A stretch of 64,000 bases of DNA from Bdellovibrionales bacterium. Its GTDB lineage: Bacteria > Bdellovibrionota > Bdellovibrionia > Bdellovibrionales > CAYMLA01. The stretch spans positions 1,632,001-1,696,000 of the forward strand of contig OZ244239.1 in the NCBI GenBank assembly GCA_965217115.1. The letters run 5' to 3'. The notes under the pieces were generated by a model. The model was not told the origin of the DNA. It saw only the letters and a list, made by a program, of their open reading frames with translations, and searched no databases. Position 1 is the first letter of the stretch, and each line of letters starts with the position of its first letter. The translations under genes and the position numbers were made by a program. Below, in pieces: positions 1 through 64,000 of the stretch.

Positions 1-191
1 AGTTTAAGTCGGTGTTGTTGGAGATGGAGCGCTATGATTTTTTCTAGAAAAGGAGGAACTTGATAGGGAGATAACTTGTAAGAGTTCATAGAAATAGCGT
101 ATTTGTTTAGATAGCATTCGTCCAGTGTTTCTAATAACTTAAAATTAAAATAACGATTCAGTGTGTGAGGGTATTTTCAATCTAGAGGTGA

Positions 192-1202
192 TCAAAAGTT
201 CTTAAGAGAGTTAAGGACTGTATTTACAGATAAATATTTCATTTGCTCATGGTTTAAAATGAATTCTTTAGGTGGAGTTAAGGTTCTGACAATTGGACCT
301 CTGGGGGACCAACGGGTGGGAGATTGGGTTGGTGTCAGAGGGTAAAGTCCTATCGTGGGAGTGCCAAGACTGGCGGCCAGGTGAGCAACTCCAGTGCTTG
401 GTGCAATAACTACTTTGGCTTGAGACAAAACAGTTAAAAGTTCGCTAGAGGAGAGTTTTGTATTTAGCCATTGTAGATTATTTACAGTGCTGTTGAGTGT
501 GAGTTTTTCTTGGATGGGAGAGAGCCAAGGGTTGTCGCTGTGGGTTCCAGTGATAACAACTCTATCTGTTTGTATGAGTTGTTCAATAAGCTGAACGTAG
601 TGTAGAGTGGGCCAATTAAGTGCTGAGCCTCCCATGCCTGGATGGATAACGATATAAGACTGAGGTTTGAGGTTGTATTTATTGAGAGAGTTTTCATTTT
701 CTTGATTGATTTTCGATAATGTGAGTTGTAGGTGTGGTAGAGGGGTCGTTTTTTGTTGGAGTAATTTTTCGATGACCTGTTGATTATATTCAGCTTCATG
801 GAGAGTACTTTGATGACGTTTTTGTCTAAGACCCTGTGTGAAAAAAACAAAAGAATGCCATTGACTATGATTGCCTATACGCTTCGGAACACGGCAAATC
901 CAAAGAGCTAGATTGATCCACCATGGAGCGTGAAAAGAGATGGAAAGAGAAAACTGTTCCTGTCGAAGCCATCGACAAAGTTGAAAAAGATTCTTCCAGG
1001 AAAAGTATCGCAAAACTGATTCATAATTTCTTTTGGGGACACTGTTTTCAGGAATGAATTCCAGTCCTCTGGTGATAAGCCATGAGCACTTGTGGTTCTT
1101 GAGAGCAGGAAGTTGATCAATAGGAAGGGTGCAGACAAGATCTCCAATACGATCTACACGAATAAGGAGGGTTTTTTGTGGCTGTGTCGCTTTTATATTC
1201 AT
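192..1202 (-). CDS. Glycosyltransferase family 9 (LPS heptosyltransferase-like)
   Basis: N-terminal LLIRVDRIGDLV, central IHPGMGGSALNW and STGVAHLAASLGTPTIGLY motifs typical of GT9. Confidence 0.85.
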   Translation of the reverse strand: MNIKATQPQKTLLIRVDRIGDLVCTLPIDQLPALKNHKCSWLITRGLEFIPENSVPKRNYESVLRYFSWKNLFQLCRWLRQEQFSLSISFHAPWWINLALWICRVPKRIGNHSQWHSFVFFTQGLRQKRHQSTLHEAEYNQQVIEKLLQQKTTPLPHLQLTLSKINQENENSLNKYNLKPQSYIVIHPGMGGSALNWPTLHYVQLIEQLIQTDRVVITGTHSDNPWLSPIQEKLTLNSTVNNLQWLNTKLSSSELLTVLSQAKVVIAPSTGVAHLAASLGTPTIGLYPLTPTQSPTRWSPRGPIVRTLTPPKEFILNHEQMKYLSVNTVLNSLKNF

Positions 1203-1349
1203 TAGGATGATTTTATAATGAACTTGAGATTAGTGCAAGGCTTGTGCAAGTCCTCTGGAAAGAGATTTTAAGTGAGAGAAATATTTATGAGCGATAAAAT
1301 AATCAATCAAGCGTTGTACTCAGGAGAGAGAACTGGTAGGTTTTTTGCC

Positions 1350-2018
1350 ATGAAGATTGAATCACAGGAAAAAGAATCTGAAATAAGGCGGAAAATAATA
1401 CAAGTTTGTCAGCGCCTATATCAACGGAATATGCTAGCGGCGGCGGATGGCAATGTGAGTTATCGTTTGTCTGATAAAAAAATATTGATAACTCCTACGG
1501 GAAAGCCAAAGGCTTTTATTGGGATTGATGACATTGCAATTGTCAATATTGAAGGAGGTATTCTTGAAGGACAACCTTCCAGTGAGAAGATGATGCACCT
1601 TCAGATTTATAGAAGTTGTCCTCAAGCGGTTTGCGTGGTTCATGCCCATCCACCGACAGCGATTGCTTGGAGTATTGCTTATCCTGAATTAAAAGAATTA
1701 CCCTCTTCAGGTTTGTCTGAAGTGATTTTAGCAGTTGGAAAAATTCCTTTTGTTCCCTATGCGAGGCCAGGAACCATTGATATGGGTGAGGTGTTAAAAT
1801 CCTATCTTCCTGAGTTGAGAGCTATGATCTTATCAAGACATGGAGCCTTGACCTGGGGAGAGAGTTTGGATGAAGCGGTAGGAGGAATGGAGAGGATAGA
1901 GCATTCCTGTGAAATTTTGTTTAAAGCTGAAAGGTTGGGTGGAATTACAGACTTGCCAAAAGAGGAAGTTAATTATTTAAAAGAACTGCGTAGAAAAATA
2001 GGAGATAAAATATTATGA
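1350..2018 (+). CDS. Class II aldolase/adducin family protein (FucA-like; likely methylthioribulose/deoxyribulose-1-P aldolase); start may be 1287
   Basis: DGNVS, ITPTG, PSSE..MHLQIY, VVHAHP, LSRHG motifs; overlaps mtnA start (ATGA). Confidence 0.85.
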   Translation: MKIESQEKESEIRRKIIQVCQRLYQRNMLAAADGNVSYRLSDKKILITPTGKPKAFIGIDDIAIVNIEGGILEGQPSSEKMMHLQIYRSCPQAVCVVHAHPPTAIAWSIAYPELKELPSSGLSEVILAVGKIPFVPYARPGTIDMGEVLKSYLPELRAMILSRHGALTWGESLDEAVGGMERIEHSCEILFKAERLGGITDLPKEEVNYLKELRRKIGDKIL

Positions 2019-3040
2019 AAAATATGATATCAAAATCTCTTAAATATGAACAGGGTCAGATATTTATTTTGAATCAACAAAAACTTCCCCACGGGGAAGA
2101 GTGGTTAAAAAGTCAAACACCTGATGACATGGTGGAATTTATTAAAGAGTTAAAAATACGTGGAGCTCCTCTGATTGGTGTAGCGGCTTGTATCTGTCTG
2201 GCTCAATACGCCTTGTCTGGTGTAAGTCGTGGAGATGTGTTGTTGGCGGAGAAGAAACTGCGTAATTCACGGCCAACGGCAGTTAATTTAATGAACGGCT
2301 TGGACCGTATGTTAAGCGCCTATGAAGTGTCTGGTGGAAAAGCTTCTTCTTTAGAAGAAATGGCTGAAGATATTTTCTTTGAAGATGTGCAGCTTTGTGA
2401 AAAAATAGCAATGAATGGTTCTGAATTAGTGAAAAAAGGCGAGGGAATACTCACTCATTGTAATACGGGAGGTCTGGCGACCGTAGGTGTGGGAACGGCT
2501 TTGGGTGTGATTCAAAGAGTTCATGAAAAAAATAAAGACATTCATGTTTATGTGAATGAAACCCGTCCTCTTTTGCAAGGGGGGAGGTTGACAGCATGGG
2601 AGTTGGATAAAGCTCAAGTTCCCTACACTCTGCTCTGTGATAGTATGGCGGCGCATCTGATGGCAGAGGGAAAGGTGGATCGTGTTTTTGTCGGTGCTGA
2701 TCGTATTGCTAAAAATGGAGATTTTGCTAATAAAATAGGAACTTATTCATTGGCTGTGAATGCAAAATATCACGATGTCCCCTTCTATGTGGTAGCTCCT
2801 TATACGACCATTGATGTTGAATGTGAAAAAGGTAAAGATATTCCCATTGAGCAACGTGGAGAGGATGAGGTTCGAGGGGTTCGGGGTTCTTTTGGCAGTG
2901 TTGTGTGGAGTCCGAAAACTTGTGAAGTTTACAACCCAGCGTTTGATGTAACGCCTGCGAGTTTGGTGACAGGTTGGGTCTTGGATAGAGGTGTTTTTAA
3001 TCGTAAAGAATTTTATCATTTTATAACTGGAGGTATTTAA
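2015..3040 (+). CDS. mtnA: S-methyl-5-thioribose-1-phosphate isomerase
   Basis: IRGAPLIG, SRPTAVNL, THCNTGGLAT, ETRPLLQGGRLTAWEL, GADRI..NGDFANKIGTY, NPAFDVTP. Confidence 0.95.
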   Translation: MKNMISKSLKYEQGQIFILNQQKLPHGEEWLKSQTPDDMVEFIKELKIRGAPLIGVAACICLAQYALSGVSRGDVLLAEKKLRNSRPTAVNLMNGLDRMLSAYEVSGGKASSLEEMAEDIFFEDVQLCEKIAMNGSELVKKGEGILTHCNTGGLATVGVGTALGVIQRVHEKNKDIHVYVNETRPLLQGGRLTAWELDKAQVPYTLLCDSMAAHLMAEGKVDRVFVGADRIAKNGDFANKIGTYSLAVNAKYHDVPFYVVAPYTTIDVECEKGKDIPIEQRGEDEVRGVRGSFGSVVWSPKTCEVYNPAFDVTPASLVTGWVLDRGVFNRKEFYHFITGGI

Positions 3041-3042
3041 GT

Positions 3043-3888
3043 ATGTGGGCTGTTATTGGTGGATCTGGATTTGAAAAATTTGATGCATTTACAATAATTG
3101 AGGAGTTAGAGACTAAGACTTTTTTTGGTGATTGTTCCAGTGGTTTAAAGCGAGTGCGCTTAGGGGATGTTGAGTTTTTATTCTTGCCTCGCCATGGAAC
3201 TTCTCATGAACTCTTACCTTCTGAAATTAATTATCGAGCAAATATTTTTGCTCTAAAGAAGTATGGAGCAAGTAAGGTGATGTCGATATCTGCGGTGGGT
3301 TCCTTGCGAAAGGAGCTAAATCTAGGTGATATGGTTGTGCCTTATCAGTACATTGATCGCACGAAATCTTTGCGTCGACAGACCTTTTGTGGCGATGGAA
3401 TTGTGGGACATGTTTCTTTAGCTAAGCCAGTGACGATGGAGCTGGTTGAGCAGGTACAGGCGGTGGCTGATAAAATGGATTTCAAAATTCATTTTAATAA
3501 AATGGCTATTACAATGGAGGGGCCTGCTTTTTCAACAAAAGCAGAGTCAGATTGTCATCGTCAATTTGGTGGGGACCTTATCGGTATGACGGCCTATCCA
3601 GAATACGCTCTTATTAGAGAGGCGGGATTGGCTTTTTTGCCTTGTAGCTTTGTAACAGATTACGACTGTTGGGATGAGAATCGTCCCCATGTGACTTTGG
3701 AGGCATTCAAAGACGTGATGAGAGTCAATAATCAGAGGGCTTTTAATATGGCATCGGCGCTCATCTCCAATGGTGAGGAAGTGCTGCCACAGGGGTGTCC
3801 AGATCAGGGGTTGAAGACAGGCATTATGACTCCTAGGGATAAGTGGACCAATGAGCAAAAACAGTGGCTTTCAGTGCTTTTGGGCTAA
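3043..3888 (+). CDS. mtnP: 5'-methylthioadenosine phosphorylase
   Basis: IGGSG, FLPRHG, INYRANIFAL, EGPAFSTKAES, GMT..PE, VTDYDCW; adjacent to mtnA. Confidence 0.9.
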   Translation: MWAVIGGSGFEKFDAFTIIEELETKTFFGDCSSGLKRVRLGDVEFLFLPRHGTSHELLPSEINYRANIFALKKYGASKVMSISAVGSLRKELNLGDMVVPYQYIDRTKSLRRQTFCGDGIVGHVSLAKPVTMELVEQVQAVADKMDFKIHFNKMAITMEGPAFSTKAESDCHRQFGGDLIGMTAYPEYALIREAGLAFLPCSFVTDYDCWDENRPHVTLEAFKDVMRVNNQRAFNMASALISNGEEVLPQGCPDQGLKTGIMTPRDKWTNEQKQWLSVLLG

Positions 3889-4027
3889 AGACCATGAATA
3901 TAATTCTCTAAATAGTGTAAAGAGGAGAACAATTGTTTTATGCGCCGAATTATTTTGTTTTTTGCTGCTAAGTAGGTTATTCTCCCAGTTCAACTAAAAT
4001 GACGCTAGGCAGCGAAGGTTTAGAGAA

Positions 4028-4765
4028 ATGACTTACATTGGTTGGATGAAAATTTTTAGAATTGTTGCATTTTGTTTTTACGGAGTGTCTTCCTATGGTC
4101 TAGGTTCTGGTCCACGAGTTAATTTGCTTAATGGCGTTGTCATCGGTGAGATGGATACGACTTCGGGCAAAATTCCGGTTTATGATCGTAGAGCCCATTT
4201 TGGTGGTTGGTTGTCAGATAGGACAAAAAAGACCTGCTTTAATACCCGTGCATTGGTTTTGCAAAGAGATTCAGAGACAACCGTTAAAACGGCAGAAAAT
4301 AATAAATGTCGTGTTACGGGCGGACGTTGGGAAGGGGTTTATTCAGAGGGTTTATTTTTGAAGGGCGGTGACGTGGATATTGACCACATGGTCCCCCTTT
4401 ATAATGCCTATTACTCTGGTGGATGGAAGTGGTCTAATGGCAAACGTTGTCATTACAATAATTATATGGAAAACCCTTATCACTTGATAACAGTTTCAAG
4501 GGTTGAGAATCGCAGTAAGGGTGCTCAGGGCCCTGATGTTTATATGCCTCCTAAGAGGAGCTTTAAATGCAGTTATTTGGCCTTTTGGTTAAGAGTTAAG
4601 AGAATTTGGAAGTTAACGATGACTCCTTTAGAATATAGGACTATTCGTGGGGAACTAAGAGACCTTAAGTGTGATGATACGTTTTACACCATGAAGAAGA
4701 GTGAGTTGCTCAAAGAGTGGCGAAATGTGCGAAATATTCGTGAAGCATGCTCAGACAGGGATTAG
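4028..4765 (+). CDS. Secreted HNH endonuclease (DUF1524-like)
   Basis: Signal-peptide-like N-terminus; DIDHMVPL..AYYSG and NRSKG motifs; paired Cys. Confidence 0.75.
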   Translation: MTYIGWMKIFRIVAFCFYGVSSYGLGSGPRVNLLNGVVIGEMDTTSGKIPVYDRRAHFGGWLSDRTKKTCFNTRALVLQRDSETTVKTAENNKCRVTGGRWEGVYSEGLFLKGGDVDIDHMVPLYNAYYSGGWKWSNGKRCHYNNYMENPYHLITVSRVENRSKGAQGPDVYMPPKRSFKCSYLAFWLRVKRIWKLTMTPLEYRTIRGELRDLKCDDTFYTMKKSELLKEWRNVRNIREACSDRD

Positions 4766-5499
4766 TTATCTAGAAGGAAATGAAGAATTTGCGGAAGATC
4801 CTTGGGGGGCATTACCTCAGGGGGATGGGCGCTTTTGAAGTAAACTTGATTAATCTGAGGAGCTTTCTTAGATACGATGTGTAGGTTTCGTGGGTCGTTG
4901 TCAAAAAACCAAATCTCTTGATATTGCTGGCGCTCTAATGTTTCTTGAAAGAAGGCTAATTTAAATTCGGCATCATTCATGGATTTCTGAGGTTTCAGAA
5001 TCAAATTCCTGTTATTTCCTATAAGGGGTAGAGAGTGTCTTTGCAGTTGTTCGGCAGTGCCTTTTCCCATTCGTTCCACATCTCTTCCAGTTAGGTAAAA
5101 AACATCAGCATATTGCTGAAGAGTTTGGAGATAGTGGACGGCCCCCTCAACAGGAGTGTCGTAAATCAAGTAATCCTCGTGGAAGAAACATTGCAACCAA
5201 TATTCGTAGGCGTCTTTAAGTAGGGGTTCAGGGGATGTGATATTGATACTGGCGAGGGCATCTTGAATTCCCCAGAGATAGCGATTTATATTGATTTTTT
5301 CAATTTGAGGAGCCTGTAGGGAGTATTTTTTTTGAGTTTCAGGGAGAAGAGCAAACTCTCTTAAAATTTGTTGAATTCGAGGGCTGACGTCGAAGAGGGT
5401 TGAGTCAAGATCAAAGACGAGTAGAAATGAGTGCCCCTGCTTTTTTGCAGTCTTACATTTTGAGAGAAGATTTATAAGAAGGCTGGAGTCGTGCGTCAT
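4762..5499 (-). CDS. HAD-superfamily hydrolase
   Basis: Motif I FDLDSTL, motif II YLTGR, motif IV FFDND. Confidence 0.8.
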   Translation of the reverse strand: MTHDSSLLINLLSKCKTAKKQGHSFLLVFDLDSTLFDVSPRIQQILREFALLPETQKKYSLQAPQIEKININRYLWGIQDALASINITSPEPLLKDAYEYWLQCFFHEDYLIYDTPVEGAVHYLQTLQQYADVFYLTGRDVERMGKGTAEQLQRHSLPLIGNNRNLILKPQKSMNDAEFKLAFFQETLERQQYQEIWFFDNDPRNLHIVSKKAPQINQVYFKSAHPPEVMPPKDLPQILHFLLDN

Positions 5500-5613
5500 G
5501 GCAAGGAATGTAACAGGTGAAACAAAAAAAAGTAAAGAGATTCCTCGACCTGTTTGTAGAAAATTGTTATATGCGGTCTAAATAATAAAACGGATAAAAA
5601 AGGGGGGGGGCAT

Positions 5614-6528
5614 ATGAGACAGTTAACAATTATCTTGCTGGTTTTGATGGCTGTTTCAGGCTGCACTCGTGATAGGGGGCCAATCGGTAGCGAAAAAAAC
5701 CCTCTAAAACTTTACTTTGTTCCTTCTGTGGATGCCAAGGTTATTGAAGATAATTCTAAGTCTATTCGTAAATATTTAGAAAAAGAAACGGGGTATAGAT
5801 TTAAGGTCTCTATTCCAGCGTCTTATGTTGCGGTGGTGGAGGCATTTGGCACTAAACGAGCCGATATTTCAGCATTGAATACTTTTGGTTATCTTATGGC
5901 TAATCAGAAATATGGAGCGCAGGCTTTATTGACAGTTCTTCGCTATGGACACGCCACCTATCGGGGGCAGATAGTCACTCGTGCGGATAGTGGTATAGAT
6001 TCTCTTAAAGATCTTGAAGGCAAAAAGTTTGCTTTTGTTGATCCATCATCGACTTCAGGATACTTGCTGGCACTTAAAGAGTTGAAGCAAGCAAAAGTAA
6101 AGCCTAAAAAAACAGTATTTGGATTTAAACACGATAACGTTATTACGATGGTCTATCAAAAGCAGGTGGACGGAGGTGCAACATTTTATTCACCACCTGA
6201 AAATGGCAATATTCAAGATGCTCGTCGTCTGGTTAAAACTCAATTTCCAGATGTGGAAGAAGTGATAAAAATCATAAAGCTAACTGATCCGATACCAAAT
6301 GATCCTATTGTTTTCCGTGAGGACTTGCCTCAAGAGGTGAAACAGAAGGTCGTGGATGCTTTATTAAAATACGTTGGTACGCCTAAGGGAAAAGACGCAT
6401 TTAAGAAGCTCTATGGTGTAACAAATTTACAAAGAGCAACAGACAAAGATTACGATGGTGTTCGTGTTATGTTGAAGACTCTTGGGACGACAGCTCAGGG
6501 CTTACTCTCAAAGAAGAAGAAAAAATAA
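5614..6528 (+). CDS. phnD: Phosphate/phosphite/phosphonate ABC transporter substrate-binding lipoprotein
   Basis: Lipobox VSGC; DLEGKKFAFVDPSSTSGY; IPND. Confidence 0.85.
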   Translation: MRQLTIILLVLMAVSGCTRDRGPIGSEKNPLKLYFVPSVDAKVIEDNSKSIRKYLEKETGYRFKVSIPASYVAVVEAFGTKRADISALNTFGYLMANQKYGAQALLTVLRYGHATYRGQIVTRADSGIDSLKDLEGKKFAFVDPSSTSGYLLALKELKQAKVKPKKTVFGFKHDNVITMVYQKQVDGGATFYSPPENGNIQDARRLVKTQFPDVEEVIKIIKLTDPIPNDPIVFREDLPQEVKQKVVDALLKYVGTPKGKDAFKKLYGVTNLQRATDKDYDGVRVMLKTLGTTAQGLLSKKKKK

Positions 6529-6553
6529 TTAGAGGAAAAATCGCGAACAGAAG

Positions 6554-7336
6554 GTGGAAAAAATTTTAGGAAATAAAATCTTATCAGTGAAAAAATTAGA
6601 AAAGACCTACCCCAATGGTGTTCAGGCATTGAGGGGCATTGATTTGGATGTCTATAAGGGGGAATTTTTAGTTATTATTGGTTTGAGTGGTTCTGGTAAA
6701 TCTACTTTACTACGTTGTTTGAATCGACTTCATGAGCCAACCAATGGTGAAATTATTTATAACGACACAGATATTGCCAAGGTTCAGGGTGGTGATATTC
6801 GTCATTTGCGCAAAAAAATGGCGATGATATTTCAACAATTCAATCTTATTGAGAGGCACTCTGTGTTGAGTAATGTTTTAATGGGTCAACTGGGGAACAC
6901 AAGAACTTTTGCGTCAATTTTTGGTTTGTTTTCTGAAAAATGTAAGAAGAAGGCTTTAGAGTATTTAAGTCTTGTTGGAATTGTAGATAAGGCACAAAAC
7001 CGTGCAGATCAATTATCTGGTGGTCAACAGCAGCGTGTGGCTATTGCTAGAGCGTTGATGCAGGACCCAGATGTTTTGTTGGCTGATGAGCCTGTAGCGA
7101 GTTTGGACCCAGCGACCTGTCATGTGGTGATGGATTATTTAAAAAAAGTGAACGAAGAATTAGGAATTACAATTATTTGTAATTTGCATTTTTTAAGTTT
7201 GGTTCGTCAGTACGCAACGCGAGTGATCGCCTTGAAGGCGGGAAATGTGGTCTACGAGGGAAGCCCTAAAAACATTGATGAAAGTTGGTTTGAAAGAATT
7301 TATGGAGAAGGGGCCAAGGAAGTTCATGTCGATTAA
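6554..7336 (+). CDS. phnC: Phosphonate ABC transporter ATP-binding protein
   Basis: GLSGSGKSTLLR, LSGGQQQRVAIARAL, LADEPVASLDP, NLH. Confidence 0.92.
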   Translation: MEKILGNKILSVKKLEKTYPNGVQALRGIDLDVYKGEFLVIIGLSGSGKSTLLRCLNRLHEPTNGEIIYNDTDIAKVQGGDIRHLRKKMAMIFQQFNLIERHSVLSNVLMGQLGNTRTFASIFGLFSEKCKKKALEYLSLVGIVDKAQNRADQLSGGQQQRVAIARALMQDPDVLLADEPVASLDPATCHVVMDYLKKVNEELGITIICNLHFLSLVRQYATRVIALKAGNVVYEGSPKNIDESWFERIYGEGAKEVHVD

Positions 7337-7351
7337 AGAGGTTTCTATTTT

Positions 7352-8368
7352 ATGATGAAGCGAATGATTTTTGATTCTATTATTATTGGTTATTTTTTCA
7401 CTGTGATTCTGGTGGTGTTAGTCCAACCAGCTGAAGACTATATGCTGGAGTTACAGCGAAATACTTTTATTTTTTTGGGTCTGATAATTGCCGGTGGATT
7501 GCTGAGTTTTATTCTCAATAAAAAAGGGATTAAAACTTTGGGGGGGGCTCTTTTTGCGTCGCCTCAGAGGGAAAATTTAGAAAAAGCAGAGACTTGGTAT
7601 AAGACATTTTGGGGTATTGAATTTATTTTAGTCTTTGTTGTGACTTGTATCGTCGGAGCCTACCAAACAGACTTTAGTTTGTATGAGCTTTTTGATGAGA
7701 ATGGCTTTGCGGGCATGGTTCGTTTAATGACTGGTATTATCAATCCTAATTTTGATGTTCTTCCTGAAGCTGTGATGAATGTGATTGAAACTATTTTTAT
7801 TGCCTTTATGGCGACTGTGATTGCTATTCCAGCGGCTTTTGTTTTGAGTTTTCTATGTGCAAAAAATGTAATGACTCATCCAGCGGCTTTTGTCGTGTAT
7901 GTGGTGTTACGTTTTGTGTTGAATGTGACTCGTTCGGTAGAAGCTTTGGTTTGGGCAATTATTTTCTCTGTTTGGGTGGGGATTGGCCCTTTTGCTGGAA
8001 TGTTGGCTTTGATGCTTCATTCGGTGGCATCTTTAGCGAAGCAGTATTCTGAAATTGTGGAATGTGCTGATGATGGGCCAATAGAAGGTATCTTGGCAAC
8101 AGGAGCAAACCCTTTACAGGTGGTTTGGTTTGCGATTGTGCCTCAGATTGTTTTACCCTATGTCTCTTTTACTATTTATCGTTGGGATATCAATGTGAGA
8201 ATGGCAACAATCATTGGTCTTGTTGGTGGTGGTGGTATTGGAACTATGTTGATCAAGTTTCAAGGACAGGCGATGTGGCCAGAGGTGGGTTGTATTATTG
8301 TAGTCATTGCAGCTGTCGTGTGGTTAATGGATACGGCTTCGGCATATATACGAGAGGCAATTAAATAA
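7352..8368 (+). CDS. phnE: Phosphonate ABC transporter permease with N-terminal extension
   Basis: YRWDINVRMATIIGLVGGGGIG signature; multiple TM segments. Confidence 0.9.
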   Translation: MMKRMIFDSIIIGYFFTVILVVLVQPAEDYMLELQRNTFIFLGLIIAGGLLSFILNKKGIKTLGGALFASPQRENLEKAETWYKTFWGIEFILVFVVTCIVGAYQTDFSLYELFDENGFAGMVRLMTGIINPNFDVLPEAVMNVIETIFIAFMATVIAIPAAFVLSFLCAKNVMTHPAAFVVYVVLRFVLNVTRSVEALVWAIIFSVWVGIGPFAGMLALMLHSVASLAKQYSEIVECADDGPIEGILATGANPLQVVWFAIVPQIVLPYVSFTIYRWDINVRMATIIGLVGGGGIGTMLIKFQGQAMWPEVGCIIVVIAAVVWLMDTASAYIREAIK

Positions 8369-8385
8369 TCTAAGGAGGATTGAGT

Positions 8386-9132
8386 ATGCGCATTTTTTTA
8401 TTGGTAACAGTGCTTTTGGCAAGTCAATTTTCTCTTGGATTGCAGACGTTATTTTGTGTAAATGGAGTAAAGAGTGATCGTGTAATAGATTTGTCATCTC
8501 TTATAGCAGAACCTTCTTTTGAGTTAAAGATACAGCCAGATAAGAAAAATTCTTTCTATGTATCTATCATGGAAAGATTAAATAATAGAGGGAAACACAT
8601 TTTATCTTGGAAAAAGGTGCCTTGTTACACCAGAGGGTTTGGTTTTTGGAAATGTTATAATAGAAGTCGATTGATCTTAAAAGTGAAAAATTTAACAGAA
8701 GACCTAGAAGATAGGGGTGCTAACCCTATCCATGTCTCGTGGGTATCAGATCGGAGAACCCGTCTTAGGGGCAAAAAGAAAGGTATAGAATTTTCCGAGC
8801 ATGATTGTTCATATAACAGAAAAACTTATATAATTAATTACTTACGACCTGGTTATGACCCCCACGGGCATGTGATTTATCGCTATCATAAAAAAACGAA
8901 TGGCAAATTTTCGGAATTACATAGAGGAGTTTCAGTGAATAATTGCTATGAGGGAAAAAGTGAGAAGGTTAGGGAAATTCTTGAAAAATTATTGAAAAAT
9001 GATGGGTCCATAGATAAGTATTTAATATCTGATCTACAAATCAAAAAAGATCGATCGATTGAAGTCTCTCTTAAACTTGAAAGAGATAATATTGAGGAAA
9101 AAGAAACTCTTCATTTATCTCTTTGTAACTAA
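8386..9132 (+). CDS. Hypothetical secreted basic protein
   Basis: Strong SD AAGGAGG before ATG 8386; signal-peptide-like start; no recognisable motif. Confidence 0.6.
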   Translation: MRIFLLVTVLLASQFSLGLQTLFCVNGVKSDRVIDLSSLIAEPSFELKIQPDKKNSFYVSIMERLNNRGKHILSWKKVPCYTRGFGFWKCYNRSRLILKVKNLTEDLEDRGANPIHVSWVSDRRTRLRGKKKGIEFSEHDCSYNRKTYIINYLRPGYDPHGHVIYRYHKKTNGKFSELHRGVSVNNCYEGKSEKVREILEKLLKNDGSIDKYLISDLQIKKDRSIEVSLKLERDNIEEKETLHLSLCN

Positions 9133-10452
9133 TCATAAGATATTAAGAGAGAGTTCCATGGAGTTTTGAGCTTCAAGTATCTGCTTATTGCGACGCTCTT
9201 TTTTGTCACGAATGTGTTCTTTGAGTGGGGGGAATAACCCAAAATTAATGTTGATTGGTTGAAAGTGATCCATGCGTTCTTTAGCTGTGATGCCTTGGAG
9301 TAAAGAGCCTAAGGCTGTGGCGCGATGGGGAGGGGTGAAATTCTGACCATTTAGTTTTTGTGTTAAAAAATGGGAGACGAGTAAGCCCGTGCAGGTAGAT
9401 TCAAAGTAGCCTTCGACGCCTGTTATTTGACCAGCAAAAAATAGCAAAGGATCTTTTTGGCAAGACAGGTCTTTATTGAGTTTTTTAGGAGTATTGATGT
9501 AGAGGTTGCGATGAATACTGCCGAGCTTGAGAAAATCAGCATTTTCTAAGCCAGGGATAAGTTTAAAAACGTCCTTTTGTGCCTTGTAAGTCATCTTCGT
9601 TTGAAAACCAACCATGTTATAGGCTGTGGCTTCTTTGTTTTCCTGTCTTAATTGCACAATGGCATAGGTTTCTTTGCCCGTTTGCGGTAGATAGAGTCCC
9701 TTCGGTTTCATGGGGCCAAAGCGGGGAGTTTCTGGACCGCGTTCAACCATAACTTCAATAGGCATACAGCCTTCAAAATAAGGGATTTTTTCAAATCCTT
9801 TAGGCTCAACTTTCTCAGCCTCTCTCATGGCATTTATCAAGGTGTAATATTGGTCTTTGTTTAGGGGGCAGTTGATGTAGTCATCAGTGCCTTTTCCGTA
9901 GCGATCGGCTTTCCATGCGATATCCATGTTAATGGATTCGGTGTCAATAATGGGGGCAATGGCATCAAAAAAATAAAGAAATTCATCACCGAAGTATTTC
10001 TGCATATTGGTTGCTAGATGAGGGTGAGTGAGTGGCCCAGTGGCGATGACAGCAGGTCTAGGGATTTGAGAAAAATCGGTGATAACGTTTTTTGAAACGG
10101 TGATATTGGGATGGTCATTTATTTGTGTGGTGATCGATTGAGAAAATTTTTCACGATCGATACCTAGAGCCATACCAGCAGGAACTTGTGTATCAAGAGC
10201 TGTCTTGAGAATGTAACTGTTCAGTTTTTCGGCTTCCCATTTGAGTTGTCCAGGAGCTGTGGTGACCTGTAAGTTACCGAAAGAATTAGAGCAAACGAGC
10301 TCGGCAAAGAGATTGGTTTTATGGGCGGGGGTCATGGTTTGGCTTCTCATTTCTATGAGGTGAACTTTAAAATTTCTGTGAGCTAATTGTAGAGCACATT
10401 CACTGCCAGCAAGCCCCGCTCCAACGATAGTGATTGTCTTGGGTGTGTTCAT
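9133..10452 (-). CDS. trmFO: FADH2-dependent tRNA (uracil-54) methyltransferase
   Basis: GAGLAGSE, AELVCSNS, FFDAIAPI, YFEGCMPIE, FGPMKPKGL, AGQITGVEGY. Confidence 0.96.
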   Translation of the reverse strand: MNTPKTITIVGAGLAGSECALQLAHRNFKVHLIEMRSQTMTPAHKTNLFAELVCSNSFGNLQVTTAPGQLKWEAEKLNSYILKTALDTQVPAGMALGIDREKFSQSITTQINDHPNITVSKNVITDFSQIPRPAVIATGPLTHPHLATNMQKYFGDEFLYFFDAIAPIIDTESINMDIAWKADRYGKGTDDYINCPLNKDQYYTLINAMREAEKVEPKGFEKIPYFEGCMPIEVMVERGPETPRFGPMKPKGLYLPQTGKETYAIVQLRQENKEATAYNMVGFQTKMTYKAQKDVFKLIPGLENADFLKLGSIHRNLYINTPKKLNKDLSCQKDPLLFFAGQITGVEGYFESTCTGLLVSHFLTQKLNGQNFTPPHRATALGSLLQGITAKERMDHFQPININFGLFPPLKEHIRDKKERRNKQILEAQNSMELSLNIL

Positions 10453-10469
10453 CGTGTATTCCTAGAAGT

Positions 10470-10844
10470 ATGAGTTCTGATAATTCTCGCCGTAGGCGAC
10501 CAGCAACAGCCTCTGATGTCCTACAGAGTTTATTTTCAAATGGCAAGTCTCTATCGTCTCAGTTTAAGCGATGGAAGCTCTGGCGCAAATGGGAGGATAT
10601 CGTCGGAGAGACTATCGCAACCCATTCGGCCCCTGTGGGGTATAATGTGAAAGGAACGTTGTTTGTTTGGGTTGAGAGTTCTGTTTGGATGAATCAACTC
10701 CATTATATGCGTCCCCACATGATTGGAAATATTAATAGAGATATGGGAGATGGCTGGGTGAAGCGTATTCATTTTACCATGGATAAGAAGTCAGTCCCTT
10801 CTGTGAATGAATCGACGGAGTCTTTCCGCAATTTTTTAAAGTGA
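10470..10844 (+). CDS. DUF721 / DciA-family protein
   Basis: W..IVG..IA.H..P...GTLFVWV.SSVWM.QL pattern. Confidence 0.75.
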   Translation: MSSDNSRRRRPATASDVLQSLFSNGKSLSSQFKRWKLWRKWEDIVGETIATHSAPVGYNVKGTLFVWVESSVWMNQLHYMRPHMIGNINRDMGDGWVKRIHFTMDKKSVPSVNESTESFRNFLK

Positions 10845-11750
10845 TGTGAGATGTTTTTTACAGGTCCAATTTTCAATAAACTTTTTTGGAGATAATGGAA
10901 GACCTTTCCATAGAACTTCCCAGTGAAGATGTGCGGCTTGAACACGCCCTGTTGCTCCCGCTTTGCCAAGAATTTGTTGTGATGAGATATTCTGTCCTAC
11001 GGAAACGTTGATTTCAGATAAATGCATATAACGGGAGAAGATTCCTACTCCGTGATTAACAACTACAACACGCCCAGGAACGACCATGTGTTCAGCAAGA
11101 ACGATTTTCCCCTGTCCTATACTGCGAATAACAGTTCCTGTTCTGGCTCTAAGATCGACTCCAGAGTGATAGTAGCTGTAACCACTGGGAAGGGTTCTTG
11201 GAGATGCAAATGAGGACACTTCAATGGATTTTAGAGGTAGGGAGAAGCACTGGTCAGTCATTTTTATGAGAGGTCTCTCCCAGAGTAGGCCCATTTTTTT
11301 TCGTTCTGCCGCTTTTCTCGAATTTTGCTTTTGACTGACTTTTTTCCAAACAGCGGATGGCAGTCGTAAGGGCTTGGCTGTACTTAAAAGAGGCTTCTGT
11401 ATAGTGATATTTTTTTGAAACCAAACCCAATTGGATTTGGTTTCTTTCCAGTATCCTTTTAAAGTAACGGTAGAAGAGCTATGGAACCCAACGCTACCAA
11501 TGAATTTTTTTTTGAAGTTGACAAAACTCATGGATTTTCCGTTTAAAACAAGAGAGATGTGAGTTGAGAAGAGAGTGTCTGGGATGGTGAGAGAGAGAAT
11601 TTCTCCGACTTGCATGTTTTTTGGAACTTGCTTGAGCCATTGAGAGTGTTGTGTGAGTGATGGAAAGGGGTCTATAAGCCGTGGAAAAAATAAAATCCCC
11701 GATAAAAGAGAGAACATAAAGCTGGTTTCTATGATTATATTTTTTTTCAT
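10836..11750 (-). CDS. M23 family metallopeptidase (start reassigned to MKKNII)
   Basis: HSGVD, YMHLS, GATGRVQAAHLHW motifs; N-terminal hydrophobic segment. Confidence 0.88.
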   Translation of the reverse strand: MKKNIIIETSFMFSLLSGILFFPRLIDPFPSLTQHSQWLKQVPKNMQVGEILSLTIPDTLFSTHISLVLNGKSMSFVNFKKKFIGSVGFHSSSTVTLKGYWKETKSNWVWFQKNITIQKPLLSTAKPLRLPSAVWKKVSQKQNSRKAAERKKMGLLWERPLIKMTDQCFSLPLKSIEVSSFASPRTLPSGYSYYHSGVDLRARTGTVIRSIGQGKIVLAEHMVVPGRVVVVNHGVGIFSRYMHLSEINVSVGQNISSQQILGKAGATGRVQAAHLHWEVLWKGLPLSPKKFIENWTCKKHLTSL

Positions 11751-12050
11751 TGAATCTCGCAGATTGTTGTTTTTATTAAATATTAAAAAAAACCCCAGTG
11801 CAACTCTCTGTGAGCATTTATTTGTAATGTCCGTGTCATGAAAAAAAACAGATTCTATTGCGCCTTGAGCTTCCTTTGTCAAGAGTGTTACTGAAAAAAA
11901 ATAAAGCATGGTGTTTTGCGCTACAGAAAAGGCTTTTAGAGTGTCTTTAAATGATAAAAACAAAAGAAAATGTCGTTTTCTATTGATTAGTCTTTTTTTT
12001 CAGGCTTTAATGGGGGCAATTATATAAAGCTAACAACAAGAGGAGATCTT

Positions 12051-12326
12051 ATGAACAAAGCAGAGCTTATCGAAAAAGTAGCGAATTTAACTGACATGAC
12101 CAAAGCTGATACTGAGAGAATGTTGGATGCGACAGTTGATACTGTACGTAAAACAGTGAAAAAAGGTGATGATGTGAAACTTGTGGGTTTTGGAACATTC
12201 ACTAAAGCTAAACGTAAAGCTCGTTCTGGTCGTAATCCTCAAACTGGTGAAACTATTAAGATTCCAGCAGCCTGGTATCCTAAGTTTCGTCCTGGCACTG
12301 AATTTAAAACTTTAATTCGTGGTTAA
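12051..12326 (+). CDS. hup: HU family DNA-binding protein
   Basis: MNKAELI, VKLVGFGTF, GRNPQTGE; SD AGGAG. Confidence 0.96.
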   Translation: MNKAELIEKVANLTDMTKADTERMLDATVDTVRKTVKKGDDVKLVGFGTFTKAKRKARSGRNPQTGETIKIPAAWYPKFRPGTEFKTLIRG

Positions 12327-12378
12327 TTTTAGTTTTTTATTGAATTCTTAATTATATATTATAAGAAGACGATTAAAG

Positions 12379-12405
12379 AGGTTGGTTTTATGCCAACCTT
12401 TTTTT
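12379..12405 (+). terminator. Rho-independent terminator after HU gene
   Basis: AGGTTGG...CCAACCT hairpin followed by a T run. Confidence 0.75.
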
Positions 12406-12421
12406 GTATCAGGAGCATGAG

Positions 12422-13414
12422 ATGAATTCATTTAACTTTAAAACTTTAAAGAAAATAGGCGTTTACACCAGTGGGGGAGACGCTTCGGGGATGAACGCAG
12501 CTATTCGCTCGGTGGTGAGAGTGGCCATTTCTCAAGGTTTGGAAGTAGTGGGTGTTCGTCATGGTTATGGGGGGATGTTGGAGGGAGATATTATTCCCAT
12601 GGATTTACGATCGGTGGCTAATGTGATTCAGCGGGGGGGAACTCTTTTAAAGACAGGACGCTCTTCATTGTTTTTTCAAGAAGAGTCACGAATTCAGGCA
12701 GTGGAAGTTTTAAAAAGCCATGGTATAGAGGCTTTGATTTGTATTGGTGGTGATGGATCTATGCGTGGTGCCCGTTGTTTGTGGGAGGAGCATGGTATTC
12801 CAATAGTCTCTGTGCCAGCGACCATTGATAATGATGTTCCTTGTACTGAGACGACAGTGGGGTTTGATACATCTGTGAATACAGCTTTGGAGGCTATTGA
12901 CCGAATTCGTGATACGGCCTCTAGTCATGATCGTTTGTTTATTGTTGAGGTTATGGGGAGAGATTCAGGATTTATTGCTCTTGATGTCGGTTTAGCAGGT
13001 GGCGCTGAAGAGGTTTTTATTCCTGAGCATCCAACGAGTGTGGATCAAGCGATTGAACATATTAAACGTGGTTTAGTTAATGGAAAGATGAATAGTATTC
13101 TGATAACTGCTGAGGGGCAAAAAGTGGGGCGAGGCTATGATTTGGCTGAAGCTATCCGTAAAAAATCAGGACTTGAGGCAAAGGTTTGTATTTTAGGTCA
13201 TATTCAAAGAGGTGGGGCGCCGACGGCAGGGGATCGTATATTGGCGAGTCAAATGGGAGCTGCAGCGGTAACGACGTTGTGTGAAGGTTTTTGTGATGTT
13301 ATGATTGGGCGACAAAATGGTCAGTTTGTTAGGGTTCCTCTTGAAGAGGTTTTAGCCACAAAGAAAAGTATTTCAAAGGATTTAATAGAACTTATTCAGG
13401 TGTTATCAAATTGA
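12422..13414 (+). CDS. pfkA: ATP-dependent 6-phosphofructokinase
   Basis: TSGGD..GMNAAIR, IGGDGS, PATIDND, EVMGR, LGHIQRGG. Confidence 0.95.
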   Translation: MNSFNFKTLKKIGVYTSGGDASGMNAAIRSVVRVAISQGLEVVGVRHGYGGMLEGDIIPMDLRSVANVIQRGGTLLKTGRSSLFFQEESRIQAVEVLKSHGIEALICIGGDGSMRGARCLWEEHGIPIVSVPATIDNDVPCTETTVGFDTSVNTALEAIDRIRDTASSHDRLFIVEVMGRDSGFIALDVGLAGGAEEVFIPEHPTSVDQAIEHIKRGLVNGKMNSILITAEGQKVGRGYDLAEAIRKKSGLEAKVCILGHIQRGGAPTAGDRILASQMGAAAVTTLCEGFCDVMIGRQNGQFVRVPLEEVLATKKSISKDLIELIQVLSN

Positions 13415-13421
13415 GGGTGTG

Positions 13422-13850
13422 ATGGAAAAGGAAGTGTTTGAAAAAAATCCTGAAAGTCGTAATTACCACAAACATTGTGATGGTTCTGATCGGTGGTTGA
13501 GATCAGAGAGTGGTTATTTGGCTGGGGTTTGTGAGGGAATTTCTCGAACGTTGGGCGTTCCTCCATGGATTGTGAGGGTGGCTTGGTTAGTTGCCATTTT
13601 ATTTTTTGGAACAGGTGTTTTCTTTTATCTAGCTTTGGCGGTCTGTTTGCCAGAAGAGGGAAGATTGCATGAGGCGTATCAAACTAAAGTTTTAGGTGTT
13701 TGTCTGGGGCTAAGCCGCCGATTAGAGATTGAAGTAGGCGTGATACGTCTATTAGTTGTTTTACTTGGAGTTCTCTCTTTGGGATTGGTGGTCGTTGGCT
13801 ATTTTATGTTCTATTTTGTGACTAAAGTTTATAGGGGCAAACAGTATTAA
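13422..13850 (+). CDS. PspC domain protein (two PspC-like repeats)
   Basis: LAGVCEGI...VR and LGVCLGL...IR, each followed by a TM helix. Confidence 0.8.
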   Translation: MEKEVFEKNPESRNYHKHCDGSDRWLRSESGYLAGVCEGISRTLGVPPWIVRVAWLVAILFFGTGVFFYLALAVCLPEEGRLHEAYQTKVLGVCLGLSRRLEIEVGVIRLLVVLLGVLSLGLVVVGYFMFYFVTKVYRGKQY

Positions 13851-13855
13851 AGGTG

Positions 13856-14656
13856 TTAGTCATCTTTTGGCTTTAGAGAGCCAAATTTTTCTCGATAGGT
13901 TTTAAGTTGAGTTAGTTTACGAATGTTTTGCTGTAGAAGGGCCTCAAAAACCCCTAATTCTTTTTCAGTGGGAACATTATGTAAGAGCATTCTTCTAAAA
14001 GTGGTGTAAGCATTGATTTTTTTCTCCTCGATATTAAATCCCAAAATAGAAATCCAGCGGCGAATGGTTTGATCGGGAAAAAGGTGCGGATTATCGGGAA
14101 AAAGGTGAGGAGGAGAGAGCTCTTCAGTGTCTTCTTTGTCTTTATCAAAAAGCCCCCATGCTTGTCTCATAGTGTAGAGAGTGAGGAGTGTGGCTTGAGA
14201 GAGGTTGAGACTTTGGTTTTTTCCGTAGATAGGTATTTTACAGAAAAATTGGCAGTAGGCGACATCATCAGAACTGAGCCCAGAGTCTTCGGGACCAAAA
14301 ATAAAATAAGTGTGTTTGTTACGTTGTTCTTTGTATTCGGGAGTTTCTTCAATTTCTTGAAAAATATCGGGAAGAATTTTGACTTTGCGCTGTTGCCCTT
14401 CACGGGCTGTTAGAGCAATTTTAAGTCCATCGCCTTCTTGTTGGTAAAATTCGTCCCAATTATTGTATTCGATATGGTTGCGTAGAGGTTCTTGTCCTGT
14501 GGCAGCTGCCTGTCTAGCTTTGGAGTTGATTTCACATTGGCGACCGATGATAACTAAACGGTTTACGCCAAAATTGGTCATCGCTCTTGCGGTGGCGCCA
14601 ATGTTGCTGGGATAAATAGGGCGAACAAGTACAATGGAGACAGTTGTTTTTTTCAT
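13856..14656 (-). CDS. SPOUT RNA methyltransferase, TrmJ/TrmH family
   Basis: NIGATARAMTNFG, FGPEDSGL, SLNLSQA. Confidence 0.88.
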   Translation of the reverse strand: MKKTTVSIVLVRPIYPSNIGATARAMTNFGVNRLVIIGRQCEINSKARQAAATGQEPLRNHIEYNNWDEFYQQEGDGLKIALTAREGQQRKVKILPDIFQEIEETPEYKEQRNKHTYFIFGPEDSGLSSDDVAYCQFFCKIPIYGKNQSLNLSQATLLTLYTMRQAWGLFDKDKEDTEELSPPHLFPDNPHLFPDQTIRRWISILGFNIEEKKINAYTTFRRMLLHNVPTEKELGVFEALLQQNIRKLTQLKTYREKFGSLKPKDD

Positions 14657-16431
14657 AGTGAGTGAGCGAGTTTAAGACCATTTCTGATGGATATTTCTTT
14701 ATCGGGGTCTTGTTGGGTTATTTTTTCTAAGGAATCAACTAAGTGCTGCGACCACTCGGGTGGGTTTGTTGTATGGAGTGTGAGTTCATAGATTTCGAGA
14801 CGAGCCAGCCAATCTTGGGGAAAATCAGTGTCAAGTTCATCTAATGAAGATTTTAAAATAGACTCTTGAGAGTCCAAGTTGTTTGTAGCGCTTGCACTCT
14901 TGGTTCGAACGTCACGGATAACTTGGTAGATATTATGTAGCTGTTGCTGCTTATTTGTGTATTGACGGGGACGGAGAGTTTTAACAGGAGGTGGTTGAAG
15001 CGAAGAGGTGTAGGAGTCAGAGTCGGCAGGGCCACTGTAAACAGAGGAGATATTTTGGCCGAGGGCCATGTCAAAAACCCCCCATTCTGGTTGAAAGAGA
15101 ATTTGATCTTTGTAGCTGACGGAGCATTGCTCAAAGGAGAGGATGAGTAGAGTGTTATTTTTTTTAAGTTTGTTTTTAAGGATACCAGAAACTTGAATAC
15201 CTGATTCAAAATCAAGAAAAATATTTTTCTCCTCGATAAGACCGAGTTTTTCTAATAAATCTACAGGTGCTTTTGAAAGGCATTGAGGGTGGTTTTTTAT
15301 CAATCCAATGGGAGTGCTATAGCCGTGTTGGTGGTATTGAGAGTCGTGGCCCCCTAGTTGTTTATTTTCATAACAAATTTGCGTGGGGCCTTCAAATCGA
15401 AAATAGATAGGTTGATCGTCTTGTTTGAGAAAGTCGACGAGTTTTCCAGATATTTGTAAACCGGTGTTTAGTTCCACTGTATTTATGGATTGAGCGCGTT
15501 GGGCTTCTTCTAATCCCCGTAGGCCGCCGCACGTAAAGGCCATTTTTTCTTTCAAGTCATTGAGGATTTTTGTGAGAGTTTTAAAATCGGGTGTAATAAA
15601 AAGTTGTGGTTGAGGTTCTGTAATATCATAGGCATATTGAAGACAGTCTATAGAAAGGCTGATTTTTTTGACATTTTGTTTTAAACAATCGCGAGATTCT
15701 CCTATGGAGGAGAGCAGGCCAGCTCCAAAGATCTTAGGATTCTCAGTGGAGCCAATCAGGCCGTATTCAGCTGTCCACCAGTTCATACGACTAAGAAGAG
15801 CTGCTTCAGAGATGTATGAGATGTTTTTTGTGATAAAAATAAGATTATCTTCAGCTTGTTTAATTTCTTCGAGTGTTGAGTTAGGATTTTCTTTTAAGTC
15901 TGAAAGAATTCGAATAGCGTCGTATTGTTTTAAGTCTTCGCAGCTAATAAGAGCCTTTTTGGATACTTGAGCATAGTCTTTTAAGTATTTAGCGTATTCA
16001 GGGTTAGAAATAATAGGTGCATGTCCTGCGGCTTCGTGAATAATATCGGGAGATGGAGTGTAATGAATATGATCGAGAGTTCTCATTTCTGCAGCAATGG
16101 GAAGGTAGCCCAATGATTGTAGTTCCATAAAAACAGAAGGGGGTATGAAGCCACTGACAGGAACAGCTTGCCAGCCAAATTTTTTTAGAGCCTTGCTTAT
16201 ATTCTCAACACGTGGAATTTCTTCGGTATCAATTCCTGTTTTTTTCAGACCCTCTTCGTAGGATTCATGGGCGTGAATAGTTAAATAATTTTTTAATTGT
16301 CTTAGTATGTAACGCCAAACAGCTTGATCGATTGGTGTGTAACGAGAGTAGTCCTGAGCGACAACAAATTTTCGCAATCGAAGAGGTAGCTCTTCGTAGT
16401 CCGTGGAAAGTTTTTGTTCTGATGTGGTCAT
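14653..16431 (-). CDS. phhA: Long-form aromatic amino acid (phenylalanine-4-) hydroxylase
   Basis: YTPSPDIIHEAAGH, WWTAEYGL, FGAGLLSSIGE, YDITEPQPQLF plus long C-terminal extension. Confidence 0.9.
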   Translation of the reverse strand: MTTSEQKLSTDYEELPLRLRKFVVAQDYSRYTPIDQAVWRYILRQLKNYLTIHAHESYEEGLKKTGIDTEEIPRVENISKALKKFGWQAVPVSGFIPPSVFMELQSLGYLPIAAEMRTLDHIHYTPSPDIIHEAAGHAPIISNPEYAKYLKDYAQVSKKALISCEDLKQYDAIRILSDLKENPNSTLEEIKQAEDNLIFITKNISYISEAALLSRMNWWTAEYGLIGSTENPKIFGAGLLSSIGESRDCLKQNVKKISLSIDCLQYAYDITEPQPQLFITPDFKTLTKILNDLKEKMAFTCGGLRGLEEAQRAQSINTVELNTGLQISGKLVDFLKQDDQPIYFRFEGPTQICYENKQLGGHDSQYHQHGYSTPIGLIKNHPQCLSKAPVDLLEKLGLIEEKNIFLDFESGIQVSGILKNKLKKNNTLLILSFEQCSVSYKDQILFQPEWGVFDMALGQNISSVYSGPADSDSYTSSLQPPPVKTLRPRQYTNKQQQLHNIYQVIRDVRTKSASATNNLDSQESILKSSLDELDTDFPQDWLARLEIYELTLHTTNPPEWSQHLVDSLEKITQQDPDKEISIRNGLKLAHSL

Positions 16432-17447
16432 CTTTGAGTTATTTCCTTGGACAGTAGTGCTTGATTTTTGTTTAGGTGATTCTTAATGTAGTCTTCGATG
16501 GATTTTTCTAAAGGCCATTGAGGAGCTGAAATTCCTTGGTTTTTGAGTTTATTTATGTTGGCTTTTGTGTAGTATTGATAGCGTTCGCGGATATCTGTGG
16601 GAATATCTATCCAATCAATGTTTATGTCTTGCTTCAGCAAGCTGTCAAAGATGCAAGTTGCTAGATCAAGCCATGTTCGAGCTTGTCCAAAACCTAAATT
16701 ATAAATACCTGATTGAGCTTGCCCATCAAGCAATTCAACAACCCAACGGGAAATATCTTTAACATAAACAAAATCTCGCATTTGTTCACCATCAGCATAA
16801 TTATCTCTATGGGATTTGAACAGCTGTAAAGACTGTCTGTCTTTGATCTGATGGAAGGCTTTAAAGACAACGCTGGCCATGTCGTCTTTGTGATATTCGT
16901 TGGGGCCAAAGACGTTGAAAAAGCGCAGACCATACCAGTTGGGGGGGGTGTGAGTTTGTTTGCTAGCCCAACGATCGGATTTGACTTTAGACTCTCCATA
17001 GGGATTGAGAGGCTGTAGTTTTTCGGAGTCGAGAGTGTCGTCAAACCCTAGGTTTCCATCGCCGTAGGTGGCGGCACTGCTTGCGTAGATATAGGGGATA
17101 CTTTGATCAGCACACCAGGAGAACAGGCGATTGGTGTATTGAGTGTTGTTTTCTTCAAGAAAGTCGGTGTCCATTTCAGTTGTTGAGGAGCAGGCCCCCA
17201 TGTGAATAATGGCCTGGATAGTTGAATTGGGTTCAGAGTTTGGCTGGGCTTTTTTATGTAGGCTCTCTTCAAGGTAGGACCAAATTTCGTCTTTTAGGAG
17301 AAATTTATCGTAGTGAAGGCCCTTTAGAAGATTGCGAGTCTCAAGTCCTACGGAATCAATACAGACAATATTTGTGCGATTTTGCTGATTGAGCTCCCAC
17401 ACGATGGCACTACCAATAAATCCGTTTGCTCCCGTAACTAAAATCAT
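16428..17447 (-). CDS. hldD: ADP-L-glycero-D-manno-heptose 6-epimerase
   Basis: VTGANGFIGS, HMGACSSTTE, YASSAATYG, YGESK, FFNVFGPNEYHK. Confidence 0.93.
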   Translation of the reverse strand: MILVTGANGFIGSAIVWELNQQNRTNIVCIDSVGLETRNLLKGLHYDKFLLKDEIWSYLEESLHKKAQPNSEPNSTIQAIIHMGACSSTTEMDTDFLEENNTQYTNRLFSWCADQSIPYIYASSAATYGDGNLGFDDTLDSEKLQPLNPYGESKVKSDRWASKQTHTPPNWYGLRFFNVFGPNEYHKDDMASVVFKAFHQIKDRQSLQLFKSHRDNYADGEQMRDFVYVKDISRWVVELLDGQAQSGIYNLGFGQARTWLDLATCIFDSLLKQDINIDWIDIPTDIRERYQYYTKANINKLKNQGISAPQWPLEKSIEDYIKNHLNKNQALLSKEITQR

Positions 17448-17586
17448 GGCTGAATCCTATATCAATCTATTTGATTTAGCAATTAAGAAGGTTATTGTCT
17501 GTTAAATCACTACTCAGGCTCAAGGTCACTTCTCTAAGTAGAAAAGACTACTTCTACGGTCTAAATTCTGCTAATAGAAATAAGCT

Positions 17587-18579
17587 ATGATGGAACGTTT
17601 ATCTATGTTGGTTATTTTATTGATTGTTCTTGCAGGGCAGGGGGCTTTTTTAGGTTCTCTAGGGAGTTTTTTACAGAGCAACAGTGAAATTATTTCGATC
17701 TTAGGTTGGCAGAAAAGCCATGTTCAGAAGATTGATTGGAAGGAGATCAACCGTCAAGTTCGTGAAGAGGAAGGGCCTCGTAGCACGGTTTTTCCCCTAT
17801 GGGCTTATGCAAGTCATGTGCAAGATCCTGAGAATTTAGAAGTGGGTGTGGAATCGGGTGAGGTTTCTGTGGGTAGGCCCTATGTTTGGTTGCGAGTAAA
17901 GGGTTTCTATCGACGAACTTGTCAACAGATACGTCAGGGGTTGAAGCCAGGATCGATGACAGTCTTAGATTTACGAGGCAATCGTGGAGGGCTGGTGAGT
18001 GTGGCTCACTGTGTGATGGAACTCTTTGTCCCTAGGGGAACAAAGCTTTGGAGTTATCGAGATTATCAAACGGGTGAAAGTGTGAGAGTTTTTCTGGCCG
18101 CGCGGAGGATGTTGAGTGCTGATCCTTTGGTTGTTCTTGTAGATGGGCAAACAGCCTCCGTGGCTGAGGTTATGGCAGGTTCCTTGGGTGAATTAAAAAG
18201 AGCTGAGATTGTGGGACGACGTACACAGGGCAAGGGAACGGTTCAAGTTGGATATATGGACTCTAGATGGCGGGGAAGCGTGCATTATCAGACCCGGTAT
18301 CTCTTTGTTTTGCCTTCGGGAAAAGGGTTTCAGTTTCAAGGATGGCAGCCAAGTGTATTGGTTGAAGGTTTTTCATTGAGAGGAAAAGGGGAGAGAGAGG
18401 CTTACAGGGAACATGCTCAATTGGCAGAGAAGCTCTCTGAGTGGAATGATGGTAAAAAATCCAATCTCTCTAAGAGTTCTTCTTGTACCGTGACAAGTTA
18501 TGATAAGACTCAGCCTTATATGTTAGAGGGCTTGTTAAAGAGCGTGCTTGATTGTCAAAATAAGAAAGGCGAGGGATGA
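17587..18579 (+). CDS. S41 family peptidase
   Basis: LDLRGNRGG, TASVAE, GRRTQGKG. Confidence 0.8.
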   Translation: MMERLSMLVILLIVLAGQGAFLGSLGSFLQSNSEIISILGWQKSHVQKIDWKEINRQVREEEGPRSTVFPLWAYASHVQDPENLEVGVESGEVSVGRPYVWLRVKGFYRRTCQQIRQGLKPGSMTVLDLRGNRGGLVSVAHCVMELFVPRGTKLWSYRDYQTGESVRVFLAARRMLSADPLVVLVDGQTASVAEVMAGSLGELKRAEIVGRRTQGKGTVQVGYMDSRWRGSVHYQTRYLFVLPSGKGFQFQGWQPSVLVEGFSLRGKGEREAYREHAQLAEKLSEWNDGKKSNLSKSSSCTVTSYDKTQPYMLEGLLKSVLDCQNKKGEG

Positions 18580-19253
18580 TTAAAACAAATTTATTTCATT
18601 GTGAATTTATCAGAGCAAAGCGCTCTTCTTCGAGAAACTTGATGATTGTTTTACATGGTCGAGGGGATAGTTTAAAACCTTTTAGGGGTTTTTCTGGAGA
18701 GTTAAAGTTGCCAGAAATGAATTTACTTTTACTCAATGGCCCCCGTCGTTATGCAGGGGGGTATTCTTGGTATTCTCTTGAAAAAAACAAGTCTAAACAT
18801 GTGCGTCAAGTTAGAGAGGATTTGTTTTTACTCCTAGAGGAATTAGAAATTCAGGGTTGGAAATCAAAGAATATATTTCTTTTTGGCTTTTCCCAGGGAT
18901 GCTTGGTCGCTTGTGATTTTGCGATGAATTACTCTAAAACCTTGGGGGGAGTCATAGGGGTGAGTGGTTATTTCCATTTTCCACCAAATTGGCGTGCCCG
19001 TTTGTCTCAGGAGGCCAAAATGACACCCTGGTTAATTACCCATGGTCGTCAGGATGATGTTTTATCTGTGGATGAAACACGTGAGGGAGTTTGTAGGTTG
19101 AGGCGTGCAGGGATTTCAGTTCGTTGGTTAGAGATGGATAAAGAGCATGTGATTGCAGATGGGGAACTGCCTGTTATGCGCCACTGGGTGCGTTATTACA
19201 TAGAGAGGCCTCGATCTTCTCTGCGAGAGGCGGTTATTCCTCTGATGAGTTAG
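18576..19253 (+). CDS. Phospholipase/carboxylesterase (alpha/beta hydrolase)
   Basis: LHGRG, GFSQG, HGRQDDV, downstream His. Confidence 0.88.
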   Translation: MIKTNLFHCEFIRAKRSSSRNLMIVLHGRGDSLKPFRGFSGELKLPEMNLLLLNGPRRYAGGYSWYSLEKNKSKHVRQVREDLFLLLEELEIQGWKSKNIFLFGFSQGCLVACDFAMNYSKTLGGVIGVSGYFHFPPNWRARLSQEAKMTPWLITHGRQDDVLSVDETREGVCRLRRAGISVRWLEMDKEHVIADGELPVMRHWVRYYIERPRSSLREAVIPLMS

Positions 19254-19434
19254 AGGTGTTGTGTTTCTGTCACATTTCCTTTAAAGCACGCTTAGGTGGC
19301 GGACCTTTTTTATGATGGAAATTCAATGTGTACAGGGAGTTAGGATTGAGTTAAAGTTCTGTTTCTTTGGATAAGCAGCATACGAACAACACCAAAACCA
19401 TTGAAAAAGAAAATATTTATTAAGGAGAATTATT

Positions 19435-21120
19435 ATGAAAGAGACATTAGGTTTTTTGTTGCTCACTTTATCGATCAACTTATGGTCGGGTTCGGTTCAT
19501 GCTTCTCTTGCAGGACTTCCCCAAGCGGCAAAAGAGGCTGATCGCAGTGCAACTTTGAATCTTTATGGTTCGAGCTATCCGAAAACATTGAATCCAGTTA
19601 TTTCATCCACACTTTTGGAGACGACTATTTTGGATTCGATTTTTGAAAGTCTAATGATTCAAGATTTAGATACGGGTGAAATAGAATGTTATCTCTGTAC
19701 AGAGTATAAGTACAGTAAGGACAAAAAATCTGTGACGTTTACTTTGCGTAGAGATGCAAAATTCCATGACGGGAAGCCTTTGACGGCGGAAGATGTGATT
19801 TTTTCTTTTAAAGTTTACATGCACCCTAAGGTGGATAATCTAAATAGAAAATCTCCTCTCTTAGCTACGGTGAAGAGAGTTGAAAAGCTGGGAAAGTACA
19901 AACTAAAAGTTTATTTCAAGGCTGTTCGTTTCAATAATATTATCGGTACAAGTATATATGTTATTCCGAGACACCGTCTCTCCTACTTTGAAAAAAGCCC
20001 AGAGAAGTTTAATAAAGATCAAAAATTTGGTCGTAACCCCATGGGTTCTGGGCCATATAGATTTAAAAAATGGCGAGCAGGTAAGTACGTAGAGATTGTT
20101 CGTAATGATGATTGGTGGGGTTTTAAAGACCCCCGTTTTAAGAACACCTATAATTTTAAGAAAGTTCGATTTAAAATCGTTACAAACGACAACGTAGCTA
20201 TACAGGCTTTTCGTAAGGGAGAGTTTGATTTCATGGGACTCGCATCTTATAATTTTACGGCTTTAAAAGAAGACCTTGCCAGGGGTGAGAAGCTAAAGGT
20301 AAGTCCCCTTCACTTCATACCCAAGATCAGTACATCATTTATGTTTATTTCTTGGAACAGTCGTAAACCAAAGTTTAAAGATGCTAAGACGAGATTGGCA
20401 TTGACGTTATTGACCAATCGCTTTGAGGCGTTGAAAAAGTTCTCTAAGGGTTTAAGACCTCCCACCAACGGCCCCTGGGGAATAAACTCACCCTTTTCTT
20501 GTCCTGAGAAAAAATGTCCTGTTCCTAAATTTGATCCTAAAAAGGCTCAAAAGCTATTGGCAGAAGCTGGTTGGAGAGACTCTGACGGCGATGGAGTTTT
20601 AGATCGCACTGTTGATGGGAAAAAACAAAAATTATCTTTTAGTATTTTAGCTTCTCAGGGAGATTACTATAAAAACGTTCTTGGTGTTTATATGACCGAG
20701 ATGAAGAAGGCTGGAATAGATGTTAAAGCGAAGCAAATGGATTGGACGGCGTTGATTAAGCAAGTAGATGATTTAAAATTCGATTCTTATTTTTCGGGTT
20801 TTTCTCAGAGCTACCCTATATCTCCAAGGTCACTGTGGCACTCGTCAAACACTAAAAAAACAGGTTCTAATAGCTGGAACTTTGTCAGTAAAGAGGCCGA
20901 CAAACTGATTGATCAATTTGAAAAGGAGTTTGACACCAAGAAACGTCAAAAAATCGGTCAAAAGATACATGAAATAATTTACAGGGAACAACCTGTGATC
21001 TTTCATCATGAGGGTGGAGGATGTTATTTTGGTATTAACAAAAAGCTAAAAGGTGTGACTAAGTCTGATTACAGTGATAATTGCCTTTATTGGCCCCGTT
21101 GGTACAAAGCCAAGAAGTAA
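19435..21120 (+). CDS. Oligopeptide/dipeptide ABC transporter substrate-binding protein (family 5)
   Basis: KFHDGKPLTAEDVIFS, PMGSGPY, LAEAGWRDSDGDG; signal peptide. Confidence 0.92.
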   Translation: MKETLGFLLLTLSINLWSGSVHASLAGLPQAAKEADRSATLNLYGSSYPKTLNPVISSTLLETTILDSIFESLMIQDLDTGEIECYLCTEYKYSKDKKSVTFTLRRDAKFHDGKPLTAEDVIFSFKVYMHPKVDNLNRKSPLLATVKRVEKLGKYKLKVYFKAVRFNNIIGTSIYVIPRHRLSYFEKSPEKFNKDQKFGRNPMGSGPYRFKKWRAGKYVEIVRNDDWWGFKDPRFKNTYNFKKVRFKIVTNDNVAIQAFRKGEFDFMGLASYNFTALKEDLARGEKLKVSPLHFIPKISTSFMFISWNSRKPKFKDAKTRLALTLLTNRFEALKKFSKGLRPPTNGPWGINSPFSCPEKKCPVPKFDPKKAQKLLAEAGWRDSDGDGVLDRTVDGKKQKLSFSILASQGDYYKNVLGVYMTEMKKAGIDVKAKQMDWTALIKQVDDLKFDSYFSGFSQSYPISPRSLWHSSNTKKTGSNSWNFVSKEADKLIDQFEKEFDTKKRQKIGQKIHEIIYREQPVIFHHEGGGCYFGINKKLKGVTKSDYSDNCLYWPRWYKAKK

Positions 21121-21138
21121 AAGAGGGTTTTTTAACTT

Positions 21139-22134
21139 ATGTGGACATATATTGCTCGCCGTTTACTTTTAATGATTCCCACGTTTTTTTTAATAACGGC
21201 GATTTCTTTTTTTATTATGCAGCTGGCTCCAGGTGGGCCTTTAGAGGCTAAGCTGCGCAGTGGAGGCGAAGGTGAAAGCTCTGCGGCAATGGTTGTCACC
21301 CAGGAGGCCAAAGAAGCTCTGATGAAGCTCTATGGTTTTGATAAGCCTGTTCATGAGCGTTATTTCAAATGGGTGGGTGATATAGTTACTTTAGATTTTG
21401 GTGAATCTCTCTTTGAATATCGTCCTGTTATAAGTATGATTATCGAAAAATTAGAAGTGGCATTGTTATTTGGAATCACTTCAACGATAGTCTCCTATTT
21501 GGTTTGTATGGTCTTGGGGGTGTTTAAGGCGATCTATCGCGATACGGTTTTTGATCGTATTACGACCATGATTACGTTTGGAACTTACTCAGTGCCTGTG
21601 GTGGTCACTGCTATCGCGTTGATTATTGTATTTTCAGTGAAGTTAGATTTGCTGCCAGTGATTGGTCTTCATGGTGATGATTATGAAGATTTAGACACTT
21701 GGAGTTATTTGGTGGATCTAGCAAAGCACTTTGTTTTGCCTTTTGTGTGTTACGTGATTGGTAACTTTGCGTTCTTAACTGAGTTGCAGAAAAAATCTAT
21801 GCTGGAAGAATTAAACAAGGATTACATTCGCACAGCTCGGGCAAAGGGACTCTCTGAAAAAGTTATTTACTTTAAACATGCCTTTCGCAATGCCTTGATT
21901 CCTATTGTGACAAGTTTGCGAAATATTATGGTGGCTTTTTTAGGAGGGTCGTTCATTGTTGAAATGATTTTTACTATTCCAGGGCTGGGGTATTTGGGGT
22001 TTAATGCTCTATTGAATCGAGATTACCCTGTGATTATGGCTAATTTAACAATCACGGCTATTTTAGGAATGATCTCCATGCTTTTAACAGATATTTTGTA
22101 CACGGTTGTGGATCCACGTATTGATTTCGACTAA
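21139..22134 (+). CDS. Peptide ABC transporter permease (OppB/DppB-like)
   Basis: YIARRLL, DYIRTARAKGL, KHAFRNALIP, DPRI. Confidence 0.92.
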   Translation: MWTYIARRLLLMIPTFFLITAISFFIMQLAPGGPLEAKLRSGGEGESSAAMVVTQEAKEALMKLYGFDKPVHERYFKWVGDIVTLDFGESLFEYRPVISMIIEKLEVALLFGITSTIVSYLVCMVLGVFKAIYRDTVFDRITTMITFGTYSVPVVVTAIALIIVFSVKLDLLPVIGLHGDDYEDLDTWSYLVDLAKHFVLPFVCYVIGNFAFLTELQKKSMLEELNKDYIRTARAKGLSEKVIYFKHAFRNALIPIVTSLRNIMVAFLGGSFIVEMIFTIPGLGYLGFNALLNRDYPVIMANLTITAILGMISMLLTDILYTVVDPRIDFD

Positions 22135-22147
22135 AGGATAAAGAGAG

Positions 22148-23257
22148 TTGAGACATAAAAAGAAAAGTGAATTTTGGAAACGTTTTAATCGCAATAAACC
22201 TGCGAAGATTTCTTTTTATATTTTTACTGTCATTTTATTAATATCTCTTTTTGCAAATCTTGTTTCTAATGACAGGCCTTTATTAATGTCATATGGGGGG
22301 AATTTGTATTTTCCTGCAGCGATTAAGTATTTACCTAAAGACTTTGGTGAAGAGGGGTTTGTCGTGGATTACTTTGCCATGCATGACAAAATCGCCAAAA
22401 ACGGTTGGGCTATTTGGCCTCCAATTAAACAAAAACCTTTTGAGCAAAACTTAAATTTTGAAAGACTCCCCGCGCGCCCAGGTTCATCGTCTGTTGTTTC
22501 CAAAACAAGTGACTATGAAGGCTATAAGGTCTTTCATATATTGGGAACAGATACGGGGGGAAGGGATTTATTAACTCGCTTGATTTATGGATGCCGTACC
22601 TCTTTGCTAATGGCAACGCTTATTACATTGATTTCTCTCTTGCTTGGAGTGTTTTTAGGGGCGTTGATGGGGTATCGTGGAGGTGTTTTTGACCTTGTTA
22701 TAGGGCGGGTTTTAGAGACGATAGGTTATTTTCCAGTGATCTTTTTAATGATTATCTTAGTGGCATTTATCGAAGACCCCAGCAATTCTTATATTATAGG
22801 GATTTTTTCAATTTTAGGTTTGTCGCCGTTTGCTTTTTATATGCGAGGGCAAGTTCTTAAGGTTAGAAAAATGACATACATTGAAGCGGCCCATGCTTTG
22901 GGACAGAGTGATTTTAAAATTATGTTTAGTCATATTTTACCAAATGCCATAAGCCCTATTTTGGTTTTAGTTCCTTTTACAATCACGGGAAATATTACGG
23001 CTTTGGCGACAATTGATTTCTTAGGTTTTGGAGTGCAACCTCCAACGTCAAGTCTCGGATTGATTTTACGTTCGGGCTATGATGATTTAGCAAATCGTTG
23101 GTGGTTAATAGCCTCATCCTCAGTCGTGTTAGTTGTGATTCTTTTGTTGGTAAATTTTATCGGTGAGGGAGCAAGAGATGGTGTTGATCCTAGGGCTAAT
23201 ATCACGGAAAAAGTTATTGATGATCTGGAAAAGAAAGAAAGGTTAGCCCATGCATAA
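22148..23257 (+). CDS. Peptide ABC transporter permease (OppC/DppC-like)
   Basis: LGTDTGGRD, YIEAAHALG, HILPN, GEGARDGVDP. Confidence 0.92.
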   Translation: MRHKKKSEFWKRFNRNKPAKISFYIFTVILLISLFANLVSNDRPLLMSYGGNLYFPAAIKYLPKDFGEEGFVVDYFAMHDKIAKNGWAIWPPIKQKPFEQNLNFERLPARPGSSSVVSKTSDYEGYKVFHILGTDTGGRDLLTRLIYGCRTSLLMATLITLISLLLGVFLGALMGYRGGVFDLVIGRVLETIGYFPVIFLMIILVAFIEDPSNSYIIGIFSILGLSPFAFYMRGQVLKVRKMTYIEAAHALGQSDFKIMFSHILPNAISPILVLVPFTITGNITALATIDFLGFGVQPPTSSLGLILRSGYDDLANRWWLIASSSVVLVVILLLVNFIGEGARDGVDPRANITEKVIDDLEKKERLAHA

Positions 23258-23322
23258 GGACCATTTATCATCTCAGAAGATGGTGTTGAATTGCTGTAAG
23301 TTATTGAAATTGGATTTTGTGT

Positions 23323-24315
23323 ATGAGTGAGAAAATTTTAGAGATTAAAAATTTAGAGACAGTTTTTTACACCGAAAAGGGCATTGTTCGTGCTGTCGAT
23401 GGAGTGTCTTTTGATGTTAAACCAGGAAAAACTCTAGGTATCGTTGGTGAATCAGGCTGTGGAAAATCAGTGACATCTCTATCGATTATGGGTTTAGTGA
23501 TGCCTCCAGCGGGTAAAATCCGTGGTGGAGAAATTTTATTCCATGGTACAAATGAGACTAACCAGAATAGCACAAAGGATTTGTTAAAATTTTCTCAGGA
23601 TGAAATGCGCAATGTGCGTGGAAAAGATATCTCTATGATTTTTCAAGAGCCGATGACCTCTTTGAATCCTGTTTACAGAGTAGGGGATCAAATATCTGAA
23701 GTGTTTATTCTTCATTATGGAGCTACGAAAAAAGAGGCATGGGATCGTTCAATAGAAATGCTACAAAAGGTGGGAATTCCATCGCCTGAGGAAAGAGTAA
23801 ATGATTACCCCCACTCTCTTTCGGGAGGGATGAGACAACGGGTGATGATTGCAATGGCTCTTGCTTGTCGTCCAAAAATTTTGATTTGTGATGAGCCGAC
23901 AACAGCCTTAGACGTAACGATTCAGGCACAAATATTAGACTTAATGAGAAAACTTCAAGAAGAAGAGGACATGGCTATAATTTTTATTAGTCATGATTTA
24001 GGAGTGATTGCCGATCTTTGCGATGATGTGATGGTGATGTATTCGGGTAAAACGGTAGAATTTTCAGAGACAAAGAGCTTATATCGAAACCCTAGTCATC
24101 CGTACACAAAGGCTTTGTTGCAATCGATTCCTCGTTTGGGACAGAACCCTGATGAAGAGTTGAGGACAATACCTGGCTTGGTTCCGAGCTTATTGGAGCT
24201 TCCACGGGGTTGTCATTTTGCCGATCGCTGCTCCTATGTTAAGAGTGAGTGTCGTCAGGAATTACCACCTTTGAGAAAGAAAGATGATGGACATTTGGTG
24301 AGATGTATTTTGTGA
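23323..24315 (+). CDS. Peptide ABC transporter ATP-binding protein (OppD-like)
   Basis: [25 protein letters not shown]-terminal Cys cluster. Confidence 0.93.
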   Translation: MSEKILEIKNLETVFYTEKGIVRAVDGVSFDVKPGKTLGIVGESGCGKSVTSLSIMGLVMPPAGKIRGGEILFHGTNETNQNSTKDLLKFSQDEMRNVRGKDISMIFQEPMTSLNPVYRVGDQISEVFILHYGATKKEAWDRSIEMLQKVGIPSPEERVNDYPHSLSGGMRQRVMIAMALACRPKILICDEPTTALDVTIQAQILDLMRKLQEEEDMAIIFISHDLGVIADLCDDVMVMYSGKTVEFSETKSLYRNPSHPYTKALLQSIPRLGQNPDEELRTIPGLVPSLLELPRGCHFADRCSYVKSECRQELPPLRKKDDGHLVRCIL

Positions 24316-24345
24316 ACATAAATAAAATAAAATGAGATAAAAATT

Positions 24346-25326
24346 ATGAGTCAATTCTTGTTAGAAGTAAAAAATTTAAAAAAGCACTTTCCTATTAAGG
24401 GAGGGATTTTTATGCGTGAAGTGGCAAATGTTCACGCTGTAGATGGCATCTCTTTTTCTCTGCGTAAAGGGGAGACCCTAGGTGTGGTTGGAGAGTCTGG
24501 CTGTGGTAAGTCCACTTTAGGAAAGACATTGTTAAAGCTTCATAGCATTACCGAGGGGGAAGTTTTTTTTGAAGGCAAAAATATAACAGAGCTTTCAAGA
24601 GATGAAATACGCCCCTTAAGAGGTGATATGCAAATTATTTTTCAAGATCCTTTTTTTTCGTTAAACCCTCGTCACACGATCCAACAAATTATGTTAGAGC
24701 CTTTAGGAATTCATGGTATTGGAAATGATGAAAATGAGAAAATTAAAATAGCTAGTGAGATTTTAGAAACATGTGGCCTGCGTGCGGAAACGTCATTAGA
24801 TCGTTATCCCCATGAATTTTCGGGCGGGCAGAGGCAGAGGATAGGAATTGCTCGCGCATTGGTTTTAAATCCTAAATTAATTATTGCTGATGAGCCAGTT
24901 TCGGCTTTAGATGTTTCAGTTCAATCGCAAATTTTGAATCTTCTTAAGAAATTACAAAAAGACTTTGATTTAACGTATATATTTATTTCCCATGATTTGG
25001 CGGTGGTTCAGTATATAAGCTCCCATATATTGGTGATGTACTTGGGGCAGGTGGTGGAATATACAGACAGAGAGAGCTTGTATAAAAACACGATGCATCC
25101 CTATACCAAGGCTCTTGTGTCGGCGATTCCCGTGCCTGATCCTGAAGCTAATATTGAGCGCATTGTGCTTGAGGGGGATGTCCCAAGTCCTATTGATCCC
25201 CCGAATGGTTGTCGATTTCATCCTCGTTGCCCTCAAGCGATGGAGCTGTGTAAAAGTAAGGTTCCTGAGTTGAGGGATTTTGGGGGTGGGGATGGGTTTC
25301 AGTGGGTTGCATGTCATTTGTATTGA
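24346..25326 (+). CDS. Peptide ABC transporter ATP-binding protein (OppF-like)
   Basis: [37 protein letters not shown]. Confidence 0.93.
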
Positions 25327-25337
25327 TTTTGGCAAGG

Positions 25338-25464
25338 GGCTGAGCTTTTTAAGCCGCCTTCTATTATTTATCTCAGACATGCGGTTGGCAGCAGTGCTCG
25401 CTCTGCGAGCACTGCACCAATCCGAACTCGATAAAGAATAGAAGGCGGCTTAAAAAGCTCAGCC
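25338..25464 (-). repeat. Long palindromic hairpin element, copy A
   Basis: Perfect 28-bp inverted repeat 25338-25365/25437-25464 enclosing TTTATC/GATAAA, the conserved core and an 11-bp inner hairpin (25391-25401/25405-25415). Confidence 0.9.
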
Positions 25465-25761
25465 TTGAAATCTTCACTTGGCTGGGAACAGCGGGGAGGG
25501 AGATAGAGGGACGGCTTAAAAGGCTCAGCCTTGAAATCTTCACTTGGCTGGGAACAGCGGGGAGGGAGATAGAGGGACGGCTTAAAAGGCTCAGCCTTGA
25601 AATCTTCACTTGGCTGGGAACAGCGGGGAGGGAGATAGAGGGACGGCTTAAAAAGCTCAGCCTTGAAATCTTCACTTGGCTGGGAACAGCGGGGAGGGAG
25701 ATAGAGGGACGGCTTAAAAGGCTCAGCCTTGAAATCTTCACTTGGCTGGGAACAGCGGGGA
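25446..25761. repeat. Tandem repeat, 66-bp unit, about 4.8 copies
   Basis: Units start at 25446, 25512, 25578, 25644, 25710; identical except one A/G position. Confidence 0.95.
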
Positions 25762-25819
25762 ACAGTGGGGATAATGGGGGGGGGCTTTGAAATCCACTGG
25801 CGGGGAACAGGGGGGGGTT

Positions 25820-26560
25820 ATGGGTGATAGTGGGGTGAAGAGGCAGGCGGTGGCGACGGTTTACTTGATTGTGTTTTTTTTGCTTCTTCCTATAATGGTG
25901 GTGTCATTTTATTTTGCTCATCTTGCTGATAACGAAGCGAGCGATTTTTCAAATTCTCCAAATTTTAGTTCATCGCCCCATCGTCATGGTGAGCGTTATA
26001 GGTTGAGGGGTGAGGTGGATTATACATCTGTAAAGTTTCCTGTGAAGTTTCTAAAAAACCTTCCATTGAAGCTTTCTGTGGAAAATGAAAAGATATATAA
26101 AATCAAAGATGCCATTTCTTATAAAGTAGTGAAGCAAGTGTTTAAAAATAATCAATGGCAGAGAGATTGTAGTTTTTCACAGGACTGTTTTCTGAAAAAA
26201 GTGAAAGAACTAAGAGTGATTGAAGGGCAAAAAGAAAAAGCGATTACAATTGTCGTTACGCCAGGGACAAAATTTCGTGTGTCTATTAATGAGATTTTTA
26301 GAAAAATAGATGAGAAAACTCGTTGGTGGATACGTTATAAGAGTCTTCCTAAAAAAATAGAGATTTGGGGAACCTACGAGCATGGTTATCTCTCCGATGG
26401 CTTACTTGACAGGCTCTATGTTTTTCCTCAAAAGGATTTGGACGAATTCAAACGCAGTCTGATTATCAAGGGAGCAAGAAAATCTCAGTGGCTTAATAGC
26501 ATAGGGGTGTTTTTGTTGTTTCTTATGTCGATGAGCTTATATTTTAGTTTGAAAAAATAA
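25820..26560 (+). CDS. Hypothetical membrane protein (N- and C-terminal TM helices)
   Basis: About 246-aa ORF with hydrophobic segments at both ends; start uncertain. Confidence 0.65.
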   Translation: MGDSGVKRQAVATVYLIVFFLLLPIMVVSFYFAHLADNEASDFSNSPNFSSSPHRHGERYRLRGEVDYTSVKFPVKFLKNLPLKLSVENEKIYKIKDAISYKVVKQVFKNNQWQRDCSFSQDCFLKKVKELRVIEGQKEKAITIVVTPGTKFRVSINEIFRKIDEKTRWWIRYKSLPKKIEIWGTYEHGYLSDGLLDRLYVFPQKDLDEFKRSLIIKGARKSQWLNSIGVFLLFLMSMSLYFSLKK

Positions 26561-26604
26561 AGGTCATCAAGTGGCGATAGTTTTAGGAACGAGGTTTTTT
26601 TTAT

Positions 26605-27969
26605 TTAGATCTTAACTTGAGGGTGAGGCGGGCGGAGGCCTTTCTTTTTTATTTTTTCAATCAAGGTTGTACGATTGAGTTTGAGTATGATGGCAGCTTG
26701 ATTGCGATTCCAGCCTGTTTTTTCCAAAGCAGATAGGATGAGAGCGTTCTCGTACTTGTCCACAGCAGAGTTAAAATCGAGACCTGAATCAGGAATGGAG
26801 AGATGTTTTTCTGTGGAAGTGATATTTTTTTGATACTTTTCTGGAAGATCTGAGACTTGAACCTCGCCGCTTCCCTTTAAAATAGCAAGGCGTTCTACTA
26901 AGTTCTCTAGTTCACGAATATTACCAGGCCACTTGTACTCGAAAAGAACTCTGAGAGCCCCATCAGAGAACCCTGTAAGTTCACTTGATTTCATCTGATT
27001 AAACTTCTTCATAAAATGATGGAGAAGTAATGGAATATCTGCTCCCCTCTCTCTGAGTGCAGGAGTCTTGATGGGAATAACATTGAGTCGATAATAGAGA
27101 TCTTCGCGAAAACGTCCTTCAGCGACGGCCTTTTCTAGATCAATGTTCGTTGCAGTAATAATGTGTACGTTGACTTGAATTGTTTTGGTACTTCCTACAG
27201 GTTCAAACTCTTGTTCTTGCAAAAATCTTAGAAGTTTTACTTGTAGGGCAGGAGACATATCACCGACTTCATCGAGAAAAATAGTTCCTTGATGGGCCAT
27301 TTCAAAACGTCCAAGGCGATTGGCAATGGCTCCAGTAAAGGCGCCTTTGATGTGGCCAAATAACTCGCTCTCCAGAAGTTCGTTGGGAATAGCTCCGCAG
27401 TTGACAGGGACGAAGGGTTTTCTAGCTCTAGGGGAGCTATAATGAATAGCTTTAGCGATAAGCTCCTTACCAGTGCCACTTTCTCCAGTGATGAGAGTGG
27501 TGGAGTTTGAAGTAGAAACGCGTTCGACGAGATTAAGGACTTTTTTAAGTTCAGGATGTTTTCCAATGATACTGTTGAATTGATATTCTTTACTGAACTT
27601 AAGCGATTCTTCTGAGGTACAGCTTGCAATGATCGATAGAAAAACCTCAGTATTGAAGGGCTTAGCGATGAAATGTGAAATTCCAGATTGAGAGGCAGCG
27701 ACGGCTAAGTTAATATTTTCTTGATTGCTCAGAGCAATGATCTGTGTTTGTGGGTTTTGTTTCTTAGTGTTTTTAATAAATTCAAGACTTTCAGGAATTT
27801 CGAGGTCAATGATAGCTAGATGAAAAAAAGGGCAGGAAGATTGTAAAGAGCGAGCTTCTTGCAGGCTAGAGACTGTTATAACTTGGTAGTTTTCTTTGCT
27901 TAGAATACGAGACAAAGACGAACGCACGCTGGATTGTTGATCAAGAATAAGAACTCTTTGAGAATTCAT
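26605..27969 (-). CDS. Sigma-54-dependent response regulator (receiver-AAA+-HTH, NtrC/FleQ-like)
   Basis: GESGTGKE, GAFTGA, FLDEVGD, WPGNIREL, C-terminal HTH; receiver-like N-terminus. Confidence 0.92.
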   Translation of the reverse strand: MNSQRVLILDQQSSVRSSLSRILSKENYQVITVSSLQEARSLQSSCPFFHLAIIDLEIPESLEFIKNTKKQNPQTQIIALSNQENINLAVAASQSGISHFIAKPFNTEVFLSIIASCTSEESLKFSKEYQFNSIIGKHPELKKVLNLVERVSTSNSTTLITGESGTGKELIAKAIHYSSPRARKPFVPVNCGAIPNELLESELFGHIKGAFTGAIANRLGRFEMAHQGTIFLDEVGDMSPALQVKLLRFLQEQEFEPVGSTKTIQVNVHIITATNIDLEKAVAEGRFREDLYYRLNVIPIKTPALRERGADIPLLLHHFMKKFNQMKSSELTGFSDGALRVLFEYKWPGNIRELENLVERLAILKGSGEVQVSDLPEKYQKNITSTEKHLSIPDSGLDFNSAVDKYENALILSALEKTGWNRNQAAIILKLNRTTLIEKIKKKGLRPPHPQVKI

Positions 27970-28205
27970 AAGTACGTTCCTTTATGAAAATTTCTCTCTA
28001 GTCTTTTAATGTATCCAAAGTGGTTTTTTGTGTCAAAAATCAATGTCAATTTTTTGGCTTTTGCTTGAAGAAACTAGACGAAAACGTAAAGGCATTTGTT
28101 GTTTTAGATCATAGTCCAGGAGGGGTTTTCTCGACGAAGGGCGAAAAATGAGAGTGATCTTCCCAGGGGTTTAACCTTGACCTTTTTTAATCAAAGGAGT
28201 ACTCA

Positions 28206-29594
28206 ATGCCTATGAAGAAAAGACGTTTATCCTCTATTGTTCTGGCTGCAGGTCAGGGAACCAGAATGAAGTCACAGATCCCAAAGGTTTTACATCCTGT
28301 TGCAGGTCGTCCTATGATATCCCATCTTCTTGGGCAGTTGAAAAAGAGCCAAGTTGATGAAATCCGATTAGTCGTTGGCCATGGTGCGGAGGCTTTGGAA
28401 AAAGTCGTTCTCTCCCAAGGAGTGATCTGCTTTAAGCAGAAGAGTCAGAGAGGAACAGCGGATGCTGTTAAATCGGCTGATTTAGAGACCTTGGAAGGAG
28501 ATGTTCTTATTGTTAACGGAGATCATCCTTTAATCACATCTGATGATGTCAAAGATTTTGTACAGAGTTTTCGTAGTGAAGGGGCTGATCTGGCTGTCGT
28601 GATGGTTCATCTAGATTCTCCAAGAGATTTTGGTCGTATTATACGTCAAGGAAACTTGGTGAGAGCAATTGTAGAAGCAAAGGATGCGTCTTCGGAGACG
28701 TTGAAAATCAAAGAAGTGAATACGGGTATTTATATTGTTAGGGCAGAGGTTTTGTCTGAATTAATCAATGGAGTTAAAAATCAAAATGCTCAATCTGAGT
28801 ATTATCTGACTGATCTCGTAGAATTGGCCAATGAACGTAATATGAATGTTATAGGTATCCAAGGTAAGAAGACTGTGGCGCGCGGAGTGAACAATCAATT
28901 GGATTTGGCTAAGGCCACTCGAGTGTTGTACCGGCGTAAGGCAAAGGAGCTTTTAGAGAGCGGAGTTATTCTTGTAGATCCATTGAATACTTATATTGAA
29001 TCAACAGTTAAAGTCGGGAGCACCACTGTTATTCAGCCTGGTGTTCATTTGCGAGGAAATACGAAAATTGGTGAAGCCTGTGTGATAGAACCAAATGTTT
29101 ATATTCAAGATAGTGAAATTAGCCATGGAGTGCATATTCGTGCGGGTTCTTATTTAGAGGGGGTATTCATAGATATGTCAGCAGTTGTTGGCCCCTATGC
29201 TCGCTTACGTCCAGGAACAAGTATTGGTGAGAATGCCCATGTGGGCAATTTTGTTGAAATGAAAAAAGTTTCTTTTGGCAAAGATTCGAAGGCAGGGCAT
29301 TTGACCTACCTTGGAGATGCTGAAATTGGCGAGGGTGTTAATATCGGTTGTGGAACAATCACATGCAACTATGCCCCTGATCGTAAAAAATATAGGACGA
29401 AGATTGGTGATGGAGCCTTCATTGGTAGTGACACGCAATTTATCGCTCCAGTAGAAGTCAAAAAAGGAGCGATCATTGCTTCAGGTTCGACAATCACTAA
29501 AGATGTACCTGAAGGCTCTTTGGCAGTCGCTCGTGGGCGGCAAAAAAACATTGAAAACTATGCTGATCGTTTAGGCGAGAAAAAGAAAGATTAG
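28206..29594 (+). CDS. glmU: Bifunctional UDP-GlcNAc pyrophosphorylase/glucosamine-1-P acetyltransferase
   Basis: LAAGQGTRMKS, EYYLTD, GNFVEMKK, HLTYLGDA, hexapeptide repeats. Confidence 0.97.
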   Translation: MPMKKRRLSSIVLAAGQGTRMKSQIPKVLHPVAGRPMISHLLGQLKKSQVDEIRLVVGHGAEALEKVVLSQGVICFKQKSQRGTADAVKSADLETLEGDVLIVNGDHPLITSDDVKDFVQSFRSEGADLAVVMVHLDSPRDFGRIIRQGNLVRAIVEAKDASSETLKIKEVNTGIYIVRAEVLSELINGVKNQNAQSEYYLTDLVELANERNMNVIGIQGKKTVARGVNNQLDLAKATRVLYRRKAKELLESGVILVDPLNTYIESTVKVGSTTVIQPGVHLRGNTKIGEACVIEPNVYIQDSEISHGVHIRAGSYLEGVFIDMSAVVGPYARLRPGTSIGENAHVGNFVEMKKVSFGKDSKAGHLTYLGDAEIGEGVNIGCGTITCNYAPDRKKYRTKIGDGAFIGSDTQFIAPVEVKKGAIIASGSTITKDVPEGSLAVARGRQKNIENYADRLGEKKKD

Positions 29595-29606
29595 AGGAAA
29601 AAAGCC

Positions 29607-31454
29607 ATGTGCGGTATAGTCGGATATATAGGTGCCCAGTCTCCTAAGAAAATAATTCTAGATGGATTAAAAAAATTAGAATATCGAGGCTATGACAGTG
29701 CTGGATTGGCAGTGTTTGATCACGGGAAATTAGTTAGGGTGAGGGCCGAGGGAAAACTTGTTCATCTGGAGAATAAGGTCAGTGATAGAGAGTTCTCTGG
29801 GAATCTAGGTATTGGACATACTCGCTGGGCGACCCATGGTGTTCCTTCGGAGAGAAACGCCCATCCCCATCAAGTAGATAAAGTTTGTATTGTTCATAAT
29901 GGCATTATAGAGAATTATAATTATATACGAGAAGAATTACAGTCACTCGGAGTGCAATTTCAATCAGAAACTGATTCCGAATTGGTGGCCCATCTTATTG
30001 CTCGGGAAATTAAAAAAGAAAAGGACATTTATAAATCTATTCGCAATATCATTCCGCAATTAGAGGGGGCTTTCTCTGTTCTAGCTATTTGGGAAGATGA
30101 ACCAAATAAAATGATTGCATTTAAAAATGGTCCTCCATTGATTGTGGGAAAGGGCGATAGGGAGTTCGTTATTGCCAGCGATGTACAGGCGATTATTTCT
30201 TACACCAAAGAGGTGATTTATTTAGAAGATCATGAAGTGGCGGTTATTGACAGTGAAGATTCATTAACTGTTTATTCGGCGAACGGTGTTGTTATTGAGA
30301 AGGAGTCATGTTTTTTAGATTGGAGTGCTGATCTAGTGGAAAACCAAGGTTATGCTCATTTCATGTTGAAGGAAATCTACGAGCAACCAAGGGCTTTTGC
30401 TTCTTCCTTAGAGCCTCATATTGATCTAAAAAGCATGAGTGTCCGTTTGCATCGAGATCAGGTTAAAGATGCCCAATTAACAGATCAACAATTATCAGAA
30501 GTGAAGAGGGTGTTGATCATAGCCTGCGGAACAAGTTTTTATGCGGGGATGTATGGTAAATATTTATTAGAAAAGTGGGCGCGTTTACCAGTAGAAGTCG
30601 ATATAGCCAGTGAGTTTCGTTATCGTGAACCGATTATTGAAAAACACACACTGGTTATCACCGTTTCACAAAGTGGGGAAACGGCGGATACTTTGGCTGT
30701 ATTAAGACAGGTTAAGAAGTTAGGAGCGAAGGTTCTAAGTATTTGCAACGTAGAGAATTCAACAATTGATCGAGAAGCCGATGGGCATCTTTATCTAAAC
30801 GCAGGCCCGGAGATTGGTGTGGCCTCAACAAAAGCTTTTATTAGTATGTTGGCAATTCTAAATGTGTTTTCTATCTTTATGGGACGTTTAAGAGATAATT
30901 TATCACTTGATGAAGAAAAACAAATTGTTAAAGATATTCTCTCGGTCCCTTCAAAAATGGAAGGCGTGTTGTCTTATGATAGTTTCTTTGCCGAGGCATC
31001 AAAAACTTTAAGAGAATTTCGAGGATTTCTCTATATGGGAAGAGGAGTCAATTTTCCTATTTCTATGGAGGGAGCCTTAAAGCTCAAAGAGCTGGCATAC
31101 ATGCATGCAGAAGGATATGCCGCTGGAGAAATGAAACACGGTCCTTTGGCATTGGTTGATGATCGTATGGCAGTGGTGATGACAGTTCCTGATGACGGTC
31201 TCTATGAAAAAACAATGAGTAATTTAGAGGAAGTCCGAGCGCGTGGGGGGCGGATCATAGCCATTGGCTCTGGAGAAAATAAAAGATTACAGGAGATCAG
31301 TGAACATTATCTGTCCCTACCCAAATCATCTTGGAATGTAAACCCTATTTTAGCAGTTATTCCTATGCAACTAATGGCCTATCACTTAGCAAATTCTCTA
31401 GGATTGGACGTAGACCAACCAAGAAATCTAGCAAAATCTGTCACAGTAGAATGA
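29607..31454 (+). CDS. glmS: Glutamine--fructose-6-phosphate aminotransferase
   Basis: MCGIVG, LEYRGYDSAG, GHTRWATHG, SQSGETADT, PRNLAKSVTVE. Confidence 0.98.
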   Translation: MCGIVGYIGAQSPKKIILDGLKKLEYRGYDSAGLAVFDHGKLVRVRAEGKLVHLENKVSDREFSGNLGIGHTRWATHGVPSERNAHPHQVDKVCIVHNGIIENYNYIREELQSLGVQFQSETDSELVAHLIAREIKKEKDIYKSIRNIIPQLEGAFSVLAIWEDEPNKMIAFKNGPPLIVGKGDREFVIASDVQAIISYTKEVIYLEDHEVAVIDSEDSLTVYSANGVVIEKESCFLDWSADLVENQGYAHFMLKEIYEQPRAFASSLEPHIDLKSMSVRLHRDQVKDAQLTDQQLSEVKRVLIIACGTSFYAGMYGKYLLEKWARLPVEVDIASEFRYREPIIEKHTLVITVSQSGETADTLAVLRQVKKLGAKVLSICNVENSTIDREADGHLYLNAGPEIGVASTKAFISMLAILNVFSIFMGRLRDNLSLDEEKQIVKDILSVPSKMEGVLSYDSFFAEASKTLREFRGFLYMGRGVNFPISMEGALKLKELAYMHAEGYAAGEMKHGPLALVDDRMAVVMTVPDDGLYEKTMSNLEEVRARGGRIIAIGSGENKRLQEISEHYLSLPKSSWNVNPILAVIPMQLMAYHLANSLGLDVDQPRNLAKSVTVE

Positions 31455-31760
31455 GAAGAAGGTTATTTTTCTATAAAGTGCAGGAATTCATCATAGAAAA
31501 CATCTATGAAAATTAAACAAATTACAGCGCGTACAAGTTTTGCACACAACCCCCCATTAAACTAAAAATAGACCTAGAAAAAGAATTAAAGATTTTTTTA
31601 TACACTGCTCAATAGGGGTAGAAGGATGTCTACTTAAATAATTTTAAGGTGTTAGGTCTTGGTGTGGTTTACATGAAACATAAACTAATAAAACATACAT
31701 GTTATTAATTTTAGAAATTTAGTTTTTCATACCCACTTAATAGATTTTTAAAAGGAGAGC

Positions 31761-31803
31761 TTAAAGCAAAAAGGACTATTTTAAATAGTCCTTTTTGCTT
31801 TAA
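31761..31803. terminator. 21-bp perfect inverted repeat, likely bidirectional terminator
   Basis: TTAAAGCAAAAAGGACTATTT-T-AAATAGTCCTTTTTGCTTTAA between convergent glmS and 31870-32262. Confidence 0.7.
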
Positions 31804-31869
31804 TGAAATTTTATTGTCTTTGTGTGTAAAGCTTAGTTACAAACCTAGTGTTTTAGATGTAAGTAGATC

Positions 31870-32262
31870 TCATCTACAAAGGTTTTTCATCATACGAGCA
31901 AAGGTCCTTAGCGCAGAGTCTATATCATCAGTTCCTTTCTTATAAAGACTCAAATGAGGGACCCATATATTAGAAAGACTTGAGCCTAATATTTCTGTTT
32001 CTTCAAGAATAATACCACCTTTAATTGGCAAAGAGGGGGCAACAAGTTTGATTGATTTAACTAATTCTTTAGTTTGACGTCTCTTAGTTCCCCAAACAGC
32101 ACTAGCATGTTCTAAGTTGTTGTAGTAGTGCTCATTCGTCCCATAAGCAGTCATACTTTCTGCAGCTATGGAAAGCCCCTTTGCAATACCACATTCCGAC
32201 TCTGTATTTGCAAAAGAAGTCGAAACTATTAAACTAGCAAAAACAACTATCAATGATCTCAT
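31870..32262 (-). CDS. Hypothetical secreted protein
   Basis: SD AGGAGG; signal peptide ending SFA; no known motif. Confidence 0.7.
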   Translation of the reverse strand: MRSLIVVFASLIVSTSFANTESECGIAKGLSIAAESMTAYGTNEHYYNNLEHASAVWGTKRRQTKELVKSIKLVAPSLPIKGGIILEETEILGSSLSNIWVPHLSLYKKGTDDIDSALRTFARMMKNLCR

Positions 32263-32382
32263 GATTCCTCCTGATTACTCATCTGAGTAATGGTTTAATT
32301 ACAAGCCTTGCAAATTACAGCGCGTACAAGTTTCGCACACACTGCAAGAAATTTATAGCAAAGAAAACTTCAATATTACGAG

Positions 32383-32793
32383 TTACTTAAATTGTTCGCC
32401 AAGAGAACAAACACCTGTTCTAGTCTCTTTTTTAGAAGTAATAACCCCAGTGCTGTTTTTAATATGCATAGTGATTAAGTTATTATCACTATCTTTAAAA
32501 CTAAAATGTAACAAATTTTTCTGGTTCTCTATAATTGTGGAGTTTACCTCTATTGCAATGCCTGCTTTTGAAAGAGCCATAATCGTCTTAACAGGAGCAC
32601 TAGAGTCGCCAAGAGTGACTGTTGCAACCCAATCTTTCAAGTTCAAGTATGCTGTAAAGTCAAATTTAGCATCAGCATCAGAAAACTCACATGAAACAGC
32701 CTTAAAAGAAACGTTGGATGAAACTTTCAACTCAGAATTTGCGCTTGCATGAATAGAGACTCCCAACAAAAGGGATAATAATATTTTTTTCAT
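32383..32793 (-). CDS. Hypothetical secreted protein (start reassigned to MKKILL)
   Basis: SD AAGGAG; signal peptide ending ASA; two Cys; beta-rich appearance. Confidence 0.7.
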   Translation of the reverse strand: MKKILLSLLLGVSIHASANSELKVSSNVSFKAVSCEFSDADAKFDFTAYLNLKDWVATVTLGDSSAPVKTIMALSKAGIAIEVNSTIIENQKNLLHFSFKDSDNNLITMHIKNSTGVITSKKETRTGVCSLGEQFK

Positions 32794-33000
32794 AAGATTC
32801 TCCTTATTTATGACCCTTTGTAACAAGGGTTTAAGTTTTATTAGAGCTTGTGCTCATAATTCAGTTTGCTTAACAGGAGGTTTAGACAAAGAAGAAGAGA
32901 CAAGCAAGCAAAAACTTAACTAAGCGCAATAGCCTAAGATGTCTACCTGAGCCACCTTGTGAGCGTGCTGTCCATGAGCAACAACGCACAGCACCAGCTC

Positions 33001-33150
33001 TCCCCCCCCCCTTTTTTTTTCCGTTGTCCCCCTTCCCGTTGTTCCCCTTCCCGTTGTTCCCCTTCTCGTTGTTCCCCTCTCGTTGTTCCCCTCTCGTTCT
33101 TCCCCCCACCCTCCGTTGTTCTCCCCCTCCCTCCCTCCCCGTTGTTCCCA
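33001..33150. repeat. C10-T9 homopolymer plus degenerate pyrimidine-rich repeat (CGTTGTTCCCC core, about 14-15-nt period)
   Basis: About 8 imperfect copies directly visible; G-rich GGGGAACAACG on the minus strand. Confidence 0.85.
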
Positions 33151-33174
33151 GTCAAGCGCAGGTTTCTAAAGTGA

Positions 33175-33290
33175 GTTTTTTAAGTGGGCTTTTGTTTTCA
33201 GATGAGTTCGGCTTGGTGCTCTGCTCGCTGAAGCGAGCGGTGCAGCCAAACGCATGTCTGAATCTGAAAATAGAAGCCCACTTAAAAAAC
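33175..33290 (+). repeat. Long palindromic hairpin element, copy B
   Basis: 29-bp stem 33175-33203/33262-33290 (two G-T pairs) around GAGTTCGGCTTGG...CCAAACGCATGTCTGA; homologous to the reverse complement of copy A. Confidence 0.9.
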
Positions 33291-33393
33291 GGCACCATTC
33301 GCCCAAACCCAGCAAAAATTGGTTAAAAGTTAAACAAAACCCCAACCTTTACCAAAATAATTCAGAAATTCGCATAGTTTTCTCGACCTGTCT

Positions 33394-33420
33394 TAAGTCT
33401 AGATGAATTCAGGCCGACGA
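33394..33420 (+). promoter_or_regulatory. Putative sigma-28 (FliA) promoter
   Basis: TAAG-N15-GCCGACGA versus consensus TAAA-N15-GCCGATAA, 38 nt upstream of the PilZ gene. Confidence 0.5.
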
Positions 33421-33458
33421 GTGTTTGTGAGATAAATTTTCTAGGGAGTGACTAAGCA

Positions 33459-34055
33459 ATGAAGAATAAGAAGGATCTAGAATTTCAAAATTTAGCACAA
33501 TGGCATGTTTTGAGAGGAGAGACAAAGAGTGGTCCTTTTAGTTATTTAGAAGTTATTTCCATGCTTCAGGGAAAAGATGTTTTTGAGTTTGATTATATTT
33601 GGAAAAAAGATATGAAAAATTGGGAGCGTATCGCTCTATTAGAAGAGTTCAGTTCAGAGGCAATAGGTCATTTGAAAAAAAATGAGGATATTGAGGTGAA
33701 GGATGTTTTTCATCGTCGCCGGCATCTTCGAACCGCATTTCAGGAGAGGGCTCTTGTGCATAATAATAAGTGCTTTTGGAATGGCAAAGGAATTGAAATA
33801 AGCTCAGGCGGAGCTGGAATTATTATGGAAAATGCAACCCTACAGCCGAAGGATGTTTTATTTATACATTTTGTTCCTAGTGGAGAGATACCTGCCTTTA
33901 ATGCTATTTGTGAAGTTGTTGGTAAGCAGTATGTAGATGGGGTGGAGAAAAAAGATGAACCTATTCGTTACGATGTGAAGTTCACTGGTTTAGATATAAA
34001 AGCACGTAAAAATATTAGTGTGTTTATAAATAAAAAATTCCCCAATGCTTCCTAA
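33459..34055 (+). CDS. GYF_2 (DUF4339)-PilZ domain protein
   Basis: W....GPFS...IWKKDMKNW (GYF_2); RRHLR (RxxxR) and EISSGG (PilZ). Confidence 0.8.
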   Translation: MKNKKDLEFQNLAQWHVLRGETKSGPFSYLEVISMLQGKDVFEFDYIWKKDMKNWERIALLEEFSSEAIGHLKKNEDIEVKDVFHRRRHLRTAFQERALVHNNKCFWNGKGIEISSGGAGIIMENATLQPKDVLFIHFVPSGEIPAFNAICEVVGKQYVDGVEKKDEPIRYDVKFTGLDIKARKNISVFINKKFPNAS

Positions 34056-34072
34056 ATTAGGGTGGTCGTTTT

Positions 34073-35038
34073 ATGATTTGGATAAGAATATTCTGGTTAT
34101 CAATTTTGTCCCTAATGATGTCTTGTGGGAACAAGAAGTTTGATATTAAATCGCAAACAAGGGCCTTCAAAGGTTATGTGGAAGTCAATAACAAAGTTGA
34201 TATTTTGTGGGTTCTTGATAATTCATCTTCGATGGAGAGGCATCAAGAGCTTTTGAGTCAGCAGGTAGATTTCTTTATGAAGTCTATTCTAAAAGGTAAT
34301 TATGATTTTCATATTGGCGTGATCCATACGGATATGACTCCGAGTAAAGGGCCTGGAGTTTTATTGGGAAATCCTTCGGTGCTGACGTCGTCGACCTCTG
34401 ATGTTCAGAGTCTCTTGCAGGAAAAATTCCAGGTGGGAGATACTGGAACTAACTTTGAGCAGGGGTTGGCAGCAATGGAGGCAGCTTTGTCCCCGGATTA
34501 TTTACAGGGAGTTAATCAGGGTTTTCTCCGTCAAGAGGCTTCCTTGGTGGTGATATTTCTTAGTGATGAAGATGACCATAGTTCTGAAGAAGTGACTCAT
34601 TACATTCAAATTTTGAATCAATTAAAAGGAGCGTCTGCGAAGAAAAGTAGAGGTTGGGATGTCCATTTTATTGGTGTTCTAGAGGATAGTTTGTCTTGTA
34701 CCACGATGAATGACTACTCCGAAGTGGGTCAACGTTACATGGAGATGGTGAACGAATCTGGAGGAGCTAAAGAATCTATCTGTGCGGCGGATTTTTCAAC
34801 AGCTTTGTCCAGAATTCAATCAAGAATAGTGAGTGTACTTACGGATTTTCCTTTGGATAGAAGGCCTATTATTGAGTCTATTCAAGTTTGGACAAATGAT
34901 GTTAAAGTGCCTCAAAACTCAGAGAACGGTTGGGTTTATTTAGCAGATAAAAATGCAGTGTCTTTTCGAGGGTCGTTCATTCCTAAAAATGGGGCAAAAA
35001 TTCGCGTGGATTTTACTCCAGTGAGTGTTTTTGAGTGA
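34073..35038 (+). CDS. vWA-like domain lipoprotein
   Basis: Lipobox MMSC; VDILWVLDNSSSM (MIDAS DxSxS); FLSDEDD. Confidence 0.75.
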   Translation: MIWIRIFWLSILSLMMSCGNKKFDIKSQTRAFKGYVEVNNKVDILWVLDNSSSMERHQELLSQQVDFFMKSILKGNYDFHIGVIHTDMTPSKGPGVLLGNPSVLTSSTSDVQSLLQEKFQVGDTGTNFEQGLAAMEAALSPDYLQGVNQGFLRQEASLVVIFLSDEDDHSSEEVTHYIQILNQLKGASAKKSRGWDVHFIGVLEDSLSCTTMNDYSEVGQRYMEMVNESGGAKESICAADFSTALSRIQSRIVSVLTDFPLDRRPIIESIQVWTNDVKVPQNSENGWVYLADKNAVSFRGSFIPKNGAKIRVDFTPVSVFE

Positions 35039-35371
35039 TTTTTCTTGTAGGTAATACGCCCTAACTATTCTTTTTAAGATGTTTTTTTCTTTCTTCTTCG
35101 GCGTTTTCTACGCTTGTTTTTCTTACAGGTAATATTAATAAAACCTTAAAAATTCACGATCGTACAAGTATGTGACCTCTTAGGGTTATCTGTCAAGTGT
35201 GAGAAGAAGCTGTGAAAGTGGGTTGGCCAATATTAGGGGATGGATGGTGTGGGTCCACTGATTTTTCTTGCAGAGGCTCGGAATTTAACGGGAATTCAGT
35301 GACAGAGGGAAAGCGGTTTGGTAGGGTTTGGTGGCATTTGCAAGTGAGAGTCGTGTAGAGGAGATAAGGGT

Positions 35372-35971
35372 ATGCCAGAAAACCCTTCTGGAGTGGATAT
35401 GGGCGTGGGAGCTGGGGGTGTTTTGCCTGGTTCTCAGATGAGTTCGCGTATAGCTGGTGATCAGACGGTTCAAGATGAATCCCGTGCTTTTGCTATGACC
35501 ACCCGTTTAGATAAGCTTGTGGCGTGGGGTCGTAGAAATTCTTTATGGCCTTTGCCCTATGGAACGGCCTGTTGTGGTATTGAGTTGATGTCAGTGATGG
35601 GGCCTCGTTATGATTTAGCTCGTTTTGGAGCTGAGGTGGTTCGTTTTTCGCCCCGTCAAGCAGACTTGATGCTAGTGGCTGGAACGATTACAGAAAAAAT
35701 GGCCCCTGTCCTTTTGCGTATTTATCAACAAATGTTGGAACCAAAGTATGTTTTGTCGATGGGGGCCTGTGCGAGTTCTGGTGGATTTTATCGTGCTTAT
35801 CATGTGGTTCAAGGGATTGATCGTATCATTCCTGTGGATGTTTATGTTCCCGGGTGTCCTCCGACTCCAGAAGCTGTTTTGGATGGAGTGATGGTTTTGC
35901 AAAAAATGATCACAGACGGGACTCCGCGACCATGGAAAGAGAATTGGAAAGAGAATTGGAAAGATAATTAA
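35372..35971 (+). CDS. nuoB: NADH-quinone oxidoreductase subunit B
   Basis: [33 protein letters not shown]. Confidence 0.96.
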
Positions 35972-35986
35972 GAGATGTTGGTTTAA

Positions 35987-37672
35987 ATGAATGTAAAAAT
36001 AGAAAAGATAAAAAAAGAATTAGAGGTTAAAAACCTTGTTTTAAAGTCAGAGTTTACAACAGTTTTCAATGATGAAGTGCTGACTCTGGATAAAGAAGAA
36101 ATTGTTGCTGTGTTATCGCATCTTAAAAAAGAAAGTCATTATGATTTCTTGATGGATATCTGTGGTGTGGATTACCCAAAAAGAGAAAAACGTTTTGAAG
36201 TGGTTTACCATTTATACTCATCTAAGGACGCTCAACGTTTGCGTATAAAATTAAAAGTAGCAGAGGGTGAGAGTGTGAAAACGGCAACCACTGTTTGGAA
36301 AGGGGCGGATTGGTTTGAGCGAGAGACCTATGAAATGTTTGGAATTAATTTTAGTGGGCATCGGAATTTACGTCGTCTATTAACTCATCACCAATTTGAG
36401 GGATATCCACTTCGTAAGGATTACGATGCCGATCGACAACAGCATTGCTATGAATCTCTGCCGGTGCATTTTAATATTGATGATGAGCACGACTCGATTG
36501 AACCGAGTGACAACATGGTTCCCATTAATATTGGCCCTTCCCATCCAGCGACCCATGGAACGTTGCGTGTAATGGCTGAATTAGATGGGGAGACGATTGT
36601 AAGAGCGAATCCTGAAATAGGTTATCTCCACCGTTGTTTTGAAAAAATGGCAGAAACTCACACTTACAATCAAGTGATTCCCTACACTGATCGCTTGAAT
36701 TACTGTTCGGCAGCGTCTAACAATATTGGTTATTGCAAGACTGTGGAGAGAATATTGGAAGTTGAAATTCCTGCCAGAGCACAGACAATGAGAGTGATTT
36801 TAGCTGAACTATCCCGAGTGATTGATCACATTATAGCTGTTGGAACAGGAGCTGTGGACTTAGGAGCCTTATCGGGGTTCTTTTATTTATTTACTTTTAG
36901 GGAAAAGGTTTACACTCTTTTTGAAAAACTTTGTGGAGCACGCTTGACAGTGGCTTTGACTCGAGTGGGTGGAATGACTCAGGATGCACCAGAGGGATGG
37001 TTTGATGATGTCCTGGGTTTTTGTAAAGAGATGAGAACTGAGTTAGATCAAATGGAGTCTTTGCTAATAGACAATAAAATTTTTATTAAGAGAACTCGTG
37101 ATGTTGGTAACATAACACAAGAGAATGCGATTGAGTGGGGTTATACGGGGCCTTTATTGAGATCGACAGGAGTGAGTCAAGATTTACGTAAATCCCAGCC
37201 TTACTATGGTTATGATCAGTATGATTTCGATGTTCCTATTGGAAGCACGGGTGATCTTTACGATCGTTATTTAGTGCGCGTTGAGGAAATGCGTCAGTCT
37301 TTGCATATTATTGAGCAAGCTTCTCGTAATATTCCTGGTGGGGATTACACGATCAGGGATAAGAATATCGTGTTACCTGAAAAAAAAGATGTCTATGGAA
37401 ACATCGAGGGTTTAATGAATCATTTTATGTTGGTGATCAATGGCTTGCGGCCTCCTGCAGGAGAACTTTACGATGCGACCGAGGCTCCTAATGGTGAGTT
37501 GGGTTTTTATTTAGTGAGCGATGAGAGTGGGAACCCCTATCGTTTGAAAGTTCGCCCCCCTTGTTTTGCCATTTATCAGTCTTTTTCAGAAGTGGCAAAG
37601 GGTGGGTTGATAGCTGATGCAATAGCAACGATAGCAACGATGAATTTAATTGCGGGTGAGTTGGATCGCTAG
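35987..37672 (+). CDS. nuoCD: NADH-quinone oxidoreductase fused subunit C/D
   Basis: WFERETYEMFG and YPLRKD (C), then GPSHPATHGTLR, GYLHR, GELDR (D). Confidence 0.95.
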   Translation: MNVKIEKIKKELEVKNLVLKSEFTTVFNDEVLTLDKEEIVAVLSHLKKESHYDFLMDICGVDYPKREKRFEVVYHLYSSKDAQRLRIKLKVAEGESVKTATTVWKGADWFERETYEMFGINFSGHRNLRRLLTHHQFEGYPLRKDYDADRQQHCYESLPVHFNIDDEHDSIEPSDNMVPINIGPSHPATHGTLRVMAELDGETIVRANPEIGYLHRCFEKMAETHTYNQVIPYTDRLNYCSAASNNIGYCKTVERILEVEIPARAQTMRVILAELSRVIDHIIAVGTGAVDLGALSGFFYLFTFREKVYTLFEKLCGARLTVALTRVGGMTQDAPEGWFDDVLGFCKEMRTELDQMESLLIDNKIFIKRTRDVGNITQENAIEWGYTGPLLRSTGVSQDLRKSQPYYGYDQYDFDVPIGSTGDLYDRYLVRVEEMRQSLHIIEQASRNIPGGDYTIRDKNIVLPEKKDVYGNIEGLMNHFMLVINGLRPPAGELYDATEAPNGELGFYLVSDESGNPYRLKVRPPCFAIYQSFSEVAKGGLIADAIATIATMNLIAGELDR

Positions 37673-37692
37673 AGAAAATAAAAAGGGTTAAT

Positions 37693-38166
37693 ATGTTTAA
37701 GTTATCAGATGAAGGTTTGAGTTTTGTAAAAAAGGAATTGGGCAGATATGAGGAATCAGAGTCGGCAATCATCCCATGCCTTTTTATGGCTCAGAAAGAA
37801 AATGGTGGGCACATATCCGACGAGGTGATTGACTGCCTAAGTGAGGTAATGAAGCTACCGACATCTAAGATTAATGAGGTTTTTAAATTCTATACGATGT
37901 TTAATCAGAAACCTGTTGGGAAACACCATGTGCAGGTGTGCAATAATATTTCCTGCGCTTTAAACGGTGGGCGTGAATTGACAGATTATATCTGTAAAGA
38001 ATTGGGAACGAGCGTTGATCAGGTGACAGAGGATAATCAATTTAGTGTGTCGCGTGTGGAGTGCTTGGGATCTTGTGGAACGGCTCCTATGATGCAGGTT
38101 AACGATAGTTATTATGAGGGATTGGATAATAATTCAGCGATGAAAATTTTGCGGGAGTTGAATTAA
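37693..38166 (+). CDS. nuoE: NADH-quinone oxidoreductase subunit E
   Basis: FYTMF, CNNISC, ECLGSC 2Fe-2S ligands. Confidence 0.95.
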   Translation: MFKLSDEGLSFVKKELGRYEESESAIIPCLFMAQKENGGHISDEVIDCLSEVMKLPTSKINEVFKFYTMFNQKPVGKHHVQVCNNISCALNGGRELTDYICKELGTSVDQVTEDNQFSVSRVECLGSCGTAPMMQVNDSYYEGLDNNSAMKILRELN

Positions 38167-39467
38167 TGGAATTAAAACTGCTTACAGAATTTTATCATCT
38201 TGATGAATTCAGAACTTTAGATGGCTACAGGAAAAATGGTGGATATGCTGTTTTAAAAAAAGCACTAAAAATGAAGCCGAATGATATTAAAGACGAGGTA
38301 AAAGCTTCGGGTTTGCGTGGTCGTGGAGGAGCTGGATTTCCTACGGGAGTTAAGTGGGGTTTTTTACCAGACAATAGTGAACCTCGTTATTTACTTTGCA
38401 ATGCAGACGAAGGTGAACCTGGAACTTTTAAAGATCGCGAGATGATGGAGCGTGCGCCCCATCAGTTGATAGAGGGAATGATTATTTCAGCCTATGGGGT
38501 TGGGGCTAATAAGGCTTATATATATATTCGTGGAGAGTATAATTATCCCTATTCTGTGTTGAGAGAAGCACTGGATGAAGCTTATAAAGCGGGTTGTTTG
38601 GGTAGGGATATTTTGGGATCTGGTTTTGACTTAGAGATGGATTTATACTCTGGGGCGGGAGCTTATATTTGTGGAGAGGAGACGGGAATGATTTCTTCTC
38701 TTGAGGGTAAAAAAGGACAACCTAAATTGAAACCGCCCTTTCCTGCGATTCAGGGATATTTGCGTAAGCCAACTATTGTGAATAACGTTGAAACACTGGC
38801 TGCAGTGATTCCTATTATTCGTGATGGAGCGGAGGCTTATAAAAAAATTGGTACAGAGAAGTCGACGGGGACAAAATTATTTTCCATCAGTGGTAATGTG
38901 ATGAAACCAGGAAATTATGAAGTCCCTTTAGGGGTTCCGTTAAAAGATTTTATCAATCAGTTAGCTGGGGGAGTGCCCCCAGGGCGTAAATTGAAAGCGG
39001 TGATTCCGGGAGGTTCGTCAGCTCCTGTATTGACGACTGAAGAGGTGGAAGTTGCCTGTTTAGATTATGAATCTTTATCTGGTCTTGGCAGTATGTTGGG
39101 ATCAGGAGCGATCATTGTTATAGATGATTCTAATTGTATGGTGGATTTATTAAGTGTGTTGTCACATTTTTATCAACATGAGTCTTGTGGTCAATGCACC
39201 CCTTGTCGTGAGGGTACGGGTTGGTTATATAAGATAGTTAACAGTATTTTAGCGGGAGAGGGGAGACTTCAGGATATAGAACTCTTGGAGAAAGTAGCCA
39301 ATGAGATGAAGGGTAAAACAATCTGTGCTTTATCAGATGCGGCGGCATTACCAGTGTTGAGCTTTATTGAAAAATTCCGTGATGAATTTGAATTTTTTGT
39401 GCGCGAAGGGCGTTCAAAGGTGAAGGGAAATATTTATCGTGCACCAGAAGGAGCGGTTCATGCTTAA
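38166..39467 (+). CDS. nuoF: NADH-quinone oxidoreductase subunit F
   Basis: GRGGAGFPTG, NADEGEPG, YICGEET, CGQCTPCREG. Confidence 0.97.
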   Translation: MELKLLTEFYHLDEFRTLDGYRKNGGYAVLKKALKMKPNDIKDEVKASGLRGRGGAGFPTGVKWGFLPDNSEPRYLLCNADEGEPGTFKDREMMERAPHQLIEGMIISAYGVGANKAYIYIRGEYNYPYSVLREALDEAYKAGCLGRDILGSGFDLEMDLYSGAGAYICGEETGMISSLEGKKGQPKLKPPFPAIQGYLRKPTIVNNVETLAAVIPIIRDGAEAYKKIGTEKSTGTKLFSISGNVMKPGNYEVPLGVPLKDFINQLAGGVPPGRKLKAVIPGGSSAPVLTTEEVEVACLDYESLSGLGSMLGSGAIIVIDDSNCMVDLLSVLSHFYQHESCGQCTPCREGTGWLYKIVNSILAGEGRLQDIELLEKVANEMKGKTICALSDAAALPVLSFIEKFRDEFEFFVREGRSKVKGNIYRAPEGAVHA

Positions 39468-41043
39468 ATGTACAGTCAACGGAAAAGAGATTGAAGTCGA
39501 AAAGGGCACGACTGTTATAGAGGCTTTTAAGAAAGGTGAACAGGATATAGCCCATTACTGTTGGCATCCAGGTCTTAGTGTAGCAGGAGCGTGTCGTCTC
39601 TGTATGGTTGAAATAGAAGGCAACCCTCGGTTGCAGATTTCTTGTAATACAACTGTGCAAGATGGAATGGTCGTCAGTAACCAAACTGAAAAAGTGAAAG
39701 AGGCTGTTCGTTGGGGTTTGGATTTTCATTTGATTAATCATCCGTTGGATTGTCCTATTTGCGATCAGGCAGGAGAGTGCGAGCTTCAGGAGCAGTACAT
39801 GAAGTTTGGACAGTATGATTCTTCCATGGCAGAGAATAAGGTTAAGAAACAAAAAGTAGTGAGTTTAGGTGAGAGAGTTGTTTTAGATTCAGAGAGATGT
39901 GTTCTTTGCTCCCGTTGTGTGCGTTTTACGGATGAGGTGACAGAGACCCATGAGTTGGGAATTTTTAACCGAGGAAATCGTAGTGAGTTAGGAACATTTA
40001 AAAATCGTCCGCTCGATAATAAGTACTCTTTGAACACGGTGGATATTTGTCCTGTGGGGGCGTTGACCTCTAAGGATTTTCGCTTTGAGCAAAGGGTGTG
40101 GCTTTTAAAAGAGACGGAAACCACCTGCCCAGGTTGTTCTACGGGGTGTAGGGTGAAGGTTTATCATAATAATTCGGGTGTTTATCGTATTAAACCAGTT
40201 TATGATAAAGAGGTTAATGGGTATTGGATGTGTGATGAAGGGCGTGATATTTATAAATCAGTAAATAAAGAACAGCGTCTGGGGTATGGTAAAAAACACA
40301 ATGGACTCTCTTGGGATTTGATGTCTCCAGGTGAAGCGGTTAAATCGGCGGCCTGTGATCTTCAGGGAATAGATAAGAAGTCGGTCGCTTTAGTATTGAC
40401 GGGCCAATTTAGCAATGAGGAGTATGAAAAAGCCATTGTTGAATTTAAGGGGAGTTATAATTCAGAAAATATTCACCATTGGCAGAATGAAGAAGAGATG
40501 GCAGATGATTTTGATGGGTTATTGATTCGTGGTGATAAAAACCCAAATACTCGTGGTTTAAAAGAGGCTTTAAATAAAAATTCTATTGAGGCTGTGCAGT
40601 TGAATCAGCTAGAAGAGAAAATAAATTCTGGTGTTATCAAAGCTGTCATTGTGGCTTCTCCTGAGAATTTGTTAGGGTATAGTGATTTTAGTAACAAGGT
40701 GAATTTATTTTCTAAGGTAGAGAAGATCGTGTGGTTAACAGCGGTGAAGAGTAAAGAGCTGGACTCTTTGATAGGTGATGTTTATCAGATACCATTGAAG
40801 ACCTTTGTTGAAAAATCGGGAACAACGATAAACTATGCAGGATTAGAGAGGAAACGACAGAAGGCGATGATTATTATATCTACGGCATTCACTTTAGATC
40901 AGGCGTTAACTTTGTTGGTTGGAAAAAACATTGTTCCTGAAACTGTAACTGGTGTGGGGGATAAGACGTCAGAAGTGACCGATCATGTAACTAACCAAAT
41001 GCGTGTGACAAATGAATTTGTTCACAGAAGAGGTTCTTTATGA
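39460..41043 (+). CDS. nuoG: NADH-quinone oxidoreductase subunit G (short form)
   Basis: CWHP...GACRLC, HPLDCPICDQAGEC, CVLCSRC, CPGCSTGC. Confidence 0.9.
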   Translation: MLKCTVNGKEIEVEKGTTVIEAFKKGEQDIAHYCWHPGLSVAGACRLCMVEIEGNPRLQISCNTTVQDGMVVSNQTEKVKEAVRWGLDFHLINHPLDCPICDQAGECELQEQYMKFGQYDSSMAENKVKKQKVVSLGERVVLDSERCVLCSRCVRFTDEVTETHELGIFNRGNRSELGTFKNRPLDNKYSLNTVDICPVGALTSKDFRFEQRVWLLKETETTCPGCSTGCRVKVYHNNSGVYRIKPVYDKEVNGYWMCDEGRDIYKSVNKEQRLGYGKKHNGLSWDLMSPGEAVKSAACDLQGIDKKSVALVLTGQFSNEEYEKAIVEFKGSYNSENIHHWQNEEEMADDFDGLLIRGDKNPNTRGLKEALNKNSIEAVQLNQLEEKINSGVIKAVIVASPENLLGYSDFSNKVNLFSKVEKIVWLTAVKSKELDSLIGDVYQIPLKTFVEKSGTTINYAGLERKRQKAMIIISTAFTLDQALTLLVGKNIVPETVTGVGDKTSEVTDHVTNQMRVTNEFVHRRGSL

Positions 41044-41564
41044 GTATAGTTAAAAAGCCTTCTGGTGCGTCTAAGTGGTATGTTTTTAGCATTTTTATTG
41101 GTTTATCTATTACGATAAGGAAAATGTTTCACAACCTTTTTAATCAGAGTAAAATGCCGACGTTGAATTACCCTGAAAAAAAATATGAATATGGTCCCCG
41201 TTTTAAAGGCAATCATGTTTTGACGGTGAAGAAAGACGGATCTTTACGTTGCACAGCTTGTATGTTGTGTGCGACAGCTTGTCCAGCGGACTGCATTGAT
41301 ATTCAGGCGGCAGAGCATGATGATTTCGCAGTGGAAAAATTTCCTGTGAAGTACAACATTGATATTCTCCGTTGTGTTTTTTGCGGCTATTGTGAAGAGG
41401 CCTGTCCAGTCGACGCGATTCGCATGGGGCCTGAATGGCAAACTCCAGGGCTAAATGGTCGTTCTTTTGTTAATGATATTCAAGAGTTGGCTTATCGCCC
41501 TGCCTTGAGAGGTGGAGTGTTGAGTGTGGTGGATGAACAAGAGCGTCACGATTTTGGTATTTAA
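41040..41564 (+). CDS. nuoI: NADH-quinone oxidoreductase subunit I
   Basis: CTACMLCATACP and CVFCGYCEEACP. Confidence 0.93.
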   Translation: MSIVKKPSGASKWYVFSIFIGLSITIRKMFHNLFNQSKMPTLNYPEKKYEYGPRFKGNHVLTVKKDGSLRCTACMLCATACPADCIDIQAAEHDDFAVEKFPVKYNIDILRCVFCGYCEEACPVDAIRMGPEWQTPGLNGRSFVNDIQELAYRPALRGGVLSVVDEQERHDFGI

Positions 41565-41677
41565 ACAAATATTTTAAAAAATATGCTAAAAAAATAATTA
41601 AATTTCTGTATGGTTTTTTGTGATAAATAGTGGAACTGTTCCCAAGAGATCCATTGACCCATTGATTGAATACGGCC

Positions 41678-41829
41678 TTTTTTTCTAGAGTCTCTCCCAA
41701 AAGAATCCAGTTCTTTTCGGCGAGTTTGGCTTGGCGACTTCCATTGCATTTCTCTGCAATGGGAGGTGACAAACGGATGTTTGAGCAAGAAAAGGGCTGG
41801 ATTCTTTTGGGAGAGACTCTAGAAAAAAA
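41678..41829 (+). repeat. Long palindromic hairpin element, copy C1
   Basis: 41-bp stem 41678-41718/41789-41829 (two G-T pairs) around GAGTTTGGCTTGG...CAAACGGATGTTTGA. Confidence 0.9.
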
Positions 41830-41870
41830 CGGATCATCAGAGAAAAACTGGCTCCACTATTGTTTGTCAT

Positions 41871-41978
41871 AAAGAATCCAGTTCTTTTCGGCGAGTTTGG
41901 CTTGGCGACTTCCATTGCATTTCTCTGCAATGGAAGGTGACAAACGACTGTTTGAGCAAGAAAAGGGCTGGATTCTTT
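41871..41978 (+). repeat. Hairpin element copy C2 (part of a ~171-bp tandem duplication)
   Basis: 41871-42042 repeats 41700-41870 with several substitutions. Confidence 0.88.
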
Positions 41979-42257
41979 TGGGAGAGACCCTAGAAAAAAA
42001 ACGGCTCATCAGAAAAAAACTGGCTCCACCGGTATTTATCACAAAGAACCTTCTGTATGAACTCTTTATGACAATCTGCGCAGGGGTTAGACACCTCAAA
42101 ACTTCTCAAACATTGATAGTTTGATATCTGAGCTATTTTTTCAGTGGCATAGAATGTGTAGTTTAGACTCTTGAAATGGGTGGTTTTTTAGTTGACTTCT
42201 CAAGAGGAAGTCTTCACAAAAACATAATAATATTAACTACTTAAGGAGATTTTATCT

Positions 42258-43478
42258 ATGGAAAAAATATTGATTGGTTTTCTCATGTTGGCCCTTGTTG
42301 GTTGTGGTTTAGAAAAAATGCCTCCTGTGGAGAAAATACCAGATGCTGAGTTGTTTGATCAAAATTTGTCTCCAAGTAAAGAGGACAATCCGTTCCATGT
42401 GAAGACGGTGAGTGAATCAAAAGTTTCTATAAATGAGGGAAAAATTCAAAAGCGCCTTCCCAGTTCTTCTTTAAATGAAGGAATAACTTCTGTAGGTGAA
42501 GGCTTAGCTGGAATCAAACCTCGAGTATTCACGACAAAAGAAGGGTGTCAGAGAGAGAATAAATATGAAAATCGTTTAACGGTTATAGAAGAAGAAAAAG
42601 TAATGAGTCATTTAGATTTAATGTGTAAAAGAGTAGATTTATATCGAAAGAGAAAAAAAACTCGATTAGAGACACGAGATAGATATTTAACGAAAGAATT
42701 TTTACCATTGATTTCCTCGATGCATTTGCCAACTAGAAATCTTCAAGAATGGAAAAAGACAAGTATTTCTAAAATGAAAAAATATTTTACTTGTATGATC
42801 ACAGCTGAAATTATCATTGTGAATGAGAGAATACTGAAAGAGAGAGGGTTTTTAGAGGGTATCCATGTTGGGTTAGGGGAGAATGGGGGAATATCTGAAG
42901 AAGAAGATGTGTATTTAGGAAAACTCGCAAATAAATACTTGGGTGAAAGGAAAAATATTTCAGAGAGTAATAAAAAACTAGTTAATGTTCTATTAGATAG
43001 AGTGGATATCATACCAACCTCTTTGGCTCTGGCACAAGCGGCGAAGGAAAGTGGGTGGGGTGGAGCTAACGATGGCGCACGGTTTGCTCGTCAAGCCTAT
43101 TCATTATTTGGTCAGCATTACTCTGGTGATCAAGGAAGCATGAAGACTTGCGAAGAATCCGCTATAAAGGTAGCGATTTTTAGTTCAACTTTAAAATCGG
43201 TACAGTCTTATGTACATAATCTTAATACGGGTAGAGGATATAAAGAGTTAAGGGATATTAGAAAAGAATACCGAGATAGGGGGGAAACTCCAGATGGCTA
43301 TGGCATGGCAGGTGGGCTTGGGAGATATTCTGCTGATGGAGAATATATCAAATCTTTACGTAATGACTTTATTTGTTCCTATCAGTGGCAAGCTCTAGAT
43401 AACTACACAGTGAACTTATCTGAGACGTATTCACAAGTTAGTTTTAAAAAAATGACAGGAGAGCACCCCTGCCATTAG
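42258..43478 (+). CDS. Glucosaminidase-domain (Bax/GH73-like) lipoprotein
   Basis: Lipobox LVGC; IIPTSLALAQAAKESGWG, RFAR, LFGQ, SYVHNLNT..Y.ELR. Confidence 0.8.
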   Translation: MEKILIGFLMLALVGCGLEKMPPVEKIPDAELFDQNLSPSKEDNPFHVKTVSESKVSINEGKIQKRLPSSSLNEGITSVGEGLAGIKPRVFTTKEGCQRENKYENRLTVIEEEKVMSHLDLMCKRVDLYRKRKKTRLETRDRYLTKEFLPLISSMHLPTRNLQEWKKTSISKMKKYFTCMITAEIIIVNERILKERGFLEGIHVGLGENGGISEEEDVYLGKLANKYLGERKNISESNKKLVNVLLDRVDIIPTSLALAQAAKESGWGGANDGARFARQAYSLFGQHYSGDQGSMKTCEESAIKVAIFSSTLKSVQSYVHNLNTGRGYKELRDIRKEYRDRGETPDGYGMAGGLGRYSADGEYIKSLRNDFICSYQWQALDNYTVNLSETYSQVSFKKMTGEHPCH

Positions 43479-43703
43479 TGACGAGGCGATGATTTCAGAG
43501 TCTATGGACGGTGTGTGAACTAGCCTTTTGTCGTTATTTACTATGAGAATGAAAGATAGAGAATCAGGTCATAATCAAAACCCGTGAACTGATCTACTAG
43601 TCCATAGCTTCATAGTTTATGAATCCCTCGACAAGTCTATTTAAAAAATGCTAAAATTCAAAAAAGAGCATTTTTAAGAAATATATAAAGACTGGGGGGT
43701 TTA

Positions 43704-44300
43704 GTGTTAAGGAATATTTTATTCAGTTCGATAGGTTTTGTGATTTTTTTGGGTTTTTCAACGCCTTCCCATGCATTGTTTGAAGCGCAAGCCCATTTAG
43801 GGTATCAAACATCAGATTATAATTTTTCTAGCATTGCAGGTGATCCTGTCAACAATAGTCTCGATTTAAAAAAACTAGATGTCCTTGGTTTAGATTTAAC
43901 TGTGGGTATTCCCTTTATTCCTTTTGACATTGGTGTAAGATATGAAAAATTAGCAGGGGAAATTTCTCCAAATCTTTTTTATGCAGATGTGAAATCTGTA
44001 AGGAAGTCTATTTTAATTAAAAGGCGGCTTTTTGATTTTTTTGGATATTTTGGTGTACTAGGTTCTATAGGTGTTTCCCACGATAATGAGTATACAGTGA
44101 AATCGAATGAAGTGCTCCTTCAAAGGGAGAGGCCCAAAACTGATTTCAGTTATTCTATTTCTCTTGAGGGAGGCGTGAACTTAATTGGAATTCAAGTGGG
44201 GGCAGAGGTTGGTTATCTTGGTCTTAAGCTTAAAGGAAAATTTGAAACGATTGATCTTTCAGGGCCCTATGGAAAGATTCTTGTGGGTATAGGGTTTTAG
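43704..44300 (+). CDS. Outer-membrane beta-barrel protein
   Basis: Signal peptide ending SHA, alternating hydrophobic strands, C-terminal Phe. Confidence 0.7.
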   Translation: MLRNILFSSIGFVIFLGFSTPSHALFEAQAHLGYQTSDYNFSSIAGDPVNNSLDLKKLDVLGLDLTVGIPFIPFDIGVRYEKLAGEISPNLFYADVKSVRKSILIKRRLFDFFGYFGVLGSIGVSHDNEYTVKSNEVLLQRERPKTDFSYSISLEGGVNLIGIQVGAEVGYLGLKLKGKFETIDLSGPYGKILVGIGF

Positions 44301-44406
44301 TTGGGATGAAGGCTGTTATTCGTCACTTGGGAGATTTACAAAGTTAAAGTAACTCCGATAAGTTGCCTGTTTCTTTGTAGGTTTTTGGTTTGAAGGGGAG
44401 TTTCTT

Positions 44407-45774
44407 GTGATTGACAGCAGAGCTAAGATGTTAGCAACAACGGTGCGTAAGCTGTATCAGCGTGGGGCACGTGTTAATATTCAAAAGATTTTAGAGAAAA
44501 CACACGAGGCAGACATTGCCAATGTTCTTGAGAACTTTTCTAAACAAGAGAGAGTTGAAATTTTTCGCCTATGCTCTTCTGATGAGAAGAGGGGAGAGGT
44601 TTTAAGCCATTTAGAGGCCCACGTTCAGGAAGAGTTATTATCTAGTTTTGATCAGAAAGAGATAAAAAAAATCATGAGTTATTTGGACAGTGATGATGCT
44701 GCTGGTTTGCTGAGAAATGTGTCAGAGGACTTTGCCAATGAGGTTTTAGCCTCGATGGATAAAGAGGAGTCAGAGGATGTGGCTGATCTTCTTGGCTATC
44801 CTGAGGGGTCTTCTGGGGCTCTGATGAATTCTGATTTTTTGTCTTTGAAACAGGATATGACAGTGGCTCAGGCGATTGGTCAAATTCAGGATCAAGATGA
44901 AGATTTAGCAATCACTTTTTATGTGTATGTGGTTAATGATTCTGGTCATTTGGTTGGAGTGATTAGTCTCAAGCAAATGTTATTAAATCGAAAAAATGAA
45001 GTTTTAAAAAATATTATGTCGAGGGATATTATTAGTGCTGAAATCAGTCAGGACCAAGAAGAAGTGGCTAAAATGGTCGAGCATTATGATTTCTTGTCAA
45101 TTCCAGTGACAGATGCTGCGAACAAGTTAATGGGTGTAATAACTGTTGATGATGTGTTGGACGTTATTCGGGCTGAAAGCGAAGAGGATCTTTTGGCCAT
45201 GGGACAGGTTGGAATTATTGATGAGCATCCTTTGAGTGCATTCAGAGCAAGAGCACCGTGGTTATTTTTGGCTTTCATTGGCGGTATAGCGTGTTTTACT
45301 GTGATAAAGATGATTGCCTCTTTGCAAGGAAGAGAATCATTGAACCACTCTGTATGGCTGGTGGTGTCTTTCTTACCTTTGATGTTAACGATGGGAACAA
45401 CAGCGGGGAATCAGGCAACGACTGTTGCAATTGGAGTTTTATCTAAAATAGGTCATTTAGAGACAAAGAAAATTTTTTCCCATGTTATAGGGGAGTTGAC
45501 TCTATGTTTGGGGATAGCTTTTGTGTTTTTATGTATTATTGGAGGTTTGGGCATATTATTTTATCCTGAGATGATAAGATTGTGTTTTATGATGGCGATA
45601 GCATTGGTATTGCAGATGTTATTGTCTGTGGGGATAGGGAGTTCAGTCCCTTTTTTCTTAAATCGTCTATCCATTGACCCTGTGGTGGGTTCGGTTCCTT
45701 TGTTAACGACTGTGATTAATTTAACAGCGGTAACAGTTCTCTTCCTGTTAGCGTTTAATTTTGGTGGATTTTGA
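44407..45774 (+). CDS. mgtE: Magnesium transporter
   Basis: HEADIA N-domain, CBS pair, GVITVDD, GNQ, IDP, TM domain. Confidence 0.9.
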   Translation: MIDSRAKMLATTVRKLYQRGARVNIQKILEKTHEADIANVLENFSKQERVEIFRLCSSDEKRGEVLSHLEAHVQEELLSSFDQKEIKKIMSYLDSDDAAGLLRNVSEDFANEVLASMDKEESEDVADLLGYPEGSSGALMNSDFLSLKQDMTVAQAIGQIQDQDEDLAITFYVYVVNDSGHLVGVISLKQMLLNRKNEVLKNIMSRDIISAEISQDQEEVAKMVEHYDFLSIPVTDAANKLMGVITVDDVLDVIRAESEEDLLAMGQVGIIDEHPLSAFRARAPWLFLAFIGGIACFTVIKMIASLQGRESLNHSVWLVVSFLPLMLTMGTTAGNQATTVAIGVLSKIGHLETKKIFSHVIGELTLCLGIAFVFLCIIGGLGILFYPEMIRLCFMMAIALVLQMLLSVGIGSSVPFFLNRLSIDPVVGSVPLLTTVINLTAVTVLFLLAFNFGGF

Positions 45775-46392
45775 GTGAAGGGAAAAGAGCGGGTTTTTGT
45801 TTTACGCTCTCTAAAGTTTAAAGAACATGATTCTATTGTTCATTTTTTAAATGCCAAGGGAGCCAAGTTAATCTTAATAGCTAAAGGTGGGCAAAAAAGT
45901 CAGAAAAGATTTTCAGGCGGAGCTTTAGATCCGACTCAATATATAGAAGTTACTTACACGATTAAGAAGAATCAGATGTCTAGTGGTTTCTATGGCACTT
46001 TGGATGAGGCTCAAATATTAGACTCCTTTAATGGCTTAAGAGAGAACTATGAACGTTTGGAATTGGGAATTTATTTTACACATTTAATAGGGAAGATCAG
46101 TCAAGAGGGGGTGATTGACCAGGGAGAGAATTTTCAGCTTCTTGGTAATGGACTTAAGGCCGCCGAACAGGTGAGAGATTTGCTAAAACTTAAAGCCCAT
46201 TTTCTTATTAAACTTCTTTATCATCAAGGGGTTTTGGAGCCAGAAGAGAGGATGACTGTTTTTCTTGGAAAATCTTTGGTAAAAAGTGATGATATTGAAA
46301 TAGATAAAAAACAATTAAAGACTGTATTTGATGGAATAAATAAAAAGCTTAATGATTGGTTTGAGACCTTAAATATTCCTCAGTTACTTTGA
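45775..46392 (+). CDS. recO: DNA repair protein RecO
   Basis: VLR...KEHD.IV, AKGGQKSQKRF OB-fold pattern. Confidence 0.8.
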   Translation: MKGKERVFVLRSLKFKEHDSIVHFLNAKGAKLILIAKGGQKSQKRFSGGALDPTQYIEVTYTIKKNQMSSGFYGTLDEAQILDSFNGLRENYERLELGIYFTHLIGKISQEGVIDQGENFQLLGNGLKAAEQVRDLLKLKAHFLIKLLYHQGVLEPEERMTVFLGKSLVKSDDIEIDKKQLKTVFDGINKKLNDWFETLNIPQLL

Positions 46393-46421
46393 ACAGAGTG
46401 AATTTGAAGAATTATTAATAA

Positions 46422-46967
46422 TCACATTATCTGAGTAGACAGTATAAATTTGGCAGCTTCGATGAGGTTGTTACAAATAAACTCAGGAGATGCAAATGGG
46501 GATTTCTCTGGAGATTCTGTTCCATTAAGAAAGACACCTTTGGTACCAGCTCTGTGACCAGCCTCTATATCTGTCATGCGGTCACCGATGATCCATGAGT
46601 CTCTTAAGTCAAGAGAGTGTTCTTTGACAGCAAGATCGAGCATACCCGTGTCAGGTTTACGCATGGGGTGATTAGAGTCAGGAAGGTGGGGCGCATGATA
46701 GAAATGCTTCATGGCGATGGGAATATCATGTTCTAAGAATTTTTTGGTTATCAATTGATGAATTTTGTGAAGATTTTCCTCTTGAACAAGTCCACGGGGA
46801 ATACCAGATTGGTTGGTTACAATAATAATTTGAAAACCAGCATGGCTAAGACTTTTTATCCCCTCAATGGCATTTGGTAGGTAATGAATTTGTTTGGGAT
46901 CATTAAGGTATATTTTATCAACAATAATGGTCCCATCGCGATCTAGAAAGAGGGCTTTTTGTTTCAT
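46422..46967 (-). CDS. gmhB: D-glycero-D-manno-heptose-1,7-bisphosphate phosphatase (HAD IIIA)
   Basis: FLDRDGTI, VTNQSG, RKPDTGM, IGDRMTD. Confidence 0.85.
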   Translation of the reverse strand: MKQKALFLDRDGTIIVDKIYLNDPKQIHYLPNAIEGIKSLSHAGFQIIIVTNQSGIPRGLVQEENLHKIHQLITKKFLEHDIPIAMKHFYHAPHLPDSNHPMRKPDTGMLDLAVKEHSLDLRDSWIIGDRMTDIEAGHRAGTKGVFLNGTESPEKSPFASPEFICNNLIEAAKFILSTQIM

Positions 46968-47039
46968 TTTATGATGCTCCTAAGTTTGTTGTGAATAGTT
47001 AGCACTGCTTTGATAAAAAACCAAATTGAAGCATCGGCT

Positions 47040-48017
47040 CTATGCTTTCCGACTGTTTTTGTTGAGTGGGTGAAAATCTTCTAAAGTTTTGGCGAGTTCA
47101 TCAATTCCTAGGTGAGTGTATTTCTCTGTGGCTTGGAGACTCTGGTGACCGAGGAGTTCCTGTAGGGTTCTTAAGTTAGCTCCGCTAGAGAGGATATGAG
47201 TGGCAAAGCTATGTCGTAGGGCATGGGGTGAAAGAGGTTTGAGGAGGTTTGCAGAAACACCAGCATCACGGATCATTTTCCAAGCTGAGCGAGGATTGAG
47301 GGGGGCACCCCATAGGGAATCGTGGAGGGAGTGGTCGGGAGATGTCTTTTGTGAGAGTTCTTTTTTCAATGCTTCAATAGCCAATAGAGGAAGAGGGCAA
47401 ATGCGTTCTTTCTGGCCTTTCCCCATGATTTTGATTTGTCCCTTGGCGATGTAAATATTTTTTATTTTAAGTTGGCAGGCTTCACTGACTCTGAGCCCTC
47501 CACCATAGAGAAGAAGGGTTAAAAGCAGTGTTCTCTGCCCTTGTTGTGATTTTGATGCCTCTCTCTGTAGATGTCGCACCAGATGCAGGGCTTCATCCAG
47601 TGAGAGAAAGTGGGGAAGCTTTTTCGGAACTTTTGGGCAGGTGATTTGATGGGCAAGGTTTTTTTCGATGATTTTTTTCTCATAGAGCCACTTGAAAAAG
47701 GATTTCAAGGTAGCGGCCTTCCTATTGCGAGATGAAAGGCTGAGAGTCCCCCAGCGGGATTGGGCGTTTCGCGCTAATTGTAAGAGCTGTTCGCTGGTTA
47801 TCAAGGGCGACTTTTTCCCTGGATGGAGTTCAAAGCTAATATTTTTATCGATTGAAGTGAATTTTCCAAAATTCTGAAGAAGGAAGGCCTGGGTTAGATC
47901 GGTGGTGTAGGCTTTCAGTGTGTGTGGGGAGAATGTTTTAATAAACAACAGTGATTTTATATAGTTAGAAGATGTTTCAGCAATGTTTAGAACAGTATCA
48001 GAGGTGATTTTGGGCAT
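47040..48017 (-). CDS. Tyrosine recombinase, XerC/XerD-like
   Basis: GLRVSE, GKGQKER, HALRHSFATH, LGH, TEKYTH (complete catalytic set). Confidence 0.9.
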   Translation of the reverse strand: MPKITSDTVLNIAETSSNYIKSLLFIKTFSPHTLKAYTTDLTQAFLLQNFGKFTSIDKNISFELHPGKKSPLITSEQLLQLARNAQSRWGTLSLSSRNRKAATLKSFFKWLYEKKIIEKNLAHQITCPKVPKKLPHFLSLDEALHLVRHLQREASKSQQGQRTLLLTLLLYGGGLRVSEACQLKIKNIYIAKGQIKIMGKGQKERICPLPLLAIEALKKELSQKTSPDHSLHDSLWGAPLNPRSAWKMIRDAGVSANLLKPLSPHALRHSFATHILSSGANLRTLQELLGHQSLQATEKYTHLGIDELAKTLEDFHPLNKNSRKA

Positions 48018-48183
48018 CAGTAGAGGGCCTTATTTGGATTTGAGAAAAAAGATGGGGGTTTTATAAAAATTCCTTGCTTTTCAGGTGACGCACTGTTACA
48101 ATCCATTTCAACGCATAGCATCAAAATGAGACACTTTGTAAAATAACACGTTTATAAATATTCATCCTAATTAGGAGTTTAAC

Positions 48184-49242
48184 ATGTCAGAGAATAAAAA
48201 ACCTTCATCTCTACCGTCTTCTGCTAGTTTGGAGCAGAAATTTTGGACTAATGGTCAGTCAAATCAAGTCATTCAGAACAAAAAAATCATATATAAGTCA
48301 GATGTCATGGAGCAGATGATGAAGGTGATTATGCGTGTGGCCCCATCACATGCCAACGTTTTGATCTTAGGTGAAAGTGGCACGGGTAAGGAGCTTATTG
48401 CTCACGCCATTCATGAAAAAAGCAGCCGTAGGGATAAGTCTTTCGTGGCAGTGAACTGTGGTGCTTTGCGCGAAACTCTATTAGAGAGTGAATTGTTTGG
48501 TCATGAAAAAGGAGCTTTTACAGGAGCCTATTCTCGTAAAATTGGTCTTGCTGAGGTCGCTAGTGGTGGAACATTATTTTTAGATGAGATTGGAGAGTTG
48601 AGTCAAAATATTCAGGCGAAACTTTTACGTTTTATTCAGGAAGGCGAGGTTTATCGAGTTGGCGGAAAGGAGCCCATTAAGATTGATATTCGTCTAATAA
48701 GTGCGACAAATCGTGAGTTGGATGATGAGGTGATCAAGGGTAATTTCCGTGAAGATCTTTTCTACCGTATTAATACAATTATGGTGAGTGCACCTCCTTT
48801 GCGTCGAAGAAAAGAAGATATACCTATTTTAATAGAGCATTTTTTGGCTAATGGAGTTCATAGTTACTTAGATCGCGGTCGTGTGGTGAGTGAGGAAGCA
48901 ATGGAAGTGTTAAAAAGATACGATTGGCCAGGTAATATTCGTGAAGTACAAAATATTTGTGAGAGACTTCAAATTTTATCCGAAGGTCATACGATCATGC
49001 TAGGAGACCTACCTTCAAACATCAAAAATTTAGAACAGAAATTAGGGACTGAAGAAGGATATGATCCAACAATAACAATTCATGAGTTGGAAAAACGTCA
49101 TATTTTAAAGTCGTTGGACCACTTTGATGGTAATAAAACTCAATCGGCTAATGCCTTAAAAATCACGATAAAAACTCTTTATAATAAATTACATGAGTAT
49201 GGAGAATTTGATCGTTACGCGGTTCACTATCGTTCTAAATAA
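48184..49242 (+). CDS. Sigma-54 enhancer-binding protein (AAA+-HTH) lacking a sensory domain
   Basis: GESGTGKE, GAFTGA, WPGNIRE, HTH; only about 35 aa precede the AAA+ domain. Confidence 0.9.
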   Translation: MSENKKPSSLPSSASLEQKFWTNGQSNQVIQNKKIIYKSDVMEQMMKVIMRVAPSHANVLILGESGTGKELIAHAIHEKSSRRDKSFVAVNCGALRETLLESELFGHEKGAFTGAYSRKIGLAEVASGGTLFLDEIGELSQNIQAKLLRFIQEGEVYRVGGKEPIKIDIRLISATNRELDDEVIKGNFREDLFYRINTIMVSAPPLRRRKEDIPILIEHFLANGVHSYLDRGRVVSEEAMEVLKRYDWPGNIREVQNICERLQILSEGHTIMLGDLPSNIKNLEQKLGTEEGYDPTITIHELEKRHILKSLDHFDGNKTQSANALKITIKTLYNKLHEYGEFDRYAVHYRSK

Positions 49243-49265
49243 AAACACAGGACATTAGGATGAAC

Positions 49266-49295
49266 AAAAAAAACCTCTTTTAAGAGGTTTTTTTT
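49266..49295. terminator. Bidirectional rho-independent terminator
   Basis: A8-CCTCTT-TT-AAGAGG-T8 between convergent genes. Confidence 0.8.
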
Positions 49296-49336
49296 GTGGT
49301 GCTCTTTGCCTTTGAATTCCTCCCTAACAGTGTCCT

Positions 49337-49990
49337 TTAAAAGTAGCCACCGTCATCTCCGCCGTCATCATCGCTTATATCTTTAAAGGGGTTGTCTGAA
49401 GGGTCATCAAAGGTGTCTTCAGATTCAGGATCGTCTTCCCAGTCATTGGAGGTTTCAATAGAGGAAGAGAGATCGTCAGGCTCTGTAGATTCATCATCGT
49501 TTGCTATTTTTTTGTCTCTAGGGTCTTTTGCGATAAAAGGGTTGCCTGATGTAGACAAAGGAGTGTCGTCTGTATCGTTAGCGATGTCCTCAAAAGAACG
49601 GACTTTAGGTTTCCTTGTTTTCCCGGCACTCGTGGGTCGTCGGTTTGTTGATTTATATTGGGCAGTTTCTTTTTCAGAAGGAATAATAACCTCATCACCA
49701 ATATTAGGGGAGAGTGGAGCATTGGCCATTGTTTTTTTCTGAGGGGCTTTTTTTCGAGGTGTTTTCTTTTTAGTGACTTTCTTTTTAGTGGCCTTCTTTT
49801 TAGTCACTTTCTTTTTAGTGACCTTCTTTTTAGTGGCCTTCTTTTTAGTGACTTTCTTTTTAGTGGCCTTCTTTTTAGTGACTTTCTTTTTAGTGGCCTT
49901 CTTTTTAGTGACTTTCTTTTTAGTGGCCTTCTTTTTTTTGGCTAAACCTTTTTGAGTGATTTTTTTTTTAGTTGTTTTTTTCTTAGCCAT
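49337..49990 (-). CDS. Histone H1-like Lys-rich repeat protein with acidic C-terminal tail
   Basis: SD GAGG; KKKAT/KKKVT pentapeptide repeats (15-bp DNA repeat); Asp/Glu-rich C-terminus. Confidence 0.75.
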   Translation of the reverse strand: MAKKKTTKKKITQKGLAKKKKATKKKVTKKKATKKKVTKKKATKKKVTKKKATKKKVTKKKVTKKKATKKKVTKKKTPRKKAPQKKTMANAPLSPNIGDEVIIPSEKETAQYKSTNRRPTSAGKTRKPKVRSFEDIANDTDDTPLSTSGNPFIAKDPRDKKIANDDESTEPDDLSSSIETSNDWEDDPESEDTFDDPSDNPFKDISDDDGGDDGGYF

Positions 49991-50095
49991 AATAACCTCT
50001 TGAAAAATGATTATGTTGTTTTAACCTATCTCTTACTTGAGTTCAAGTTGAGAAGGTCGAGATTTACCATAGATAATTTGAGTGAATCAAGAGGG

Positions 50096-50812
50096 TTATA
50101 AATTTTTAAGAATTTGAGCGATTTCACTGGCATTGAGTGTCATAGAGATAAAAAAACCTCCACGGGAGGAATTCTTTTCTGGAATATAGGCATATTTTCC
50201 TATGACTTGGTTGTCTTTTCGCTTTATAGAGAGCTCTTGATAATAATAGGGGTCAAGAGGGGTTTCTATATATAGGGCTAAAGCTCCATTGCCTTTGTAT
50301 GTGTGGATTGTGGCGTATGAGTCAATGTTTATCTCTTCATGTGTGAGGGTTTTTCCTGAGAGACCTGGCAGAGAGTCTCCGTTTGGTAGAGTTGAGGAAG
50401 TTTGCCCTGTTGGAGGTTTGGCAATGGAGGAGAGGGAAGTGTTTAGCATTAAACCCGAGAGACCGTCGGTCCTTGTCATTGCTCTCAGCGTTGTGCTGCT
50501 ATCAAGGTCTTTTGAGAAAGATAAAATATCGGTGTAGCTAGTTAAGGGCAGAAACAGGTTAAGATAAGGAGTGTCAGATGAAAGAGAGATAACTTGTGAG
50601 CCATCAAAAAACCCGCCAGCCACAGTAGAGTCGATTTTGAGATCTCTCCATGACCAAAGTCCAGGTTGGTTTTTACCCCCTCCTTGGGAGCAGGTCTGCT
50701 TCGTGCAATAAGTTGGAATGGAGAGGTCTTCTTGGAGGCCTTGTCCACAACCACTAAAAAATAAACTAGAGAGCACTAAAAAGAAAGATAAAGAAATCGT
50801 GTTTTTATTCAT
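50096..50812 (-). CDS. Hypothetical lipoprotein
   Basis: SD GGAG before MNKN; lipobox FSGC; LPNGDSLPG motif. Confidence 0.7.
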   Translation of the reverse strand: MNKNTISLSFFLVLSSLFFSGCGQGLQEDLSIPTYCTKQTCSQGGGKNQPGLWSWRDLKIDSTVAGGFFDGSQVISLSSDTPYLNLFLPLTSYTDILSFSKDLDSSTTLRAMTRTDGLSGLMLNTSLSSIAKPPTGQTSSTLPNGDSLPGLSGKTLTHEEINIDSYATIHTYKGNGALALYIETPLDPYYYQELSIKRKDNQVIGKYAYIPEKNSSRGGFFISMTLNASEIAQILKNL

Positions 50813-50840
50813 AATAGCAATCTCCATCGAAGTTAAAAGC

Positions 50841-50868
50841 TTATCGTCTTAAAATCAGGTTAGCTTGA
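50841..50868 (-). promoter_or_regulatory. Putative sigma-28 (FliA) promoter
   Basis: Minus strand TCAAG-N15-GACGATAA upstream of the lipoprotein gene. Confidence 0.45.
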
Positions 50869-51041
50869 TCTATAAGGCATATAAATAACTAAGAAAAGTG
50901 TAGAGAAGTTTGTCAAAAAAAAAGGGTTTTAATAAGTATTAATTTTTTTGTAAAAATTATCTTCATATTTTATAAGATATCCCCTTTAAGTGAGGAAACT
51001 GTTTAGCAACGCTCGCTACATAAGAAGTGATGGGAGGTTTG

Positions 51042-52181
51042 TTAAGAGAAGACTTTGCTCAATGTAATACCAAATGATTCTACGGACTGTAGTTCGGTGA
51101 CTTCTTTGATTTGTCGTTTTCCATGGCTGTTTTTTTCGACGACAATAATAAAATCTATTGTTGATTGAATAAGATTTCGAATGGAGCTGAGACTCCATTG
51201 AGGGGCTCCGAGTTGAATGAGCATCTCTAAGCGAGTGATAGCTTCTTGAGTATTGCGAGCATGGAGCGTTCCTGCGCATCCACGATGTCCCGTGGCCATG
51301 GCAAGCAGGAGATCCTTAGCTTCGTCACCACGAATTTCCCCGATAATGAGTCGATCAGGGCGCATTCTTAGGGATTGTTTGACGAGATCAGAGAGATGAA
51401 TGTCTTTTAGTAAATCGTTAGGATCAAAACGAGTCATTAAACGAACACTGGATGTATTTGGAGGAACTAATTCAGCTGTATCTTCTAAAATAATACAGCG
51501 CTCATTTTTTGGAAGTTCTTGGAGGAAGGCGTTCAGAACAGATGTTTTGCCACTGCTCGTTGGGCCTACAATAAGAAAGTTTTTCTTTTCTTTTAATGCT
51601 TGATAAATAAATCCAAAAGCTGCGTTGCTGGCCCATTGACACTCGTTTAGTTTTTTCAGAGTCCATGGGCTGTTTGGGTGGCGACGGAGGCTGATAATGG
51701 GCCCATTTTCAGATACGGGATTTGTAATAATGTGAACACGAAAATTTTTCCATTTTCCATTAGCAAAAGGTGTTGAAATGTTAACGTGTGTATTGCTCTG
51801 TTCACAAAACATGAGGAACCATCTGTGAAAAGTCTCTTTTGAGAGAAAGGCGTTTTTCTGTCTCTCAAGTGAGCCGTCTCTGTCTATCCAAATTTCTTGA
51901 TCACTGTTAATGATGATCTCCTTAAGAGTCTCATCGTTTAGAAGTTGATTGAGAGGACCATGTTGAAAGAATTCATTTTCTAATCGCTCCCGATCATTCT
52001 TCTCATATAAAGCAAGGTGTTTATTGATAATATCTTTAATAGGCTCAGGAGATGAATGGGAAGACAGAGCGTCTGGACTTAAACTGCCAGAGACATGGAT
52101 GTCTTTGTGTATAGAGTCAACAGTTTGCATGAGTGTCTCTTTGTCCATGGGGTCCTTTTTAAGTGGAGAGTTTTTTTGCAT
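51042..52181 (-). CDS. tadA: CpaF/TadA family pilus ATPase
   Basis: GPL..LL, GPTSSGKTS, LEDTAEL, LRMRPDRLIIGEIRG, TGHRG..GTLHA. Confidence 0.9.
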   Translation of the reverse strand: MQKNSPLKKDPMDKETLMQTVDSIHKDIHVSGSLSPDALSSHSSPEPIKDIINKHLALYEKNDRERLENEFFQHGPLNQLLNDETLKEIIINSDQEIWIDRDGSLERQKNAFLSKETFHRWFLMFCEQSNTHVNISTPFANGKWKNFRVHIITNPVSENGPIISLRRHPNSPWTLKKLNECQWASNAAFGFIYQALKEKKNFLIVGPTSSGKTSVLNAFLQELPKNERCIILEDTAELVPPNTSSVRLMTRFDPNDLLKDIHLSDLVKQSLRMRPDRLIIGEIRGDEAKDLLLAMATGHRGCAGTLHARNTQEAITRLEMLIQLGAPQWSLSSIRNLIQSTIDFIIVVEKNSHGKRQIKEVTELQSVESFGITLSKVFS

Positions 52182-52184
52182 TTG

Positions 52185-53585
52185 TTACTTCTCAGAGAGG
52201 AATTTTTTTATAATAGGATTGATGTACTTTATATTTTTTATTTCTTCGCGTAAGCCGTGTCGTTTTTTTCGTGTAGAGATCATTTTAGGTGTGACAAAAA
52301 TGACGAGTTCCGTTTTATCCATAAGAAAATTACGACTAGAGAATAGGCGTCCAATGATTGGGAGTCTCGAAATAAAAGGAAACCCCTCAGCAGCTTTGCC
52401 TTGATTCTGCTGAACAAGGCCCGACAGAACAATAGTTTGTGATTCAGAGAGATTAAAGTGACTCTTGATGCGATTCGTATTGAGAGCAGGCAGGCCATTG
52501 GCAGAATGGCCCATGTCGAGAGAGGAAACTTCAGTTTCAATGCCGATACTCATTTGTCCACGAAGATCGGCTTTGGGAGATATCTTAAGAAGGACTCCAT
52601 ACTTTTTCCATACGACATGCTGTTTCCCTTTGTTTATGATCTGTATGGGTATTTCTCCTCCAGCAAGAAAGCTAGCTGACTTACCGCTTTGGCAAACAAG
52701 GGTTGGCGTTGCAAGGATTCGATTTTTTCCATTTCTCTCTAGCGCATGAAGCGAAGCGATGAGGTCTTGTGATGAATAGGACGGTGATAGAATATTGGTT
52801 TTATAGAAAGAGTTCCATTGAACACCTAGACTTTGAACTTCAGAACGCTTCATCTCAGCGACAGTTATTTGAACTCTAACCATGGGCGCACTGGCGAGAA
52901 TATAGGGGGAGAGTTTGATGTTGATTCCGTAGGGGGAAGAGATATATGTGTAGGAATTTTTTATTTTTTTTAATGACTGGGGCATCTGAAAATGCAAATG
53001 AGGAAAAAATTGTAGATTTAAAGGCTGTAGGTTATTTTTTGAAAAAAGTTGATTGAAATGCTGATGAATCTCTTCTCTAAGATATTCAGAGATATTAGCT
53101 TTAAATTTAAAATTAGATGTGGAATCCATACCTTGAGCAATGATAAGCCAATCTTTCAAGCGCAGGAGTTTTCCTCGAAGGGAGATTTGATGATTTTCGT
53201 CAACATCGATTCGTAGGCCTTTCATGGAGTCAGTGAGGTGAAGAAGCTTTTTGTAGGTTTTATAATTTTTTTTTGAAATAACAAAGAGTGTCTTTGATTG
53301 ATTAGATATTTTAATAAAAGCTGTCCCGATTTTGTAAGCGGTGAGTTGTATTTGTGAATGAAGATCTTTTATTTTAGCGATATGTCCGTTGCTGAGCCAG
53401 ATATGATCATCGGCTTTTATGGGTAAAAGGATTCTTTGACCAATAGCAAGCACGAGGCTGTCTGAGTCTTTTGCTGAAGCCCTTGAATTTGCAAGAATAC
53501 GATTTGAATGGAAAAGAAAAGAGAAAAAAATAAATAATAATAAATGGCGGGAGAGATATCTGGAAAAAAAGTTGAGACAAGGCAT
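52185..53585 (-). CDS. CpaC/RcpA-type secretin (start uncertain)
   Basis: SGKSASFLAGGEIPI, YGVLL, P..SRLPIIGRLF, TELVIFVTP. Confidence 0.88.
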   Translation of the reverse strand: MPCLNFFSRYLSRHLLLFIFFSFLFHSNRILANSRASAKDSDSLVLAIGQRILLPIKADDHIWLSNGHIAKIKDLHSQIQLTAYKIGTAFIKISNQSKTLFVISKKNYKTYKKLLHLTDSMKGLRIDVDENHQISLRGKLLRLKDWLIIAQGMDSTSNFKFKANISEYLREEIHQHFNQLFSKNNLQPLNLQFFPHLHFQMPQSLKKIKNSYTYISSPYGINIKLSPYILASAPMVRVQITVAEMKRSEVQSLGVQWNSFYKTNILSPSYSSQDLIASLHALERNGKNRILATPTLVCQSGKSASFLAGGEIPIQIINKGKQHVVWKKYGVLLKISPKADLRGQMSIGIETEVSSLDMGHSANGLPALNTNRIKSHFNLSESQTIVLSGLVQQNQGKAAEGFPFISRLPIIGRLFSSRNFLMDKTELVIFVTPKMISTRKKRHGLREEIKNIKYINPIIKKFLSEK

Positions 53586-53940
53586 GGGGGTTATCTTTGC
53601 AACTCCCACGACGCTGGAAATAGCTGTTATTTGTTTTTAGATGAATAAATTTGTCCGTTAGTTCAAGTTTCGGATAACAGGGAGGCTGTTTTAAATAGAG
53701 GGAGGGGAACTGCTTAAAAAATAAGCACAACGCTGGTGTTTAACTCCCTATAACCTCCCTTTAATTCAATTTAAATTTAGAGCCACAGGGGCTAGTAAGT
53801 ATTTAGAATCTTTATTTGAATTAAGGAATTGACATCAGATGTTGAATGGGTGATTCAAAGTACAGTGTTCATGAAATGAATGTGACGAGGCGTTTTTCTA
53901 CTGATTATTTATCAGTGTTCAAAAAAAGGAGAGATGGAAA

Positions 53941-55974
53941 ATGAAGATGGAAATGATGGCCCCAATAGCGGGTATTCTGGGATTGTTAATTGCGGCAATT
54001 ATTTACAGGAACGTTGTGGGCAAACCAGCAGGGAACGAAAAAATGCAAGCCATTGGCGATGAAATTTACCTTGGAGCAATGACTTTTCTAAAAGCTGAGT
54101 ACAGTAAATTAGTGATCTTTGTTGCTATTGTGGCTGGGTTGCTTTTATGGCAATTTGATATGGCAACGGGTTTGTCATTTATTTGTGGAGCTTTAGCATC
54201 AGGTCTGGCTGGTTACATAGGTATGAAAGCGGCAACTAAGAGTAATGTAAGAACAGCCGCAGCGGCTAAAGACAGCGGAGTGGCTTCGGCACTTCTTGTT
54301 GCCTTCAATGGTGGGGCTGTGATGGGACTTTCCGTCGCGAGTTTAGGTCTCTTGGGCTTAGGGACTCTTTATTATCTTTTTGCTGACATGATGATTCAAG
54401 ATACAGAACGGGTTTTCATTCTCAGTGGTTTTTCCATGGGTGCTTCTTCGATTGCTCTTTTCGCTCGTATTGGTGGAGGAATATTCACTAAGGCAGCCGA
54501 TGTCGGTTCCGATCTTGTTGGAAAAGTAGAAGCCGGTATTCCTGAAGATGATCCTCGGAACCCTGGTGTGATTGCCGATAATGTAGGTGACAACGTGGGT
54601 GATGTAGCAGGTATGGGTGCTGATATCTTTGAATCCTACGTCGGAGCTATGGTAGCGGCAATCACAATTGCTGTGACGATGGGTGCAGGGCAGATCACAA
54701 ATTTGTTTGGTGGGGGAGTTTCGGTACAGATGTTGGTGATCTTGCCGTTGATGTTAGCTGTTTTAGGTTTAGCCGCTTCTGTTTTTGGCATTTTTGGGAT
54801 GAATTTTTTTAAAAATCTGGCTCCAGCGAAGGCCTTGGCTGTTTCTGAATTCTCGGCGGCAGCATTGTTTTTGTTGGCAGCGGCGTGGTTTTTATCCGCC
54901 TTTGGTTACGGTTTTTCCCTGTTTTGGGCGATTTTAGCTGGAAGCGCATGTGGAGTTCTTATTGGTAAGGCAACAGAGTACTACACGTCCTCTAAGCCTG
55001 TTTTTAAAATTGTCGAAGCTTCTAAGACAGGACCAGCAACAAATATCATTGCGGGTATATCTGTCGGATTAGAATCCTGTGCAATTCCTCTTTTTCTTAT
55101 TGTTGTCGCGATTTATTTTTCCCATCACTTCGCAGGTCTCTACGGAATTGCTATGGCGGCGGTCGGGATGTTAGCCACAGTGGGTGTGACGATGACGATT
55201 GATGCCTACGGCCCAGTGGCGGATAATGCTGGGGGGATTTCTGAAATGTCTGGTTTAGGCCCTGAGGTTCGTAAAATCACTGATGGCTTAGATGCAATTG
55301 GTAATACTACGGCGGCCATGGGTAAAGGTTTTGCCATCGGTTCAGCGGCATTGACAGCTCTTGCGCTTTTTGTGGCTTACAAACAAGCGGTGATTGTTGG
55401 AGGATCTGACATATCTATGGATATTACTCAGCCTGATGTGGTTATGGGTATGTTTTTAGGAGCAATGGTTGTTCTTTTTGCGGCGGCTTTGACGATGACT
55501 TCTGTCGGTAAAGCAGCCTCTGAGATGGTGACTGAAATACGTCGTCAATTTAAAGAGATTCCTGGATTACTAGAGGGAACTGGAAAACCAGATACCGCTC
55601 GTTGTGTAAAAATATCTACGGATGCAGCCTTGCGTGAAATGGTTTTACCAGGTGTGATTGCAGTGATTTCTCCAGTGATAGTTGGTTTTCTTCTTGGGCC
55701 AGCGGCTTTGGGAGGAATGTTGGCAGGTTCATTGGTGACAGGTGTGACATTGGCTCTCTTGATGTCTAATGCAGGGGGAGCTTGGGATAATGCTAAGAAG
55801 TTTGTCGAGAAAGGCGATATTCCTGGTGAGAAGAAAGGAACCCCAGTTCATGACGCTACTGTTATTGGTGATACAGTGGGAGATCCATTTAAAGATACGA
55901 CAGGCCCTGCTATGAATATTCTAATTAAACTAATGTCTATTGTGGCATTGATTTTAGCTCCGTTAATTATTTAG
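53941..55974 (+). CDS. hppA: Membrane ion-translocating pyrophosphatase (K+-dependent, probably Na+-pumping)
   Basis: [42 protein letters not shown]. Confidence 0.95.
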
Positions 55975-55998
55975 TTAGGATTTTTTTTTAGAAAAAAC

Positions 55999-56030
55999 AA
56001 AAAAGCTCGGTTTGTACCTGGGCTTTTTTT
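55999..56030 (+). terminator. Rho-independent terminator after hppA
   Basis: GCTCGG...CTGGGC hairpin with A-run before and T7 after. Confidence 0.65.
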
Positions 56031-56145
56031 GTTAGTGACCAATTAAAAAAAAATCTTCAAAGAACACGCTTAAATATTTATTGTTATTATTTAGTTAGGA
56101 AGAGCCGATCACTTATTGAGATGATGTTTATCAAGGGAATGACGA

Positions 56146-57174
56146 ATGCATCGCAGTGATAAAAACTATCTTTTAAATCAAGACAAATGCTGTGGAGAAA
56201 TTCAAAAAGGAAGGTTTTTTTTTCAAAACCTACAAACAGAGCATGTAGGAATGATGATTTCTGACGACTTTCCAGCGTCATTTACCCACGTAAAAACAAA
56301 TAAAAAAATATGCTCATTTGGAAACAGAGGATTTATTGCTTTTGAGGATTTTTTTAATACTTGGGTTGTTGCAGGGGAACCGATCTCTTTGAAAGAGGAC
56401 ATAAGTAAAGAGTGGTTGTTGAGAGCTTTCAGTAAAAAGGCACATTCTCTTGGCAAGAGGGTCTGTGGTTACTATACGACAAGAAAAATAGCAGATGATG
56501 AGTTCTCCTATTTTCGTATTGGAGTTTCTAATGTTGTTGATATTCCGAAATTTAATTTAGAAGGGAAGAAATTTGTTGAAGTTCGTCGAGCATTGAACCA
56601 AGGTAAGAAAAGTCGGTTAAGCTTTTTAGAAATAGCACATAAAGAAAAAGACAAATGGATCAGGGAAATATCTAGGCATTATAAAGACTGGTTATCAAGT
56701 AAGAAACAACCCGAGGTGAAGTTTCTACTCTCTCGGCCACAAAATATTTTCCCCTATTCAGAAAAAGAAAGATGGTTTGTGGTAATGAGAGATGGAGCTA
56801 TTCACGCTTTTGCTTCACTGCTTCCTTGTGGGACGAAGTCTTGGTATTTAGACTCATCGATACAATGTATTAAGAGTCATAAGTTTGCTTTAGATTTTTT
56901 ACTGACAGAAGTCTGTTTACTTTTAAAATCAGAAAGAGAGAGTAGATTCTATATGGGTCTGAATGCTTTCTGTATTAAGAATCCAAAGAATCGGATTGAA
57001 AAAGTGGTCTTGTTTGGTAAAAAATTTTATTGGCCCTATCGGTCATCAGGACTTTATTTTTTCAAATCTAAATTCACAGGACGTGAAGAAGAACGTTTTT
57101 TCTTTATAGAAAAAGGGAAAAATTTTTTCCTACAGATGCTTGCAATGTTTTGGGTGACTTTCATAGGTTCTTGA
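56146..57174 (+). CDS. Stand-alone MprF/DUF2156-like aminoacyl-transfer domain protein (start uncertain)
   Basis: VVAGEP, FNLEGKK...RRALN, GLYFFKSKF motifs of the MprF synthase domain; no flippase domain. Confidence 0.7.
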   Translation: MHRSDKNYLLNQDKCCGEIQKGRFFFQNLQTEHVGMMISDDFPASFTHVKTNKKICSFGNRGFIAFEDFFNTWVVAGEPISLKEDISKEWLLRAFSKKAHSLGKRVCGYYTTRKIADDEFSYFRIGVSNVVDIPKFNLEGKKFVEVRRALNQGKKSRLSFLEIAHKEKDKWIREISRHYKDWLSSKKQPEVKFLLSRPQNIFPYSEKERWFVVMRDGAIHAFASLLPCGTKSWYLDSSIQCIKSHKFALDFLLTEVCLLLKSERESRFYMGLNAFCIKNPKNRIEKVVLFGKKFYWPYRSSGLYFFKSKFTGREEERFFFIEKGKNFFLQMLAMFWVTFIGS

Positions 57175-57190
57175 AGTGGGAGTGTGCTCA

Positions 57191-58237
57191 CTACTTTTTT
57201 AAGAGTTGGTTTAAGAGTCGGCGCATTTTTGTTAAGTGTCGTAAATTCTGTTTAGTTCTTAGGTAATCCTTAATAGGCTCTAAGGGATCGCCACCATAAG
57301 TTCCAGGTTCCGTGATATTCTTTAGAACAACTGACAAGGCTGCTAATTGGACATTGTCGCAGATTTCTACGTGGTCTGTGATGCTGGTTTTTCCCCCAGC
57401 GACAAAGTGATTTCCAATTTTAGAGGAGCCAGCAATGGCAAAGCCTGCAGTGATGAGACAGTGTTTGCCTATTTGGCAGTTATGGGCGATGTGGCAATGA
57501 TTGTCTATTTTTGTTCCCTCTCCAATAACCGTTTCGTTAAATGTCGCACGATCTATGGCGCATAGAGCCCCAATTTCAACGTGATCCTCCATGCGAACGA
57601 TACCTAGTTGGGGGATTTTATGGGATTTTCCTTGGGAATCTTGTGCGAACCCATAACCATCAGAACCTATGACCGCATGGCTTTGGATAAAACAGTGCTG
57701 CCCTATGATGCAATGGTGACCAATGACGGCATGGGCGGCGATGGATGTTCCAACGCCTATTTGTGCGTGATCTTCAATGACGGCATTGGCATGGATAGAG
57801 GTGTTCTCCCCCAACTGCACTTGGGTGCCAATGGCTGCTCCTGGGCCAATATAGATATTTTGAGGTAAAGTAACGTTGGGGCCTATAGTGGCCGTTGAAG
57901 AGATGACTTGAGACGTGGGTTGATCGGGGGTGAAGTATTGGCTATTGATCTTAGCCATGGCCATTTGCAGATGGGAAGTTTGTAACAGGCAAGCGGAGTG
58001 TTTTTTGAGATGGTTCACATCTATGGTGCCTGAAAAAATAATAATGCCCGCTTGGGCTGAAATGGCGTTCTCTATCTGCTCTAAAGAAGAGGCGTAACAG
58101 AGACAGGAAACAGAGGGTTGAGAGACAGAGCTAACACTAAGCACTTGATTTTCTTGGTCTCCACAGATGTATGTGAGAAGTTTGGGAAAGTCTTTGAGTA
58201 TCTGTCGGCCGTTGAGGGCGATCATTTTCTTCTCCAT
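57191..58237 (-). CDS. lpxD: UDP-3-O-(3-hydroxyacyl)glucosamine N-acyltransferase
   Basis: [30 protein letters not shown], hexapeptide repeats. Confidence 0.95.
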
Positions 58238-58448
58238 TTTTTATTCATAAAATGAGGATTGTTTTTGTTAATTTTACAAATTTTGGGGACAAAACCTTTT
58301 TAGTTTTAGTTCTTACTGGACAATAGAGCTTAACTTATTGTAATGTCCAGAGAAATTCGAGATTAGAAGACTTTGATGACCGATGGACCCTCTTTTTGCT
58401 GGTCCCTTTGCTGTGAAACTGCAGAAAGTCTTTTTTAAGGAGGCCAGT

Positions 58449-58940
58449 TTGGCGAAAAAAAAGAAGGCTGTGACCAAGAAGAAAGCGACTAAGAAGGCTG
58501 TGACCAAGAAAAAAGCGACTAAGAAGGCTGTGACCAAGAAGAAAGCGACCAAGAAGGCTGTGACCAAGAAGAAAACAGTCAAAAAAGCATCCGTATCTGC
58601 TAAGAAAATGTCTGAGAAGACAGATGTAAAAACACTTGAGATCCAGCCTAAAATCCTTCAAAGAAAGGCAAGGAAGGATCCACTTTTGATAAAAAAGCTC
58701 ACTCGTGCTGAAGAGAAGGCTTTATTAGAGGCCTCTGAGATGACACGTAAATGGCTTGCACTTTATCGTCGATCTTCAAATACCGATGCTCCTAATTACT
58801 CTATGGGAGAAAAATATGGGGTGTCAGGCCCCATAGAGCATAAAACCCTTGGTTGGGGGTACATCTTGTCAAACGTGAACGATCGTTTAGAAATTATCTT
58901 CAAAAAAGGGGTTAAGACTCTGATTTCTAATTATGATTAG
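58449..58940 (+). CDS. H1-like Lys/Ala repeat protein with globular C-terminal domain
   Basis: SD AAGGAGG before TTG 58449; KKAVTKKKAT repeats; C-terminal HKTLGWGY..NDRLEI.F..G.K.LISNY. Confidence 0.75.
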   Translation: MAKKKKAVTKKKATKKAVTKKKATKKAVTKKKATKKAVTKKKTVKKASVSAKKMSEKTDVKTLEIQPKILQRKARKDPLLIKKLTRAEEKALLEASEMTRKWLALYRRSSNTDAPNYSMGEKYGVSGPIEHKTLGWGYILSNVNDRLEIIFKKGVKTLISNYD

Positions 58941-59156
58941 GTCTCTTTTGAAAAAAATAAGTGCTTAAAAATCAGGCAAGTCCTAGAGAGCATCTGCTTA
59001 GGTCCAATAAAACTGCCTTTTCCTGGACTTAAATCTTAAATAAAATGAAAAAAAATTGATTATTAGTGTCAAATATTCTTAGGCTATTTATGTGGCTTCT
59101 TGGTGGGTCGTTTTTTGTGACATGGAAGTCATTGGTTGTATTGCTAGAGGGGATAT

Positions 59157-59585
59157 ATGACATCAGATGGACGATTTACCGAATCCAGGTTTTTTTCGCC
59201 GATTTTTAACTCGGCTATTTTTGATGGCCCTATTCGTATTTACTTTGCGCAGCCCCAGGAGCCGTTGGCTCTGGGGCTTCATTTTGAAATTCATGAAAAG
59301 AATCGAAAACTCTTGGAGAGAGCAAAGAGCTGCGCCCGTGTTTGGGATGCGATGATCTGCATCATGCTCTATCCCGATACAGAGATGTTTGAGAAATCTT
59401 TTACAGCTAAAAACCAGAAAGAGATGTTTATTGCGACTGAAGCAATTGGAGAAGATCACATCATAGGGATTAGGGTTGAGCATGGGCAACAGACTTTTTC
59501 TGGAATAGTGTCTTTGATTGAAGACATTATAGAACACTGGGAAGACAAGGTAGTTAATGATGTTTCTGCCGTAAGAGTCTTTTAA
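59157..59585 (+). CDS. Hypothetical protein
   Basis: SD GAGGGG; 142-aa ORF. Confidence 0.65.
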   Translation: MTSDGRFTESRFFSPIFNSAIFDGPIRIYFAQPQEPLALGLHFEIHEKNRKLLERAKSCARVWDAMICIMLYPDTEMFEKSFTAKNQKEMFIATEAIGEDHIIGIRVEHGQQTFSGIVSLIEDIIEHWEDKVVNDVSAVRVF

Positions 59586-59733
59586 TAAGAGAAATTTTCT
59601 TTGTTCCACTCCAATTAATAGCTCCTTGTATTTTGAGTATCATATCTCCTGAATCGTTTAATAAGACTAAAGCTTGTTTCTTATTTCGATGATTTTAAAA
59701 AAATAAGCTGAAGTAAATTAGAGAGGACTTGAT

Positions 59734-59925
59734 ATGAAGAGAGAGATGCTAAAATCATCATCAGGTCAGATCGTTGTTGAATATGTTTTACTTATTGTCG
59801 TGGTTGTGATGCTGGCAACTCTTATTAGTAGTCAATTAGTGAATCGTAATAGTGAAAACCCAGGTTATTTAATAATGAAGTGGCAACAAATTTTACAAAC
59901 AATTGGTTCTGATCAATCTGATTAG
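59734..59925 (+). CDS. Flp/TadE-like type IVb prepilin
   Basis: Short leader, then G|QIVVEY and a hydrophobic helix; 63 aa; SD GAGG. Confidence 0.7.
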   Translation: MKREMLKSSSGQIVVEYVLLIVVVVMLATLISSQLVNRNSENPGYLIMKWQQILQTIGSDQSD

Positions 59926-59945
59926 TCCCATATAGCGATCGCCCC

Positions 59946-60716
59946 TTAAAAGACAGATTTACGTTCTTTTAACTCCTTGTTGAGGGCCTGTTGCATTTGC
60001 TCGCGGATATCATTGGCAAGTTCATGGACAAGTTCGGTGTTATCGGCCGCATCGGGGCCGTAGGGGAGATATAGAGGGTCAAAAATCTTAATTTTCCACT
60101 TTATGGGGAGTGGAATGATGTTTAGAGGTAGAGGCAGAACTAGGCCGTAAAGGTATTTGCTGAAGTTTAATTTACGCAGGTTGATGTGAGTCTCTTCTGC
60201 TCCAATGACAAGGGTGGGGATGATGGGGGATTGGGTTTTTAAGGCCATTCTTATAAAACCACGTTTAAATTCTTGAAGTCTATAGGCTTCAGAGGATGGT
60301 TTGAAGTTCCCATGCTCTCCTTCAGGGAATAAAACGACTAATTGTTCACGTTCAAGATATTTTAATCCGTTGTCTGTTGTGGCCTCAATAAAGCCAAGTT
60401 TTTCCGCAGGAACGGAAGTTGTTTTTGTTAAGAACCAGAGGTGGTGGGTTAAAACGCGTGGTACACGTTGAGTTCTTTTAGCTATTTCGTGAGTGAGGAC
60501 AAGGGCGTCGAAGCCAGAGTAACCCGAGTGATTGGGTGTCATAAGGAATCTGCCTTTTTTTGGGATTTTTTCAATGCCTTCAACTTGAATACGAAAATAT
60601 TTAGCAATAATCTCCATGAGTAAGTGAGGGAGAACTTTATAAATAAGAGCCTCTCGATTAAAGTTTTTTATATCGAGGAGATTTATATCTGGTAGGCTGA
60701 AGAATTTTTTAAGCAT
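59946..60716 (-). CDS. Lysophospholipid acyltransferase (PlsC-like)
   Basis: NHSG...D, FPEG, F.RGF..MA; start reassigned to MLKKFF. Confidence 0.85.
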   Translation of the reverse strand: MLKKFFSLPDINLLDIKNFNREALIYKVLPHLLMEIIAKYFRIQVEGIEKIPKKGRFLMTPNHSGYSGFDALVLTHEIAKRTQRVPRVLTHHLWFLTKTTSVPAEKLGFIEATTDNGLKYLEREQLVVLFPEGEHGNFKPSSEAYRLQEFKRGFIRMALKTQSPIIPTLVIGAEETHINLRKLNFSKYLYGLVLPLPLNIIPLPIKWKIKIFDPLYLPYGPDAADNTELVHELANDIREQMQQALNKELKERKSVF

Positions 60717-60858
60717 AATATGATTTACCTTAATCACCTGTATAAATGGTGACTCTTTGTATAACACCTTAACGTGTTGTTGTACAGGAAGAGAGTTTGT
60801 AGATAGACTGATAATATACAGCATTATTGTATTCAAATGAATGGGCTGGGAGAAAAGT

Positions 60859-62370
60859 ATGAAGGGAAAATACATATTAGCGATAGATCAGGGAACAACA
60901 GGAACAACTGTTTGTTTGATGGATCGTCGTGGACGTTTTTTGGGTAAAGAGAATAAAGAATTTGAACAAGTTTTCCCTCAACCAGGATGGGTTGAGCACG
61001 ATTTGGAGAATATTTGGAAATCAACAGTATCAACAATAAATCGCGTGATACAAAAAACAAAAATTAATTCTAAAGAAATCATTGGCATAGGAATAACAAA
61101 TCAAAGAGAAACAGTAGGCATTTGGAATAGACAAACAGGAAAACCTATTTACAACGCCATTGTCTGGCAATGTCGAAGGACGGCCAAGGACTGTGAGAGA
61201 ATAAAAAAAACCATGCATCGTGAATATATAGAAAAAACAACAGGGCTTGTTATTGACCCTTATTTTTCAGCAACAAAAATAGGTTGGTTATTAAAAAATG
61301 TGAAAGGGGCCAGAGAGCAAGTAAAGAAGGGAAACCTAGTTGCTGGGAATATAGACACATTCCTATTATGGAGATTAACAGGTGGGAAAACCCATAAAAC
61401 AGATATTTCAAATGCTTCACGGACGCAATTAATGAATTTAAAAACAGGAAAATGGGATCATAAGTTACTAAAAATATTTTCTATTTCTAAAGATATTTTG
61501 CCAGAGATATCTTCTAATAACAGCGTCTTTGGATTCACTGAAGGGGTTAAGGGGTTGCCTGATGGAATTCCTATTTCGGGAATGATTGGTGATCAGCAAG
61601 CTGCTCTTTTTGGACAGGCTTGTTTTGAGGCAGGTGAGGCTAAGTGCACTTATGGAACGGGAAGTTTTTTGCTAATGAACACAGGTCATAAAATAGTTTC
61701 ATCAGAGAATCGCCTGTTAACGACAGTTGCTTGGCAACTAGAGGGGAAGGGGAAAATAACTTATGCCCTAGAGGGAGGAGCTTTTGTTTGTGGATCGGCT
61801 GTGCAGTGGTTGCGTGATGGCTTAGGAATTATTAAAAAGAGTTCTGATATAGAGAGCCTTGCCGAAAAAGTGGAGAGCAGTGAAGGTGTTGAGTTTATTC
61901 CTGCTCTAACGGGTTTAGGGGCTCCTCATTGGAAGCCTGAAGCCAGAGGAAATATTTCTGGGTTAACTCGAGGAACGACAGTGGAACATATTGCACGGGC
62001 GACCTTAGATGGAATGGCTTTACAAAATGTAGAAATTTTGAATTGTATGCAGAGAGATGCAAAGAAAAAACTTAAAAGCCTGAAAGTAGATGGCGGAGCT
62101 TGCACCAATAATTTATTGATGCAAATACAATCTGATTTAGCAGAGACGATCTTGACTCGTCCACAAATTACTGAAACCACTGCAGCAGGCGCAGCTTATA
62201 TGGCTGGTTTAGGAATAGGATTTTGGAAAAACTTAGAGGAGATTCGTCAAATTTGTAAGGAGGATAAAGCTTTTCATCCCCAGAGGACAAAGCGTCAGGT
62301 AAGAGAGCGTCTTCGAGCTTGGCAATTGGCAGTAGAGAGATCAACGTTGAGTCGTTCTTATAAAAGTTGA
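60859..62370 (+). CDS. glpK: Glycerol kinase
   Basis: AIDQGTTG, GITNQRET, IVWQCRR, GDQQAALFGQ, KCTYGTG, GLGAPHW. Confidence 0.97.
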   Translation: MKGKYILAIDQGTTGTTVCLMDRRGRFLGKENKEFEQVFPQPGWVEHDLENIWKSTVSTINRVIQKTKINSKEIIGIGITNQRETVGIWNRQTGKPIYNAIVWQCRRTAKDCERIKKTMHREYIEKTTGLVIDPYFSATKIGWLLKNVKGAREQVKKGNLVAGNIDTFLLWRLTGGKTHKTDISNASRTQLMNLKTGKWDHKLLKIFSISKDILPEISSNNSVFGFTEGVKGLPDGIPISGMIGDQQAALFGQACFEAGEAKCTYGTGSFLLMNTGHKIVSSENRLLTTVAWQLEGKGKITYALEGGAFVCGSAVQWLRDGLGIIKKSSDIESLAEKVESSEGVEFIPALTGLGAPHWKPEARGNISGLTRGTTVEHIARATLDGMALQNVEILNCMQRDAKKKLKSLKVDGGACTNNLLMQIQSDLAETILTRPQITETTAAGAAYMAGLGIGFWKNLEEIRQICKEDKAFHPQRTKRQVRERLRAWQLAVERSTLSRSYKS

Positions 62371-63752
62371 GAGAGATTTTTTATGTGTTTAATCCAATGA
62401 ATGCTCTTTTCTTTGGGAAGCTTTAGTTCTTTAAGATGCTTCTTATTTGCAAAGGGAATAATAAAGGTATCAAACCCTAATTTATCAGCTTCGCGTATGC
62501 GTAGGTCGGCAAAGGAGACACCTCGAACTTCTCCTGTTAGGCCAATCTCACCGAAAAAAAGAGTATTATTTTTAATCTCTTTATAATTATCACTTGATAT
62601 AAGGGCGGCAGCGACAGCTAGGTCTGAAGCTGGCTCTACAAGCTTAAGTCCACCGACAACATTGATAAATATATCAGAAGAATTGAGTGATAGCTTAAGG
62701 TGTCTGCCAAGAACGGCAATGAGTAGGTGAAGACGGTTAACGTCAGTGCCGATGGCGGTTCTTCTCGGCATAGCCATTGGCGTGGAATTAGACAGGGCTT
62801 GCACTTCACACAGCAGAGGTCGACTGCCCTCCATGGAGGCAAACACGGCTGAACCGATAAGATGCTCACCTCTTTCTTCAAGAAACATTTCTGAAGGGTT
62901 TGAGACTTCGGCAAGTCCTTCGGAGTTCATTTGAAAGACTCCAAGTTCGTGTGTGGCTCCAAAGCGATTTTTAATGGCCCTTAATAAGCGAAAGCCGTAG
63001 TTCATATCTCCTTCGAAGGAGAGAACAGTATCGACCATGTGTTCTAGAACTTTGGGGCCAGCGATTTGCCCATCTTTTGTGACGTGACCGATAAGAATAA
63101 CAGAAATATTTTCTGACTTGGCTAGAGTCATTAAGTGACCAGCACATTCGCGGATTTGTGAAACAGTTCCAGGGGTTGAGTTAAGTTCGGGAAGAAAAAC
63201 GGTTTGAATAGAATCAATGATAAGAACATTCGGTTTTTTCTTTCGTACGAGATCAGTGATTTTTAGAAGATCATTTTCACTGCCGATTTCAACGTTGGAC
63301 TGAATTACGCCAAGTCTCTGGGCGCGAGAGCCTGATTGTGCGACACTCTCTTCACCTGAAATATACACCACATGACTATTGTTTTTTCCCAAGCCTCCAG
63401 CCATTTGCATTAAAAGAGTGCTTTTTCCAACCCCAGGTTCTCCCCCGAGAAGGACAAAACTTCCAGAGACAAGGCCACCCCCTAAAACACGATCGAGTTC
63501 GCTGATATTTGTTTGATAACGATTGACCTTGAGGGCTTCAAACTTGGCATTGAGGGGAATGAGGGACGTTGAGGAGGATGAGGTTTCTTTTTGAATGGCC
63601 CAGCCCTGGGTTTTAGTGCTGTGGGTGTTGTCTCGAAAGGTCTCTTCGACAAAGGTATCCCAAGCTCCACAATCAGTGCAACGACCTTCCCATTTGGGGC
63701 GTTGAGCACCGCATTTCTGGCAGGAGTAGACGGTTTTACTTTTCTTAGCCAT
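62358..63752 (-). CDS. radA: DNA repair protein RadA/Sms
   Basis: C4 zinc finger, GEPGVGKSTL, GHVTKDG, KNRFG, GEIGLTGEVR. Confidence 0.97.
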   Translation of the reverse strand: MAKKSKTVYSCQKCGAQRPKWEGRCTDCGAWDTFVEETFRDNTHSTKTQGWAIQKETSSSSTSLIPLNAKFEALKVNRYQTNISELDRVLGGGLVSGSFVLLGGEPGVGKSTLLMQMAGGLGKNNSHVVYISGEESVAQSGSRAQRLGVIQSNVEIGSENDLLKITDLVRKKKPNVLIIDSIQTVFLPELNSTPGTVSQIRECAGHLMTLAKSENISVILIGHVTKDGQIAGPKVLEHMVDTVLSFEGDMNYGFRLLRAIKNRFGATHELGVFQMNSEGLAEVSNPSEMFLEERGEHLIGSAVFASMEGSRPLLCEVQALSNSTPMAMPRRTAIGTDVNRLHLLIAVLGRHLKLSLNSSDIFINVVGGLKLVEPASDLAVAAALISSDNYKEIKNNTLFFGEIGLTGEVRGVSFADLRIREADKLGFDTFIIPFANKKHLKELKLPKEKSIHWIKHIKNLSQLL

Positions 63753-63887
63753 GGAGGGAATAAGACTAGGGATAGTTTTGTTTTTTGTAAAGAATTCATA
63801 ACCCAAGAAAACACTGCACTGAGTCATAAAAATCTGTTATAAGGCTTCTATATGGTGAAAATCAGACTTTTTAAGGAGCTAAAAAAA

Positions 63888-64000
63888 ATGGTTAAAAGTA
63901 TGTTTTTAAATCCAATAAAATTGTTTTTAGTGATGTTTTTTTTGAACTCTTTAGTTATGGCAGAGGGGCCTTACTCGGAAGAACTGTTTAACTCGATAGA
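63888..64000 (+). CDS. 5' fragment of a probable secreted protein (runs off the window)
   Basis: SD AAGGAG; open frame MVKSMFLNPIKLFLVMFFLNSLVMAEGP... to the window end. Confidence 0.5.
   Translation, partial: MVKSMFLNPIKLFLVMFFLNSLVMAEGPYSEELFNSI

Follow-up and report, generated by a model that had tools for sequence, protein, structure and literature searches.

A large family of palindromic repeats with a conserved central loop and locus-specific arms in Bdellovibrionales

Results

The window analysed here, a 64-kb stretch from the 2.17-Mb genome of a Bdellovibrionales bacterium, carries four copies (A, B, C1, and C2) of one long hairpin, each built as outer stem / GAGTT-YGG-M-TTGG / inner hairpin / CAA-M-CG-nn-TGTYTGA / outer stem (Table 1). 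Their coordinates, strands, and common architecture, as given in the initial annotation, agree with the sequence itself, with a search for the core pattern AGTTYGGNTTGG-N25-55-AMCGNNTGTYTGA, which has these four matches and no others in the 64-kb window (100 dinucleotide shuffles of the window gave 0 matches, and the chance expectation is 0), and with a covariance model, which returned the same four on the sense strand plus one weak opposite-strand echo of A. In anchored alignments, the outer stems are Watson–Crick paired at 34/35 positions in A (the exception being a C.T mismatch), 27/29 in B, where the two remaining pairs, 9 and 11 positions out from the core, are G.T, 41/45 in C1, and 19/23 in C2. 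Both the arm swaps between A and B that had been pointed out (CCGCC:GGCGG to TGGGC:GCCCA and TTTATC:GATAAA to TCAGAT:ATCTGA) and the G.T imperfections on the GAGTT strand of the B and C stems can be read directly in the sequence.

Table 1. Features of the hairpin loci and of the remainder of the window
Feature	Position	Strand	Description
3' flank of copy A (..CCCTTGCCAAAA)	25327..25337	-	Between hairpin and stop codon of the opposite-strand ABC-ATPase gene
Copy A	25338-25464	-	Complete A/B-type hairpin unit; core 25373-25429; model match 25343-25459 (-), 115.5 bits
~4.5 tandem 62-nt partial units	25465..25760	-	Precede A on its own strand
C-rich tract and spacer preceding B	33010..33174	+	Reiterated ~14-nt units of CCCTTCCCGTTGTT type
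Copy B	33175-33290	+	Complete A/B-type hairpin unit; core 33204-33261; model match 33174-33291, 117.3 bits
Composite TIR-MITE, 439 bp, carrying C1 and C2	41612..42050	+	Terminal inverted repeats and target duplication
Copy C1	41678-41829	+	C-type hairpin module; core 41722-41784; model match 41692-41815, 73.0 bits
Copy C2	41871-41978	+	C-type module, left arm truncated; model match 41863-41986, 53.3 bits
XerC-like recombinase gene	47040-48017	-	Within window

The 3' flank of A abuts the stop of an ABC-ATPase gene (24346-25326), whose TGA reads TCA right after the conserved flank. Each partial unit before A consists of the 5' flank, the first ~14 nt of the left arm, and a C-rich linker ending in GCTGTTCC. 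The C-rich tract upstream of B (~33010-33150) terminates in the box CCCCGTTGTTCCCAG, followed by the spacer and then the hairpin, a layout that most representatives of the 21 A/B-type clusters (out of 23 clusters) have in common.

The carrier of C1 and C2 is bounded by 25-bp terminal inverted repeats (GGTT(C/T)TTTGTGATAAATAGTGGAAC / ...ATTTATCACAAAGAACC) and by the 8-bp target duplication TTCTGTAT (41604-41611 and 42051-42058). Duplications of 8 bp surround 6/7 complete C-type MITEs, the window copy among them, and the genome holds 38 + 2 such elements, ~40 near-identical copies with neither a transposase nor coding capacity inside. Terminal inverted repeats, a duplication of fixed length, non-coding content, and many near-identical copies are the marks of a TIR-MITE, and the carrier has them all; it resembles classical TIR-MITEs in its 25-bp repeats, 8-bp duplications, ~40 copies, and want of a transposase, but differs in that it carries the hairpin core inside, as a passenger module, and not as its ends. 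C2 is joined to MITE-end-like sequence (..TTTGTCATAAAGAATC) through the microhomology AAAGAATC, and this type of dimer junction is seen again at genome position 1377197/1377368. No matching transposase was found in this genome, in which ISL3 was not found and the single rve gene lacks these terminal repeats. One version of the hairpin was, in this genome, captured by a classical TIR-MITE and then amplified to ~40 copies, as represented by C1/C2.

These hairpins are members of an undescribed and large palindromic repeat family, which was encountered in Bdellovibrio-like bacteria (Bdellovibrionales) alone. That the family is real and has further members was borne out by scanning the genome and its relatives with the covariance model, which gave 123 matches here and, after removal of 19 weak opposite-strand echoes, 104; the genome holds ~104 full and ~20 partial copies, with 88 matches to the exact core pattern (0 for the reversed pattern) and 101 paired cores. 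Across the order, the exact pattern is present in 16 of 301 sampled genomes (0 in the reversed-pattern controls), and the covariance model adds genomes G007 (21 copies), G065 (11), and G021 (3). The other Bdellovibrionales genomes that carry the family, a minority, have 1 to ~21 copies; copy number between genomes ranges from 0 to ~104, and the positions of the elements differ from genome to genome. In a sample of the phylum, 5/151 genomes matched (G000 included), all within Bdellovibrionales, and 0/127 outside the order. Among the genomes of 185,579 species, 35 stretches were retrieved, 20 of them in Bdellovibrionales-type MAGs with arms and an inner hairpin, and 15 elsewhere with neither; 15/39 metagenome stretches were real family members, and searches against phage and plasmid sequences gave no match. 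Structure and loop sequence are kept across at least five families of the one order. Consistent with the earlier opinion that no named family could be assigned, no Rfam model reached its gathering score in the whole window; at E ≤ 1, only four plant-microRNA precursor models matched the region 25000-42300, at 43, 42.8, 33, and 22.8 bits against cut-offs of 84, 65, 52, and 180, and such models match any long hairpin.

Conservation resides in an internal loop of two strands, GAGTTCGG(M) / (A)ACGnATGTYTGA, whose letters are nearly invariant among 42 aligned copies (22 from this genome and 20 from relatives). Its strands are joined by the short helices GUUCG:CGnAU and UUGG:CCAA and capped by a hairpin of 5 to ~30 bp, free in sequence and covarying; mini-variants keep the same loops around a hairpin of 5-6 bp. 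The core is asymmetric and measures ~35-90 nt, the whole unit ~115-215 nt. Genuine covariation sits in the inner hairpin and the TTGG:CCAA helix: 13/15 pairs of the inner helices change on both sides, pairing over all cells is 90.9% versus 57.1% when shuffled, and the covariation score is 0.754 versus 0.09-0.17 with the partners slid. The GA facing GA beside the outer stem, first noticed in the window copies, recurs in 42/42 aligned copies, with its first G in at least 90%. A kink-turn comprises a canonical stem, a 3-nt bulge, and then tandem sheared G.A pairs that open a non-canonical stem; were the hairpin core, with its GA facing GA, to fold in this way, its bulged strand would have 4 nt (GUYU) instead of 3, and the flanking pair would be G.U.

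The outer arms, 3 to ~115 bp in length, are locus-specific. In relatives, the arms of copies in one genome differ beyond ~7 bp, and the A/B arms of the present genome, 28-29 bp long, have diverged but are still homologous. In G219, the final ~21 nt of tRNA-Glu recur inverted in the distal arm, and in G005 the last codons of serS are included in the arms. The initial annotation had read the paired changes in the outer stems as compensatory and hence as a sign of selection on single-stranded RNA or DNA; the changes are indeed paired, but they are weak evidence for selection on RNA, since the arms of relatives copy neighbouring gene or tRNA ends, and arms that are locus-specific and able to take in such ends make these changes point to palindrome copying at the DNA level. 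Products of recombination include units halved by a break in the inner hairpin or arm, partial units in tandem, and the paralogous cassettes of the arrays described below. The A/B type yielded no target duplication, its left boundary being blurred by the reiterated C-rich units so that none could be scored, and no filled-versus-empty site pair was obtained, the tRNA-Glu flank being hypervariable in relatives.

The two strands are not equivalent. Among unique arm events, G.T outnumbers A.C by 48 to 14 (p = 1.7e-5), with 22/35 A/B-type G.T events lying 9-11 bp from the core, and model scores are ~115-124 bits on the sense strand versus ~31-44 for opposite-strand echoes, which upholds the earlier preference for the GAGTT...TGTYTGA strand. 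Orientation of the A/B type relative to the replication strand shows no bias (11 versus 13 loci), which lends no favour to a mechanism acting on the lagging-strand template.

At 19/24 A/B-type loci in this genome, the 3' side of the element faces the 3' end of an opposite-strand gene, within 30 nt at 16 of these 19. The same layout is seen at 8/9 loci of G005 and 9/12 metagenome loci, and tRNA 3' ends take the place of the gene end in G236, G219, and G274. Convergent genes enclose 13 of the 24 A/B loci, and divergent genes only 2. In addition, at least eight same-orientation arrays, including those at genome positions 427k, 474k, 527k, 913k, 1814k, and 1908k (the window holds none), are built of hairpin units alternating with accessory or orphan genes, oriented alike, which comprise LRR, ankyrin, and FG-GAP genes, a RES-Xre toxin–antitoxin pair, and many genes without a family. 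Every array abuts a housekeeping gene at its end (kpsF-like, hldA-like, cobalamin adenosyltransferase, sigma-54 activator, and others), its repeats have sharp boundaries (..GYTGTTCCCAG on the left and ..CTTTG on the right), and the cassettes of one array are often paralogues. Many units stand alone or are repeated in tandem every 169-273 bp with no genes between them, and a 177-aa cassette family is found also away from any hairpin.

As the initial annotation had it, the window is devoid of a cognate enzyme; its XerC-like gene is taken as housekeeping. It had also proposed a search for copies flanking a transposase, HUH nuclease, or RT gene; no recombinase or nuclease recurs beside the copies in the arrays, in G005, or at the metagenome loci. 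The genome itself gave no match for Y1 (IS200/RAYT), IS110, IS91-Y2, TnpB, or ISL3 and has no multicopy transposase; it has only XerC/XerD-like genes and, as single genes, a common integrase, a retron-type RT, and an rve gene. PF01797 (Y1_Tnp) had 0 matches here at E ≤ 0.001 (positive controls fired in 6/14 genomes), and the best TnpB zinc-ribbon match (E = 0.064) misses the cut-off; Y1-like genes are present in five element-carrying relatives, those of G005 not beside its element copies. The three tyrosine recombinases, best assigned as XerC/XerD-like, scored 120.7, 93.6, and 46.2 bits on the integron-integrase subfamily model, whose cut-off is 265, and the sole non-Xer integrase is unmatched at E ≤ 1e-30 in the carriers G005 and G011 and matched in 163/301 genomes. 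A group IIC intron or an IS200/IS605-derived element was rejected, there being no Rfam group-II match, no Y1_Tnp, no TnpB, and only a retron-type RT.

Discussion

We interpret the family as a new form of the REP/ERIC/Correia class of repeats, with the core as a putative protein recognition site, and give this reading a probability of about one half. In its behaviour, the family is closer to selfish, recombination-prone DNA than to an RNA gene. The core would fold in the cell as single-stranded nucleic acid on the GAGTT...TGTYTGA strand, its loop may be recognized by a trans-acting protein, and the element would spread or persist as selfish DNA beside gene 3' ends, acting probably at the level of DNA and not of RNA. 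Complementarity of the outer arms would likewise arise and be maintained in DNA, with one arm copied from the other by fold-back, template switching, or conversion inside the palindrome, which would explain why they differ at each locus yet pair almost perfectly and can swallow a neighbouring gene end. Direct repeats of the unit may in turn drive tandem duplication, partial units, and arrays enclosing accessory genes.

ERIC (IRU) and Correia (CREE/NEMIS) elements are intergenic imperfect palindromes of ~100-155 bp, from Enterobacteria/Vibrio and Neisseria, respectively, which have conserved terminal inverted repeats and carry short target duplications. The present family is akin to them in size class, in its long hairpin-forming palindrome, in its intergenic location, often at gene 3' ends, in its group-wide conservation with very uneven copy numbers, in encoding no enzyme, and in plausible side effects on transcripts; unlike them, it has a conserved centre and free arms, which may copy a neighbouring gene end. 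REPs are palindromic units of 20-40 nt with a conserved 5' tetranucleotide, and a single-copy, host-resident enzyme is presumed to act on REP/BIME sequences in their folded single-strand form. With REP/BIME and RAYT (Y1 HUH) systems the family shares extragenic palindromes, a built-in asymmetry that gives orientation, and mosaic arrays at gene 3' ends, but its unit is three to six times larger and the conserved letters are held in a two-strand internal loop. Membership of REP/RAYT proper was rejected, given the genome's want of a Y1_Tnp gene and the size of unit and core.

It is possible, if rather unlikely, that the hairpin is first of all a cis-acting RNA element of 3' UTRs, namely a (bidirectional) terminator, insulator, or 3'-end stabiliser between genes, whose spread as a repeat is secondary and whose loop, possibly a kink-turn-like GA/GA motif, binds an RNA-binding protein or RNase. 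The elements stand right after stop codons or tRNA 3' ends and are enriched between convergent genes, and in relatives an A-run and a T-run bracket the core as in a bidirectional intrinsic terminator (TTT within 7 nt after the core in 14/20 of their aligned copies), although the T-run is absent from 19/22 aligned copies of this genome. Here, a C-rich, G-poor reiterated tract, which may resemble a Rho loading site, precedes the hairpin on the sense strand, but relatives lack it (upstream C 24%, G 19%; 50 rows). One-strand imperfections that are G.T and not A.C, the GA facing GA that adjoins the outer stem in all copies, and the orientation that array units share with their enclosed genes also agree with such a function, and the G.T bias, the GA/GA loop, and the A-run/T-run bracket of relatives would suit an RNA-level role equally. 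However, the abutted gene would transcribe the opposite strand, which has no GA/GA motif and in which the G.T pairs become A.C mismatches. Moreover, RNA selection would not be expected to yield gene-end copies in the form of perfect 60-115-bp arms, the patchy distribution and variable copy number are odd for a host function, and simple terminators have no need of invariant loop letters.

Integron-like gene capture, in which the hairpin would be a folded single-strand, attC-like site where a putative recombinase inserts cassettes at the 3' ends of housekeeping genes, seems to us improbable. In attC sites, the R''/L''...L'/R' boxes at the stem ends are conserved, the centre is variable, and the outermost bases are AAC...GTT. 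The hairpins recall attC sites and CALINs in being defined by structure, in their one-strand imperfections, and in their shared orientation and alternation with promoterless-looking accessory genes, toxin–antitoxin pairs included; the arrays themselves, each abutting a housekeeping gene, their sharp repeat boundaries, and the retention of structure but not of arm sequence would all fit capture. Nevertheless, same-orientation sites alternating with cassettes are the one integron trait found, with neither an integron integrase nor R/L boxes: the tyrosine recombinases fall far below the cut-off, and the only non-Xer integrase goes unmatched, at the threshold given above, in the carriers G005 and G011 although common in the order. 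Conservation, compared by eye, is the reverse of that in attC, resting in the central loop and not in stem-end boxes, and the outermost stem bases are GTT...AAC. The hairpins are also scattered chromosome-wide in many small arrays and solitary or gene-less units, their often paralogous cassettes fit tandem duplication by unequal crossing-over, and the 177-aa cassette family occurs hairpin-free as well. Just as small is the chance that we allow for the loop being the docking and cleavage site of a putative hairpin-specific recombinase or nuclease of Bdellovibrionales, which would insert at gene or tRNA 3' termini, copy the target inverted into the arms, and assemble the cassette arrays.

A stand-alone structured ncRNA gene or self-cleaving ribozyme in many copies, as raised by the initial annotation, is very improbable: the conserved asymmetric internal loop with its covarying closing hairpin, the strand-specific model score, and the lack of protein-coding potential would suit it, but no Rfam family matches, copy number varies from 0 to ~104, relatives have no conserved promoter-like box (a 5' box in 4/48 upstream regions versus 1-3 in controls), the arms are built from neighbouring gene sequence, and copies are truncated or nested, some inside a MITE.

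Predatory Bdellovibrio-like bacteria have small, gene-dense genomes with few recognisable mobile elements, and in the present one about a hundred intergenic sites are given to a single structured repeat, which marks where accessory genes accumulate. The covariance model lets annotators mask or flag elements that otherwise yield spurious ORFs and microRNA-like matches. The family reverses the usual logic of bacterial palindromic repeats, with the centre conserved and the arms free, and it offers a clean case for asking how adjacent sequence is built into long palindromes and what host factor recognises the conserved loop. If a dedicated enzyme exists, it would represent a new route of gene capture, integron-like in its working with none of the integron's parts; should the loop instead be read at the RNA level, the family would supply a new 3'-end motif.

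Copies in the window and family size

On re-reading the sequence, the four hairpins that the initial annotation had placed at three loci of the window were borne out in position and layout, since the core pattern AGTTYGGNTTGG-N25-55-AMCGNNTGTYTGA has four matches there, the same four copies, and none in any of 100 dinucleotide-preserving shuffles. Comparison with Rfam gave nothing at gathering scores over the whole window, and at E <= 1 the stretch 25000-42300 matched only generic long-hairpin microRNA precursor models, all far under their cut-offs; among the passages returned by a full-text literature search, none describes the family.

Features of the hairpin family and its surroundings (window coordinates unless a contig is named; arm lengths of the four copies are from an alignment anchored at the core)
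Feature	Position	Strand	Details
Copy A	25338-25464	-	arms of 35 positions, 34 Watson-Crick
Copy B	33175-33290	+	arms of 29 positions, 27 Watson-Crick and 2 G.T
Copy C1	41678-41829	+	arms of 45 positions, 41 Watson-Crick
Copy C2	41871-41978	+	arms of 23 positions, 19 Watson-Crick
Tandem partial units before copy A	25465-25760	-	about 4.5 x 62 nt: 5' flank, first ~14 nt of left arm, C-rich linker
Minisatellite upstream of copy B	33010-33150	+	C-rich, G-poor, ~14-nt units ending GTTGTTCCC
Composite TIR-MITE of the window	41612-42050		TTCTGTAT on either side; carries C1 and C2
XerC-like tyrosine recombinase	47040-48017	-	325 aa; XerC model 222.7 bits, under equivalog cut-off
~177-aa protein family	G000:C1:428148, 429457, 753490, 788216, 1560500, 1561225, 1563508, 1566841		G000 is the window's own genome, C1 its contig

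A dispersed family had been proposed, to be checked by a genome-wide search with a covariance model, and further copies proved abundant. The window's own genome (complete, 2,170,531 bp, 39.6% G+C) holds the exact pattern 88 times (42 forward, 46 reverse) and a reversed control pattern not once, while a looser scan found 101 paired cores, beyond which nhmmer added 23 hits, mostly half units. A covariance model, R1, for which 42 copies were aligned, returned 123 hits in this genome at E <= 0.001, or 104 after removal of 19 echoes, the weak opposite-strand matches that lie over strong hits. Among 301 sampled genomes of the same order, the exact pattern occurs in 16, spanning five families besides the window's own, and the reversed control in none; R1, which is more sensitive, adds G007 (21 hits), G065 (11) and G021 (3). 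In a sample of the phylum, R1 hits were obtained in 5 of 151 genomes including the window's own, all of this order, and in 0 of 127 genomes of other orders. A scan of 185,579 species, one genome each, returned 35 stretches, 20 of which have arms and inner hairpin and lie in MAGs labelled Bdellovibrionales, Bdellovibrionaceae, Pseudobdellovibrionaceae or Bdellovibrionia; the other 15, from other phyla, lack both, and a rough calculation predicts about that many by chance. Metagenome contigs yielded 39 stretches (13 with arms, two armless true cores and 24 chance matches), phage and plasmid collections no match to the hairpin pattern, and viral contigs 15 matches, 14 of them one near-identical stretch and all without the hairpin architecture.

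Core structure and strand

From outside inwards, the core consists of the outer stem P1, G-A, the helix GUUCG:CGnAU (its middle U facing a variable n), G-M facing A, UUGG:CCAA and a closing hairpin, and its return strand carries GUYUGA before P1. Over 42 copies from 16 genomes, the letters of the loop show no variation or almost none. The closing hairpin is shortest in mini-variants of the relative G005, at 5-6 bp with a short loop, and reaches about 30 bp where an extra hairpin is inserted. Tested by pair counts, covariation was found at 13 of the 15 inner pairs, which vary on both sides in an alignment fitted to the model, eight echo rows included; there, 90.9% of cells pair against 57.1% when shuffled (0 of 500 shuffles as high), and the covariation score is 0.754 against 0.09-0.17 with partners slid. 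The corresponding values from an independent MAFFT alignment are 87.6% against 62.4%, and 0.627 against 0.09-0.25, and UUGG:CCAA covaries to UCGG:CCGA and UGGG:CCCA. Invariant loops and inner-pair covariation thus indicate that the core is a genuine structure-constrained motif. A CsrA-type GGA site was discarded on the letters of the alignment, the G not being conserved at the variable loop positions.

The preference for the GAGTT...TGTYTGA strand as the folded one was upheld by model scores of about 115-124 bits on that strand against about 31-44 bits on the opposite one. The excess of G-T imperfections on which that preference had been based also extends to the whole genome, with 48 unique G.T/T.G arm events against 14 A.C/C.A (binomial p=1.7e-5). 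Units of the A/B type (those like copies A and B) account for 35 and 8 of these. Since 22 of those 35 fall at a distance of 9-11 bp from the core, the bias mostly reflects a single conserved irregularity roughly a helical turn away, which G148 shares and most other relatives lack. As the A/B arms of this genome (28-29 bp, diverged into about 21 clusters) are homologous across loci, part of the bias may be inherited.

Outer arms and unit margins

In relatives, the arms within one genome have only about 7 bp beside the core in common (typically AAAAGC...GCTTTT) and are unrelated beyond, with lengths from 3 to about 115 bp, many of them perfect. In G219 the near arm extends into tRNA-Glu and the far arm includes, in inverted form, the final ~21 nt of that tRNA; the end of a tRNA cannot derive from the repeat, and the far arm would thus have been copied from the near one. 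Similarly, a G005 unit includes the final codons of serS in its arms, and its far side bears an inverted but diverged copy of them. Perfect stems of 60-115 bp of neighbouring gene sequence are not made by selection on RNA, which, judged from these alignments, marks the outer arms as a DNA-level product; fold-back synthesis, template switching or conversion within the palindrome could have made them. The compensatory arm changes between copies A and B are legible directly in the sequence, and the initial annotation was right to record them, yet they are no evidence for RNA, the arms being apparently built locus by locus in DNA. Behind atpE in G005 (G005:C1:983006-983417; L133 6836-7417) lies a four-unit array in which two units have outer arms of only 3-14 bp, so the core can exist nearly naked.

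Units of the A/B type in the window's own genome have a 5' box (..CCCCGYTGTTCCCAG), as well as a spacer whose ending, ATTTCAAAG, pairs with the 3' flank CTTTG(CC)AAAAT. Upstream stand reiterated C-rich units of 12-14 nt with the same box at their end, and such C-rich tracts precede most A/B units; the strand opposite the minisatellite of copy B is G-rich, with runs of at least three G. Where a unit is broken in the inner hairpin or left arm, the half that retains the 5' part is fused directly to the C-rich leader of the next unit. A spurious 122-aa ORF (25373-25741, minus strand) passes through the tandem partial units of copy A. Neither feature is general: the box GTTGTTCCCAAG occurs in 4 of 48 upstream regions of relatives against 1-3 in controls, being lineage-specific at best, and the C-rich tract was not seen in relatives.

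C-type modules, those like C1 and C2, number 38 near-identical copies plus two truncated ones, with C1's arms. They sit within composite elements whose ends are 25-bp terminal inverted repeats, with 8-bp target duplications at six of the seven complete ones, and the C type is thus a passenger inside a MITE. The truncated arm of C2 is joined at the microhomology AAAGAATC, and the same dimer occurs once more elsewhere in the genome. As for a transposase for the MITE, no ISL3-type match was found in this genome, and its single rve gene is not flanked by the MITE's repeats. A 535-aa gene has two dispersed copies (G000:C1:13123-14730 and 1589952-1591562), and upstream of each, at about 317 nt, lies a C-type MITE. 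The sequence in between is identical at the two places, which suggests that the MITE was part of a segmental duplication; as a transposase the gene was rejected, its product being protease-like with a proprotein-convertase P-domain.

Contact with gene ends

With own-genome genes called by a longest-ORF heuristic and arrays grouped into loci, the gene on the 3' side of A/B units lies on the opposite strand with its 3' end toward the hairpin at 19 of 24 loci, within 30 nt at 16 of these 19, and on the 5' side the next gene is 100-1,350 nt away; 13 of the 24 loci lie between convergent genes and two between divergent ones. For the C type, the 3'-side gene is on the opposite strand at 23 of 33 loci. 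At several loci the stop codon of the abutting gene falls inside the conserved 3' flank (..TTTGCCAAAA followed by TCA), among them that of copy A, behind an ABC-ATPase gene (24346-25326). The same rule holds at eight of nine loci in G005 (atpE, a phosphoglucomutase-family gene, gcvH, SpoVR, serS, purA and others) and at 9 of 12 assessable loci on metagenome contigs, and tRNA genes stand at the 3' side in G236 (Ala), G219 (Glu) and G274 (Leu). In a crude scan of 47 copies from relatives (one echo row excluded), ORFs of at least 190 aa ending -45 to +27 nt from the model boundary were found 13 times on the 3' side and five times on the 5' side. Copy B does not follow the rule, having two minus-strand orphan ORFs on one side and a plus-strand PilZ gene on the other, downstream of glmS. 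The two ORFs (130 and 147 aa, no Pfam family; 31870-32826, minus strand) lie between glmS (29607-31454) and copy B, where Tn7-like elements insert in other bacteria, and this stretch may be a small island.

Replication direction does not account for the orientation: relative to an origin near 1.27 Mb and a terminus near 0.18 Mb, A/B loci divide 11 to 13 and C-type loci 23 to 10 (p=0.035). In comparisons of filled with empty sites, the flank downstream of tRNA-Glu differed in every relative, and homologues at the ABC-ATPase anchor were too distant (52-60% identity).

A role at the RNA level at gene ends is the main rival explanation, which we hold to be rather unlikely. In 14 of 20 aligned copies from relatives, an A-run before the core and a T-run no more than 7 nt behind it resemble a bidirectional terminator, and GA opposite GA in the loop and the G.T nature of the stem imperfections also speak for RNA; however, it is the other strand that the abutting gene transcribes, and copies in the window's own genome mostly have no T-run. 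Of the sequencing runs listed as containing this DNA, four in number and all from one sample, none is an RNA run.

Arrays and the search for a partner enzyme

In this genome, hairpin units alternate with genes in at least eight arrays; the genes are mostly orphans, together with LRR, ankyrin, FG-GAP, ClpP-like protease, RES-Xre pair, LysR and methyltransferase genes, and every array abuts a housekeeping gene at its end. Because the genes of one array are often paralogues and gene-less tandem arrays (periods 169-273 bp) are also present, the arrays would mainly come from unequal crossing-over between direct repeats, beside which site-specific capture may have contributed; a dedicated integron-like system seems to us improbable, more so than the role in RNA. 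An orphan family of about 177 aa was rejected as a cassette tracking the hairpin: four of its eight paralogues (52-74% identity to the query) are far from any hairpin, and matches elsewhere in the order are weak and confined to 3 of 150 other genomes. Around the only rve-type integrase gene of this genome (1562304-1562603), four members form a cluster. One hairpin unit is directly abutted by a gene (G000:C1:534193-535359; L114 9193-10359, minus strand) whose 388-aa product combines topoisomerase VI-A/Spo11 N-terminal and Toprim domains, which is unusual in bacteria.

The initial annotation had advised looking for copies that flank a transposase, HUH nuclease or RT gene; no recombinase or nuclease recurs beside the copies in the own-genome arrays, G005 or the metagenome loci. 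Searches of the window's own genome for Y1_Tnp, IS110, IS91-Y2, TnpB and ISL3 found none, a weak IS91-Y2 match lying within a PutA gene, nor was a multicopy transposase-like protein family found there. It does have a XerC-like and a XerD-like gene, one 367-aa integrase, one retron-type reverse transcriptase and the rve gene. We take the XerC-like gene in the window to be a housekeeping Xer gene that partners the XerD-like one (genome ~605k). A search for dif-like sites yielded no more than three candidates, with 8 mismatches and unlike the stems, and a Xer/dif link was abandoned. The 367-aa integrase has matches in 163 of 301 genomes and none at E <= 1e-30 in the element carriers G005 and G011, so its presence does not follow that of the hairpin, and RVT_1, found in all five element-carrying relatives tested, is uninformative. 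Y1_Tnp-like genes also occur in all five, but those of G005 are not adjacent to its hairpins, and the family was not found in the window's own genome. G005:C1 has 17 such matches (IS200/RAYT-type, ORFs of ~170-220 aa, scattered, e.g., 1215194-1215544) and G011 seven, which may belong to a separate REP/RAYT-like system.

Interpretation

We favor, at a probability of about one half, the reading that the hairpin family consists of selfish DNA prone to recombination, with a putative protein that reads the conserved loop. Its patchy distribution, range of copy numbers, differing positions, truncated and nested copies, locally built arms and capture by a MITE argue for selfish DNA. The stand-alone ncRNA or ribozyme raised by the initial annotation appears very improbable, and a DNA-uptake signal was dismissed because the copies are too sparse (about one per 21 kb here, 1-21 per genome elsewhere). 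The family is alike in kind to REP, ERIC and Correia-type repeats, from which it differs in having no recognisable partner enzyme, in keeping its centre while freeing its arms, and in its tight, oriented contact with the 3' ends of genes and tRNAs.
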